Assembly (NCBI RefSeq): GCF_963921235.1 | Contig: NC_086108.1 | Span: 47,370,001 to 47,434,000 of the forward strand | From: Mobula hypostoma | Lineage: Eukaryota | DNA length: 64,000 nt | Direction of reading: 5' to 3' | Shown here: positions 1-64,000 of the stretch, in pieces | Layout: each line of letters opens with the position of its first letter | How positions within the stretch are numbered: position 1 is the stretch's first letter | The notes under the pieces: model-generated | Database searches by the model: none | The model's input: the letters and a program-made list of their open reading frames with translations, nothing else | Told to the model about the DNA's origin: nothing | Translations under genes and position numbers: made by a program

Positions 1-1421
1 TTGCTATTAGAAGCAAGGGAGGAGACACTTGGAACCCTGACAGAGATTTTTGTATCTTCTCTAGCCATGGGTAAGGTACAAGAAGACAGCAGAAATGCTA
101 ATGATTTTCCTGTATTTAAGGGGGGCAGCGGGGATTAACTATTTAACTATAGGCCAGCCTATAATTCAGTGGAAAGGAAATTATTGGAGAAAATCCTAAG
201 GAATGGGATGTATGTACATTTGGAAGGGCAGCAGCTCATCAGGCATGGCCAGCATGGCTTTGTGCAGGAGAAATCAGAAATCCCGACTTGACTCACTAAC
301 TTGATTGAGCTTTTAGAGAAAACAACTAAGAAAACTGATGGGGAGAAAGGATGGCAGATGTTGTCTATGTGGACTTCAGTAAGGTATTTGCCAATGCCTG
401 GCATGGTAGGCTGGTCCAGAGAGGTCAAGGCAAATTGGTTAACTGAATCCAGATTGCTTATGGAAGGCAGAGGGGAGTAGTGGAAGGAAGAATTTGTGAC
501 CAGTGGTACCTCACAAAAGATTGGTGTTGAGACCCTTTTTGTTTGTAATATATATTAATATTCTGGATGAGAATATAGGAAGTATGAATAATAAATTTGT
601 GGCTGACATGCATGTTGTTGGTGTTGTGGATATCGAGGACGGTTGTCTAAGCTTTCAGCAGAATACAGATAGAAGGCAAGCCAGAGTGTTGAATGGAATT
701 TAACCCTGACAAATGTGAGATGATGCATTTTGGGAATTCAGATAGATGTAGGACATATGCATAAATAACAAGGCTCGAGGAAATGATGATGACCAGAGGC
801 TCCTTGGGACTCAGGTCCATAATTCCCTGAAAGTAGCTGTACAGCGAGGTGCTTGGTGTAGAAGGCATACAGCATGCTTGTTTTCACCGGCAAGGGCAAA
901 TAATATGAAAGTTGGTGCATTTTGTTGCAAATTCAGAAAATACAGATTAGAGCATACCTAAGTGCAACTCTGTTTACCACGTTATTGAAATGATGTGGTT
1001 TTACTTGAGAAGTGCAAAGGAAATTCACCAGGCTGTTGTCTGGACTAGAGAACTGCAGCGATAAGGAGAAATTTAATAGACTGATTTTGTGTTCTCTGGA
1101 GCAGATTTTGGTCGGGGATGATCAAATGGATGTATATAAAATCATGTGAGGCACAGGGAGGAGCGAGAGTAGAATATTTACTCCTAAGATAAGGGTATGA
1201 AAAACAAGATGCATGGGTTTAAAGTTAGAGGAAGGGCTTCTGAAGGGGATTTGAGGGGAAAGTTTATTTCATTCAGAGAGCGATTGATATCTAGAACTTG
1301 CCACATCATTACATTCATGAAACAGTTACACAGGCACGCGAATAAGCATGGTGTAGATGGATATGGACTTAAAAGTCAGCATCAACATGTTGGGCCAAAA
1401 TGGCCCATATTTGTGCTATGA
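1..1421 (+). mobile_element. CR1-clade LINE ORF2 (RT) remnant with 3' end, degenerate; starts before the window
   Basis: CR1 RT-like words in broken frames (NYRP, YVDFSK, VP..LVLRPFLFVIYINILDE, KFVAD, KCEMMHFG); CR1-type 3' end gggccaaaatggcc..tgtgctatgac near 1392-1421. Confidence 0.85.
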
Positions 1422-2719
1422 CATTGAGAACTACTTACATCCTTGTTTTCATAGCATTCAATGCTGTTGTCATTTTTTACAACGAGGTATCGATCTCTCC
1501 ATTTCTTCAATTCTTCCACATATTGTATCACGACTTGTTCATATACCACTGTCCCAGTGTCTACTGGCTCCTGAAAGAAAGCATTTCAGATCTAAAGCAT
1601 AGTTCAGAGAAAACCAATTACTTCATTTTAAGTTATTTGAGTGAGAGATTTGGTATCTCACCATAAAACGCAATTAGAAACATGTCAAGCACCAATAAAA
1701 CAATGCTTGGTGCTGAGCATCAGGGATGTGTGTAGACTCTGACTTTGATTCATGCCTTTCCCAGAACAAATCAGTCCAGACAAGGGGCTGTACATGACAC
1801 CATAGGAAACTTCAGTGGGAAGTGGGGAAAAGCAGCACTCTTACAGAGTGTGTCAAATCTTGAGACTACTGAGTATCAGAGGAGGAAGGACATTCAATCG
1901 TTTGATACAGATTTCCTGGCTCCACTTTTCACCAAGGTTAACAGGCCATTAAAAAAAACAGGAGCTAGAAGCAAAATATTTTTTAAAAAAAAAGAACGAG
2001 CGCATCAAAGAAAATTAAACTGCATTTTGTTTTTTTTTAGACACAAAAGCTTTCATCTAATGTCAGTTATTTTTCCATTCTGAAAGCAACTTCATTAATC
2101 TGTAGGAGAAAGTCCAAATAAAGTTACATTAACAATATATCCATTTGCTTTAATTAAGGCCAAAACGTGCAAATAAGGGCAGCGAGAGACAGCAGCAATC
2201 CTTAATCACCACTGAATATGGAATTAATGAAATGTGGTTGTGAAGATTTTCATTTTGGTATGTCCAGTGAAACCACAAATACATCTCAAAGATCTCATTA
2301 GTAGTACCCAATAGAGGAACCTTTCATTAAAGCATTCACAATGTTGGTAAACCAAACAAGCAGAAGCATTCTTACATCAAATAATGAAATCTCTGTCAAC
2401 ATGTTCACTCATCTAATCTGCCCAGACTTCATTTATTGGAGCAATAATACTTTAATTTCGGTGCAATGTCTATAAATATATCCAATTACTCAGAAATCAG
2501 CTAATGACTAATCTGTCATGGGTTGAGGTTAGAGCTTTCTTCATCAGATGGGGAAAGAACAAATGGTCAGTATTAACAGCAACGTTCACAATCTGTATCA
2601 AGTCAAGTATTATAATTTAGGCAAACACAACAACTGAAAAGTCCTCAGAAAGAATGCGGGGCTATTATTTATACCAATGACCAGATGCTCTGCTTTACTG
2701 TTTGGCTCAGGTGTAAAAT

Positions 2720-3130
2720 GCTTACCAGAACATTGAACTAACTTCCCAGCCATGGGTAATTATTTATTTTATGTTTAATTGGTTGGGTAAACCAGGATCT
2801 CTGAGATTACATCTTCAATGAAACAGCATCTGAACAGTATAAAAACATGCCCTCTCATTTTTTTTTACAGCAGCATGGTCCAATCATTGCTCTGAGCAGG
2901 AATTTATTTTTTTTTTACACAGCCTGAAAACTGCACGGCACTTTAATAAAACATCATATAAAGAAAATTCCAGCTGTTCAGCAACACAGGCTATGTGCAT
3001 GGGAGTGTTTCAATTACTACATGACCATACAGCCCCACAGCTTAGAGGGAACAGTGGTGTCAACCTAGATTATGTTGTCAAGCCTCCAGACTGGTGCTTA
3101 AACTCACTGGAATTTAGGTGGAAGTGTGTA
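2720..3130 (-). mobile_element. Old Deu-domain SINE remnant, interrupted by a short insertion at about 2843-3056
   Basis: acagcatctgaacagt and gtgtcaacctagattatgttgtcaagcctccag resemble the reverse complement of the Deu-SINE head/core seen at 26660-26810. Confidence 0.4.
2843..3056. mobile_element. Possible hAT-type MITE
   Basis: Right end ttagagggaacagtg (rc cactgttccctctaa) with a weak inverted match aaacatgccctctca at the left end; it splits the Deu-SINE. Confidence 0.35.
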
Positions 3131-3601
3131 TATTTCAACAAAAAATGACTAAAGTCTCCTTTCCTTTTACACCTGGACAGACATGCAGAGGACAGGGTAC
3201 AAAAGCAACTGGATAATATGGTCCTAATTCAAATGCCTATTTGAACATTGCAGTGGAACCTCCTGAATCAGAGGGTGAATTGTTGCAGACCGGCATACCA
3301 TCACATCAGCAGCAAGATTGCTTTGTGCAAAAATGCAACACTTGTCTGTGTGCAAATTTCTCTTCCTTTGAAACAATGGCCTGTGTTCATTGATAAGTGT
3401 AGCATTTTAGAACTAATCTTTTCAATGTTAGTGATGTCAGAAAAGGAGATAGAGATTGTTTCACTGAATATATGCAAATCCTCCCAGGATTTTCAGAGCA
3501 TTCCGAGGAAGAAAACTCTGTGAATATATACAAGAGTGAATTACAGAGATTGGGGAGGAAGGTGTGGACTTCCAAGTTCCCAGTTTCCTATGTTAACTAA
3601 A

Positions 3602-5110
3602 GCAAGACACACAAAATGCTGGAGGAACACAGCAGGTCAGGGAGCATCTGTGGGAAAAAAGTACAATCGACATTTTGGGCCAAAACCCTTTGGCAGGAAT
3701 GGAGAGAAAAAAGCTGAGGAGTAGATTTAAAAAGTGGGGGATGGGGGTGGGGGGGAGGAGAGAGGAACACAAGGTGATAGGTGAAACAAAGGGGGAAGGG
3801 GGAAGTAAAGAGCTGTGAGGTCGATTGGTGAAAGTGATACAGGGCTGGAGAAGGGGGAGTCAGATAGGAGAGAACAGAAGGCCATGGAAGAAAGAAAAGG
3901 AACACCAGAGGGAGGAAATGAGCAGGCAAGGAGATAAGATGAGAGAGGGAAAAGGGGATGGGGAATGGTGAGGGGGGGCATTACCTTGAAGTTTGAGAAA
4001 TTGACGTTCATGCCATCAGGTTGGAGGCTACCCAGACAGAATATAAGGTGTTGTTCTTCCAACCTGAGTGTGGCCTCATCGCGACAGTAGAGGAGGCCAT
4101 GGATTGACACATCGGAATGGGATTGGGAAGTGGAATTTAAATGGGTGGCCACTGGGAGATCTCGCTTCTTCAGGTGGACAGAGTGTAGGTGCTCGACAAA
4201 GCAGTCTCCCAATCTACTTCGGGTCTCACCGGAATACAGGAGGCCACATTTGGGCACTGGACACAGTATATGACCCCAACAGACTCACAGGTGAAGTGTT
4301 GCCTCACCTGGAAAGACTGTTTGGGGCCCTGAATGGCAGCAAAGGAGGTGGTATAGGGGCAGGTGTAGTATTTGTTTCGCTTGCAAGGATAAGTGCCAGG
4401 AGGGAGATCAGTGGACAATGAAGTCACATAGGGAGCAATCCCATTGGAAAGTGGGGAGGGAAATGTGCTTGGTGGTAGGATCCCATTGGAGTTCCCACCG
4501 GAGAATTATGTACTGGATGTGGAGGCTGGTAGGTGAGGACAAGGAACCCTATCCCTTGTAGGAAGGCGGGAGGAAGGGGTGAGAACAGACGTGTGTGAAA
4601 TGGAAGGGACACAGTTGAGGGCAGCGTTGACGGTGGAGAAAGGGAAGCCCCTTTCTTTGAAAAAGGAGGCCATCACTTTCATACTAGAATGAAAAGCCTC
4701 ATCCTGAGAGCAGATGTGATGGAGACAGAAAACCTGAGAGAAGGGGAAGGTGTTTTTACCAGTAACAGGGTGTGAAGAGGAACAGCCCAGGTAGCTGTGA
4801 GAGTCAGTGGGTTTATAATAGACATCAGTTTATAAGGTATCTCCAGAGATAGGGACAGTGATATCGAGAAAGGCGAGTGAGGTGTCGGAGATGGACCAGG
4901 TAAATTTGAGGGCAGATTGGAAGTTGGAGGCAAAGTTGATGAAGTCGACAAGCTTGAATCAGTGCAGGAAGCAGCACCAATGCAGTCTTCAATGTAGTGT
5001 AGGAAAAGTGGGGGACGGACACCAGTGAAGGCTTGGAACATAGACTGTTCCACACAGCCGACAAAAAGGCAGGCATAGCTGGGACCCATGTGAGAGCCCA
5101 TGGTTACTTC
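3602..5110 (-). mobile_element. Penelope-like element (Neptune-type), 5'-truncated and frameshifted
   Basis: RT motifs MGSHMGPSYACLF and YIEDCIG (ORF 4679-5101); Cys-rich linker PCKRNKYYTCPY; GIY-YIG remnant VIYCVQC..LLYSGET..EHL (ORFs 4170-4427 and 3727-4257); pLTR with decayed hammerhead at 3663-3700. Confidence 0.92.
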
Positions 5111-5502
5111 TTTTGACTATTTTAACTTCCTTCATTTTACCTTGAACTTAGAAGGAATTTTGAAGAATCAAGGTATGGGTTTGTTCAGAGAGATCACAAC
5201 CAAAAAAAAATGTCTACCCCAGATCAGAAACTCAATAAGCGATGCTAAGGTTCGGGTGCAAAACCGAATGAGCATTGCACTGTCAGTGTATTTATATAGA
5301 ACAGTAGTGCCTCTCTCAAGTGAATCCAAAAGGTTCTGCGGCAAATAAGAAGAGAAATTATCCACCATTTTCCTCAATTCCCATTGTTGAAAAACATTGT
5401 CTGGCCATTATCACATTCCGGAGCTTACTCTGCATAAACTGTTGCAGCATTTCCTGAAATATAACACTGGCACCACTTCAGAACTATCATGACTGTTAAA
5501 AT

Positions 5503-5925
5503 GATTCAGAATCAGGTTTATTGTCACTGACATATGTGTGAAATTTGTTGTTTTGCAGCAGCAGTACAGTGCAAGATACAAAAATTACTAGAAGTTACAA
5601 AATAAATAAATATTGCAAAAGACAAATACGAGATAGTGTTCATTGGTTCATGGACAGTGCAGAAATCTGATGGGAGAGTGGAGGAAGCTGTTCCTAAAAT
5701 ATTGAGTGTGTGTCTTTAGGCTCCTGTACCTCTACCCCAATGGTAGTAAAGTGCAGAGGCCATGTCTTGGATGGTGAGCATCTTCAATCATGGCCACCAC
5801 CTTCTTGAAGCACCTTCGTGATATTTTCGACAGCAGGGAGGGTCATGCCTGCAATGGAGCTGTCTGAGTTTACAGTCCTCCGCAGTCTCTTGTGATCCTG
5901 TGCAAGGCAGCCTCCATATGGCGAC
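5503..5925 (-). mobile_element. Rex1/Babar LINE 3' fragment
   Basis: Tail attcagaatcaggtttattgtc followed by the rc of Rex1 3' coding sequence (aagctgttcctaaa..ctcctgtacctc..gtcttggatggtg). Confidence 0.7.
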
Positions 5926-6084
5926 ATACCTTGGTGTCAAGGTTAAATCCTGCAGAATCCATTGGTCTGATGGTTGATTTGTACAGTAGGAAGCATCAAA
6001 TACTCAATGGATTGCAACACCATCAATGGGAAATTGACCCACTGTTTTGAATAATTTTCCTGGGAGGTAGTGCATAGATAATTT

Positions 6085-7625
6085 TTTTGAGAGATATAGA
6101 GGCTCGGGTTAAGAAAAAGAAGGAAGTGCGTAGTAGGTATAGACAGTCAGCAACAAATGAGAAATGCAAGGGAACACTTAAGAAGGAAACCAGGAAGACT
6201 GAAAGAAGACATGAGGTTGCTCTAGCAGACCTGGTAATGGAGAATCCTAAGGGTTTCTACAGATATGTTAATAGCAAAAGGATAGCAAGGGACAAAATTG
6301 GTCCTCTGGAAGATCAGAATGGTAATCTACGTGTGGAGCCAAGAGAGATGGGAGAGATCTTCAATGGGGTTTTTGGCTCTGTATTTACTTGGGAGACGGA
6401 CACAGAGTCAAAAGATGTGAGGCAATGCCATGGAACCTATACAGATTACAGAGGAGAACTTCAACATGGAATTCAGCAAGGCCTTTGGCAAGGTCCCACA
6501 TGGGAGGTTAGTCAAGAAGTTTCAGTTGTTTGGCATCCAAGTTGGGGTAGTAAATTGGATTAGACATTGGCTTTGCAGAAGAAGCCAGGCAGTGGTTGTA
6601 AATGGATGCCTCTCTGACTGGAGGCCCATGACTGGAGGTATGCATCAGGGATCGGTGCTAGATCCATTGTTGTTTGCATCTATATCAACAATCTGGATGA
6701 TAATGTCGTAAACTGCATCAGCAAATTTGCGGATGACACTAAGTTTGGGGGTGTAGTGGATAGCGAGGAAGACTATCAAAGCTTGCTGCATGATCTGAAC
6801 AAGCTGGAGATATGAGCTGATAAGTAGCTGATGGAATTTAATGTAGACAAATGTGAAGTGTTGAACTTCAGCAGGACCAACCAAGGTAGGTCTTATATGG
6901 TGAGCAGCAGGGCACTGAGGAATGTGGTAGAACTGAGGGATCTGGGAAGAGAGATCCATAATTCCTTGAAAGTGGTGTCACAGGTAGATAGGGTCATAAG
7001 GAAAGCTTTTAGCATACTGGCCTTCATAAATTAATGTATTGAGTACTGGAGTTCAGATGTTACGTTGAAATTGTGTGAGTCATTATTGAGGTCTAATTTG
7101 ACGTATTGAGTGTAGTTTTGGTCACCTACCTGCAGAAAGGATGTAAGTAAGATTGAAAGAGTGGAGAGAACATTTACAAGGATGTAGCTAGGACTTGAGG
7201 ACCTGAATTATAGAGAAAGGTTGAACAGGTTTGGACTTTATTTCCTGGAAGATAGAAGATTGAGGGGAGATTTGATAGAGGTATAAAATATTATGAGGGC
7301 CATTGGTAGGGTAAATGCAAGTAGTTTTTTTTTCCACTGAGCTTGAATGAGTCTACAACTAGAGGTCATGGGTTAAGGGTGAAAAGTGAAATGTTTAAGA
7401 GGAACTTCTTCACTCAGAGGCTGGTGAGAGTGTGGAACAAGCTGCTAGTGCTCGTGGTAGATGAAGGATAATTTCAACATTTAAGAGAAATTTCATAGGT
7501 ACACGGATGAGAGGGATATGGGGTGTGATGGTCCAGCTGCAGGTCGATTGGACTAGGCAGATTAATGGTTCAGCATAAACTGGATGGGCCAAACAGCCTG
7601 TTTCTATGCTGTAGTGTTCTATGAC
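6085..7625 (+). mobile_element. CR1 LINE ORF2 remnant with internal deletion and 3' end
   Basis: ORFs 6087-6563 (ENPKGFYRYVNSKR..IGPLEDQNG), 6430-6711 (FSKAFGKVPHGRL..QGSVLDPLLF), 6831-7034 (MEFNVDKCEV); tail gggccaaacagcctgtttctatgctgtagtgttctatga. Confidence 0.92.
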
Positions 7626-8935
7626 TTCTGATGGATATATTAGGAGGAAAAATGGAGGTTAGCTATTGTCTTAAAATTACATTTCCTCCTTCAGAAGGAA
7701 TGAAAAAAATGTTTACAGTGAGGTTCCATTGTTGCAAGCATAATAGTCAAATAAATGTTCTGTAAGATCTCTGACCTCCTGCTCCATGCCTTTACTGGCT
7801 TCTACCAATGAGGGCTGTTGCTCAGCTCACATGATGCCCCTGTTGCACTAGCCTACAAACACTTGGGGCTTCAAATCGTCACGATCACTCTTTCAAAGCA
7901 GCACAGGCTCGAGTTCAGTAAAGGGGAACATAAGGGGTGAGGTACAAACTAGATCTAGCAGTAACATCATGTCAAAAATCGGAAATGTGACCACAAATCA
8001 CGTGCCACACTTGAGCAGTTTCACAGGAAATCCATAAGGAACACACTCAGCCTGATTCATGATGATAATTCATGAATGCATGACGAACAGATGCAGAGCC
8101 TCACTTCCACTGGCCTTCAGGAGATAACGTTGACTTTGCTGAAATTATAAGATCAGTTCACTTAAACAGCTATAGACATCTGCATGGTTCAGACACATGG
8201 AGTAGTCAAGGTTAGTTTAAAATCCCTGGGTGGAAATAGATAGGGAGAGTTCTGGAGGAAAAATTGAATCTTATGAGTCAAAGAAAATTAAATCTTTTGC
8301 TACTTCATAAAAGCAGTGGCAACATTGGAGCAATGGTGACATTTCAGGAAGCAAGTATTCTAGGCTGCAGTAAAGTTGAAGAAGAACTACTCGAACCTCA
8401 GGGAGCAAGACAGGCAAAACAAATCAATTGAGCTGCTCAGTTTTGGGCATGTTGAATGGGTTTTGAGCAGCTCTAACAATGAGTACCTCTTCTTCAATGA
8501 AGGGCAAACTTTCACAATCTCGCCACAGAGCCCAAAGTAAACTCCCTTATCACTTTTCAGCTTCCTTGTGCTTTCTTTTGAGGTGTGACACACCCCTTTG
8601 TTGTGCCCTCCCAATACCAGAGCTGAAGCAGGATTTCGGATGGGGACCAGAACCAAATTAATGCCTGTTCTCTGAACGATTGTCCACAAATCACTGGTAC
8701 GAGTCCTCCTTGAGTAACAACAAAGTTCTGTTCCTGAAAATTGTTCATAACCCAAACACTTCACAAGTCAAAAATGCAGCCTCCTGGCACAACACTTAAA
8801 TGAAAACCCTAAGCCAGGGAAGGGAAATGTCTAGTTCAAGCAGGGCATTGAACTCAACCATTCAGATATTTCCATAAACCGTGTTCCCATACGAGAGAAG
8901 GTGCCTGCAACCCCACAGTAGCCAGCAAATCGGTA

Positions 8936-9170
8936 GCACAAGAGATTCTGCAGAAGCTGGAAATCTTGAGCAACACACACACGCAATTCTGGGGGATCTC
9001 AGCGAGTCAAGCAGCTACTACGGAGGGGAATATACAGTTGCTGTTTTGGGCCTAGACCCTTCCTCACTCCAGTCCTGATGAATGTCTTGGCACAAACTGT
9101 CAATTGTTTATTCCCCTTCATGGATGCTGTTTGACTTGCTGAGGTTCCTTCAGCAGTTTATGTGTGTCGC
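8936..9170. mobile_element. Old fold-back PLE pLTR-only insertion (two inverted pLTR halves)
   Basis: Left arm cacaagagattctgcagaagctgg..agaccctt is the inverted pLTR with tail; right arm cagtcctgatgaa..gatgctgtttgacttgctgagg..tgtgtgtcgc is a direct pLTR with decayed hammerhead. Confidence 0.75.
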
Positions 9171-9379
9171 AGTGAATCCAAGTCACCCTTTTCCCAACTG
9201 CTCACTCCTATTTATAGGCTGTATGTAAAATTGGGTGCTTGTAGTCTGGGGAGGATCTATATTCTAATATAAAATGACCACTAGATGAGAATCTCACTGT
9301 CAAAGATTAGTCAACGTCCAATATCAACTTCAGTGCTAATATCCATGGAGGTTTTGAGTACCAAAACAACATCTGGAAT

Positions 9380-9783
9380 GGGAGATGGAACGTTTAACTC
9401 TCGGCCTGGTAGCAGAAGTGGCTGAGAGGCGACATGATGCATTTGTTAAAAAAAATTATGAGAGGCACGAGTAGGTTAGACAGACATAGTCTGTTTTCCA
9501 TATGGTAATGGCATCTAAAACTAGAGGTTATGGATTTTGAAGTGAAAAGAAGGGCTTCTACAAGGGATCAAAGGGAAAGACTTTTCCAAAGAGTAGTTGG
9601 TATCTGGAATGAGCTGCCAGAGAATGTGGTGGAAGCAGGAACAGTAACAACATTTAAGAAAGTTCTAAACAGGTATTGGAATGAGCAATCAGAGAGGGAT
9701 ATAGAAGCAAGTGGGATTAGTATAGATAAGCAGGGACACAGGAGGCTGACGGGCCTGATTCCACGGTGTTTACAATATGACTG
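9380..9783 (+). mobile_element. CR1 LINE 3' fragment
   Basis: FQRVVGIWNELPENVVEAGTVTTFKKVLNRY in ORF 9530-9847, typical of the CR1 ORF2 C-terminus. Confidence 0.8.
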
Positions 9784-10235
9784 GATGGGATCACATCACA
9801 GTACAATCCTTCACTGCCAACATTTGTGGCTCTCAGGTATCATTTGATTAACTCGAGGCAAAGTTTAAAAACTGGATTAGAAAGTAGAACATACCTATGA
9901 TTAAGCACTCTGACAGAATCGTGACTAACAACTGCAGAAGGGCAGCCTCTTTTCGTAGTTCAGTTGATCATTTGTTGAAGCTGATGTATTTTGATAAAAT
10001 GTGGGGATATTCAAAGCCTTTGAACTCAACCACTTCCTGGCCTGACAAGTCATGCAAATAATTTGCTACATCCAAGGTTCAGCTGAAGTCAGGCTCAAAT
10101 CTAATGTAAATGGTAGAATTACTGGGATAGTGCGTTCAAGTTATAGTTACAGGGACTGTGCTCATTCAGGACTAGCTTGACTGGAATCTGAATGTTTGTA
10201 ACTTTGCCGTTTCTTATGTGAGCTTCAGATGAAAG

Positions 10236-12720
10236 ATCAAAGTCAAAGAAGAGTTTATTGTTGCATGCCCCAGTACATGTGTACACAGGTGCAGTGAAAA
10301 ACCTACTTGCAGCAACATCACAGGTGGTACATAACATCATATAATTAGCATTTTCAAGAAAACATAAATTATACGTGCATAACTTTTACAAGAAAACGCA
10401 ATTAGAACAAAAAAAATCCATTTTCATGCAAGGTGGTCAAGTGTTCAGAGTATTGCTAAACTGTAGTGATTAGGATTTGGCACTTGATTCTAGAACTGAA
10501 TGGTTGAAGAGAAGCAACTGGCGATGTGGGTCTTCAGATTTCTATACTTTCTTCCCAATGGTAGCTGCGAAAAGATGGCATGGCCTGGATGCAGGATATC
10601 TTTAATGGTAGATCTTGCCTTCCTGAGACAGCACCACCTGTAGATACTACCAATGGTGGGGAGTGATGTGCCTGAGATTTACTGGGCAAACTCTACTACT
10701 TTCTGTAGCTGCTTATGTTCCTATACATTCAAATCGCCATACCAGACCACGATGCTTCTAACAATACATTGTGGAAGTTTGTTGGAGGGTTCAATTACAA
10801 TCCAAACCGCCTTAACCTCTGAAAAAGGTAAAGATACCAGTGTGATTTTCTTATGATTACATCTATATGGTGGGCCCAGGACAGGTCATCCAATATGTTA
10901 GTGCCCAGGAATTTAATGCCACAGACCCTCTTCAATGCCAAACTCCAGAGTAGACTGGTGCAAGTTCGTCCTCCTTCCCCTTCCTGGAATCAACAGTCAC
11001 CTCCTTAGTTCTCCTGATGTTGAGTGAGAGGTGGTTTTCGTGGCATCACTCAACCAGGTTACCTGTCTCGTTTAAGTGAACTGACTCATTGTCACCTGTG
11101 ACTCATCTAACAACAGTAGTGTCATCATGAATAGGATGGAATGGCAGCTTAGCTACACTGTCATGTAAGGCTAATTGTGAAGAGTGGAGAGTGGAGAGTG
11201 GAGAAGGGAGAAGGGAGAGTGGAGAGAGGAGAGTGGAAAGTGGAGAAGGGAGAGTGGAAAGTGGAGAGTGGAGCAGGGAGAGTGGAGAGTGGAGAGTGGA
11301 GAATGGAGAGTGGAGAATGGAGAGTGGAGAAGGGAGAGTGGAGAGTGGAGAAGGGAGAGTGGAGAGTGGAGAGTGGAGAAGGGAGAGTGGAGAGTGGAGA
11401 GTGGAGAGTGGAGACGGGAGAGTGGAGAGTGGAGAGTGGAGAAGGGAGAGTGGAGAGTGGAGAAGGCAGAGTGGAGAAGGGAGAGTGGAGAGTGGAGAGT
11501 GGAGAAGGGAGAGTGGAGAGTGGAGAGTGGAGAGTGGAGACGGGAGAGTGGAGAGTGGAGAGTGGAGAAGAGAGAGTGGAGAGTGGAGAGTGGAGAAGGG
11601 AGAGTGGAGAGTGGAGAGTGGAGAATGGAGAAGGGAGAGTGGAGAGTGGAGAGTGGAGAGTGGAGAAGGGAGAGTGGAGAGTGGAGAGTGGAGAGTGGAG
11701 AAGGGAGAGTGGAGAGTGGAGAGTGGAGAATGGAGAAGGGAGAGTGGAGAGTGGAGAGTGGAGAGTGGAGAGTGGAGAAGGGAGAGTGGAGAGTGGAGAG
11801 TGGAGAGTGGAGAAGGGAGAGTGGAGAGTGGAGAGTGGAGAGTGGAGAAGGGAGACGGGAGAGTGGAGAAGGGAGAAGGGAGAGTGGAGAGTGGAGAAGG
11901 GAGAGTGGAGAGTGGAGAGTGGAGAGTGGAGAAGGGAGAGTGGAGAGTGGAGAGCGGAGAGTGGAGAAGGGAGAGTGGAGAGTGGAGAGTGGAGAGTGGA
12001 GAAGGGAGAGTGGAGAGTGGAGAGTGGAGAGTGGAGAGTGGAGAGTGCAGAAGGGAGAGTGGAGAGTGGAGAGTGGAGAGTGGAGAATAGAGAAGGGAGA
12101 GTGGAGAGTGGAGAGTGGAGAGTGGAGAAGGGAGAGTGGAGAATGGAGAGTGGAAAGGGAGAGTGGAGAGTGGAGAAGGGAGAGTGGAGAGTGGAGAGTG
12201 GAGAAGGGAGAGTGGAGAGTGGAGAGTGGAGAGTGGAGAATGGAGAAGGGAGAGTGGAGAGTGGAGAAGGGAGAAGGGAGAGTGGAGAGTGGAGAAGGGA
12301 GAGTGGAGAGTGGAGAATGGAGAAGGGAGAGTGGAGAGTGGAGAAGGGAGAAGGGAGAGTGGAGAGTGGAGAGTGGAGAAGGGAGAAGGGAGAGTGGAGA
12401 GTGGAGAGTGGAGAATGGAGAGTGGAGAGTGGAGTGGAGCGAAGCGCACAGATTTGAGGCACACCTGTACTGATGGGTCAATGAGGAGATGGTGTTGTTA
12501 CCAGTCGTCACTGACCGAAGTCTGCAATGAGGTAGTTGAGTATCTAATTGCAGAAGGAGGAATAGAGTCCCTGGGTCTTGAATTTTGACAGTGGGTTGAG
12601 ATGGAATGCTTTTGTTGAACATCAAGCTGTAGCCTATAAGTAACAGCCTGCCATCCAAGCTCCTGTCCAGAACAGAGTGAAGACCAGACAAAGCACTCCT
12701 TCTGTGGTGCTGATTGCAAA
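10236..12720 (-). mobile_element. Rex1/Babar LINE remnant hosting the heptamer satellite
   Basis: Tail tcaaagtcaaagaagagtttattg at 10238; RT motif DDTTVV at 11103-11130; on the other side of the satellite GNNTISSLT and tactc/tgcaattagatac resemble Rex RT. Confidence 0.75.
11181..12439 (+). repeat. Purine-rich 7-bp tandem repeat (GAGAGTG/GAGAAGG)n, about 180 units
   Basis: Directly visible; minor variants GAGAATG, GAGACGG, GAAAGTG; 7-bp phase maintained. Confidence 0.99.
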
Positions 12721-13380
12721 CTAGATGATTGGACTGAAATGTTGGTTTCACTTTGCCAAGTGGAATAACTAAGGTAACAATACTGGGAGGACCTTGGGAG
12801 CTGAAAGGATATATGTGCAGGAGATTGGGGCAACCATGAGGCATGGGCTGGTTTCAGCACTAAATTTTTGCTTGCCCTTCCACAGATGGTGTCTGACTAG
12901 CTGAATATTCCAAATATTTCCTGTTTTTATTTCAGACCATCAGCACACACAGTAGGATGTTTATGGAGATGATTCCTTGAGCTCTGCTGCAGTCGGGATG
13001 GACCATACCCATAGGGAATGTGGCTCAGAGTTCAGAATGATCCACATGCCCTCGGAATGTATGTCACTGAAGTTCATAAGATGACACTTCCAATGCTGAA
13101 GTATATACAGTATCTTATACTATATATAAAGTATATATAGTATCTCATACCATACCTTCCGACGCAGTAGTTGGGGCTGGACCTCTCCACCTTGCTCTAT
13201 CTCATGCCGAATGTGATTGAAAAAGGTCACAGGGTATTGCCGCTGATAATGAGGGCTGAAATTCTTAAGTTCTGCTTCAGCCTTGCCTAAAAATAGAACA
13301 GGAAAATAATAGTAAATTGGAACACAGAAACAAAACCAGAGGCTTGCATGAATCATGATGGAATCCACCAGGTTAGATAG

Positions 13381-14140
13381 TAATAATAACTTTATTTACA
13401 GTATTTAGCACCTTTTGTAGAATAAGATGCACGCTCAAAGTGCTTTACATAGATTGTAAAATTAAATCAATATAGTCATAAAAATATGTGACAAAATTTA
13501 AAACATAAGTAAAAATGAATATTATATAGAATAAAATGTAATAAAATATATCAAATTATACAAATATAATCAACATCAACAGGCATTAAGTAATCCTAAA
13601 AGCAAGCCAAATTTTTAAAAAGCAGGCTTTTAGAAGAGCTTTGAAACATTCCACAGTACTAGCCTGGCGTATCTCAGTCAGTAGAGTAATCCTGATTTTT
13701 GGTGCTTAAGAGTAGAAGTCCACATTACCAGTTCTTATATGCTTGGCTCTACGAACACTAAGCAAATCATTTTCTCAGATATAAGATTATGAACAGGGAT
13801 GTAAGGGGATAGACATTTCAAAATATACAGAAGAGCTAGATTATTCAGAGCTTTGTATACAATTAAAAGCATTTTAAAATTGATTCTAAAGGACACAGAC
13901 CCAGTGTAATGATGCAAAGCTTGTGAAGTGTGCTCAGATTTCATGATTTTTTTTTGGATGAGGGTTCTTCAGGCTACATTTTGAACAAGCTGCAACCGAT
14001 TTATATCCTTCTTAGGCAGTCCTGAAAAGGGTGCATTACAGTAGTCTAATCAGATAAAACAAAAGCATGCATCTTGAGATGTTATAAGAAGTCGAACTCT
14101 CGCAATGCTCAATGAGGGGATGCAGTCTGAGTAATATGTA
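13381..14140 (-). mobile_element. L2-clade LINE 3' fragment
   Basis: ORF 13735-13944 SVSFRINFKMLLIVYKALNNLALLYI matches the L2 ORF2 C-terminus; L2-type 3' end (rc of aataataactttattta..caaagtgctttaca). Confidence 0.8.
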
Positions 14141-14809
14141 CGTTAAGCAACACAGTTTCTGTACAATGACTTGATCTAAAACCTGACTGAAACCTGTCAA
14201 GAATAGAACTTTTATTCAAGTAATCACTTAATTGTCGAAAAACTCCTTTCAATAATAACAAAAACATTAAATTCTTACTAATTAAGTGCAGAAGGAAATA
14301 CTAATGCTCTTTGGGCTCCCAGTTGCCTTGTATAATGCTGAAAATAAAGGTACTGGCAGGTGTGGTGTATTTCTCTGCTGCACTCTGCACTGTGAGGGCT
14401 GAGTGAGTAAAAACAGGAAAGAGCAAGTGCACTTCCAGCTGGGCAAGAAGCAAAATAGGCTCACTGGTCCTGTTTGTTAGCTCCTCAAGAAATTCAAACA
14501 TTAGTCATGACAAACTGACATTAACTGTCTTTGATTAATCTGGAGCTCTCTAAATGATGTTAAAACACTATCACTCAGAATTTTTCCAATGATTTGGTCA
14601 CTGTCACTGTCTAATTTTTATTGATTTCCCCTAAGCAAGATGCATTAAGCTAACGTTTACTTTACTCCTTTTTTTTTGTGCTGTTAGAACAGTATTGTGG
14701 ATCACCCTAAAGCCATTTAGCCAATCCACATTAAATGAAACTCTTTAGAAATAGAGTGAAAGGGACTGCTGAAAAAGGAGAAAAGCAAAAAGATTTATGT
14801 AAGCCTGAT

Positions 14810-15690
14810 AACGTTTATCGTTTGTTGACTACAGCCCCGCCTTCAACACTATCATTCTAAATTAACTCTGGACCCTGGGAGTCAATGCCTTCCTTTGTAA
14901 CTGGATCCTTGATGTCTTGACCAACAGAGTGTACAGATAGTCAACAACACCTCTGCTGATGTTATTCTAAACACTGGTGCTCCATAAGTTTGTATGCTAA
15001 GTCCCCTACTCTACTCCCGGTACACTTGTGACTGCTCGAATTCCATCTACAAGTTTTGAGATACAACTGTATTGGGCCAAATCACAAGTAACGAAGAGTA
15101 GGAGCACATGAAGGAGACAGAGAGCTTAGTAACATGTTTTCATGACAACAACAGTTGCAAAAGGAAGAAGCTTGTTATTGAAAGGGGGAGGAGGCTGTTT
15201 GAGGATGAGAGCTTCAAATATCGGGGAGTGGACATTACCAATAGCTTTTACTGTCTAAACACATTGATACTATGGTCTCGAAAGCTCACCAGCTTCTCTA
15301 CTTCCTCAGGAGACTGAAGAGATTTGGCATGTCCCTGTTGACGCTCACCAATTTCTATCAATGCATCAAAGAAATCATCCTGCCTGTGTGTAAACACAAG
15401 AAACTGCAGAGAATTGTGGACACAGCTTAGCACACCATAGAAACCAGCCTCGCCTCTGTGGGCTCTATCTATGCTTCGGCTGCCTCAGTAAAGCAGCCAA
15501 TAGAGTTGAACCACTCACCCACCCTGGACATCCTCCCTTCTTCCCTCTTCCACTGGGCATAAGATACAAAAGCCTGAAAGAACATACCATCAGTGTCAAG
15601 GACGGCATCTAACCCTCTGTTACGACACTATTAATGGTTTGCTAGCACGATAAGATGGACTCTTGACCTCAGAACCTACCTCATTATGTT
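14810..15690 (+). mobile_element. Rex1/Babar LINE RT remnant
   Basis: ttgactacagc..ttcaacactatc (DYS.AFNTI), tgtaactggatccttga (CNWILD), ggtgctcc..cccctactctactcc (GAP..SPLLYS), ESFKYRGV in ORF 15108-15317. Confidence 0.8.
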
Positions 15691-15699
15691 AGTGATCTT

Positions 15700-18226
15700 G
15701 ATGATGTTTCAGTCCCTTCCCACTTACAACTGCAACACTTCACATGCTCTCGATCTCCTCAACAACTTTCACTTCTCTGGCCCTGACTGCCTCATCTTCA
15801 CTATGGATGTCCGGTCCCTATACACTACTATCCACCATCAAGAAGGCTATAAAGCTCTCCGCTTCATTCTCGCCCACAGAACTGACCAGTTCCCCTCCAT
15901 CACCACACTCCTCCATCTTGTGGACGTGAAACAGTCCACGTTCCAAGCTTTCCCGGGTAATGCTCCCCAACTCTTTCTGCACGACATTGATGACTGCATC
16001 TGTGCTGCTTCATGCGCTCATGCTGTGCTCGTCAATTTCGCCAACTTTCCCTCCAACTTTCACCCTGCCCTTAAATTCACTTGGTCCATTTCTGACACAT
16101 CTCGCCCCTTTCTGGATCTCTCTGTCTTCATCTCTGGAAACATTTCGACTGATATCTTTTATAAAACTGCCAACTCCACAGCTGTCTTGACTAGACCACT
16201 TCCCACCTTATCTCCTATAGAAATCCTATTCCCTTTTCTCAGTTCCTTCTTCCCCACTGCATCTGTTCCCAGGATGAGTCTTTCTTTTCCAGAACATCAG
16301 AGATGGCCTCCTTCTTCAAAGAACGGGGTTTCCTCTTTTCGACCTTTGATACTGCCCTCACCCGCATCTCTTTCATTTCCCAGACGTCCGTCCTCACCCA
16401 TCATCCCGCCATCTTAACAGGGATAGAGTTCCTCTTGTCCTCACCTACCTCCCCCTTGAGCCTCTGCATCCAACACATCGTTCTCTACAATATCCATTAC
16501 TTCCAGCTGGATCCTACCACAAAACACATCTTAACCTCCCCCCAACTCTCCACTTTCCACAGGGAATATTCTGTCTATGATCCCCTGTCCACTTGTCCCT
16601 CCCCACTAATCTCTCCTCTTGCAAGTCGAAGTGCCACACCTGCCCATTCACCTCCTCCCTCACCACCACTCAGGGCTCCAAACAGTCCTTCCAGATGAGG
16701 AAACACTTCACCTGTGAATTTGTTGGTGCCGTCTACTGTAAGCGGAGCTCCCGATGCGGTCTCCTTTACATTGGTGAGAGCACTTTGTTGAGCACCTTCG
16801 CCCATTCACAAAAAGCAGAATTTCCCAGTGGCCAACCACTTTAATTCCAATCCCCATCCCCACATCAGTCCAAGGCCTCCTTTACTGCCATGATGAGACC
16901 ACTCTCATGTTGGAGGAACAACACCTCATGTTCCATCTGGTAGCCTCCAACCTGCTGGCACGAACACCGATTTCACTAAGTTCCAGTAATTTTTTGCCCT
17001 TCCCCTTCCCTCTTCTTCCATTGCCCATTCTGCCTCTGCTCTTAGCTCTCATCTACTCACCTGCTTACCACCTCTCTTGCAGCCTCTCCTCCTTCCCTTT
17101 CTCCCGTGGTCCACTCTCCTCTCCTATCAGATTCCTTCTTTCCCAATACTTTCTCTTTTCCACTATCACCTCCCAGCTTCTCGCATGATCCCCTTCCCCA
17201 CCCACCTAACTTCACCTATCACCTTCGAGCTGTACCCCTTCCCCTCACCTCCCCCACCTTCTTATTCTCGCTTCCCCACCCCCTCCTTCCTTTCCAGTCC
17301 TGATGAAAGGTATTGGCCTGCAATGTCAGCTGTTTATTTATTCTCATAGATGCTGCCTGAACTGTTGAGTTCCTCCATCATTGTCAAGTTCAAATTTAAT
17401 TATCATTTAACCATATATGAATACAGCCAAATAAAACAACGCTTCTCCAGGGCTAAAGTGCAAAACATAGTACCAACTATCCTACACAGCACAAGGTACA
17501 TGTACGATTACATTAAACATACAGTCGCACACAAAAAAATATATACTGTATATAGTCCAAGAGCCTGAGTGACATGCCCTGTAAGTTGAAGGTGCATCAG
17601 TATTATCAGCAAGACCAAGCAGTTCTCAGCAGTCTGTAGATGATCATATGCACACATGCATGCAGTCCACCTTGCCTTCCACTGAGCAAACATTGGCGAG
17701 CAGCACCAACCCAGCATGGACACCACGCGACACCACCTCTGGCATCTCTCCTCTTAGACTGCTGCAGCAGGCAAGCTCATAGCTTGAGGCTTAATCCTTG
17801 CTCCAACCAAGGCCACACAGCTCTGCCGCTGCCTGTCTCACCAATAAATAAGGGAAGCAGACTTGTGGTATTCTCCATTACCAATGCTCAACAGGGTCTT
17901 GCGCAATCACAAGAGAAACATCCAAGACAATCACTTGCTGTTAGACTGCACACCGCCTTCATGCACCAACTCCAATGCCTTCCTGCAGCAGGCAGTAACA
18001 CAGTCTACCTCGAGCCCAGCTACTCCAGCTCCTCCACCAGAGGTAGACCTGCAGTACTTGAAGACCTTAATGTCCAGCATGCCTTGCGACCGTTAAAAAA
18101 AAAGACACTTAAAAAAGACATAAACACATTTTGTTGACCCGAGAAGCTGTTGCATCCGAACATGCTGCCATCTTACATTTTGTGTGTGTCGCTCTGGATT
18201 TCCAGCATCTGCAGAATCTTGTGTTT
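15700..18226 (+). mobile_element. Penelope-like element, degenerate; pLTR split by the 17383-18174 insertion
   Basis: ORF 15686-16417 IFTMDVRSLYT..HDIDDCI..PFLDL; ORF 16593-16844 CHTCPF..VYCKR..LYIGE; decayed hammerhead 17295-17332; pLTR resumes at 18176 (cattttgtgtgtgtcgctctggatttccagcatctgcag). Confidence 0.9.
17383..18174 (-). mobile_element. Non-autonomous Rex1-like retroelement
   Basis: Minus strand starts aagatggcagcatg (AAGATGGC-type 5' end) and ends in a Rex-like tail (rc of gtcaagttcaaatttaattatcatt); no RT ORF; cleanly interrupts the pLTR. Confidence 0.5.
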
Positions 18227-18944
18227 ATGAAGATTCTGCAGATGCTGGAAATCCAGAGCGACCTTGTTGCTTACCTACACCGCACTTCCTCTGTAGGCTT
18301 TACACTTTATTGTACACACCTCGATGCACCGTGTAAAGAACCGATCTGTAAGAACCGTTTGCAAGGTCAGCTTTTCACTGCATCTCGGTATGCGAGAAAG
18401 TAATAAATCAATTCCAATTCTAATAAAGTTCAAGATCTTCAGTTCTGAGTTTCACACAGCAGTGGTGTGTGGTTTCCGTGCCCCGTCTCAGAGCATAAGT
18501 TTCAGGACTGTGCGTTCTATTGCCAGTCTTGCATCTGCTTCTATTTGGCATTGAAGACGGGATCTCTGCTTCCAGCTCTTCCTGCAGCAGGAGAACATCA
18601 CTGCCCTGAGGGAAAGGATGAGGAAGAAAACTCCCAGTAGATCAGGGGGAGTAGGTGGTTGAAGAGCAGCATCTGTCAGAGGAACATTCTTTGTGTATGG
18701 CCCACAGAGATCCATTAGGCAAACAGCCTCTGTGAAGACATGAGCTCAGTCCCTTAATGCCTGTGCTTTGGGGGAGCCCACAAGGCAGGCAGATGTGCAT
18801 GGTGTTCTGCCAGCTCCTGTAGGCTGAAGCCTTCCCTCCATGAGTGAAGAGTTTTGGATAGGATCCCTGATTTGGCAGTGAGCAGCAAACTGTGAGATGC
18901 TGCAGAGGTCCACAGCAGCAGCCTGGAGTGATCATGAATTTAGG

Positions 18945-19470
18945 AAGCAACACACACAAAATGCTGGAGGAGCTCAGCAGGCCAGGCAGCATCTAGGAAA
19001 AGAGTCAACTGTTGATGTCTTAAGCTGAGTCCCTTCATCAGCATTGGAAAAAAAAGATGATAAGTCAGGTAAGAAGGTGAGGGGAGGGGAGGAATAAGCA
19101 CAAGGTGGTAGGTGATTGGTGAAAACAGGAGAGGTGGAGGGGGTGAAGTAAAAAGCTGGGAAGTTGATTGGTAAAAGAGATAAAGGGCTGGAGAAGGGGG
19201 AATCTGATAGGAGAGAGTAGAATGTCATAGAAGACAGAGAAGAGGGAGCAGCACCAGAGGGAAGTGATGAGCTGGTAAGGAGATAAGGTGAGAGAGGGAA
19301 ACAGGAATGGGGAATGATGAAGTGTGTGTGTGTGTGGGGGGGGGGGGAGTACAATTACCAGAAGTTTGAGAAATCAATGCCATCAGGTTGGAGGCTCCCC
19401 AGATGAAATATAAGATGTTGCTCCTCCAACCTGAGTATGGCCTCATTGCAACAGTAGAAGGCCATGGATT
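18945..19470 (-). mobile_element. PLE 3' fragment (endonuclease end, pyrimidine-rich UTR, pLTR)
   Basis: rc encodes RLEEQHLIFHLGSLQP-like end; pLTR gcaacacacacaaaatgctggagg; decayed hammerhead 19010-19046. Confidence 0.88.
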
Positions 19471-22039
19471 GAATTTAGGAAGCCAAGTACAACTGGGACC
19501 CTGATCTCCACAGACAGAGCAGTCAAACCACACATGAAATAAAACAGAAAACAATGAAAATGCTTAATAGATCATGCAGCATCAATGGAGAGAAATTGCA
19601 TTTCTATGTTTTGCTTTAAACTTCAGATTCCCAGCGCCTGCAGTTGTAAAAAATTTTGAAACCACACAAGATTATGTTTGATGTCTATGGTAGGGACAGA
19701 TTTCATTGAGGGGAAAGAATACAGTCTGACTTTAGCCCTGTAACCAGCAAGGGAAAACAGGGTTAGTAAAACTGAATGATTTTTCAAGAAAGCAAGAACT
19801 GCGTTTTCAGTCCAGTGAGGTTAAAAATTACTCTGGAGGTGAACTTTGAGTGTAGCACCATTGCTGACCTCATTTCAAGGAACTTTACTTTGGAGTGAAA
19901 ATGATGAGACAATGAAAAATTCCACCATAAAATCAGGACTCAAATTTCCCAATGAGAATGAACATTCCTAGAAAAATAGGCACAAAATTTTTGCACTCTG
20001 GGTTAAGCCGTAATCCCAATGCACCGCAAATGCTTTTTCAGAGTCGGCAAAAAGAATTTCAAGGCAATTATATTTAAGAGTGATTTCATTCAAGCTGTTG
20101 CCTATAGTGGCTCGAGGTCAGCTTTCAAAGAAAATTAATAATCAAGCCCTCAAGAGATGGTTTTGTAATTGGGACCTGCATTAGGGAAAATAATTACTTA
20201 GTGTTGGTGGTACAGGATTAATTTGGCCAGCCTTCATGTAGTTCCCCAAGGACCATGGTCCACAGCAACAAAATAGTCCTTAGGTCAGCATTTTGCGTTT
20301 GGAATCCTGCAGACAGATGCTGTGGGTAATGAATATTCCATACCTCTGCAGAAATAAGTCTGGCAAATCCATTTTCATAATCTTGAAGCTCCACCTTCAT
20401 TCTCATGTGTAATGTTTTTATAATTTTGAAGGCAAGGCAAAAGGGTTGAGGTAATGTTTAATAAACCATTTGTCAGTACAGGAAGCTGAAGTTTTGTGAT
20501 CATTTCACTGGATGCTGCCTGTGCAGGAAAATGCCCAGGAAATCCTTGTTTCTGCAAAACTCATTACTGAGAGCCTTTGTCTGTCTGCCTTCCCTTCACT
20601 CTCTCATTGCCCTAATCTGAGTTCCAGAGTTCATTCAATCATTAGCAATTCCAGTGGTGGGTTGTTGTGGGGTGTGCTGTTGAAGAGGGGAATCGAGATT
20701 TCTCCATATGCAATTCAATTGCTTGCCAACATAAACTGTCAGACATCTGATCATTCATCATCCCTACCTTTCCCATGTTCACTTCGCCAATTCACCTCTT
20801 GTCCATTCCACTCATTTGTATTTTCCCCATCTTCATTGTTCCACACCAACATATACACAGATGCACACATGCATCTCCACAGACAAATAAATAGATCATT
20901 TTTAATGTACTTGTCTTAAATAATTAGTGGTGAATTCATAGCAGAGAAAATACAGCATTTCCCCTGAAACTTGCAGCCAAATACTTGAATGTTGAGACCA
21001 GAGTCCTGTCAGCACAGGCAAGTTGCTGATAAGATTTCTTTGGGTGTCGGGGAGGATCGAAGATCAGCAAGAGGACAATTATCAAATTATCACTGTATAC
21101 TCTTCTCTGATGATGGAAGCAGCTGTGGACAAGAAGATTCAACAAGAAGCACAAAACTTGCATATACAAATGTTTGTATATATATCTATCACAGTTAAGG
21201 TTGAATACCACTTCCCAAAAGTGGTTACTAAACAATTTTTGCCCCTGAGCCATGTGTAGATGGAGGGGAGGTCACCTTGCTCAAAACTGAACATAAATTT
21301 CACATTAAGGTAATTGTTTTGCATTTTATTTTGTGGACTGCCCAAAACAACATCTAATGACACTATCAATCTGGCTCACGTAGGTTAAATGCGAAACTAT
21401 AAACCAAGACTGAACTGATAGTGCTAGCAGCTGACAATTGCCTGGAGAAGCACCCAGTCCAGCTAAAAGCTGGCACTTGAACAAATATTTTTCAGTCAGG
21501 AAATTATAAACTTCCTAACTGCTCCAAGGGAAGAACTGCTCCAATACTATCAATAGCACCAGATAAACCCGAGTTGTCAATATTTTAAACTTTATGGTGA
21601 AAAGCACTATGCTCCTAATTTTACATGGTTAAAAAGGTTTTGAGATCTTACGTAGTCATCTAGCAGGTTGTTTTTAACATTCTGGAAGTCAGGAGCACCT
21701 GTGCACATATGGAAGTAAACCTAAAGGTGAATTTACAAAACCAAGAAAGGTGGAATTACCTACACTGTCCAAACTGTTTACATTTACAATCACCACTCTC
21801 AGGTGATTTGTGTTCTCCTTTTGAATCTGGGTGACGAATACAGTATGAGTCCTTGTTGTACATCAATTTCCAGAATTAATGTCACAAACTTACAGAATAT
21901 GCAGATACAGTGTCTCCTCCCTAATAACATCAAGTCTGAGCATCACCCAGTATCAAAGTATGAACTGAAGCAATATGAACGATACTACTAAAACAGACAA
22001 TTAGTATTGCATGGTGACAAAAACTACGTGTCTCATTAC

Positions 22040-23050
22040 ACAATTAACTCATTTGCTATCCCCAACTCCTTCACTCCAGCAAAGGTGCACCATTTGTCCC
22101 TCACCTCCTCTCTCGCCACCATCCGAGGACTTTAACAGCTGTTTCAGGAGAGGTACAGATTTACAAGCACCTCCTCCAACCTGGTCTTTGGTGCTGTCAA
22201 TGTGGCCTCCATCAGCAAAACAAAGCGTAGACTAGACAACTGTTTTCAGAGCACCTGCATTCTCTCTGCAAAAGCCATCTGATTGCACGTCCTTTCAATT
22301 CCACTTTACATTCCCACATTGGCCCGTCCATCCCTTGGACTTCTTCACTGCCATGGTGATGCGAAATGCAAACTTAATAAACAACTTATGTTCTGCTTGT
22401 GTACCCTACAGCCAATGTTATAGATGTCAAATTTTCTAATTTCTGGTAATTGACCAGTTCACCCAGGTTCACTCTCCCTACGTTCATCTTTTCTATCCCT
22501 CCACCTCCTCCCCCATTAGCAAGACTCATTAGCTTTCCCATCTTGGTATCGTCTGCCCATCATTCACATGACTCTCCACTTGGGTTTCTTCTCCCTTAGT
22601 TCACTGTTTCTATCTCTTCCTCTCCAAAGTGGAAAACATAGAATAGAATAAGACATAGGATAGAAAACATCATCTTCTATTTACCCATCATCCCTCCCTC
22701 CTAGCCTCTATTTCCAACACACACCTCCTCTTCGTACATGGTTACATTTGTAGAACGTCTCCTCTCCCTTATCAATTTCCATCCATCACTGACCAACCTC
22801 TGCTTAACACCTGCCCTACCCTTCCCACATCTGCTTATCACTCTCCCAGCCCAATCCTGTTCCACTTATCAGCTAACAGTCTCTGTGTCACCAGACCTCA
22901 TTTCTATTTATTGACCATCTGCCCTCTACACTCGCTATCCTGGATGCAAGGTGTCAACCTGAAACATCAACCATCGCTTTGCCTCCACTGAGGCTACCTG
23001 ACCCACTAAGTTCTTCCAGCAGTCTATTTTATGATCCATTTCCCAGTTTT
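22040..23050 (+). mobile_element. Old PLE 3' fragment
   Basis: Decayed GIY-YIG region, pyrimidine-rich UTR and pLTR remnant ctggatgcaagggtgtcaacctgaaacatc. Confidence 0.65.
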
Positions 23051-24065
23051 GAGTTACATAGTATATCAGGGGATTTCTCTTGTAATTTTCATTCTTGTAC
23101 AAGTCCCAGTAGAAATTATGCGTAGGCTGGTATTAGAATGAATGCACATACAGCTATGAATAAAAGTTCAAGGGTAGAGATGGCTAGCTGGCTATCTCCA
23201 GTCTTGGCAATAAGGCTCCAGCAGATGGAAAATATTAGCTCCTCCACTATTCACTGCAGACTGGTTTCTTGTAGAAGATGTACTAGGAGTGTGGTGGAAT
23301 GTGCCATCAGTGGACCTCAAGGCGACATCACTCAGGATGCAGTGCAAGAAGGTGTTATGGAGTGGGTTGCAGTCTCTCGTATACACTGCTGCTGCTATCA
23401 TGAAATAATAATGCTTAGTATCTAAGACTGAGAGGTGTGTGCGTGTATTGGTGTAGTGGGAGGTGTACGAGTGTGGTAGGGAGCATGGTGATTATCTGTG
23501 CATGTGGCCAACATGATAATGCCCCAGATAGTGAGCGGCCTCATACCAGAGCAAGTTTGAGATGATCGATGAGGCAGAGATCAATATGTACACCCCTGAC
23601 GTGCTTCGTATGAGAAGGTTGTAACTGGTGATGGGACAAAGCCAAACCCCAAGTACTGTAAACTGTGTCTGGTAGTTGTAGTGTGCAAGTCATTAGTTTC
23701 ACAATCGAGTTCCTTCAGTTGACATATCTTTGGTGATCTCAGCAGACTGTATATCTGGTTATTTAGAAAGAGTTTAACAAAAGATCATAGATTTCACCCA
23801 AAAGCTGTACAATCATTAGCCAGGTGACTGGTAACAGGAAAACACCATTCTCACCTTAGTGAACTACACATGGAAATGTCAGAGCCAGTTTCCCCAAATG
23901 GTGCAATTTCACTCAGAAATTATCACTAGCACAATCTAAACTGAGCTAAGTTGCTTCTGTGTATATTTTGAGCATGGAGAATAAAAGCCTGCAGATCCAA
24001 TTTCTAACCTATTATTTCAAAACACCTATGAAATTCTCTATCAGATTTTATCTCATTGCTATGTA

Positions 24066-25695
24066 CAATGGTGCTAGAAAGTTTGTGAACCCTGTAGAAT
24101 TTTCTTTTTCTGCATAAATCTGATCAGATCTTCGCGTATCCTAAAACTAGATAAAGATAACCCAATTAAATAAATTACACAAAAACATTATACTTGTTAA
24201 TTTATTTACTAAGAACAATTATCCAATATTACATGTATTTATTGGAAAAAGTGTGTGAGTCTCTGGGGTATTGCCTTCAACAAAAGCTATTTGTAGCCAT
24301 GTGTTCCAATCAATGAGATGAGATTGGAGGTGTGGGTTGTACAGGTGCCCTGCTCTATAAAAAAGACGTACAAGATTGGGTTACTGATAGAGTCTGCTCT
24401 TCTCAAGAAAGGTATCTTCATGTGCACCATGCCTCGATCAAAACAAAGTTCAGAGGACCCTAGAAGAAGAGTTGTAGAGATGCATGAAGCTGGAAAAGGC
24501 TACAAAAGCATTTCAAAAGACCTAAGTGTTCATCAGCCCACAGTAACAGAAATTGTCTACAAATGGAGGAAACTTAGTACCGTTGCTACTCTCCCTAGGA
24601 GTGGGCATCCTGCAAAGATCACACCAAGAGCACAACGTGCAATGCAAAACGAGGTGAAAAAGAACCCAAGGGTAACAGCAAAAGACCTGCAGAAATCTCT
24701 TGAACTTGCTGAAGTCTCTGTTCATGTATCCACTATAAGAAAACCACTGAACAAGAATGGTGTTCGTGGAAGGTCACCACAGAGGAAACCACTGCTCTCC
24801 AAAGAAAAACATTGCTGTAAGTCTCAAGTTAGCAAAAAACACCTGGACATTCCACAATGCTTTTGGGACATGGTTCTATGGACAGATGAGATAAAAGTTG
24901 AACTTTGTGGCAGAAATACACATTGCTATGTTTGGAAGAAAAAGCGTTTTTTTTGTGTGTTATTTATCTAATTGAATTATCTTTATCTAGACACCGACAA
25001 AAAAACCTCGTCCCAACTGTGAAGCATGGTGGAAGGAGCATCATGGTTTGAAGCTGTTTTGCCGCCTCAGGGCCTGGACAGCTTGCAATCGTTGAGGGAA
25101 CAATTAATTCAAAATTGTATCAAGACATTTTACAGGAGAAAGTCAGCATAGCGGTCCATCACCTGAAGCTTAATAGAAGTTGGGAAATGCAGCAAGACAA
25201 TGATCCGAAAGACAAGAGTAAATCAACAACAGAATGGTTTAAAAAGAAGAAAATTCATGTTTGGGAATGGCTGAGTCAAAGTCCTGACCTTCATCCTATA
25301 GAAATGTCTTGGAAGGACCTGAAGGAAGCAGCTCATGCAAAGAAATCCACCAATATCCCAGAGTTGAAGCAGTTTTGTAAGGAGGAAAGGCCTAAAGTTC
25401 CATCAAGCCGATGATCAACAATTATCTGAACATTCAGATGAAGTTATTGCTGTGCAAGGGGGTCACACCAGTTACTGAAAGCAAAGGTTCACATACTTTT
25501 TTCCAACAAATACATGTAATATTGGATCTTCTTTCTCAATAAATAAATGAACAAGTATAATTTTTTTGTGTTATTTATTTAATTGGGGTCTTTTCATCTA
25601 GTTTTAGGACTTATGTAAAGATCTGATCACATTTTAGGTCATATTTATGCAGAAATAGAGACATTTCTACAGGGTTCGCAAACTTCCTACCACTA
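24066..25695 (+). mobile_element. Tc1/mariner DNA transposon (DD34E) with about 200-bp TIRs, non-functional
   Basis: TA at 24064-65 and 25696-97; TIR caatggtgctagaaagtttgtgaaccctgtagaa mirrored by ttctacagggttcgcaaacttcctaccacta; inverted similarity extends about 200 bp. Confidence 0.96.
24429..25478 (+). pseudogene. Tc1 transposase pseudogene (Frog Prince-like by sequence resemblance)
   Basis: MPRSKQ..GKGYKSISK..LPRSGHPAKITPRAQR paired-like domain; WTDE, QQDND and SPDLHPIE with 34 residues between the second D and E; in-frame stops and a 44-bp insertion. Confidence 0.93.
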
Positions 25696-26659
25696 TACAA
25701 TCATACACATGCCTATGCTGCCTGCAATCCCCAAAAGCCATAGGCTTTTTGCTTGTTCTGGTTTCCATTTTCCTCTCCTTGCAATTTAAGTCACGAATAA
25801 GGTCTCTCCAGGTGCTGCATAGGATACAAGGTCAAAAAGAGGCCATTGATCTCTATAACGTTTCCTTGACCCTGGCGTAGAGAAGGTGATCTAACAACAA
25901 AACTGAATTTAAAAAGCACACTTAATGTAGAATACAGCTCTGAAGAGCGGTTATTCAACAGTCTTTGACACCAAGCTATAAGGACTGGTTTATTATGAAG
26001 GCATCACATGATGCCCTGCTCTCTCAGCTGAAAGTCATGAAAGAGTTGAAATGAAATGTACTCAATACCATACTACACCATGGGAAAGCCTGTGAGCCTT
26101 GCAAACTCTGGAGTTTATACTGCCTGCCCTGCCTGACATGCTGAGTTCCTTTCTGTGTGTTGCTCTGGATTATCAGCATCTGCAGAATCTCTTGTGTTTA
26201 TAAAATAACTTTGTTCTTGTTTTCCATTTATAGATCATCAGTGGCTTAGTCCACAATGCACTGCAAGTGCAAGATGTTGCTTTTATCTCTAGTACAAACC
26301 TAGAAGAAACCAGGTGCATAAAAGTTCACACATTTGGTCACCTTTGCACCTTCAGGAAGTGACTCCTTGCCTTGTACTGAGGCTGTGACTGGTAACTCTC
26401 ACAACGGATAACTTTAATTACCAGCATCTTCAGTGCCACATAAGATGTCTTAAACAATATAATTTTTTGATATTACTCCCTTTTTACTTGGCTCAAACAT
26501 TCTTTTACCTCATCTTTAATCAGTCATCACTGGAGAGTTCTGCAGCAATCCCATAATAAATACTTCCGTTCCATTCTACTTGGGCTACATCACGTGACAA
26601 GATGCACCATAACCTCTACAGGTCAATACCCATGACTTGTTAGATTTGGTTCAAGGGTA

Positions 26660-27170
26660 AAGTAGTGAGTCATCAATTGTAGGTTCAAGCCCTCTTCAGA
26701 GAGTTGGGTATATAATCTTGGCTAACACATCTGCCTACACAGAGGGAAGGCTGTGCTGTCAAAGTACTCTTCCTTCGATGAGATTTTCAATAGTCTAGCC
26801 CACCCTGGATATATCTACATATCATAAATTTATTGTCTTTAAACCATATACATATACAACCATCAAATGAAACAATATTCCTGTGGGCCAAGGTGCACAA
26901 CATACTACATATCACTCACACACAACTCAAAGGTAATATTATCACGAACAAATTAACAAATAATAAGGTAAGGTGCACTTAAATGTTTCTGTGGCATTCT
27001 GTTCCCCAGTGTTCTGGATGAAAACACAGACCATCTAGTCACTTACCTTTTGTTGTTTGTGGCACGACATTTTTCTACATCAAAAAGATGGTTGTGTTTA
27101 AATAGAATACTTCACTGCCTTTATAAATCTTTCGTAATGCCCTGAGGACATAAACAGAGCTTCACAAATG
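26660..27170 (+). mobile_element. Deu-domain SINE (SacSINE1-like) remnant, interrupted by a Rex-type tail at about 26820-26970
   Basis: B-box-like ggttcaagcc, then ggctaacac..gagggaaggctgtgctgtcaaagt..cttcgatgaga resembling the Deu core. Confidence 0.55.
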
Positions 27171-28009
27171 ATAAACCAAAAGAACTGCACATTCTGGAAA
27201 TCTGAAACAAAAAAATACTGGAAATACTCAACAGGTCAGGCAGTACCTGTAGAATGAGCGACACATTTAATGTTCCAGGTCAAAGAGCCTTTGTTTATCT
27301 GATTTTTGTTTTTAACTTGATAATTGCAGGTCACTATCTTAAACATGTATAAAACCACAATGCTACACTGATGCATCAGTCTAGATTATGCTTCTGGACT
27401 TGCACTGTGCATTCTACTTGGTCTTAGAGACACTGACTGAAGGAGAAAAGCTGATCGAATTAGAGCCATTCCCGAACTTAACTACCTTTCAAATGCCAGT
27501 CTTGGTAAGTGGTTACGCTGGATTTGTTGCCTGACCATTTGCCAATCATTCATCTGAATACTTCATTGTTGTGTGCTAACAATAGATCTAATTACTTGTT
27601 TCGTACTTGAGTGCACATATCGTTTGCTGGGCATTACGTTGAGGAACATATGCCTTGTTAGCCATCTATTTATTCAAATTCCCCTGCTACAGATCCATAG
27701 CAATAAACAGTGTAAACAACACAGAAACAATCTGCCTCTGGAACCCTGAATATTATTATGTTCATTCAAGTGTTACGTACATGATTTACATTTCACCCAC
27801 ACATGAGTCTGGCATGTGTGAGTGGAAATATTCTAAAAGTGTTTAACAAAGAGGTACATAATCTATTTTAACATTGCCTTTAAGATGGTGCACTTGATAA
27901 AAGAACCAATATCTCACGTCTCATTACAACCTAACCTCAAAACATTCATTTGACTCTGGGGAACATTCACAAAGGTGAGATGTTCTGAAATGATGATTAT
28001 AGTTAATTT

Positions 28010-29000
28010 ATTTAGAACAGTACAGCACAGTACAGGCCTTTCACCCAATGATGTTGTGCCAAACATATAACCTATTCTAGGATCAAACTAACCCTTCCCT
28101 TCGACATAGCGGTCCATTTTTCTTTCATCCATGTTCCTATCTAAGAGTTTTTTAAATGTCACTAATGTATTTAACTCTGCCACCACATCTGTCAGCCCAT
28201 TCCACACATCTAGCACAATCTGCATAAAAAAACACTACCTCTGACATCCCTGTATACTTTTCTCCAATCTATGTCCTCTGGTATTATCCATCGCCACACT
28301 GGGATAAAGGCGTTGGCTGTCCACTTCATCTGTGTCTTTTATCATCTTATACCCCTCTAGCAAGCAGCCTCTCATCCTCCTTTGCTCCAAAGAGAAAAGC
28401 CTTAGCTCGTTCAACATATCCTCATATGACATGCACTCTAATCCAGGCAGCATACTCTGCACCCCCATATCTTTTCTTAATGAGATGATCAGAACTGAAC
28501 ACAATACTCCAAGCAACACACACACACAATGCTGGAGGAACTCAGCAGGCCAGGCAGCATCTACAGACTGTTCACTCTTTTCCATTGATGCTGAATTCCT
28601 CCAGCATTTTGTGTGTGTGTTGCTCTGGATTTCCAGCATCTGCAGATTTTCTCGTGTTTGTGACAATACTCCAAGTGTGGTCTAACCAGCGTTTTATAGA
28701 GCTGCAACATTACCTCAATTCCTGGACTAAGTAGGGCCAGCACCACATCAAACTGCACAGGGACTCTGAAGGATCTATGTGCTTGAATGCTGAGGTCCCT
28801 CTATTCCTTCATGCTGTCAAGAATCCTGCCACTAGACTTGTACTCTGCCCTCACGTTTCACCGTCCAGTGTGTATCACTTCACACTTTCTGTCTCAAAGA
28901 ATCCTTTCCAATAGTTTGCCCACCGCTGATGTGAGATTCACTAGTCTATGATTCCCAGGATCATCCACAATTACCTTTCATGAACAAAGGAAGCATTTGC
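28010..29000 (-). mobile_element. CR1 LINE 3' remnant
   Basis: ORF 28561-28758 VMLQLYKTLVRPHLEYC; ORF 28235-28666 LRLFSLEQRRMRG; tail tagaacagtacagcacagtacaggcc. Confidence 0.88.
28514..28662. mobile_element. Fold-back PLE pLTR-only mini-insertion lacking the hammerhead
   Basis: 13-bp TSD acaatactccaag at 28501-28513 and 28663-28675; inverted arms (aatgctggaggaa / ttcctccagcatt); tail on the right arm. Confidence 0.88.
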
Positions 29001-29007
29001 CCAGATG

Positions 29008-29410
29008 GCAAAGCACACAAAATGCTGGAGGGACTCAGTAGGTTAGGCAGCATCTTGAGAGAGGAATAAACAGTCGGCATTTCGAGCTGAGACCTTTCAT
29101 CAGGACTGGAAAGGATGAGGGGCCAGAATAAGAAGGTGGGGTGGGGGAGGAGATAGAGTACAAGACGGCAGGCGAAAGCAGCTAAGGGAGAAAGTGGGTG
29201 GGTGGGGCAGGGGTGTGGTGAGGTGATAGGTGGAATAGGGAAAGGGCTGAAGAAGGAGGAACCTACAGGAGAGGACAGTGGACCCTGGGAGAAAGGGCAG
29301 GAAGAGGGGCACCAGAGGGAGGTGAGGAGAAGGGAAGGGGTAAGAGGGGAGTCAGAATGGGAAACTAAAAAAAGAGGGGTGGAAATTAGCAGAAGTTGAA
29401 GAAATCAATG
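29008..29410 (-). mobile_element. PLE 3' UTR/pLTR fragment
   Basis: pLTR cacacaaaatgctggagg; hammerhead-like 29071-29107 with mutated cleavage site; purine-rich tract up to the ORF end (agaagttgaagaaatcaatg). Confidence 0.85.
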
Positions 29411-30639
29411 TGAGAAAGGTCCTGCAATAATAAAAACAAATGATATTTTGACCCTGTCTTGATCATAAATATATTTTGCACAAAGTCTGCAGTTAGTGAT
29501 ATTTAACACAAACAGTAACACATTCAGAAACTGAGTGTTGTTACATAAAGAGTGACAACCAGTTTTAGTCATGTCTGCAGTGGAGCTGATAGTCTGAAGA
29601 TGTTTAATGACAAAAATGGGTGTATTCTTCTTATCTCACGCTATCACCAACTTTTAAGATCTTGGAGTTTTACCAGCAGAAAGTCTGGTACATCACCCAG
29701 AGGTGCAAAACAATGTGTCATACTTCATTTGCATTTGTATTGCGTCACTTATTTCACTATGGATTGTGACAAGACACCCACACTCAAAGAAAGAACTGCA
29801 GTTTCCATTGTGTACTGATGCTTTTCGAAAGTAATCATTCCATACTATTCATCTCTCTGCTACATCCTTTATTTCCAGGGTGGTTTTAGAGACCACCCTG
29901 CCACTGCATGAGCCTCAATACCATTAAAAAAAAACAAACCCAATCAAAATAACAGACAATTTGGGACAGAGAACAAGAGAAGCACTATGACAAAGAAAGT
30001 TGGAAAGTTGTGGAAACTGGTTGAAAACATTGCGGTCACTGGTTGAAAACAGATACTTCAGAAGGCATTCTGCCGGAGATGCAGAGTGATTGGTGAACAT
30101 GTAGCAGGCGTGCAGATGAGCCAAGCCAAGTAGACAACTAATCATACAGACAAGAAAGTCACACAAAATGCTGCCGGAACTCAATAATTCAGGCAGCATC
30201 TATGGAGGGGAATAAAGAACTGGCATTTCAGGCTGAGACTCTCCATCCTGATGGTTTTTGCAAAAGGGAGGAAAGGGCATGGAAAATGTTCACAGCAGGA
30301 GGATAAATCCAGCCAGGGTGTCCACAAAACTTTTCTCCTCCTCAAAGCTCAGCACGAGTGAGGCTTTGCACATCTGTGCACCAGTGAGGATGTTCTCACC
30401 AAGACAAGCTGCACCTACAACTGCATTCTCAGAGCAGATCCTTTCCAAGATCCGAAGGTTGTGGTCGCAGATGGTGGGAAAGATGGCTGGTGAAGGGAGT
30501 GATGCTGCACACATCCCTGTCCGTGTTAACCCCGAGGGTGAGGCCAACAATATTGCTCGCGGGAATGCCGTGTAGCCAGCTTTAGATCATGCGGTCTGAG
30601 CAACGGTAAAGAGTTTAATCAGCACTGCTCCCAGTGTGG

Positions 30640-30762
30640 AACATCTGGATGGCAGGGGTATGGTCCGAGTGCTGGTTCTGGGATTAGGCAGTTCAAGTGG
30701 TTTGGCATCAACTAGATGGGCCAAAGGGCCTGTTTCTGTGCTGTACTTTTCTATGCCTCTAT
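30640..30762 (+). mobile_element. CR1 3'-terminal fragment
   Basis: atgggccaaagggcctgtttctgtgctgtacttttctatgcctcta. Confidence 0.7.
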
Positions 30763-31648
30763 CCACAGTAGATTAATTCTGCATCTGAGCAAGGACTGCT
30801 TTGCCAGTGGCTGCATAGGTGGGCTATTACATATACATCCAGCTCTTTCCACTCTGTAGTGGGAGATATTTTGCAACATCTCATCCACTGTTACCAGTGC
30901 TGCACAAGCAGTTTCCTGCATGTATTATTTCTGTTTTCAAACAAATTTCTCTGCACCGAGGGGATAGATGAAGACAGAGCAGTGGATTTTGTCTCCATGG
31001 ACTTTAGCAAAACCTTTGATAAGATCCCACATGGCAGGCTGATCTGGAAGGTTGGTTTGCATAGGATTCAGGGGGAGCTACCAAGGTGGATTGGGAATTG
31101 CCTTGGTGAAAGGAAGCAGAGGGCGACTGAAGGCCTGTGACTAGTGTGGTGCCCCACGCCTCGGTGCTGGGATCTCTGTTATTCATTATTTATGGAAATG
31201 ATTTGACCATGAATGTACATGCCATGATAGCAAGTTTACTGATTATACTAAATTAGGGGATCTTGTTGATAGAAAAGCAGGTTACAATGAAATGGATTTC
31301 AACTTAGATAAATGGAGGTGATGTTGTTTTAACCAAGGTGGATCTTAAATGAAAATAGAGCACTGACGAGTGTTATGAAACAGAGAGACCTGGGAGTACA
31401 AGTGCACGTTTCATTGAAAGTGGCCCGATAGGGTGGTGAGAAAGGTGTATAGCATTCTCTCGTTTATTACTCAGGACATCGGGTTTAAAAGTAGAGATAT
31501 TATTCTGCAGCAACATGCATCATTGGCAAGGCCACACTGGGAGTATTGTGTACAGTTTTGGTCACCTGCTTTGGATTCGAGTGCCACAGTTATAGGGAGA
31601 GGTTGGCCACGGTGGATTATTATTGCCTGGAGTGCAGGAGAATGAGGG

Positions 31649-32108
31649 TGTGGTAAACCATATATATAGGTTGAGGGTGGTGATAGGCAGCTGGGGGAGG
31701 GGGCAGAGTGAAATAGGGATAGAGGAATGGAGGGGGAGGGAATTAACGGAAATTGGAGAATTCTATGTTCATACCAAGGGGCTGGAGACTACCAAGACAG
31801 TATATGAGGTGTTGCTCCTCCAACCTGAGTTTAGCCTCATCATGGCAGTAGAGGAGGCCATGTATGGACATATCTGAATGGGCATGTGAACATATATAGG
31901 TAACTGGGTTACCGGTCTGGACACGCCCCTCTGCTGACTGCTCCTGTGGCTCCTCCCACAGACCCCTGAATAAAGGCGACTGGGCCTTAGCTCCTCCTCT
32001 CAGTCTGGGGCAGACACTCAGCATGCTGGAGGTCACATTTTACTGCTAATAAAAGACTTTCAGTACTTACTCTACTTCCAGTCTTTTGGAGTTATTGATA
32101 GTGCATCA
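31649..32108 (+). mobile_element. Solo LTR (about 230 bp once the nested PLE is removed)
   Basis: TG...CA termini (tgtggt..gcatca); 5-bp TSD gaggg at 31644-31648 and 32109-32113; AATAAA near 31969 and 32048. Confidence 0.8.
31672..31891 (-). mobile_element. Short PLE fragment inserted in the solo LTR
   Basis: HSDMSIHGLLYCHDEAKLRLEEQHLIYCLGSLQPLGMNIEFSNFR; 10-bp TSD atatataggt at 31662-31671 and 31892-31901. Confidence 0.9.
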
Positions 32109-33541
32109 GAGGGGTGACTTCATAAAAGTTTATAAAAGGGGTATGGATCAGGTGGGTGGTTATAGCCTTTTCCCCAGGGCTGCTGCATCCAAATCTACAG
32201 GGCACAGATACAAGATAAGAGGAGAAAGAATTAAATGAGACCTGACAAGTAACTTCATTACACAGGAAGTATTGAATACCTGGAATGAGCTCCCAGAGGA
32301 AGTGGTTGAGGTGGGTACATGTAAGAGACTTTTGGATGGGAATGCGGAGGAGAGCAGCTTGGAGGCCAATGGCCAAATGCAAGTAATTGGGAACTCACAG
32401 GGAGATACCGTGGTCTACCCAAAAGGCATGTTCTGTGCTGTATTACTGTGACAATGGATCTAATGCTGAAGTTTAGGTTCCAAACAATAAAATTGGTTTG
32501 AATTTGAGGCAAAAGAAAGAAAATATAAAGAGATGGAAGTGGGTTAAATAATATTAAATCTCTTGTATGCTACACAATCCTTCCCTTTGAATTCAACAGA
32601 CAATAGAATTGTGCCCATACTACTGTCTCTGCTTGAAGTTAATGATTGTTTGGTATTTTATTCACGGGGTTAATGACATAGTGCTGCTACCTTCCTGCTT
32701 TGCACCAGTGCAGTCCTTTTCATTGAGTTGCTGATTCTCACCATGAAAACACAAACATTATTGTCTATCATCATGTATGCTGGGGTAGGGCCCGGGCCGG
32801 ATTAAGTTAGTGCGGGGCCTGTAGCATGTGTTATAAAGGGGCCCTAAATTTTAGAAGTGCACATAAGTACTAAAACATAAATTATTTACTTGCATAGCAA
32901 TTCAATTTTTTCATTTGCTGTACAGCCAGATAATACAACAGATGCCTGATACTTCAGCAATAGTATTACTTACATGTAGGTATCAATTTCAAATGTCAAA
33001 AGTAACAAAACTCAATTTAAGAGTTACATTTTCTAGATTTAGCATGAGAAAATTTGTTGATGATACTGGAAATGTCTATTTCATGCAGAAGTTCAGGTTC
33101 AATGCTCATTAGAGTGAGATTGTTCAATCTGTTTTGACCCATGGTGATCCTTAGTTCATTTTTAATCCTTTTCAGTTTTGAAAATGAGTGTTCTCCACTG
33201 CAGTTGGTAACCATGAGTGACAAATAGGTGTGCAAGGCATTTTCTACATTTGGAAAACATGACTCCAAAGAATTGTCAGTTATCAAACGGTACCACTGTA
33301 ACTCTACAAGGTCTTGTTTGGTGCCAATTTGAGAAACAAGATCAGTTTTCAACAGTTCAGTAAACTGCACAAATTCTTCATCAAGACTTTCTTCCAGATC
33401 TTCCAGATATGATCTAATAAGGTTTGATGACCTCTTTACGATCTCTTCAGGTGTAAACGACCGTGACTGATGAAGGAATCCAAAAACACCATTCACCTTT
33501 AGATAAGCTTTCTGCCTTTTTGACAGGGCAGAAAGCAAGCT

Positions 33542-34179
33542 CAAACACAAAATACTCTGCAGATGCTGGGGTCAAAGCAACACTCACAACATGCTGGAGG
33601 GAACTCAGCAGGTCGGGCAGCATCCGTGGAAACGATCAGTCAACGTTTCGGGCCGGAACCCTTCGTCAGGACTGAAGAGGGAAGGGGCAGAGGCCCTATA
33701 AAGAAGGTGGGGGGAGGGTGGGAAGGAGAAGGCTGGTAGGTTCCAGGTGAAAAACCAGTAAGGGGAAAAATAAAGGGGTGGGGAGGGGAAGCCAGGAGGT
33801 GATAGGCAGGAAAGGTGAAGAAGGAATAGGGGAAAACACAATGGGTAGTAGAAGGAGGCAGAACCATGAGGGAGGTGATAGGCAGCTGGGGGAGGGGGGC
33901 AGATTGAAATAGGGATAGGGGAAGGGAGGGGGAGGGAATTACCGGAAGTTGGAGAATTCTATGTTCATACCAAGGGGCTGGAGACTACCCAGATGGTATA
34001 TTAGGTGTTGCTCCTCCAACCTGTGTTTGGCCTCATCATGGCAGTAGAGGAGGCCATGTATGGACATATCCGAATGGGAATGTGAAGTAGAGTTGAAGTG
34101 GGTGGCAACTGGGAGATCCTGTCTGTTGCGGTGGACGGAGAGGAGGTGCTCGACGAAGCGGTCCCCCAGTCTGTTACAA
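33542..34179 (-). mobile_element. Young PLE 3' fragment inserted into the hAT ORF
   Basis: TSD aaagcaa(g/a)ct at 33532-33541 and 34180-34189; GIY-YIG C-terminal half, UTR and pLTR with tail. Confidence 0.92.
33636..33675 (-). ncRNA. Minimal type-I hammerhead ribozyme (GUU site)
   Basis: rc: tcagtc CTGACGA a gggt-tccg-gccc GAAAC GTT gactga; 6-bp stem I, 4-bp stem II, intact core. Confidence 0.8.
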
Positions 34180-35905
34180 AAAGCAAACTGTCAATAATGG
34201 CAAGAAATGTTTGGCTTTTAAACTTCTGAGAAGGCATTTGTGATTCAACAAGTGGATCAAGAGTGCTGGAACCACTGAAATCATCATACACGCGATTTTG
34301 CTTGTGTTTTCTTCGAGTTTGCTTTTGGTAATCTTTACACTTAGTCAGATCCTTGGCTTTCTGCTGAATGTCTGAAAAAGTAGACCGCATAACTTGAATA
34401 TATCTATGCAAGAATTCATAGAATGCACAAGCTGTGTTCAAGTCTTGGCCAGAAGATTGCAAAGAAGCACTGGTCATTTGAAAACGCTGTAATACTTAAT
34501 CTCACAATATGATCATTATTCCTGTTTCCAACTTCATCATGGTTGAAAGTAGTCCACAAGCCTGTTGTCGCCACTCTGCCTTCTGATCATTGCTATTTGA
34601 AATGTCATCCAAGTCTTGTTTTATTGCAGAAAAGCTGTGTAAAAGTGCTTTTGTTGCATCTGCACGAGCTGACCACCTGGTATCTGACATTCTTTTCACA
34701 ACGGGCAAATGAGCACCACCATCAGAAAATGCAGCAGAAAGGAGATCCCACCAATAAGTCGAAGCAGAAAAAAATGTGTACAGGCTTTCTACAAATTGAG
34801 AGAAAATTAATGCTTCTTGACAACATTCAGCAGCACATTTTCCAACCAAATTTAGTGAATGTGCAAAGCATGGAACGTAATCAGCAAACTCATTCAGCTC
34901 TTTAATTCATGCTTGTAAGCCACTATACTCGGCACTCATGTTGCTGGCATTGTCAGAACTTTGACCACGGTGGTAGTCTTTTATATCAATGTCATTTTCC
35001 TTTAAAAAGTCAAGTAAACTTTGAGCGAGCTGTTCAGCACTATGACCTTCCATATCCAAAACTTCACAAATCTTTCAACTGCTCCAGATGGCAAAACATA
35101 GCGCAAAGTCAAAGTCAGCGGCGCAACTTCCAGCGGCGTAACAGCGCACGCTGCAGTGGGTTGGGAGTATGGGAGATAACGCAAAGGTCACCACAACACA
35201 GCAAGGAGCCAACACACGCCTACACACATACCATGCCTCATGCAGCTCCCCCAACATGAAAACAACGGTGTTGCCAGATCGTCATGAGAATACGGTGAGA
35301 TGCTGATTTCACCAGACTGCAGCTTGCAGGCATTTAGTGCGGGGCCCTCGAAAATGCAGGGCCCGTAGCATATGCTACTTTTGCTACTGGGTTAATCTGG
35401 CCCTGAGTAGGGGTTACTCAAATTATGATAAGCATTCAAAAGCTGGGAAGTGATTTAAAAGAAACATCTGCAATGGTTTCAAATACCATGCTTGCAATAA
35501 AGGCCGAAAACACAGTCTTCTGAGTAACAACCTGTGACCTAAACTTGGGTTGCAGCTAATCTCACTGCTCTAACTCACTTTCTCCACAACGTGAAATTAC
35601 ATAAACTGAGTCTGTGTTACATAAACTGAGCAGAAATCAAAGGGCAAAACTCAGAAACTGGGCATTCAGGTGCTGCAAAGAATATATATTGATAGCAAAA
35701 GGAGTGGAAGATTCAGAGTGAAATTTGAGTTGAAAACTGCACCTAAAAGCTCTCCATTCTATATTATAAAGGAGTCATTAATGGAAGCAGGTTACTTACA
35801 TAAATCACAGCTCTATTAAAGTGGCAGATGAAGGAATATCATGAGAATACCATGGAGTTCTCAGGTACCAGCCCAGGGATTGCCTGGGGATTGAAATCAG
35901 GCTCA

Positions 35906-36470
35906 TAAACACAAGAGATTCTGCAGGTGCTGGAAACCCAAAGCAACACACACACACACACACAATACTGGAGGAACTCGGCAGGTAAGGCAGCATCTAT
36001 GGAAATAAATAAACAGTTGACATTTTGGGCCAAGATCTTTCTTCAGGACTGGAATGGAAGGGGGAAGATGCCAGAATAAAACTGTCGGGGGGATGCGGGG
36101 GGGGGAGGCTAGCTGGAAGGTGATCGGTGAAGCCAGGTGGGTGGGAAAGGTAAAGGACTGGAGAAGAAGGAAACTGATAGGAGAGGGAGTAGACAATGGG
36201 AGAAAAGGAAGAAGAAGAGGCACAAGAGAGAGGTGAAAAGCAGGTGAGAATAGGTAGAGGCCAGAGTGGGGAATAGAAGAAGGAACAGGGAGGAGAAAAA
36301 ATTACTGGAAGGAGAAATCAATGTTCATGCCATCAGTTTGGAGGCTATCTAGATGGAATATGAAGTATTGATCTTCCACCCTGAGAGTGACCTCATTGTG
36401 GCAAAAGAGGAGGCCATGGACCAACATGTTAGATAGGGAACAGAGATAGGAATTGAAATGGTTGGCCACC
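35906..36470 (-). mobile_element. PLE 3' fragment with pLTR and tail
   Basis: ORF 36302-36484 VANHFNS..HGLLFCHNEVTLRVEDQ..GMNIDFS; decayed hammerhead 36014-36052. Confidence 0.88.
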
Positions 36471-37268
36471 AGGCTGCTGTCCAATGTTCCAGAACCCCTT
36501 AAGTATGCAGTCTGGGCTCTATCAAAATGGTGGGGTGTTTAACTGTGACTTTGAGCCAGGCCTAAGCAGTAATGGATTTCAGAATACTGGACAGAGCTCT
36601 CAGAATACTGATCCAAAACAGAGTTTGCCCAGCCAAGGGAAACGGTTTTAATTTTTTAAACAAGTTTCATGTGAGCATTCCTCCTTCCCTGACAGTGAGC
36701 GCTCAACCACACATCTTATGCTGTGGTCTGCTTCCCTGGATCTGTTGCACAACTTTGACTGCTTCTAACTGACCCAAGCTATTTTTGGACAGGAAGAAGC
36801 AAGCATTACATCATTACCGTCAGCCTTATCTGCTTGCTGCGGTTCCCTGCCAAAGAAATGTCCTAACAGAGGGGTAAAAACCGATCCTATGACTTACTTA
36901 CAGGGAAGAGCTGAAGCCATACATTGGAATATTGCAAATACAGTACATTCTATTTTGTCTCAAAACATCCTTACACACAAGTCAGCAAACTTAAGCAGAA
37001 AAAAACTGGAAACAATTGGCAGACCAGGCAGTACCTGCGGAAAAAGTAACAGTGTAAACATTTCAGGTCTGAAACCTTTTATCAGAAAAGGGAAAATAAG
37101 AAAACAGTTTACAGTAATTTGCATCGTGGAGAGAGGGATGGAAAGATGGATATCACAAATTGAATATGTCTGATAAGGCGAGGATAGGGTTGCCAATGTG
37201 ATTGAGGAGTCACACTCCCAACACGCTGGAGGAGCTCAGCAGGTCGGGCAGCATCCGTGGAAACGATG

Positions 37269-37304
37269 AGTTGACGTTTCAGGCCAGGACCCTTCGTCAG
37301 GACT
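37269..37304 (-). ncRNA. Hammerhead ribozyme, core intact, first stem-I pair mismatched
   Basis: rc: agtc CTGACGA a gggt-cctg-gcct GAAAC GTC aact. Confidence 0.65.
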
Positions 37305-37326
37305 GTAGAGGGAAGGGGCCCTCTAC

Positions 37327-37362
37327 AGTCCTGACGAAGGGTCCCAGCCCGAAACGTCGACT
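37327..37362 (+). ncRNA. Minimal type-I hammerhead ribozyme, intact
   Basis: agtc CTGACGA a gggt-ccca-gccc GAAAC GTC gact; predicted cleavage after 37358. Confidence 0.85.
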
Positions 37363-39944
37363 CATCGTTTCCACGGATGCTGCCTGACCTGCTGAGTTCC
37401 TCCAGCGTGTTGGGAGTGTTGCTTTGACCCCAGCATCTGCAGAGTATTTTGTGTTTATGATTGAGGAGTCATCTGGCCAATGGATCAATGAGGCCATTAG
37501 AAGGAGAAAAAAAGACAAACGTACAGGTAAAGCTGTAAAAAAAAAAGCATCAGAGCTGAGAATGAAGCTTGAGATCAAAATGCTGGAAGTGCCCCGAAGA
37601 TCTGGCAGTGTCTGTGTAGAAGAAAATACTGTTACCATCACAGATGATGAACTTAGAGCAGAGCTAGCTCTGACCCTAGCCAAAACCTTAAATGGTTGAA
37701 CTTGATAGAGACTCCCAAGGGCTGCAATGTGCTCACACACTAGATGAGGGGCTGCTCTTTAATCTTAAGCTGGATCTCATTGTAACATTGCAGGAGGTCA
37801 CGGATATACTGGCCACAGAGAACATGGGATGGAGGATTAAAATGATAGCCACTGGAAAGGTCCGGGTCAGAATACAGGTGCTCTGCAAAGTGGTCACCCA
37901 CTCTCACTTTGATCAGTTCAATGTAGAGGAGACCACATTGTGAACACTGACACAATTTAGTATGATGGACAGGCGGGATTGCAAGTGAGTGAACAACTGA
38001 TCTCAGAAGGACAATTCAGATGCCCAGGTGGCCGTGAGGGACAAAGTAGAAGATCAGGTGTTGCATTCCCACCTTGAAAAGGGAAATGGCTGGTGGAGGT
38101 AGGACCAGGGAAAATGAAAACAGAAAATGCTGAAAAACACTCAGCAGTATCTGTGGAAATAAGATTGTGTTAAATCCCTTTTTTTTTGTTTCTTGGCATA
38201 TTTTTAATTGTTATGAAAACCAAAATAGTGTTTTTTGAGACTAATGCAATTTTATTTTTGCTCCAGTCGTGGGAGTTGGGAACTGTGTGAGTGTCCAAAT
38301 CCCACATGAGCACTTGTGGCCTTTTTGACTAAAGCAAGAATTAATTCAAAGTTCTGAGCAATGATGCAATTAATTACTATTTGTTAGAGCATGAGTCTTG
38401 GCCAATTTTATAATTAAACTCAGCAGTGATGGAATACCACAGGAATAAATAGTGTCCTCACAGGATCTGCTCAGATCTAGAGATGCCAGTGTTATTTATG
38501 ACTGCCACTAGGATCCAATTCTTTAAAGATTCTGCGGTCAGAAAAGGGATTGTGGGTCAAAGGCTGAGGATGATAGGTTGGAAGGTGACCTTCGGACCAT
38601 GGGAGCGACTTGGTATCCTGGAGGGAACGCTCATGGTCTGTCACTCCAGGTGTAGGCTCACGCAGTGGAACTTACGTGGTGGTTCAGCTTTGTGTGGGAT
38701 GAGCAGTGCAGACGTAGGAGATCTGACCCAACTGAATGATTGGTATTTATGCTCCACAGTAACAGCCCATTGTCCACTTCATCTATTCTACCAGTAAAAT
38801 CCATTGGTCCCTCTCACCTAACCAACTTCTCTTTCAGTGCATCTATTCCCCTCAATAATGCAAGAGGGAAATTTGGAACTTGCAGTAGAATCTGGGAGGT
38901 GATAGGTAATGACAACAAAGGGGAACAGATGAGTAAATCCAATAGGAAGAGAAGGTGAGGCATGAAAACAAATAAGAGTGGTGGGAACAGGAGAGGGAAA
39001 GGGTCCACTGGATGGAGTGTGTTGGTGATGGGCGTATAGAGTAGATGGAGGAGGAGAAAGGAACAGCATGATGAGGGTCCAGAGATTGGGGCGGGGGGGC
39101 TGTGTAGAACAGGAGGAAAGGGAAAAGGGTCGGAGAGGGAACCGGTTTTATTCAATGGTCATGCCGTCTGGCCAGTGGGTTACATTGTGTTTTATCTGTA
39201 ATACACTATGTGGTATTACAATTGTTGGACAAACAGCAGCTGCTGCCACACGTTGGACAACAAAAATACATTTGTCTCATGTAGTTAGGTGAAGACTATT
39301 GTGCTGTGGACTGAAGAAGTGCGTTACCACACCATGCCTTCCTGAGCACTGAGGTTGTAACTACTAGTGTTACTGCCATACAGGAAAAATTGTACCAGCC
39401 AGTCTCTCACATCTGACAGCAACTGCAAAGGAGAGTATATCAGTGCAGCCCAGGATGACGCTAATTAGTCTGCACAATCAGAAAAGTGCATTTTAGCAAG
39501 ATAGAAACTACTCTAAAGATAGAAAAATAAAAAGAATTCCAAATAACAAGACAAAAAGATATTTCAGTGCATGTGACTATTCACTTTGAAGTTAATGGGA
39601 TAAAAGTTAAAGTGTTTTCAACTTTGATCAAAGGAACTGTATGGTGGGTGGAAATGTAGCAGCCACCCCTATTTAACAGGAGTAACTACAGATGATTTTC
39701 TTTACATCAAAGACTTCAGAAATTATAACAATTAAAATTTCCCTCATTATGTTCTATATAGTGGGTAAAATCATACTAACTCAGGCCAACAACTTGGTTG
39801 GTGGAAGAGCCTGTTTCTGTGCTGTAGAACTCTATGACTCCAGCTACTGAATTGTTTGTAATAGTAATGTTCAGTCAATAGTCTTGGGAGAAGCTAAGAA
39901 GGATAATCTATACTAGAGTAATAGAGTAATAGAGAGAGAGAGAG

Positions 39945-40250
39945 ACAGTACTGAAACAAACTCTTCAGCTCACCCGGTCAGTGTCCACCATCAACCACCC
40001 ACTTACACACATCCCAATTTTTTATTCTACATACATTCTCACCCACTCTCCCTAAATTCTGTCACTCACAGGTAATTTAACGAACAATATGCATGCTTTT
40101 GAGACCTGGGAGGAAACCAGAGCACCTGGAGGAATTCCACATGGTCACAGAAAGAACATGTAACCTCCATGTAAGCAGCGCTGTGGTCAGGATTAAACCC
40201 AAATTTCTGGTAATGTAAGGCAGTGCTTATACAAGTTGCTTCATTGATCC
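39945..40250 (-). mobile_element. V-domain tRNA SINE (HE1-like) with CR1-type tail
   Basis: gggaggaaaccagagcacctggaggaattccacatggtcacagaaagaacatgtaacctcca is the rc of the V-SINE core; B-box-like ggattaaaccc. Confidence 0.75.
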
Positions 40251-43200
40251 ATCCCAGTTTGTATCTTTATACAAATTGTAGGCTATTTTGTTTAAATGTA
40301 AGCCTAATGCTGGCAATTTTGATTGAGAAGTAATTTGGCCCACGTCTGCTCACCAACTATGGTTTCAATAGAGGCTTACTTTCTCTCTAACTTTAAATCT
40401 GTGTAACCTCATTCTTTGAACAAAACTGAACAATGGTCTGATAAAGACACTACACTGCTTTAACACAATAACCTTAGGTTTGTACTTTTCAGAGTTGGCT
40501 CCATTACATTCCTGTTGACTGGTTTACATCTATGATTGCTCAACATACTTAGAGATCACTTGATTGAAGTGAGACACATACAGTAACCTAGGATGGAAAT
40601 ATTTACACAAGTTTCTAGCTATGCTGCATGAATTCAATGAACACTGAGAAAATCATGCAAAATGTAGTTTCATCAAATTATGTATTCTGACAATGATCCT
40701 GAATGAGTATGGGTTAACATGGTGTGGTGCAGCAGAACCAACACTTTGGTGATAAAGTGCAAAAGGGTTCCTTTTCAAAACTTGTGAGTGTCTAACATTA
40801 ATGACGCTAACATCAACTTACTACAGATATTCACTGAGATAAACTTACATGCAAAGATTATCAACTGCATTACAAACACTCTCCTAACAATCGAGTCCCA
40901 CTGTTTACATTTTACACGCATATGCAAATAGGGTTCTGATCACGGGTTTGATGTCATCTTTCCAAATTTGAATTGCACTTGACAATAGTCCACAACGTGT
41001 GTGAAATAACCAATCTTCCCAGGAGTAAGTTTCATTGAATTTTTACTTACCTTATTGGAGAGTTTCCATACTCAACATTAACCTGGTCCATCAGTGGCTG
41101 CCACTCCCTCCCTCCACACCTCTCCTATCTCCCCTCTCCTCTGGGATCTCCTGACTGTTCTAATTGCCATTAAAGGCTAGCCAACCAATTCTTTTTGTGA
41201 GGCGCAAGCAATTTGTTCGGCAATGGTATGGCATGAAATATGTACAGCATTTTTAATTGGATTCTTCAGGTTTCTTGCTTTGTGGCTGCCTGTAAGCAAA
41301 CAAATCTCAAGGTGTAGAATTTATACATACTTTGATAATAAATGTATTTTAATGTTAATGTTAATTTGGTAGTCCTACAAGCAAATAGAGAAGTGAGCAT
41401 AAACAGGATTTTCAATGTATTACGGGTGTTTTTAAGAAGAATATTTCCATTTTTCTCTAGCTGTTGGTCTAGTGCCAGGCAGGGTATTCCAAAGAACTTA
41501 TTCAGATAGTTGTCAATCCTGGAGAATAATAACCGTTTACTCTTTTTTTTAAAAAAAGACAGATTGCATATAACTTTAGACATCTCCATACACAGTTGTG
41601 TTGCACAATTGTGCTTAAATAACTAATAGTCACAACTCAGCACTCTTATCGGGGAAGTTCATTTCCCTTATTATAAGCAAGCTTTTCATTTTTCCCCTAA
41701 GTCATATCGTATCCAGTTAAAGGAAGATGGATTAAACTAACTACGTTTTGAATAGAAAAGCACATCATTTCCTCCACAAACTCTCATATACAGTCACAAG
41801 ATTGGTGACAATCAGGTATAAACAGATGATGTAATTTTGTTTCATGAAGTATGGCACTAGCCAGGTCTTGCCACTTTCAGCGTTACGATCACAGGATCAC
41901 TTTATTAACCTACCAGAAGTAGGTTTCATCTTTCACACAGAGTGATGATGCTGTTACCCGCCGTGGCAGTCACTCTGAGAGAATGAAAGAATCTTAAGAT
42001 GGTGCAGATGTATTGCTTAGCAATTACTATTCTTCTCACCATAAAAGAAATACCAGTTTACAGAAATTGTTTGTTCAGATGTGACCTCATTCCCTTGGCA
42101 CTCTCAGAGAAAGCTGATAATCTTGAACCCTTAATTGACCTGTAGTTTGCATGGTTCACTTTGGATATCAGATCATTTCCATGTTGGTTTGGAGCCACAG
42201 CCAAATTAGAGAAAACAAAATTCTGATGAGAAATCAAGAATGCCATCCAAATGAATACAGAATTTCAAAACCTCATCTACAAATAGTCTGTATGACTTTG
42301 GAAACCATCATACTAATTTAGACATTGGAGAGCTGAAGAGTATAGTAGCTCGAGTTCATTGCATGAAATGTCAACAATGATCTATTAAACATGTAGAACC
42401 ATGCCTAAGCAAGTGTAGGGCGCTCACTGAATGTGCACCATGTTTACCAAATTGGAAGTCACCAAAACAAATGTGAAATAGCAGAATTGGGACATTCTTG
42501 CTCCAAGAAACCCGACTTGCATGTTTCTCACATTCCCACATGGTAAATGCCACTTGCTAGGTGAGCAGCAATGATGACATTTTCTCACTGATCCTTGGGA
42601 AATGCATCAATACTATTAAAGTCAACCATCCATGGCATTCTCATGCTTAAATGAGAGGCCAGCTGGGTCATCTCCAAAAAAAGAGGGTAGAAGGGGAAGG
42701 GATTATTAATAAAGCAGTTGTGGGCAGAGGGGCAATAGAGGGAGGAGGGCACAACAGTCCATGGGTCTCTCTTGGGCACAGTGGTCACAAGCTTCTGTGA
42801 TCAATAGTAATTTTGGGGTCACAGATAAAGCCATTGAGTCCATGCCAAGCCATTAATCTGCTCCCTCCCGTCGACCTGCATTGTCCTCCTATCCATGTAA
42901 CTATCCAAATTTTTCTTAAATATTGAAATCGACTCCACATCCACCACCTCCACTGGTAGCTTGTTCCACACTCTCACTGAGTGAAGAAGTTCCTTCTCAG
43001 GTTTCCCTTAAATATTTCACCTTTCACCCTTAACTCATAACCTCTAGTTCTAGTTTCACCCAACCTCAATGGAAAAAAGCCTGCTTGTATTTATCCTATT
43101 CATAAACCTCATCATTTTGTATACCTCGAACAAATTTCCCCTCAATCTTCTATGTTCTATACAAACCTAACCTAACCAATTCAAACAACAGGAATTCTGC

Positions 43201-43280
43201 AGATGCTGGAAATTCAAGCAACATACATCAAAGTTGCTGGTGAACGCAGCAGGCCAAGCAGCATCTATAGGAAGAGGCAC

Positions 43281-43316
43281 AGTCGACGTTTCAGGCCGAG
43301 ACCCTTCGTCAGGACT
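43281..43316 (-). ncRNA. Minimal type-I hammerhead ribozyme, intact
   Basis: rc: agtc CTGACGA a gggt-ctcg-gcct GAAAC GTC gact. Confidence 0.85.
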
Positions 43317-43611
43317 AACTGAAGGAAGAGTGAGTAAGGGATTTGAAAGCTGGAGGGGGAGGGGGAGATGCAAAATGATAGGAGAAGACAGGAGGGGGAG
43401 GGATAGAGCCGAGAGCTGGACAGGTGATAGGCAAAAGGGGATACGAGAGGATCATGGGACAGGAGGTCTGGGAAGAAAGACAAGGGGGGGGGTGACCCAG
43501 AGGATGGGCAAGAGGTATATTCAGAGGGACAGAGGGAGAAAAAGGAGAGTGAGAGAAAGAATGTGTGCATAAAAATGAGTAACAGATGGGGTACGAGGGG
43601 GAGGCGGGGCC

Positions 43612-44347
43612 TTAGTGGAAGTTAGAGAAGTCGATGTTCATGCCATCAGGTTGGAGGCTACCCAGACGGAATATAAGGTGTTGTTCCTCCAACCTGAGTG
43701 TGGCTTCATCTTTACAGTAGAGGAGGCCGTGGATAGACATGTCAGAATGGGAATGGGATGTGGAATTAAAATGTGTGGCCACTGGGAGATCCTGCTTTCT
43801 CTGGCGGACAGAGCGTAGATGTTCAGCAAAGCGGTCTCCCAGTCTGCGTCGGGTCTCACCAATATATAAAAGGCCACATCGGGAGCACCGGACGCAGTAT
43901 ATCACCCCAGTCGACTCACAGGTGAAGTGATGCCTCACCTGGAAGGACTGTTTGGGGCCCTGAATGGTGGTAAGGGAGGAAGTGTAAGGGCATGTGTAGC
44001 ACTTGTTCCGCTTACACGGATAAGTGCCAGGAGGGAGATCAGTGGGGAGGGATGGGGGGGACGAATGGACAAGGGAGTTGTGTAGGGAGCGATCCCTGCA
44101 GAATGCAGAGAGAGGCGGGGAGGGAAAGATGTGCTTAGTGGTGGGATCCCGTTGGAGGTGGCGGAAGTTACGGAGAATAATATGTTGGACCCGGAGGCTG
44201 GTGGGGTGGTAGGTGAGGACCAGGGGAACCCTATTCCTAGTGGGGTGGTGGGAGGATGGAGTGAGAGCAGATGTACGTGAAATGGGGGAGATGCGTTTAA
44301 GAGCAGAGTTGATAGTGGAGGAAGGGAAGCCCCTTTCTTTAAAAAAT
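43612..44347 (-). pseudogene. PLE ORF C-terminal part: RT thumb end, Cys-rich linker and complete GIY-YIG endonuclease (5'-truncated, frame open)
   Basis: FFKERGFP..RVPLVLTYHP..PCKRNKCYTCPY..GVIYCVRCSRCGLLYIGETRRRLGDRFAEHL..ATHF..RLEEQHLI..GMN. Confidence 0.93.
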
Positions 44348-45756
44348 GATTCAACCAATTCAACCTTTCCCTATAACTCAGGTCTTCAAGTCCTGGCAAG
44401 ATCCTTGTAAATTTTTTCTGCATTCTTTCAATCTTATTTACATCATTCCTGTAGGTAGATGGCTAAAATTGCATACAATACTTCAAATTAGGCCTTGCAA
44501 AAGTCTTATACTATTTCAACATAACATCCCAACTCTTGTACTCAATACATTGATTTACGAAAGCCAGTGTGCCAAAAACATTCTTTATGACCATATCTAC
44601 CTATGACACCACTTTCAAGGAATTATGGACGTGTATTCCCAGATTCCTCTGTTACACCACATTCCTCAGTGCCTTACCATTTACCATGTAAGATCTACCC
44701 TGGCTGGTCCTCCTGAAGTGCAACACCTCACACTTGGCTGCATTAAGTTCCATCTGCCAGTTTTTCAGCCCATTTTTTTCAGCTGATCTAGATCCTGCTG
44801 CAAGCTTTGATAGTCTTCCTTGCTGCACACTACACCTTGAATCTTGGTATCATCCGCAAATTTGCTGAACCAGTTTAAAGATGACAAACAACAGTGGACC
44901 CAGCACTGATCCCTGCAGCACACCACTAGTCACAGGCTTCCAGTCAGAGGGATAACCATCTACAACTACTCTCTGGCTTCTTCCATGATGCCAATATCCA
45001 ATCAAATACACTACCTAATATTGAATGCCAAGCGACTGAACCTTCTGGACCAAGCTCCCTTGCAGGACATTTTCAAAGATCTTGCTAAAATCCACATAGA
45101 CAATGTCGTCTTGCCTTCATCAATTTTCCTGGTAACTTGTTCAAAAAAACTCTATAGGACATGACTTATCATACACAAAGCCATTCTGACAATCCCTAAT
45201 CAGTCCCTATCTATCAAAATACTTATATATCCGGTCCCTCAGAATACCTTCCAACAACTGATGTCAGGCTAACCAGCTGAAAATTTCCTGGCTTATTCAT
45301 AGAGGCTTTCTTAAACAACGAAACAACACTAGTTACACTTGATCTTCTGGCACCTCACCTGTGGATAACGATGATATAAATGTCTCTTCTGGAGCCCCTG
45401 CAATTTCTGCACTAGTCTCCCACAGGGTCCAAGGGAACAATTTGTCAGGACCTGGAGATTTATCCACCCTAATTTACATCAAGATAGCAAATATCTCCTC
45501 CTGTGTAAATGAGACAGGGTCCATAGCCTTGCTATTGCATTGCCTCACATCTATAAAATCTGTGTCCATCTCCCAAGAAAATACAGATGGAAAAAATCCA
45601 TTTAAGATGTCCCCTATCTGTTTTGGCTCCACACATGGATTACCATTCTGATCTTCAAGAGGACCAATTTTGTCCCTTACAATGCTTTTGCTCTTAACAT
45701 ATCTGTAGGATTCTCCTTCACTCTGTCTGATTAAGCAGTCTCATGTCTTGGTTTAG

Positions 45757-47585
45757 AAAAATAGAAACATAGAAAACCTGCAGCACAATATAAGCCCTTC
45801 GGCCCACAAAGCTGTGCCGAACATGTCCTGACCTTAGAAATTATCTAGGGTTACCCATAGCCCTCTATTTTTCTGAGGTACATGTACTTGTCCAGAAGTC
45901 TCTGAAAAGACTCTATCGACTCCGCCTCCACCACCATCGCTGGCAGCCCATTCCACACACTCACCACTCTCTGTGTAAAAAAACTTACGCCTGACACCTC
46001 TTTTGTACCTACTTCCAAGCACCTTAAAACTGTGCCCTGTCGTGCTAGCCATTTCAGCCCTGGGATAAAGCCTCTGACTATCCACACGATCAATGCCTCT
46101 CATTATTTTATACACCTCTGTCAGGTCAACTCTCATCCTCCGTCGCTCCAAGGAAAAAAGGCCAAGTTCACTCAGCTTGTTCTCATAAGGCATGCTCCCC
46201 AATCCAGGCAACATCCTTGTAAATTCTGCACCCTTTCTATGGTTTCCACGTCCTTCTTGTAGTGAGGCAACCAGAATTGAGCACAGTACTCCAAGTGGGG
46301 TCTGACCAGGGTCCTATATAGCTGCAACATTACCTCTCGGCTCCTAAACTCAATCCCACAATTGATGAAGGCCAATACACCGTATGCTTTCTTAACTACA
46401 GAGTCAAATTGCACAGCAGCTTTGAGTGTTTTATGGACTCGGACCCCAAGATCCCTCTGATCCCCCACACTGTCAAGATTCGTACCATTAATACTATATT
46501 CTGCCATCATACTTGTGGTGGCGCGTGGCCAAGTGGTTAAGGCGTTCGTCTAGTGATCTGAAGGTCGCTAGTTCAAGCCTCAGCTCAGGCAATGTGTTGT
46601 GTCCTTGAGCAAGGCACTTAACCACACATTGCTCTGCGACGACACCGGTGCCAAGCTGTATCAGCCCTAGTGCCCTTCCCTTGGACAACATCGGTGGCGT
46701 GGAGAGGGGAGACTTGCAGCATGGGCAACTGCCGGTCTTCCATACAACCTTGCCCAGGCCTGCGCCCTGGAAACCTTCCAAGGCGCAAATCCATGGTCTC
46801 AGAAGACTAACGGATGCCTATATATATGTCATCATATTTAACCTACCAAAATGAACCACCTCACACTTATCTGGGTTGATCTCCATCTGCCACTTCTCGG
46901 CCCAGTTTTGCATTCTATCAATGTCCCACTGTAACCTCTGACAGCCCTCCACACTATCCACAACACCCCCAACCTTTGTGTCATCAGCAAATTTATTAAC
47001 CCATCCCTCCACTTCCTCATCCAGGTCATTTATAAACATCATGAAGAGTAGGGGTCCCAGAACAGAACCCTCAGGCACACCGCTGGTGACCAACCTCCAT
47101 GCAGGATATGGCCCATCTACAACCACCCTTTGCCTTCTGGGGCAAGCCAGTTCTGGATCCACAAAGCAATGTCCCCTTGGATCCCATACCTCCTTACTTT
47201 CTCAATAAGCCTTGCATGGGATACCCTGTCAAATGTCTTGATGAAATCCATATACACTACATCTACTGCTCTACCTTCATCAATGTGTTTAGTCACATCC
47301 TCAAAAAATTCAGTCAGGCTGGTAAGGTATGACCTGCCTTTGACAAAGCCATGCTGACTATTCCTAATCATATTATGCCTCTCTAAATGTTCATAAATCT
47401 TGCCTCTCAGGATCTTCTCCATCAACTTACCAACCACTGAAGTAAGACTCACTGGTCTATAATTTCCTGGGCTATCTCTACTCTCTTTCTTGAACAAGGT
47501 AACAACATCCGCAACCCTCCAATCCTCCGGAACTTCTGCTGTCCCCATTGATAATGCAAAGATCATCACGAGAGGCTCAGCAATC
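45757..47585 (-). mobile_element. Younger 5'-truncated CR1 nested in the older CR1
   Basis: Tail tagaaacatagaaaacc; ORFs 47117-47569 (PGNYRPVSLTSVVGKLME), 46818-47162 ([20 protein letters not shown]), 46172-46510; host CR1 resumes at 47586 tagccctcctgatt. Confidence 0.92.
46515..46826 (+). mobile_element. tRNA-derived SINE, family A (RTE-like tail)
   Basis: A box tggccaagtgg, B box gttcaagcc, CORE-like tgtgtccttgagcaaggcacttaacc; imperfect TSD tg(c/t)catcata(c/t)tt; second copy at 58493-58801. Confidence 0.88.
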
Positions 47586-49419
47586 TAGCCCTCCTGATTA
47601 CCTTTTTAAGCATTCTCTTGAATTTCTTAGACCCCTCAAGTACCTCATTTGTTCCTGCCTGCCTATTCTTGCTATGCAATTCCTTTCTTTTCTTAACCAG
47701 AACCTCAAAATCTCTTGAAAACCAAGGTTCTGTAAACCTGTTATCCTTGCCTTTTATTCCAACAGGAACATACAAACTCTGTACTCTCAAAATTTCAATT
47801 TTGAAGGCTTCCCACCTACCAAGTACACCTTTGCCAGAAAATAATCTGTCCCAAACCACACTTGCCAGATCCTTTCTGATACCATCAAAACTGGCTTTTG
47901 TCCAATTCAAAATCTGAACCAGAGGACCAGACCTATCCTTTCCCATAATTACCTTGAAACTAATGGCATTATCAACACTAGATGCAAAGTGTTCCCCTAG
48001 ACAAACCCCTACCTCCTGCCTGTCTCTTTTCCTTACAGGAGAACTAGTATCATACTCTCTCTAGTTGTGACTTCTATGTACTGATTAAAGAAACTTTCCT
48101 GAACACATCTGACAAACTCTTTCCCATCCAGCCATTTTACAGTATGGGAGTCTCAGTCAAGATGTGGAAAGTTAAAATCACCTGCTATCACAACCTTATG
48201 TTTCTTGAAACAGTCTGCGATCTCTCTACAAATTTGCTCCTCTAAGTCCCACTCACTGTTGCGTGGTCTATAATATAATCCCATTAATGTGGTCATACCA
48301 TTTTTATTCTTCAGTTCTACCCATAAGGCCTCACCAGATAAGCCCTCCAGTCTGTCCTATCTGAGCACTGCCATGACTTTCTCCCGAATGCCTCTTCTCC
48401 CCATTTAACCCCTCTTGCTCCATCACATCTAAAACATGGAATTCTGGAGCATTGAGCTGCTAGTCTTGTTCCCCCCCCCCCCACCCCCATAACCAAGTCT
48501 CAGTAGGGGCTACAATGTCATAATTCCATGTGCTGATCCATGCCCACAGCTCGTCTGCCTTTCCTACAATACTTCTTGAATTGAAATATACGCAGCTCAG
48601 AATATTAGTTGCACCATGCTCGACCCGTTTGATTCCTGTTACATAGGCTAAACAACATCTTTCTCCACAATCACTCCACTATCTATTCCAGCGCTCTGGT
48701 TCCCAACACCCTGCAAACACCATCGCCCCCCCTCACACCCCATGTAGCACTATATCAAACCTTCCCAGTAGGTTATTAGTCTCCTTCCAGTTTAGGTGCA
48801 AACTGTCCCTTCTGTAGGGATTCCACCTTCACTGGAAGAGAGCCCAATGATTCAAAAATCTGAAGCCCTCCCTCCTACACTAACTCCTTTGTCACATGTT
48901 AAACTGTATAATCTTCCTATTTCTGGCCTCACTAGCACTTGGCATGGGTAACATGAAATCACAACCCTGAAGGTCCTGTACTTTAACTTAGCACCTAACT
49001 CCCTGAACTCACTTTTTAGGACCTCATCACCTATCCTACCCATGTTGTTTGGTACCTACATGGACCATGAACTCTGGCTGCTCACCCTCCCACTTGAGAA
49101 TGTTGTGGATCTGAGATGTCCCTGACTCTGGCACCCAAGAAACAACAAACCATTCAGGAATCTCATTCCAGTCCACAGAACTTTCGGTTCCACTAACTAA
49201 CGAATCTCCTATCACTACAGCTCACCTCTTCTCCCCACTTCTCTTCTGAGCCACAGAGGCAGACTCAGTGACAGAGATCTGACTGTTGTGGCTTTCATCT
49301 ACCAGGTCATCCCATCGAATATTATCTAAAGTTTATTCCCGCCTCCCCTCCTGTTGGTCAGTGTCCAGCATCAAGTTAGAGAAATACAAACAATTGCAAA
49401 CATGTTTACAGCTCATTGA

Positions 49420-50840
49420 AATAGATCAGTATAGCACAGAAACAGGGTCTCCAGCCCATGGTGTCTGTGCCGACCATAGTGCAAATTTAATACACAGATC
49501 TGCTTGCATGTGGTCATCATCCCTCAATCCCCTGCTTGTTCATGTGTCTGACTAAATGTCTTCGAAAGGCACCTTTCTCCACCACCACCCTTGGTACTAA
49601 ATTCTGGCAGATGTTTTTTAAACATTCCCCCTCTCATCTTAAAGCTATGCACTCATATCTGACATATCTATACTGGAATAAAAAGATCCTAAATTACTAT
49701 CTTGTGTATGTCTCTCATAATTTTGTACATTCTGAAACTCCAGAAAAAAATAAGTTTGTTCAATCCCTCTTTATAGGTAATATTCTCTAATCCAGGCAGC
49801 ATCCTGGTAAACCTCTAGGCACCCTATGCAAAGCCTCCAGATCCTCCCAGTAATACAGAAATGGGAACTGGTCACCATATTTGAAACGTGGACTAACTAA
49901 CGTTTTACACAGCTGCAACATAACTTCCTAACTTTTAAACTCAACATCCCAACAATGGAGACTAGCATGCCATATGCCTTCTTTGCCACCCTATCGATTT
50001 GTATTGCCATTTTTAGGGACACCATAAGACGTAAGAGCAGAGTTAAGCCATTCAGCCCATCGAGTCTGCTCCACCATTTCATCATGGCTGATACCGGATC
50101 CCATTCAACCCCATACCATATACCTTGATGCCCCGACCAATCAGGAATCTATCAACTTCTGCTTTAAATATACCCAATATTGGCTTCAACTGCAGTCTGT
50201 GGCAGAGCATTCCACAGATTCACCACTCTTTGACTAAAAGAATTCCTCCTTACTTCTGTTCTAAAAGGTCAACCCTTAATTTTGAGGCTGTGCCCTCTAG
50301 CTCTGCACACCCCACCATAGGAAACATCATCTCCACATCCGCGTTATCTAGTCCTTTCAACATTTGGTAGATTTCAATGAGTTCTCCACGCATTCTCCTA
50401 AATTCCAGTGAGTACAGGCCCAAAGCTGCCAAACGCTCCTCATATGTTAACCCTTTCACTCCCAGAATCATCCAGAAGTTATAGACTTACACCTAAGGTC
50501 CCTCTGTACATCAATTTTCTTTAGGATCTTGTCATTTAATGTATGTTTTCCTTTTACATTTCACTTTGCGAAGTGCAACATCTTGCACATGTCTGGATAA
50601 AACTCCTCCTATTTATTTGCCCCATTTGCAACCAATCTATATCCTGCTCAATCCTTTGACAACATTCATCACGGTCCATTACTGCACCGATATTCGTGTC
50701 ATTTGCAAACATACTAATTAGTTGATTTTTGTCTAAATCATTTTTATATGTTACAAACAACTGAGGTCCCAACACTGATCCTTGTAGAACACTGCTGGTT
50801 ACAGACCGCTGGTCAAAGAACTCTCTTCATCACTACTCTC
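49420..50840 (-). mobile_element. CR1 fragments (younger piece at about 50022-50472 nested in an older one)
   Basis: ORF 50250-50471 YEERLAALGLYSLEFRRMRG; ORF 50554-50775 LGPQLFV..FANDT; two CR1 tails near 49425 and 50022. Confidence 0.82.
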
Positions 50841-52769
50841 TCGAAATCATTTGAAGATAGTATTTTTAAACATGATTTTATTATGATCATTGTACTTGTA
50901 GTTTTATGGAGTATGACTTAGGAATTTAAGATGAAATTCTGGACTTTCAGTCAACTACACAAGCTGCAGTAGCTGATGTTTCTGTCTATGTCACAGCTTC
51001 TGCCAAAGACAATTTCATCTGTGTTTAAATATATCTGGTAATTGGAAGTATTTCAAGGCAATTGAAATAGATTTAAGTAAATAATATTTTAAAATTAAAA
51101 GGTCATAAATATTTTTAAACACATTCAACAGACATTATTCATTGAAATTTTAAAAGGCCAAATCACCTATTTTCAACATTCTGATCTGTAAATTCACATT
51201 AGAAATCTCAATCAATGCTAACATAAAACTCATGAACCAGATACAAAGACTATCTGGTCACTCAGCAAAGCATGTCAGCGCTGTCTCTCTGGAATCAGTG
51301 ATGACCAACAGTGGAGAGGAAGGTCAGGTCACCAGCATCTCACCTTCAGCCCATTACATATTTCATTGCTGACTCAAACAGTATTGTCAGCTGACAGTTC
51401 TCTCCAAAACCACTGGTTGTAGTGGAGTGTCATCTGAGCCATTGACATAAGGGTAGATAGTGATTTGCTTAATATCTGATAGTTTCAAAGCAAAGGTCAC
51501 ATTACACAACCCACCGTTTGAGACTAGCTCCTTGCAGATAGCAGTATATTCACCTCCAACATTTCTGATGAATTTTGCTGTCAGCCAGTAAAACTCTCTG
51601 ATACATGCAGTAAATTTGGCAAGCATCAGCATAAAAAAAGTCACAAGTGCGGGCATTTCTCCAAACGTTTAAAAGAGTAAGGAAGTACGAGAGGCCCAAG
51701 GTCACAAACTTATCAATCACCCCTGATACTTTACAATGTGAATTGCTTCTGCTAACTTGGCTCAGATATTACCAGTTTAACACATCTTGCTGTGAAATGG
51801 AATGTTGGTGGCAAAACCCCAGTCACCGTTGGCAAGATTATTACATACATCTGGAACAATAAATTATCAAACTGATCAATGTGCAAAGACCAGACTCATG
51901 TCTGTATCATCTTAAGACTGTAAAAGCAGTGTTACATTTCAAACTCAATGCAAATGGAGTCATTTTGCGGTATTATTAAGAACCTCAGTGCAATAAATTA
52001 CGTCACATCATCCATTAAGATCTCAGATATCCTTATACATTCATGAAGTCTGCTGATCTCCTCATATAAACAGCATGAGCTATTAGAAAATAATTATCAA
52101 AGAGCTGTGCCTGTTATCTTTGGTGTCAACATTTATTTTCTCCATATATGAAAATGAAATTGCAGAGAACACACTGACACCCATTGAAAATAATAGCTCT
52201 GTTCATCTTCCCTGACAACCATATCTATTTTGGAGATTAGTATGTTTCATTCAACAGAATGATTTTTCAGTTGTACTTATTGAGGAATAGAAAGTAGTTA
52301 CTTTGCAACTAACCACATCTGCTAAAATGGTTGTATCATTAGTTTTCTTAAATTAGAGACTATGTCACAGTGATAATTGTGAATATTGTATTTCTCACAT
52401 CATTAAAATACCATACATTATACAACTTTGTTTCCTAATATTTTGCCTATATATTAAGGGAAAATGGATGAATAGTTGAAAATCTTGTATAATTTGTGAT
52501 GAGCAACTTAAACTAAAGGATATTAAACATCTGAATTAATTCTCCTATTTTATAACATTGACAATCCTGTACATAGACAAATGGAACTCAATAATTGTTC
52601 CAGTGCAAAGAAAAAACAGGTGCAAAAGAATAAAAAGGGAGTTAGTGGACATGTGAGTGAGAGTATGTTGAAGGGCCAGCAGGAAATAGGGAATGGGGCT
52701 TATGGAGGTTTTGACAGTCAGTCCTTCTGGATCGATGCTGACTTGCTTCCACGGTGGTTTCTAAGGTGA

Positions 52770-53700
52770 CAAGTGAAGGGAGCATAGAAACCCCAGACTA
52801 CTCCACAGATGGTGCAGGCATTGGCTGACAGGGCAGTCAGTAGGTGGGAGCCACTGGGTGTCCATGACACATGGACTTTCAGTCCCTCGAAATGCTCTAC
52901 GTAGACCAGGCATTCCCTGGGGTCAGTGGGATGTTACATTTCTTCAAGGAATCTCTGAGTATATCCTTGAACATTTCCCTCTACCCACCTGCCAAATTCT
53001 CCCTGTGATAGAACTTGGAATAGAAGATGTGTGTTCCGGTATAGTTACTGGGGATGTTGGTCTGGGACAGCACATTCAAGAAATTCTGGTGAACTTCAAA
53101 GACATTGAGGGTGCAGCATTGGTGGTACATTTCCAGTGCTTTGAGGTGCTGGTGCATGTAAATCAGATCATAGAGGCATGTGGAGGGCAGTGATTGCCAG
53201 GCATTTGTGTTTGTGGCAGGTCTGAAGTCATGATCTTCAAATACCCTCTCCTTCAAGAGACTATCGATGTCTGCCCTTGTTTACTCTTGGCCTGAGAGTT
53301 GGGACGTGGTCCAGGATTTCCAAGGACTCACCATAAATCTTTCTACTGTTATAGGGCAGAGAGCTGCAGCAAGGGCAGATTGGCAGGGAACTTCCCTCTC
53401 GTATGCTTCAGTAAAAGTACTGATGATGGCTTGGAGCTCGGACTTGAGTGTGCAAAAATGTGAGTGTTAGCTGCATGCACCAGCTTGACTACAGAGATTT
53501 GGGTGGCCTTGTTTCTGAAGTAGAGTCAGCAGTTGTTAAACAGCTTCCCATCAGCTCAGAACACTGGCTGTGAAATTTATTGATGAGATGCAACATTCTG
53601 TCAAAAAAGATCAAGAGCAATTACTTGGCCTTTCTTGACTTTGGTCCTCCCTGAGAATGGTTCAATCATTAACCTGTTGGTCAATACCTGGTTGGCATGC
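52770..53700 (-). mobile_element. RTE-clade LINE C-terminal remnant
   Basis: rc reads like ..AGG.RE.FKDIL.DSLKKCNIP.DP.E; ERVFEDHD..ALEMYHQCC in ORF 52981-53256. Confidence 0.65.
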
Positions 53701-54039
53701 CATTGGGTTTAGATATGCACCGGGAGCCAGGATCGGGAGCATGTGCCAAAGTGTGGATATGTATAGACATGTGGCAGGAGTTGGGTTCAAGGATAGAGTA
53801 AGATGTCTGTCTGCAGTAATAGATGTCAGTGTTTAGTATGCAGACAGAGAAAGGAGTCATGGACATGGTTGGAGCTAGAAAGTGGAAATGAGTCCTTATT
53901 CATAGTTACACTTGGAAACAGTAGTAAGGAAGCTGGGAAGGAATCAGTGGCCCAAAGGTCCCTGAGTTTGAGAACCCACGTTGGTATATGTGTAGGAGCA
54001 AGCATGTCCATGCCAGACATGATTTACACATGCATACAT

Positions 54040-54620
54040 TAAACTGTGAGCATTAATACCCATGCAGCAGAGCCTGGTCTCCAGTCAATTTGGGCTCCCT
54101 TGCCAATTTATCAAGACCTTGCTCTAGGTGGCAGTCAGTACGCAACTGCTACTCTATGTTAAAAGAACCACCCACAGGCATTTGCCATCCCATAGCTTGA
54201 AACTGAGATCTGGAATGTCAGAACCCTCATAAAGAAACTCAACAGTAATAAATCTGAACACCACTCTACAATCCAACTTGGGAAGTCAAACTCACTGACA
54301 TTAATATTGCTGTACCTGATGAAACAAGATAGGAATGAGATGGCCAGTTGAAAGAATAAGGCAGTGGGCAAACCTTCTTCTGCAGAGCCAGACAGGAAGA
54401 AGAATGTCATCTTCACAGAATAAACGTTGCCATCAAAAATAATGAGGTCCAGTATCTCAGTGACTCGTCCAAGTCCAAGGAGGACTTCTTCTTCAATCTT
54501 GAGAGCACACTGATCCAAATCCCGAAGACAGACAGATTGTTCCACCTGTATGACTTCAGTGCCTGCATGCAAAGGGAGTCATCACACTGGCAAGGTGTGA
54601 TTGACATGGAAAGAGTGGGG
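54040..54620 (+). mobile_element. RTE-clade LINE 5' UTR and APE endonuclease N-terminus remnant
   Basis: tggaatgtcagaaccctc (WNVRTL), gacattaatattgctg (DINIA), gccatcaaaaat (AIKN), gacttcagtgcc (DF.A). Confidence 0.6.
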
Positions 54621-55756
54621 AGGGGTATGTCCAAAGGATTCTTCTCTTTAGAAAATTCATCAATAAGACAAACATAAGATATCATGGCAACACCTCCACC
54701 TCCTTCCATGTATTGGCACCTGTTGGTTTCAGTCACAAAGGGATTGGTCTGTTGAGATCTGCCATAGATCCAGTGGGTCAAATGGGCCTATCTGAATTGT
54801 AATTACTGCTCTTCCCTAATTACTCGGTGGATAAATCAGAGCCCAATGTGAATCTATGTCGGACAGATGAAAATCCAAAATCTGTTTTCCTAATCTGTCC
54901 TTTTGGCCATTGCTGGTCTCTCAAAATTTAACCCCAGTTTCTTGAAGCGTCATGGTCTCCTCATTACATAATCCCTTCTTCAACATAACTGATCAGACTG
55001 CAGAGTTACAGCACAGAATTTCAGAGTGCAGAAGTAAATTCATTGTACCCACTCAAACGCTTTTTAAAAGCTACCAATTAGTCACAGAGTTCCTGCTTCT
55101 CCTTTGTTCAGCAAAGTCATTATTTTACACCTATACTCCAATATCTTCTTAAGCCACCCGATATAAGACCACAAGACAAAGGAGCAGAGTTAGGCCATTC
55201 GGCCCATTGAGCATACTTCATCATTCCACCATGGCTGATTTATTATCCCATTCATCCTCATTCTCCCGTCTTCTTTCCATAACCTTTGATGCCCTGACTA
55301 ATCAAGAACCGATCAAACTCTGCTTTAAATATACTCAGTAACATGGCATCCACAGCTCCCTGTGGCAATGAATTTCACAGATTCACTACCCTCTGGCAAA
55401 AGAATTCTTCCTCATCTCTGTTCCAGTCTGAGGCTCTGACCTCTGATCTTAGACTGAGCCACTATTGGAAACATCCTCCCGACATCTGCTCTATCCGGAC
55501 CTATTAATATTCAATAGGTTTCAATGGGATCCCCCCTCATTCTTCTGAATTCCAGCAGGTACAAGCCTGAAATCAACAAACACGCCTCATTTGTTAACCC
55601 TTTCATTCCCAGAATCACTCTCAAGAATTTCCTCTGGACCCTCTCCTATGCCACCACATCTTTTCTAAGATAAAGGGCCCAAAACCGCTCACAATACTCC
55701 AAGTGCAGACTGACCTTATAAAGCCTCAGCATCACATCCTTGCTCTTATATTCTAG

Positions 55757-57221
55757 GCAACACTCACAGTACGCTGGAGGAACTCAGCAGGTTGGGCAGC
55801 ATCAGTGGAGACGATGAGTCGACGTTTCGGGCCGGAACCCTTCGACAGGACTGAAGAATGAAGGGGGGGAAGGATCTGAAGAATGCTTGTAGGTTTGACT
55901 GAAAGACCAGTAATTTGAAAGACAAAGGGGTGGGGGAGGGGAAGCATCGACGTCATAGGCAGGAAAACAATGGGTAGTAGAAGGAGGCGGAACCATGAGG
56001 GCGGTTAGAGGCAGCTGGGGGAGGGGGCAGAGTGAAATAGGGATAGAGGAAGGGAGGGAGAGGGAATTACCTGAAGTTGGAGAATTCTATGTTCATACCA
56101 AGGGGCTGGAGACTACCTAGACGGTATATGAGGTGTTGCTCCTCCAATCTGAGTTTAGCCTCATCATGGCAGTAGAGGAGGCTATGTATGGACATATCTG
56201 AATGGGAATGGGAAGCAGAGTTAAAGTGGGTGGCTACCGGGAGATCCTGTCTGTTGTGGCGGACGGAGTGGAGGTGCTTGACGAAGCGGTCCCCCAATCT
56301 ACGTCGGGTTTCACCGATGTAGAGGAGGCCGCACCGGGAGCACCGGATGCAATAGATGACCCCAACAGACTCACAAGTGAAGTGTTGCCTCACCTGGAAG
56401 GGCTGTTTGGGGTCCTGAATGGTGGCAAGAGAGGAGGTGTAGGGACTGGCGTAGCACTTACGCTTACAGGGATAAGTGCTGGGTGGGAGATCCGTGGGGA
56501 TGGACGTGCGGATAAGGGAGTTGCGGAGGGACCGATCTCTGCGGAAAGCGGAGAGGGGTGGAGAGGGAAAGATGTGCTTTGTGGTGGGGTCCTGTTGAAT
56601 GTGGCGGAAGTTGTGGAGGATAATGTGCTGGATCCGGAGGCTGGTGGGGTGGTAGGTGAGGACAAGGGGAACTCTGTCCCTGTTGTGGTGGCGGGAGGAT
56701 GGGGTGAGGGCCGAAGTGCGGGAAATGGAGGAGATGCGGGTGAGGGCATCATTGATGACGGTAGAAGGGAAACCACGATCCTTAAAGAAAGAGGACATTT
56801 GAGATGTCCTGGAACGGAAAACCTCATCCTCGGAGCAGATGTGGCGGAGACGGAGGAACTAGGAATAGGGAATGGCATTTTTGCATGTGGCGGGGTGGGA
56901 AAAGGTATAGTCGAGGTAGTTATGAGAGTCAGTGGGCTTGTAGAAGATGTCAGTGGACAGTCTGTCTCCAGAGATGGAGACCGAGACATCGAGAAAGGGG
57001 AGAGAAGTGTCCAAGATAGACCAAGTGAATTTGAGTGCTGGGTGGAAGTTTGAAGTAAAGTCGATGGAATTGACAAGCTCAGCATGGGTGCAGGAAGCAG
57101 CACCAATGTAGTCGTCAATGTACCAAAGGAAAAGTTGGGGAGCAGTACCAGAATAGGTTTGGAGCACAGACTGTTCCACATAACCAACGAAGAGACAGGC
57201 GTAGCTGGGTCCCATGCGAGT
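55757..57221 (-). mobile_element. Young 5'-truncated PLE inserted in CR1
   Basis: 13-bp TSD tcttatattctag at 55744-55756 and 57222-57234; hammerhead 55817-55852 with CTGTCGA core substitution. Confidence 0.96.
56067..57215 (-). pseudogene. PLE RT (C-terminal half) plus GIY-YIG ORF with a single in-frame TAG
   Basis: ORFs 56859-57215 (MGPSYACLF..WYIDDYIG..FYKPTD) and 56067-56798 (VIYCIRCSRCGLLYIGET) are in the same frame, split by TAG at 56859-56861 where the family has Q. Confidence 0.92.
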
Positions 57222-58492
57222 TCTTATATTCTAGTCCTCTTGAAATAATTGCTAACATTGCATTTGCCTTGCATACCACCAACTCAACCTGCAAGTCAAT
57301 CATTAAGGAATCCAGCACAAGTACTGCTAAGTCCCTTTGCACCTCTGCTCTTTGAATTTTCTCTCCATTTAGAAAATAGTCTACGCCTTTATTCCCTCTA
57401 CCGAAGTGCATGACCATACAATTCCCTACACTATATTCCATCTGCCACTTCTTTGCTCATTCTCCCAATCTGTCCAAGTCCTTCTGCAAATTCCTTGCTT
57501 CCTCATCACTACTTGCCCATCCACCTATCTTCCTGTTGTCCGCAAACTCGGCGACAAAGCTATCAGTTTCGTCATCCCAGTCATTCACATATATAACATG
57601 AAAGGAAGCAGGCCCAACATCAACCCCTGCAAAACACCATGAGTCACCAGCAGCCAACCAGAAAAGGCTCCCTTTATTCCCACCCTTTGCCTCCTGCCAG
57701 TCAGCTAATCTCCTATCCATGCTACTATCTTTCCTGTAATATCACGGGCTCTTATCTTGCTGAGCAACCTCACATGCAGCACTTTGTCACAGGACTTCTG
57801 AAAATCCAAGTAAGCAGCATCCACTGACTCTCCTTTGTTTATCCTGCCTGTTATTTGCTCAGAGAATTCCAACAGATTTGTCAGGGAATATCATCCCTTA
57901 AGAAAACCATGCTGACTTTGGCCTATTTTATCATGTACCTCGAAGTACCCCTAAACCACATCCATAATAATGGATTCCAGCAACTTTCCAACCACTAAAG
58001 TCAGGCTAATTAGCCCATAATTTCTTTTCCTCTGCCTCACTTCCTTCATAAAGAATGGAGTGACATTTGCAACTTTCCTGTACTCCAGAACCATTCCAGA
58101 ATCTGGTTATTCTTGAAAGATCTTTACTAATATCTCAATAATCTCTTCAGCTACCTCTTTCAGAACCTTGGGGGGGCACACCATCTGGTCTAGGTGATGT
58201 ATCTACCTTCAGACCTTTCATCTTCCCAAGTACCTTCTCCTTAGTAATAGCAACAACATTCACTTCTGCCTCTGATGCTCTCAAAATTTTGACATCGTGC
58301 TTGCGTCTTCCGTCATGAAGGCTGCTGTAAAATACATTAATTTCATTCACCATTTCATTGTCTCCTATTGTTACCTCTCCAGCATCATTTTCTAGTGGTC
58401 CAATGTCCACTCTCACCTCACTTTTACTCTGTATATATATGAAAATTTTTTTGATATCCTCCTTGATATTATTGGATTATTTATCTTCATAT

Positions 58493-58801
58493 ATGGTGTT
58501 GGCGCGTGACCAAGTGGTTAAGGCGTTCATCTAGTGATCTGAAGGTCGCTAGTTCGAGCCTTGGCTGAGGCAATGTGTGTGTCCCTGAGCAAGGCACTTA
58601 ACCACACATTGCTCTGCGATGACACCGTTGCCAAGCTGTATGGGTCCTAATGCCCTTCCCTTGGACAACGTCGGTGGCGTGGAGAGGGGAGACTTGCAGT
58701 ATGGGCAACTGCTGGTTCCATACAACCTTACCCAGGTCTGCGCCCCGGAAACCTTCCAAGGCACAAATCCATGGTCTCATGAGACTAACGGATGCCTATA
58801 A
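58493..58801 (+). mobile_element. tRNA-derived SINE, family A (second copy)
   Basis: 10-bp TSD atcttcatat at 58483-58492 and 58802-58811; A box tgaccaagtgg, B box gttcgagcc; collinear with 46515-46826. Confidence 0.9.
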
Positions 58802-59764
58802 ATCTTCATATTCCATCTTTCCTTCTGTTTGTATAACTGTGCACTTGTAATGCTACTGTAACACTGCAATTTCCTTTGGGATCAATAAAGTATCTACCTA
58901 TTTATTTTTTCTCCTTCTGGCCTTTTTATTTATCTTCCATTGGTTTTTAATACTTCATACTTTGTACTTTATAGTCGCCAAACAATTGGTACTAGAACGT
59001 ACAATCATCACAGCAATATTTGATTCTGCACTTCACACTCCCACTATCATAACTTCCTAATCCTCTAACTAACAACTAATTTTTGTCATATTGTAAGTCC
59101 TCCCCTTTGTTTTCATGCTGTCTTTGACTTCCCTTGTCAGCATATTTGCCTCGTCCTCCCTTAAGAACACATCTTCATCTATGGAATGTATCTATCCTGC
59201 ACCTTCCAAATTGCTCCCAAAAAATACTGGCCATTATTGTTCTGCTGTCATCCATGCTTGTGCCCCCTTCCAATCAACTTTGATCAGCTCCCCTCTCATG
59301 CCTCTGTAATTCCCTTTACTCAGCTGTAATACTGATACATCTAACTTTACCTTCTCCCTCTGAAATTGCAGGGTGAATTGTATCATATTATGATCACTGG
59401 CTCCAAAGGCCTCCTTTACCTTAAGCTCCTTAATCAAATCACCAAATCATTAAACAACATCAAATCCAGAAATGCCTTTCTCCTAATGGGCTCAACCACA
59501 AGCTTCTCTGTAAAGCCATCTTGATGACATTCTACACATTCCCTCTCTTGGGATACTGCACCAACCTGTTTTTCCCAATTTACCTGCATATTGAAATCAC
59601 TCATTACTATCATAACATTGCCCTTTTTACATATTTTTTCTATCTCCTGTTGTAATTTGGATCCCACGTCCTGGCAACTATTTGGAGGCCTGTATAAAAA
59701 TCCCATCAAAGTCTTTTTACACTTGCAGTTTCTTAACTTTACCCCCAAGTATTCTATTCTATTT

Positions 59765-59944
59765 GGGCTGGCTAGTGGTGTAGTGGCATCAGCACTGGAC
59801 TTCAAGGCAGATGGTCCTGAGTTCAAACCCAGCCAGGTCCCAACCCAGGCAGCAGCCATCTACTTCCATATCTTGCCATGAAAACCCTATGGACCCTATG
59901 ATCCATGAGGTCAGAAAGAGTCGGACTTGACTTAATGACTGATA
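59765..59944 (+). mobile_element. Short tRNA-derived SINE, family B, with BovB/RTE-type tail
   Basis: A box tggtgtagtgg, B box gttcaaacc; tail gaaaaccctatggac..tccatgaggtcagaaagagtcggacttgacttaatgactga; interrupts the CR1 endonuclease region. Confidence 0.8.
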
Positions 59945-61394
59945 AATTCCATATCTTCAGATTCTCTGTTACCTCTTTCTAAGCATTTGATTTCATTTTT
60001 TACCAAGAGAGCCACCCACCCCCTCTGCTTACCTGCCTGTCCTTTCGATACAATGTGTATCCTTGGATGCCAAACTCCCAACTATTACCTTCTTTCAGCT
60101 ATATCCCAGTGGTATCTGCCAATCTCTAATTTTGATACTAGATCACCTACCTTATTCCATATACTGTGTGCATTCAAATATTACACTTTCAGTCCTGTAT
60201 TCATCACCCTTTTTGATTTTGCCCCCATGCTACACTTAATCTCGTCCCACTGACTGCAATTTTAGCCTATCATCTGCCTGTCCTGCCTCACAGTCTCAGT
60301 GCACACTGCATCTACTTGTTTGTCCATTGCCCTATCCTCAGTCCTATCATTCTGGTTTTCACCTCCGCCGCCAAATTAGTTTAAACCCTCCCCTATAGCT
60401 CTAGCAAATCTACCCTCAAGGATATTGTTCCCACTCAGGTTCAGGTGTAACCCACCCTTTTTGTACACATCATACCTTCCCCAAAAGTGAGCCCAATGAT
60501 CCAAAGTTCTAAAACCCTGCCCCCACACCAACTCCTCAGCAATGGATTCATCCTGTTCTGACCCTCACTGGTGCATGGCACAGGCAGCAATCCAGGGATT
60601 ATCACACTGGACGACCTACTTTTTAGCTTCCTGCCCAACTTCCTATATTCTCTCTTCAGGGCCTCTTCCCATTTCCTGCCTATGTTGTTGGTACCAATAT
60701 GTAGCACGACTTCTGGCTGTTGGCTCTCCCCCTTTAGAAAGCTGTGGACCCAATCCAAGACTCCCCTGGCACCTGGGAAGCAAAAATACCATTCAGGTAT
60801 CTTTATCATGTCCATTGAATCTCCTGTCTGCTCCCCTAACTATGGAATCCCCTATCACTACTACACTCCTCTCCTGTCATCCTGTCATCTCCCCCCCCTC
60901 ATCCAACAGTATCCAAAGTAGTATATTTATTATTGAGGGGAAGGCCACAGGGATACTCTGCACTAGCTGCCTATTCCCTTTCCCTGTCCTGACAGTCACC
61001 AAGTACCTGCATCCTGCAACTTGGATGTGGTTACCTCTTATCTGTAGCTCCCATCTATCAGCTCCTCATTCTCCAGGATGAGCTGAGGGTCATCAAGCTG
61101 CAGCTCCAGTGCCTCAACATGGTTTCTAAGATGCTGTGGCTTGGTTCACTTTGTGCAGGTGTAGTTATCAGGGAGACTGGAGGTCTTCCAAAGTTTCCAG
61201 ATCTCAAACAAGGAACATACCACTAATTCTGAACCCATTCTCAGTGCACTAGCTATCTGCTAACAGAGAAAAAGAACTTACTAGCATCTTATTTAGAACC
61301 TCCTCCTGTTCTTGCCCAAGTCTGTTGAGCCAAAGCCCGACTACTCTAGCATTGCCCTCCTCCAACAATGGCCACTCTCGCTGTGAAACGGGGA

Positions 61395-61738
61395 CACTTC
61401 TTGTCCCCTTATTAGGGAGAGAGAGCGCCTGTGGTGTGTCGAATACCGGGTGAACAAATAGTCTTTGGGGCACTGCGTCTGTGTCTTTATTGATGCTTTG
61501 CTGCACGCTTGAGTGCTCAGTGGGGAGCGCTTATGCTTTTTTGCTGGTGGGGGAGGGGATTATTGCTTGCTGCTGCTTGTGCATGGGAGGGGGAGCTGGT
61601 GGGAGGGCTTTGGGGGTTCTAACATTTAACTGTCATTCATTCTTTGGGGCACTCTGTTTTTGTGGATGTTTGTGAAGAAAAAGAATTTCAGGGTGTATAT
61701 TGTATAAATTTCTCTGACATTAAATGTACCCATTGAAG
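61395..61738 (+). mobile_element. Rex1-associated 3' UTR/tail fragment
   Basis: Ends gtgaagaaaaagaatttcagggtgtatattgtata..ctgacattaaatgtac, the same tail class as 41286-41350. Confidence 0.55.
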
Positions 61739-61764
61739 AAGCACAATCAAATAAGGCTCAAAAA

Positions 61765-62080
61765 GTGGCATTGCTGTGTCATGGCTCCAGGGCTCAGGGT
61801 TGAATCCTGACTTCTTTGTGGTGTTTGTTCATTCTCACCCTAACTGTGGGGATTTCTTCCAGGTACTGCAGTTTCCTCCTACCTCCCATAGATGCCTGGC
61901 AAGCTAATTAACTACTGTAAATTAACCCTAAGTGGAAGTGGCAGAAGAGTCATGGAAGGATGATGGGCATATGAAATTTAGCCCTGTGAGGGAAACAAGA
62001 GGAGAAAGCAATTGATTGGATTGCTCTGTTGGGAGGTAGTACGGACCTGATAAACCTAATGGCCTTTTCTTGGGTCATAA
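61765..62080 (+). mobile_element. V-domain tRNA SINE (HE1-like), old
   Basis: B box gggttgaatcc; V core gtgtttgttcattctc..ttcttccaggtactgcagtttcctcctac; CR1-like tail aatggccttttct. Confidence 0.7.
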
Positions 62081-62499
62081 TCAAGAATGTAAGCTCTATT
62101 GTCCAATGTCCATCCTGCACCCGGTGGTTCCCTGGTTAATACCTGGTATTGGCTTAGAAGGTTCGGCAGCCTAATTCAGCTGCAAAAAACAACTATTAGG
62201 TCCTGTGGAATGAGTCCGCAAATAAGCTTACTGCATTAATAGAGGGGTTATGTACTAGTCCAATTTTGTCCCCTGGCATACTGGAAATAAAATAGCAGAA
62301 TAATTCGAATGTCTAGTAGAGTGTTGAGGTGGGTCATAACCTGGTAGGTTGCTGATTGTGACCTACACTGATACGGTCTTCCTTCAGCATGCTCACACTG
62401 CATAGTGCCCCCATTGGGGGGAAAAACATTCGGATGCATTCAAATACTGCATGGATTGGCTGGGAATTGTAGAGTTTAGCAAGTCTTGTTTCTGGGGAG

Positions 62500-64000
62500 A
62501 GAGAATACGTCTCAGAAATATGGAATTCAGGCGTCAGTGTATAGAAGAGGGTTTTATAAACGTTTTCCCAGTTTTGGGCTATAAAGATGCAGAGAGGCGG
62601 GAGGGACGGACATTTCGTGCACTGTGTCACTGGGAGTTTCTTTCTCCCTGTGCTTATTCGCGGGGGACATCATCCCAGTTCTGTGAGTTTTGGGGTGATA
62701 AATCTGCACTGTTACATAAAAAGCGGTTAAATGTTGATTTAGGCATGAACGGAATAAAAACATTCGATCTCTTTAATAGTTTCAGCGCGATAACATTATT
62801 ATTGTTAGACATAATGAAGAAATTCCGAAGATACGTTTCTTGATATACCTAATATTCACTCTGCAATTTGAAGGGTCTTGCTACTATCTAACTTTCAGTA
62901 ATTTTCACAAACAAAGCCAAAAGTGTGAGTGGACACATTGGGCAATCGCGCTGCCCCGTTGGGCTTAGCTAATTTACCACGGACAGAAGGAAGCCTCTTG
63001 TCGCCCATTTCTGTAACGTTCAGCGTGTCACCGTCCATGCTTGGGCTGAGATTTACCACTTCGCCATTTTACCAGTTACTTTGGGGGAAATTAGGCAAAG
63101 GGCATAAAATCATCAGCCCAGAGAAAGGAACCAAACGGCCCCCAAACAAATGCCTACAGCAACTAACCCCTATTGCAGTGGAAAAGTCCAATTTGTTTTT
63201 AAACAAGACCTATCCATACACAGTTAGTGACCATTAGTTATAAAGCCAGAGAAAGGCCCAGTAAGGAAACAGACAATTTGGTCAGTGATGGCCGTCAACC
63301 ATGCATTAATCCCATTGTTGTGCATTCCATTTGTTTGCTTTAACTTGCTTGTTTATCGTGCGGGTTTCCATTTTATTCACATTTTAAAGGTTAACAGAAA
63401 AATAAAATTGGAAAGCAGCAATAGTAGAAAATGTGAAATCCTAGACGTGGGCCCCAAGAGAAGACAGCAGCAAACCGCGGATGTAGCCAGCAAAGTAGTC
63501 GTGGGACCCCAGCGGCGCAAGGGAAGCCCTCCTGATTAATTAATGCTTTTAAACCAGAATTACAACCGCCACTTTGCTTTCGTCGTTGAGCGCTCCAATT
63601 ATTATACCCTTACAATGAAGGTAACTGTGTGATTTAATGGGAATTCCCCTGATCTCACGAAACAGGGCAGCGCCGCACACCCACTGAAGCCTGTGCTCTC
63701 CGCGCTTTCGATGCCGTAACTGTAAAGGCATTTCCCCCAAATGTTCCAAATGCATCGGCGCTGTTTGCTCCTTCCTTTTGTTGGCTGTTGTTTGTGAAAG
63801 CCGCTTCCTGGGCTGCATTTTAAATGCAATGGATTTAGTTCACGAATCAGGCTGCGGCTGCTGACGGAACGGCCGCCACGCCACGTCTCCATCTCCTGAG
63901 CGAGAGCGCACTGTCACATTTAACAAACCGATAAATTACGGACTTTAGGGTTGGAATGAGACAAACGCTGCTCTTTTAGTCTGCCGACTAACTTAGAAAT
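62500..64000. promoter_or_regulatory. TE-free, CpG-retaining unique region; putative CpG-island edge or enhancer
   Basis: Visibly many CG dinucleotides (cagcggcgca, cgccgca, ccgcgctttcg, cggccgccacgccacg) compared with the CpG-depleted unique DNA elsewhere; no repeat recognised. Confidence 0.5.

What the first reader, a model, noticed from the sequence alone, without database searches (positions are those of the whole stretch)
3602..57221. About a dozen minimal, probably dimer-dependent hammerhead ribozymes spread by a Neptune-type PLE family
Seen: the motif [stem I]-CTGANGA-A-GGGT-N4-GCC(C/T)-GAAAC-GTH-[stem I'] is intact at 33636-33675, 37327-37362 and 43281-43316; singly mutated at 37269-37304 and 55817-55852; and decayed near 3663, 9070, 17295, 19010, 22935, 29071 and 36014. 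The stem-II loop varies (TCCG, CTCG, CCCA, CCTG) while stem and core persist across subfamilies whose flanking UTRs differ, suggesting selection on structure. Stem III is only the loopless palindrome ACGU. Established: such minimal PLE hammerheads are thought to cleave as dimers. Inference: at roughly one copy per 5 kb, the genome could hold a very large number of latent self-cleaving sites within host introns.
Basis: partly seen in the sequence, partly recalled or inferred. Interest (0 to 1): 0.7.

Follow-up and report, generated by a model that had tools for sequence, protein, structure and literature searches.

The report
Penelope retrotransposon minimal hammerhead relics
The repeated 38-base motif is real, but it is the already described minimal self-cutting RNA motif that Penelope-like jumping genes carry near their ends, seen here in shortened, mostly decayed copies in a cartilaginous fish, so it is ordinary in kind.

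Summary
Confirmed: all 12 sites are present as described (3 sequence-intact, 2 with one change, 7 decayed), plus 4 more relics; shuffles give none. Eight lie on the coding strand 219-527 nt after a GIY-YIG endonuclease frame, in 5'-truncated Penelope-like (PLE) copies with a Neptune-type CX4CX2C linker, 10-14 bp target duplications and an optional ~35-nt tail. The motif fits the published PLE minimal hammerhead consensus (PMC4209133). Between young subfamilies it is 87% identical against 57% (chance level) for the upstream UTR, so the active element was under selection to keep it. After insertion it decays like its flank. The 'latent cleavage sites in host introns' idea is unsupported: no host exon was found, intact copies have no close partner, one sits in a 101-bp hairpin, and all are predicted to fold inactive. 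One lead remains: a palindromic insertion starts exactly at the cleavage site (28566), as does one contig joint in a public run, a possible fossil of in-vivo cleavage (post hoc, n=2). This scan reported the motif before on other DNA of this genome and of sharks, and noted that lead both for and against.

The parts
33637..33674 (-). Sequence-intact minimal hammerhead motif (subfamily A), predicted cleavage between 33642 and 33641
33543..34176 (-). 5'-truncated PLE copy: end of GIY-YIG frame, ~265-nt pyrimidine-rich UTR, hammerhead, conserved 3' block, ~35-nt tail; inserted in a hAT remnant
37212..37457 (.). Head-to-head palindromic insertion of two pLTR ends (101-bp arms, 94% complementary), 14-bp target duplication; tail on one arm only
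37326..37363 (+). Sequence-intact motif in the right arm, sequestered in the hairpin if transcribed
37268..37305 (-). Motif in the left arm, one stem-I change at position 1.1
43280..43317 (-). Sequence-intact motif (subfamily B)
43185..44352 (-). 5'-truncated PLE copy: RT thumb end, CX4CX2C linker, GIY-YIG with CCHH (open frame 43615-44370), UTR, hammerhead, tail; 11-bp target duplication
55816..55853 (-). Motif with one core change (A6 to U)
55757..57221 (-). Longest PLE copy: part of RT core, thumb, linker, GIY-YIG (one in-frame stop), UTR, hammerhead, no tail; 13-bp target duplication
3600..5116 (-). Decayed PLE copy with RT/EN remnants and decayed motif at 3664-3701
8925..9181 (.). Old head-to-head insertion with two decayed motifs (9043-9067 minus, cut in the core; 9070-9106 plus)
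15692..17384 (+). Decayed PLE copy with RT/EN remnants and decayed motif at 17295-17332
18945..19472 (-). Short decayed copy, motif at 19009-19046
21896..23030 (+). Very old copy (EN remnant 27% to P0001), decayed motif at 22936-22973 with A-U and U-A pairs in stem II
28514..28662 (.). Head-to-head insertion without hammerhead core, 13-bp target duplication; the plus arm starts at 28566, which is position 1.1, the first base after the cleavage site
29071..29108 (-). Decayed motif in a short copy
30217..30254 (-).
35899..36469 (-). Decayed copy with EN end, motif at 36014-36051, tail
37052..37090 (-).

Best explanation
The motifs are the pseudo-LTR (pLTR) hammerheads of an endonuclease-bearing Penelope-like retrotransposon family of the Neptune type that amplified in several waves in a cartilaginous fish, probably a ray. 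Shown: each motif lies on the element's sense strand between a pyrimidine-rich UTR and a conserved 3' block, in 5'-truncated or two-armed insertions with 10-14 bp target duplications and one of two fixed 3' ends. Inferred from published PLE work: the element's protein nicks both DNA strands and starts reverse transcription at two sites about 60 and 95 nt downstream of the motif, so nearly every insertion, however short, carries the motif. That explains the density without any benefit to the host. In the active tandem element the motif probably cleaves slowly, as a two-copy ribozyme and/or with help from the element's own protein, which is why it is conserved between subfamilies. Dispersed solo copies have no partner, misfold and decay neutrally, so nearly all are inert passengers.
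For: GIY-YIG Pfam hits on two frames upstream of motifs. tblastn of PLE proteins covers RT-linker-EN at 9 places, 8 of them 219-527 nt before a motif. Best protein relatives are from a stingray (76%) and three sharks (55-64%). Linker C119 and C124 and EN C162, C165, H184, H200 are invariant in 12 of 12 aligned sequences. Target duplications of 10-14 bp at 5 of 16 spans tested. Of 18 3' ends printed, 8 stop at a short site and 8 at a site ~35 nt further; each of the 3 head-to-head insertions has one of each, as for the two RT start sites in PMC11167929. The motif fits the published consensus CUGANGAH-G..C-GAAAN-palindrome-NUH. Young subfamily A vs B: motif 33 of 38 identical, upstream UTR 56.5% (shuffled mean 54%, max 58.6%), spacer 53%, downstream block 68%. 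In four public runs 3,938-26,673 contigs lie on one copy; 94 and 228 contigs part from it right at the 3' end of stem I and 47 at its 5' end. Old copies: core 15 of 77 vs flank 25 of 217 changed, Fisher p 0.085. Predicted folds pair the core with the cleavage site or with upstream pyrimidines.
Against: No cleavage was measured. No full-length or tandem element is in the window, so the dimer context is inferred. Covariation is not significant in 12 copies (3 pairs with two-sided changes, 67 of 500 shuffles as high). The downstream block is also conserved (68%), so part of the motif's conservation could reflect protein binding and not catalysis. ViennaRNA ignores tertiary contacts, Mg2+ and proteins. 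Neptune placement rests on motifs, not on an RT tree with named references.
Confidence: 0.88

Rival explanations
1. Dispersed intact copies act as latent ribozymes on host pre-mRNA, pairing through the 4-base palindrome over kilobases or in trans, and so shape host transcripts or are purged from the sense strand of introns.
For: The family is very abundant (about 17% of this window by hand-drawn intervals). Three copies are intact, two on one strand 9.6 kb apart. A preprint reports tandem PLE-derived retrozymes depleted from Xenopus introns (10.64898/2026.07.22.740005, passages). PLEs are common in whale-shark introns (10.1101/443036, passages).
Against: No host exon found, so sense orientation is unknown. 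The strand skew is not significant (9 of 12, p 0.15). Predicted probability of the 2.1-1.1 pair is 0.03 or less once 25 nt of upstream flank is included; a crude double-hammerhead estimate is 3-6 kcal/mol worse than two locked monomers. Published min-HHR monomers do not cleave and dimers cleave weakly. The anole PLE ribozyme needs the element's protein, and no RNA-seq reads ended at its site.
Confidence: 0.05
2. The motif is kept by the element for a non-catalytic role (a protein-binding or RT-pausing fold, or part of the pLTR promoter) and does not cleave in vivo at all.
For: Cleavage is dispensable for insertion in vitro in the anole element. Naiads spread without canonical hammerheads (PMC8557442, passages). 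The young copies fold best into a rod that pairs core bases with the cleavage site. Several inversion junctions fall in or near the motif.
Against: The conserved letters are exactly the catalytic ones across phyla. Core mutants and rescue behave as for a hammerhead in the anole element. One insertion here starts at position 1.1.
Confidence: 0.12
3. Chance resemblance to a hammerhead inside an ordinary SINE/LINE tail.
For: Rfam returns no hammerhead family at E up to 5.
Against: Shuffles give no match. The Rfam miss is expected if its models need a stem III (recalled, not tested). Position and strand relative to a GIY-YIG frame are those published for PLEs.
Confidence: 0.01

Closest known systems
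Minimal hammerheads (min-HHR) in the pLTRs of metazoan PLEs (Cervera and De la Pena 2014, PMC4209133; parts 1-2 of 4 of the text and part 2 of 3 of supplement file 2 read)
   Same: Type I; CUGANGA core; extra base between 9 and 10.1; G10.1-C11.1; 4-5 bp helix I; palindromic 15.2-16.2 with no loop III; sense strand of the pLTR; thousands of solo copies per genome; opposite-strand pairs 100-700 bp apart; reported in fish Neptune elements.
   Different: Helix II is short (4 bp with a U-G pair). No cartilaginous fish appears in the supplement part read, and 'shark', 'Callorhinchus', 'Leucoraja' gave 0 hits in the 2 files searched (file 1 not searched). Density here (16 sites in 64 kb) is far above the 4,000-9,000 per genome given for coelacanth and Xenopus.
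Small PLE hammerhead variants that cleave as dimers (Lunse, Weinberg, Breaker 2016/17; not held, seen only as cited in review PMC6765202, passages)
   Same: Very short palindromic stem III, PLE association, dimer-dependent and slow cleavage.
   Different: Could not compare sequences or rates; paper not read.
Poseidon element of the green anole, PAc (Frangieh et al. 2024, PMC11167929; parts 1-2 of 4 read)
   Same: pLTR hammerhead, two RT start sites defining an optional 30-40 bp tail, cleavage of both DNA strands, AT-rich targets (target duplications here 57-80% AT).
   Different: Poseidon lacks the Cys linker present here. PAc starts RT in an AC-rich loop, whereas the 3' ends here are UG-rich. 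Its ORF begins inside the ribozyme; the ORF start of this family is not in the window.
Neptune clade PLEs (as defined in PMC8557442 and PMC3846280, passages)
   Same: C-terminal GIY-YIG with CCHH, CX2-5CXXC linker, pLTR, tail at one end, inverted 5'-truncated arm.
   Different: Neptune vs Nematis not separated by a tree here; no full-length copy in the window.
Animal non-LTR retrozymes (10.64898/2026.07.22.740005; part 1 of 5 and passages read)
   Same: PLE-derived type-I hammerhead repeats; reported in 1 chondrichthyan genome.
   Different: Retrozymes are head-to-tail tandem units; none of the copies here is in a direct tandem.

Membership tests
PLE minimal hammerhead (min-HHR) | Type-I core CUGANGA ... 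GAAA ... UH | tested here: met
   4 exact cores
PLE minimal hammerhead (min-HHR) | Extra nucleotide between 9 and 10.1; G10.1-C11.1 pair | tested here: met
   9.1 is A in 12 of 12; 10.1-11.1 is G-C 4, G-U 4, A-U 2, unpaired 2
PLE minimal hammerhead (min-HHR) | Palindromic 15.2-16.2, no stable helix III | tested here: met
   ACGU in the 5 young copies
PLE minimal hammerhead (min-HHR) | Helices I and II supported by covariation | tested here: inconclusive
   79.6% of cells paired vs 11-43% when slid, but no measure beats the shuffles
PLE minimal hammerhead (min-HHR) | Located in the pLTR on the element's sense strand | tested here: met
   219-527 nt after the EN frame in 8 copies
PLE minimal hammerhead (min-HHR) | Cleaves as a dimer, not as a monomer | not testable with these tools
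   needs an assay; only contigs were available for laying
EN+ Penelope-like element | RT followed by C-terminal GIY-YIG with CCHH in one frame | tested here: met
   (5'-truncated; one stop in the longest copy)
EN+ Penelope-like element | Optional 30-40 bp tail and inverted 5'-truncated arm | tested here: met
   8 short and 8 long 3' ends of 18; 3 head-to-head insertions
EN+ Penelope-like element | Tandem arrangement with two direct pLTRs | tested here: inconclusive
   no full-length or tandem copy in the window; no genome held
Neptune clade | CX2-5CXXC Zn-finger linker between RT and EN (absent in Poseidon) | tested here: met
   C119-X4-C124-X2-C127 in window:43615-44370; third Cys lost in the 56070 copy
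Neptune clade | RT phylogeny grouping with named Neptune and not Nematis elements | not tested
   no named reference sequences available; the preprint finds only Neptune and Poseidon in vertebrates
Non-LTR retrozyme | At least two head-to-tail units each with a complete hammerhead | tested here: not met
   nearest same-strand intact pair is 9.6 kb apart
Rfam hammerhead families | Covariance-model match | tested here: not met
   8 matches at E up to 5, none a hammerhead

The most novel reading that the evidence does not exclude
The genome keeps a fossil record of in-vivo hammerhead cleavage: part of the insertions were copied from the 3' cleavage product, so their 5' junctions pile up at position 1.1. 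The 28514-28662 insertion (plus arm starts at 28566, position 1.1) and the opposite-strand contig joint at 33641 in run X1 would be two examples, and two-armed insertions with one cleaved and one uncleaved arm would record two RNAs held by one protein dimer. With so many copies this could settle by counting whether PLE hammerheads cut during retrotransposition.
Probability: 0.15. Interest if true: 0.55.

Novelty: new member of a known kind. Interest (0 to 1): 0.2.

Why it matters
As it stands it extends a known motif to a very high-copy family of cartilaginous fish and is a fair annotation point: Rfam does not flag these motifs. It would matter more if the copy number were used as a natural experiment: 5' junction positions and intronic strand bias over many thousands of copies could test whether PLE hammerheads cleave in vivo, which PMC8557442 calls unclear and PMC11167929 could not show.

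Tried and rejected
No whole genome is held for this window, so genome-wide counts, intron bias and junction statistics were not possible. Protein and motif scans of metagenome, viral and prokaryote collections found 0 loci. The run search listed no RNA holder on record; all 4 runs laid were contigs, so RNA ends, strand and level could not be read. Rfam: 8 matches, all miRNA or lncRNA models on palindromes or weak, taken as chance. Host gene: Pfam on 12, 132 and 90 translated frames (the last two sets picked from 418 frames of 55 codons or more, leaving out those in recognised repeats) gave only transposon-type domains; short exons would be missed. Covariation test not significant. The 53420 hit was rejected as chance. 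An ATG inside the CUGAUGA core as ORF start was considered; by eye the frames stop within about 20 codons, and young copies have ACG there. The Lunse paper is not held. Literature searches: hammerhead + Penelope-like + dimer (24 papers); Penelope-like + Neptune + shark (0); clade names; (no paper listed on elasmobranch PLE hammerheads, by titles and term counts); Penelope-like + hammerhead + cleavage site + truncated + twin priming (8 listed, none on PLE 5' junctions by title and abstract start). Subscription papers are not covered.
Full report
1. Observation. The motif is in the window as described. A 28-nt version gives 4, 5, 10, 11 and 13 hits at 0, 2, 4, 5 and 6 mismatches, against means of 0, 0, 0, 0.07 and 0.47 in 30 dinucleotide shuffles. 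Three copies have every core and stem position (33637-33674 minus, 37326-37363 plus, 43280-43317 minus). Two have one damaging change: 37268-37305 has A at 1.1, and 55816-55853 has U at 6. An HMM built from 13 of the copies gives 27 hits at E up to 1, 22 of them below 0.01, several being pLTR ends with no hammerhead (the 13 match by construction). Rfam reports no hammerhead.

2. The carrier. Frames upstream of the motifs encode a GIY-YIG endonuclease. Their best relatives are proteins from a stingray (76%) and three sharks (55-64%), then unnamed metagenomic proteins at 39-45% (10 hits among longer proteins), so the host is a cartilaginous fish, probably a ray (inference). tblastn with four of these proteins finds RT, linker or EN remnants at nine places. 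In eight copies the motif lies on the coding strand 219-527 nt after the EN frame, behind a UTR that is 77-82% C+T in the three measured. The linker carries C-X4-C-X2-C and the EN carries CCHH; C119, C124, C162, C165, H184 and H200 are invariant in 12 of 12 aligned sequences. PMC8557442 (passages) gives this linker for Neptune and Nematis and its absence for Poseidon, so 'Neptune-type' is met by motif; no RT tree with named references was possible. All copies are 5'-truncated and none is a direct tandem. The family covers about 17% of the window by hand-drawn intervals.

3. Insertion anatomy. Five of 16 spans tested have target duplications of 10-14 bp, 57-80% AT. Of 18 3' ends printed, 8 stop at a short site, 8 run about 35 nt further, and 2 fit neither. 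Three insertions are head-to-head pairs of pLTR ends (8925-9181, 28514-28662, 37212-37457), each with one short and one long end; two have a clear duplication. This matches the optional tail and inverted arm of PLEs and the two internal RT start sites and two-strand cleavage shown for the anole element (PMC11167929). Since copying starts just downstream of the motif, even very short insertions carry it. That accounts for the density (inference).

4. Is the motif under selection? Between young copies of two subfamilies (33645 vs 43288) the 38-nt motif is 33 of 38 identical, the 200 nt upstream 56.5% (shuffled mean 54%, maximum 58.6%), the spacer after stem I 53%, and the downstream block 68%. 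Four public runs from four organisms lay 3,938, 13,571, 26,673 and 18,667 contigs on one copy. Of the 40 best-supported differences shown (101 more hidden), 2 fall in the motif, both in loop II; 20 fall in the upstream UTR, 14 in the EN frame and 4 downstream. By my arithmetic about 2 would be expected in the 34 stem and core positions, so this is weak support, and the 80% laying threshold favours conserved parts. Among 24 loose-end rows shown of 2,173, 94 and 228 contigs leave the copy at 33637, the last base of stem I, and 47 at 33673, its start. So the active lineage kept the motif. Against: pair counts on the 12 aligned copies do not beat shuffles (79.6% paired, 107 of 500 shuffles as high; 3 pairs with two-sided change, 67 of 500). 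After insertion there is no protection: 7 old copies have 15 of 77 core positions changed against 25 of 217 in the downstream block (Fisher p 0.085).

5. Could the dispersed copies cut? Stem III is a 4-base palindrome and cannot close in one molecule. Folded alone, the three intact motifs prefer a rod in which core bases 5-8 pair with 15.2-17 (-12.9, -12.5, -11.0 kcal/mol against -10.5, -8.5, -7.0 for the open form). With 25 nt of upstream flank the pyrimidine tract captures the purines of the core and stem II, and the probability of the 2.1-1.1 pair drops to 0.03 or less. A crude double-hammerhead sum is 3-6 kcal/mol worse than two locked monomers (tertiary contacts and proteins ignored). The intact copy at 37326 lies in a 101-bp hairpin of about -215 kcal/mol on either strand. 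The other two are 9.6 kb apart on one strand. Published min-HHR monomers do not cleave and dimers cleave weakly (PMC4209133); the anole ribozyme needs the element's protein, is dispensable for insertion in vitro, and left no RNA-seq ends. No host exon was found: Pfam on 12, 132 and 90 frames gave only transposon-type domains, and the strand skew (9 of 12 minus) is not significant (p 0.15).

6. Comparison with what is known. The motif fits the consensus printed in the supplement of PMC4209133, which reports such motifs in fish Xena, Poseidon and Neptune elements and by thousands in coelacanth and Xenopus. Dimer cleavage is also credited to Lunse et al. in a review; that paper is not held. A 2026 preprint finds PLE-derived tandem retrozymes in one chondrichthyan; the copies here are not tandem and fail that definition. 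I found no paper on this elasmobranch family in the searches, which do not cover subscription journals; supplement file 1 of PMC4209133 and the preprint's supplements could not be seen and may list it. This is a new member of a known kind. Earlier notes of this scan report the same motif elsewhere in this genome and in sharks; their genome-wide copy numbers were not checked here.

7. The open lead. In the 28514-28662 insertion the plus arm starts at 28566, exactly position 1.1, with one base shared with the other arm and no core left. In run X1 one contig (depth 125) has an opposite-strand joint at 33641, position 1.1 of that copy; it is 1 of 7 such joints among 15 shown of 106, and its direction is ambiguous. 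Both are what run-off copying of a cleaved RNA would leave. I noticed this after the fact, the other two head-to-head junctions in the window are not at the site, and a 4-base inverted match straddles the 28566 junction, so microhomology is a live alternative. I noted this idea before seeing earlier notes; one records a like single case (e1-7790562) and one says the turning points follow short inverted matches (e1-7809460). Neither was checked here beyond this window. I put the probability at 0.15.

8. Verdict. Real, correctly recognised, already described in kind; dispersed copies are most likely inert. Interest 0.2.

Noticed in passing
window:18176-18262: Tail-to-tail palindrome made only of two PLE tail ends (about 32-bp arms); the opposite geometry to the three head-to-head insertions. 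It draws chance Rfam miRNA hits.
   Followed up: partly
window:31672-31891: PLE fragment with a 10-bp target duplication that holds the EN end and part of the UTR but no hammerhead or pLTR end, so copying began upstream of the usual sites.
   Followed up: partly
window:37576-37946: Older EN remnant (43% to P0001) joined almost directly to a decayed pLTR end; the UTR and hammerhead seem deleted.
   Followed up: no
window:33020-35400: hAT transposase remnant (Pfam Dimer_Tnp_hAT) interrupted by the 33543-34176 PLE copy.
   Followed up: partly
window:24300-25414: Tc1/Sleeping Beauty-like transposase remnant between inverted arms 24139-24250 and 25498-25609.
   Followed up: no
window:11055-12500: Long purine-rich tandem array built of 7-nt units.
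   Followed up: no
window:44353-48700 and elsewhere: Many LINE remnants with RT and endonuclease domains, CR1-like by recall; the 43185 and 55757 PLE copies sit inside such remnants.
   Followed up: no
P0003 C-terminus: The zebra-shark protein model reads through the UTR and ends in a stretch (LMKGLRPKRQL) that looks like a translation of the same hammerhead motif, hinting that the motif is shared with sharks and that such gene models are PLE artefacts; P0001 is likewise a host-named model made of PLE sequence.
   Followed up: no
window:43195-43225 and other tails: The tail holds a pyrimidine run ending in CAG that resembles a 3' splice site; Penelope pLTR introns are known, not tested here.
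   Followed up: no
window:52500-54900: Broken frames that look like a decayed retroelement; no Pfam hit.
   Followed up: partly

Follow-up and report, generated by a model that had tools for sequence, protein, structure and literature searches.

The insertion unit of EN+ Penelope-like elements (PLEs) is described as carrying an adjacent inverted, 5'-truncated copy and a one-sided tail of 30-40 bp (Craig et al. 2021, PMC8557442). PLEs with an inverted pLTR, a 31-bp tail and TSDs of 9-10 bp were reported by Arkhipova et al. (2013, PMC3846280), who proposed self-priming, and inverted terminal repeats with a 34-bp repeat are described for Drosophila Penelope (Schostak et al. 2008, PMC2377424). The process that generates the inverted copies and the one-sided tail is reported to be not yet defined (PMC8557442). 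In vitro, both target strands are cut and extended by the Anolis Poseidon PLE (PAc), and its reverse transcription begins internally, at a pair of sites that mark the limits of the tail (Frangieh et al. 2024, PMC11167929). The PAc protein is predicted to be a dimer, and hammerhead cleavage is reported as not needed for insertion (PMC11167929). Minimal hammerheads (min-HHRs) of metazoan PLEs do not cleave singly and cleave at a low level as dimers, and dimerisation requires a partner on the same strand (Cervera and de la Pena 2014, PMC4209133); a review concurs on the dimer behaviour (PMC6765202). Dual min-HHRs on opposite strands, 100-700 bp apart, have already been noted (PMC4209133).

The window analyzed here is the whole 64,000-nt stretch of Mobula hypostoma contig NC_086108.1 in which the fold-back insertion at 37199..37471 lies, and its features are collected in Table 1. 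A perfect 14-mer TSD bounds a 245-bp insert (37213-37457) that consists of two inverted copies of the PLE pLTR, as the initial annotation had described. Its account of the hairpin was also borne out. The arms (37212-37312 and 37319-37419) are 101 nt each and 94% complementary around a 6-nt loop, and the 38-nt tail follows the right arm only. Five of the six arm mismatches are of the CpG type (37345, 37346, 37350, 37359 and 37385) and one is T/C (37397), and the insert is proposed to have decayed since insertion, mostly via CpG loss. The loop has the annotated length; it is not a neutral spacer but antisense family sequence belonging to the tail-less arm. The antisense and sense pieces have one base in common, and the outer ends of the insert show 1 and 3 nt of microhomology to the element. 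The hairpin RNA has a predicted folding energy of -229 kcal/mol (z = -27), and none of 200 shuffled sequences was as stable.

Table 1. Features of the fold-back insertion (positions in the window)
Feature	Position	Strand	Remarks
Left TSD copy	37199..37212	+	14 bp; 1-nt microhomology at the site-2 end, where the last base also fits the element
Tail-less inverted PLE 3'-end piece, 107 bp	37213..37319	-	Starts at site 2 (upstream end point); includes the 6-nt loop and the junction base
Minimal type-I hammerhead, damaged	37269..37304	-	Stem-I mismatch at 37272, G10.1-U11.1 wobble at 37281; predicted cut after 37273
Head-to-head junction	37313..37319	.	6-nt loop of the tail-less arm plus one shared base; single copy in genome
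Sense PLE 3'-end piece, 139 bp	37319..37457	+	Ends at site 1 (downstream end point); family alignment
Minimal type-I hammerhead, core intact	37327..37362	+	Stems I and II of 4 bp each, a bulged A and, where helix III would be, a palindromic ACGU; predicted cut after 37358
PLE tail, 38 nt	37420..37457	+	Stretch between both end points; ordinary family sequence
Right TSD copy	37458..37471	+	14 bp; first 3 bases also continue the element

An inverted 5'-truncated copy, a one-sided tail within 30-40 nt and a TSD are all present, as in the PLE inverted insertion unit. The locus resembles the canonical EN+ PLE units described in PMC8557442, PMC3846280 and PMC2377424 in its head-to-head inverted copies, one-sided tail, variable TSD and pLTR-region hammerhead. 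It differs from them in that both copies are cut to ~110-140 bp, no ORF lies between them and the product is a near-perfect hairpin. The architecture is already known; the locus is genuine but an unremarkable scar of a familiar type. The 245-base hairpin is the shortest class of a common Neptune/Nematis-type PLE insertion product.

The 139-bp right arm with its tail is 93.5% identical to a longer copy in the window (33543-33681), and many other window fragments are related. A 631-bp query returned 5,512 first-look candidates in the genome, 40 of which were scored and had 92-95% identity with the self-match excluded. A 16-nt hammerhead-core pattern gave 32,394 genome matches, which span several subfamilies, against 3 for the reversed control. 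The 38-nt tail is ordinary family sequence across 30 aligned copies. A 591-aa open frame in parent copy L201 matches RVT_1 (E = 1.3e-7) and GIY-YIG (E = 1.8e-4, just below the curated cut-off), and GIY-YIG was also detected in a window copy (E = 9.7e-5). The parent family has the single-ORF layout of a reverse transcriptase followed by a C-terminal GIY-YIG endonuclease. EN+ PLEs are characterized by a DKG motif and a CCHH finger in which two cysteines lie between GIY and YIG, and a CX2-5CxxC zinc finger in the linker is described for Neptune and Nematis and as absent from Penelope and Poseidon (PMC8557442). In the translations, DKG occurs as ADKGG ahead of the RT core, CxxC lies between IY and YIG with histidines downstream, and the RT-EN linker of several copies bears a CX3CxxC zinc finger. 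By the motif criteria of PMC8557442, these predicted proteins identify the parent as an autonomous Neptune- or Nematis-type EN+ PLE.

Head-to-head hammerhead pairs were counted genome-wide by spacer length. There were 54 pairs with spacers of 0-30 nt, 72 with 31-60 nt, 27 with 200-230 nt and 39 with 400-430 nt, and the reversed controls gave 0. The spacer classes are a continuum, with the short hairpins (126 pairs at spacers of up to 60 nt) at its short end. In the 0-30 nt class 50 of 54 pairs were examined, together with 30 of the 31-60 nt pairs, selected from 50 of these 72 and largely belonging to the young subfamily. In the longer classes the examination covered 24 of 27 pairs at 200-230 nt, 15 of 39 at 400-430 nt and an additional locus whose spacer is ~465 nt.

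Copies of the family end either at the tail end (site 1) or ~38 nt upstream (site 2). The two sites were used 20:20 in 40 copies picked only by their position on one contig. By our reading, ~13 of these copies adjoin an inverted pLTR arm and the remainder, which have no such arm, are split 13:13, with one locus complex. A window copy without an inverted arm (55757-57221) ends at site 2 and has a 13-bp TSD. TSDs of 11-18 bp (mode 14) were found at 31 of 50 short hairpins and at 6 of 598 swapped-flank controls, using a search with position windows that is blind to same-site pairs; pairing was counted with a search that had no such windows. The TSDs of inverted insertions are mostly 13-16 bp. Among distinct TSD-bounded loci in the 0-30 spacer class, the unrestricted search found a site 1 end paired with a site 2 end in 26 of 30. 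By eye, three of the other four are the same mixed pairing masked by an internal deletion or duplication, and one is irregular; the one nominal site 2 + site 2 locus among the four is explained by a deletion. Mixed pairing was found in 16/18 TSD-bounded loci with spacers of 31-60 nt, 15/17 with 200-230 nt and 11/12 with 400-460 nt. There were no TSD-bounded same-site pairs in these longer classes, the exceptions being irregular. The clear TSD-bounded mixed-site insertions total 68, and none is clearly same-site. Classification by alignment alone assigned 90 of 119 loci as mixed and 3 as same-site (two of the 3 were inspected), with 26 unclassifiable. TSD-bounded inverted insertions therefore carry one end of each kind. 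Independent choice between two sites used 20:20 would give about half same-site pairs.

The accounts of the tail in PMC8557442, PMC3846280 and PMC2377424 describe it as optional or often one-sided and give no counts of such a pairing rule. No count of the rule or of spacer-dependent arm concordance was found in the non-subscription literature searched.

The outer ends and inner junctions were compared at 17 loci. Microhomology between the target and the continuation of the element averaged 1.5 and 1.4 nt at the two outer ends versus 0.38 and 0.45 nt in shuffles, and 0 of 20,000 shuffles reached the observed values. At 17 young TSD-bounded loci, the longer 5' extension belongs to the tail-less arm in 8, to the tail arm in 7 and to neither in 2. 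The inner junctions of the same loci have a 1-2 nt overlap in 5 cases, are blunt in 2 and contain extra bases in 10. A loop that comes from either arm (8:7) favors two priming events over a single snap-back.

Arm concordance was scored at three polymorphic family sites in the 71 of 119 loci that passed a young-subfamily filter. The arms of short hairpins agree at these sites in 34/35, 45/45 and 43/43 cases (0.50, 0.77 and 0.56 expected), and long-spacer arms agree in 14/19, 17/20 and 20/21. Disagreement at one or more diagnostic sites occurred in 1 of 45 short and 8 of 21 long insertions (Fisher p = 2.6e-4). Non-CpG divergence between arms is alike across the four spacer classes (3.1, 4.9, 3.9 and 4.5%), which argues against lasting homogenization of the short hairpins. 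The pattern is tentatively read as two copies made from a single RNA, where the longer arms may also have undergone a change of template or piecemeal conversion at a later time. Overall arm identity was uninformative about a shared template in long insertions, since partners ranked mid-field among 50 arms. The arm pair at L097, with 84% identity, was considered as a combination of two subfamilies and rejected; the low value is caused by a 22-nt deletion.

The locus at 37199..37471 is a one-off, 5'-truncated head-to-head PLE insertion, likely formed by double target priming. The endonuclease would nick both target strands ~14 bp apart, and each target 3' end would prime reverse transcription on element RNA through 1-4 nt of pairing. 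Site 1, at the tail end, would be the start point for one of these 3' ends, and site 2, 38 nt upstream, the start point for the other. Synthesis of each cDNA would terminate early, at 139 and 107 nt in this case, and the cDNA 3' ends would be joined head to head with little or no homology before the second strands are filled in. Both arms probably came from one template, because they share two variants found together nowhere else. In LINE-1 twin priming, reportedly described by Ostertag and Kazazian in 2001, cDNA synthesis is likewise primed from the two target ends, with head-to-head joining of the products, but the second primer copies an upstream part, which gives an inversion without duplication. 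In the present case both primers would copy the same stretch, giving a hairpin. The initial annotation had offered a minimal product of PLE double priming as one of two readings, and the two end points, the mixed pairing, the loop on the tail-less arm and the end microhomology support it.

Double target priming fits the PAc data, because PAc cuts and extends both strands from two start sites that delimit the tail (PMC11167929). The present family is like PAc in having two end points ~38 nt apart that are used in pairs and also without an inverted arm, and in that hammerhead cleavage is dispensable for insertion (PMC11167929). It belongs to a different clade, and the main text on PAc is silent on inverted insertions (PMC11167929). 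PAc initiation is reported to occur without target homology, whereas 1-4 nt of microhomology is enriched at both ends here (PMC11167929). The priming steps are deduced from the finished insertions, and the clade studied in vitro is a different one (Poseidon). Several findings count against double priming. Microhomology at the inner junction is rare, so annealing alone leaves the joining step unexplained. A strict one-RNA model does not predict the disagreement between arms in 8 of the 21 long inverted insertions. By alignment alone, 3/119 loci are same-site and 26/119 unclassifiable. The 10 extended loci contained no full-length or tandem parent copy, of the kind whose tandem RNA might have supplied the two arms from its two pLTRs, and the lack of a full-length parent weighs against this reading as well.

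An unlikely alternative is that a single cDNA snaps back and copies itself, stopping ~38 nt short of its start, or that an antisense template allows self-priming, a proposal made for Penelope elements of rotifers. Such copying would produce both the private variants common to the two arms here and the concordance at diagnostic sites in 44 of 45 short-spacer loci, and self-priming has been proposed for palindromic PLE junctions (PMC3846280). A fold-back from tail-primed cDNA must place the loop on the tail arm, but the loop is on the tail-less arm at this locus and in 8 of 17 loci. Site 2 also ends ordinary copies without an inverted arm (13/40) and shows primer-type microhomology. These arguments concern the tail-primed version of the fold-back and not the antisense-template version.

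It is very improbable that two independent RNAs or RNPs primed the two target ends and that the arms of short-spacer insertions were later made alike by intrastrand conversion in the hairpin. This proposal is a variant of double priming and not of the hairpin-family idea. The excess of arm disagreement in long over short insertions is what it would give. It also predicts that about half of the pairs are same-site, as opposed to the 68 mixed TSD-bounded insertions with none clearly same-site. The arms of short hairpins differ at non-CpG sites as much as those of long ones, with no lasting homogenization visible, and long arms remain concordant at one of the sites in 20/21 cases (0.56 expected).

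The other reading in the initial annotation was a non-autonomous, ribozyme-bearing hairpin family, retrozyme- or MITE-like, mobilized as a unit in trans. In its favor, the genome has at least 126 similar head-to-head pairs with short spacers, TSD-bounded short pairs cluster at ~230-275 bp, cargo can be mobilized in trans by PLE cis-sequences (PMC3846280) and retrozymes are described as non-autonomous PLE derivatives (bioRxiv 10.64898/2026.07.22.740005). The size cluster follows from the search pattern and the two fixed ends. A genome-wide search for the junction had been named in that annotation as the test that could refute a self-propagating family, and in the 3.48-Gb genome the exact 30-nt junction has a single match. 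The two arms have a pair of variants in common, spaced 54 nt apart, and their combination matches only these two arms genome-wide in an exact-pattern search with CpG degeneracy, which a decayed source copy could escape. Among the 80 of 126 short-spacer loci that were examined, no case of a junction copied to a different site was seen. Only three pairs of these loci have near-identical spacers: L049 and L050 are the same insertion with the same flanks, the second pair has its tails on opposite sides, and the third differs in diagnostic alleles and arm ends. Each examined short hairpin has a junction of its own, and short hairpins arise anew each time. The hairpin family is largely refuted for this locus and is barely credible as its origin. 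The insert is like non-LTR retrozymes in being non-coding and PLE-derived with a type-I hammerhead; those are described as tandem same-strand repeats, in contrast to the inverted single-copy unit here (bioRxiv 10.64898/2026.07.22.740005). Identity as a non-LTR retrozyme, which calls for tandem same-strand units with at least two consecutive hammerheads, was rejected on the two motifs on opposite strands and the lack of a tandem array at the locus.

The motifs of both arms share the hammerhead core, an extra A after position 9, a 4-bp stem II, an ACGU palindrome without helix III and a 4-bp stem I. The plus-strand motif has the features of a PLE minimal hammerhead, namely a CUGANGA...GAAA core, an NUH site, helices I and II, G10.1-C11.1 and a palindromic 15.2-16.2. 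The minus-strand motif departs from these at G10.1-C11.1 and at one stem-I pair. The annotation of one hammerhead per strand holds for the intact plus copy; the minus copy has two defects, not one, since besides the mismatch at 37272 it has a wobble at 37281 where the plus copy has G-C. A scan of the whole window with Rfam at the gathering score gave no match, which is no argument against hammerheads because Rfam does not capture the minimal motif. The core, the extra base between 9 and 10.1, the palindromic 15.2-16.2 without helix III and the short helix I are as described for metazoan PLE min-HHRs (PMC4209133). Unlike the min-HHR pairs described there, the two motifs are 22 bp apart with a stem II of 4 bp, and the minus copy lacks G10.1-C11.1 and one stem-I pair (PMC4209133).

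Equilibrium folding, a model that leaves kinetics and proteins aside, was used to predict the state of the ribozymes in read-through RNA. On the transcript of either strand, the sense hammerhead sits in the 3' arm and emerges after its own antisense. The pairing probability of stem II was ~1e-14 (plus) and ~1e-20 (minus) at every prefix length tested, and that of stem I was <1e-31 at all of them. Compared with the -229 kcal/mol of the hairpin, the active-like fold reaches -8.5 kcal/mol on the plus strand and -3.4 kcal/mol on the minus strand. The hammerheads are predicted to be locked shut or dead, unable to fold in read-through RNA, because dimers are needed, the motifs are on opposite strands and so cannot dimerize within one RNA, and each emerges after its own antisense. 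A co-transcriptional race between cleavage and dsRNA formation, as had been envisaged, is unsupported: the antisense precedes the hammerhead, stem pairing is ~1e-14 or less and a same-strand partner is needed (PMC4209133). A second fold-back in the window (28514-28662; 13-bp TSD, older subfamily) has no hammerhead in either arm, so the motif is not required for the fold-back product. The hammerheads would be passengers of the pLTR.

Contigs of related organisms were compared with the locus. From either flank, contigs of organism B reach into the insert, over 36701-37236 (14 differences) and 37433-37900 (11 differences), so organism B carries the insertion. The contigs of organism C end short of the site. 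In organisms D, E and F, contigs align to the left flank at ~6-9% difference; the match breaks off at 37212/37213, beyond which the contigs extend a further 170-576 letters. This supports the insert boundaries. The insertion is apparently absent from D, E and F, the empty site being deduced from where the match ends. The window is repeat-rich, and 40 of its 76 long stop-to-stop frames, compared with Pfam, contained transposon domains and low-complexity sequence only and no host exon, a search that would miss short exons. One presumed RNA run gave low-depth contigs on both flanks (depth 2.6-5.3) that may represent DNA or pre-mRNA; at the hairpin, reads from other copies overwhelm its own signal. 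If the locus were transcribed, a dsRNA of ~100 bp would form, and hairpins of this kind are potential sources of ~100-bp dsRNA.

The locus itself is of little weight, being a decayed retroelement scar among many, and the outcome guards against the false discovery of a hairpin family with ribozymes on both strands. PLE specialists gain a useful by-product in the strict end-pairing rule, with many natural products in one genome. Clear predictions for the PAc reaction in vitro (PMC11167929) follow from the one-of-each rule and from the dependence of shared template variants on spacer length. It is also possible, though somewhat less likely than not, that the scars record the geometry of the PLE integration complex, in which an asymmetric RT-endonuclease dimer would hold one RNA, start the cDNA of one target strand at the tail end and that of the other strand 38 nt upstream, and copy the same stretch twice. 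Such a dimer would account for one tail per insertion, one template for short hairpins and a possible template switch in longer runs. A junction census would then map PLE integration in vivo and settle the origin of the inverted-repeat-plus-tail structure.

Agreement between the two arms of head-to-head Penelope-like element (PLE) loci at the three polymorphic family sites declines as the spacer separating their hammerhead motifs lengthens. Discordance was found at 1 of 45 short-spacer loci (0-60 nt; L001, L032-L080 and L148-L177) and at 8 of 21 long-spacer loci (200-230 and 400-460 nt; L123-L147 and L178-L192). Background arm divergence shows no such dependence on spacer length. L011 and L098 are one and the same genomic place. 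L049 and L050 represent a single insertion that occurs twice with identical flanks, once on a long and once on a short contig, and reflect either a duplication or a haplotype. In the spacers of L060, L063 and L048, 17-30 nt have no counterpart in the part of the element consensus that lies upstream of the motif.

The window contains further PLE-derived sequences along with other repeats. The second fold-back joins one arm ending at site 2, the end point ~38 nt upstream of the element's tail end, to one arm that carries the tail, and the hammerhead is gone from both. The truncated parent-family copy terminates at site 2 without a tail or an inverted arm; its coding sequence, which contains one stop, covers the RT thumb, the linker finger and GIY-YIG. 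The polarity of the tail-to-tail palindrome is opposite to that of the head-to-head fold-backs, and no TSD was found around it. The left flank of the 245-bp insertion (window 37000-37110) is an old repeat relic matched by many unrelated contigs at 80% likeness; compared by eye, its sequence resembles an antisense PLE end. The 7-bp tandem repeat yields long open frames and spurious Pfam matches.

Repeats and further PLE insertions in the window
Feature	Window position	Size	Details
Purine-rich 7-bp tandem repeat	11181-12434	1.25 kb	179 copies
Tail-to-tail palindrome of two PLE tails	18188-18262	75 bp	
Tc1/Sleeping Beauty-type transposase relic	24297-25414		
Second fold-back PLE insertion	28501-28675		13-bp TSD; older subfamily
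hAT transposase relic	33020-33571		
LINE-type RT relic	46821-47584		
5'-truncated parent-family copy	55744-57234	1.46 kb	13-bp TSD

Locally re-copied hammerhead fragments lie inside the junctions of L036 and L038. A second same-strand motif is located 38 nt downstream at L038, and this pair could form a cis dimer. At L197 (2850-3265), ~8 tandem 54-bp units directly follow a site-2 arm. The core in each unit is hammerhead-like and belongs to an older PLE subfamily, with the GAAA box altered in most, and the array is retrozyme-like in its same-strand tandem layout.
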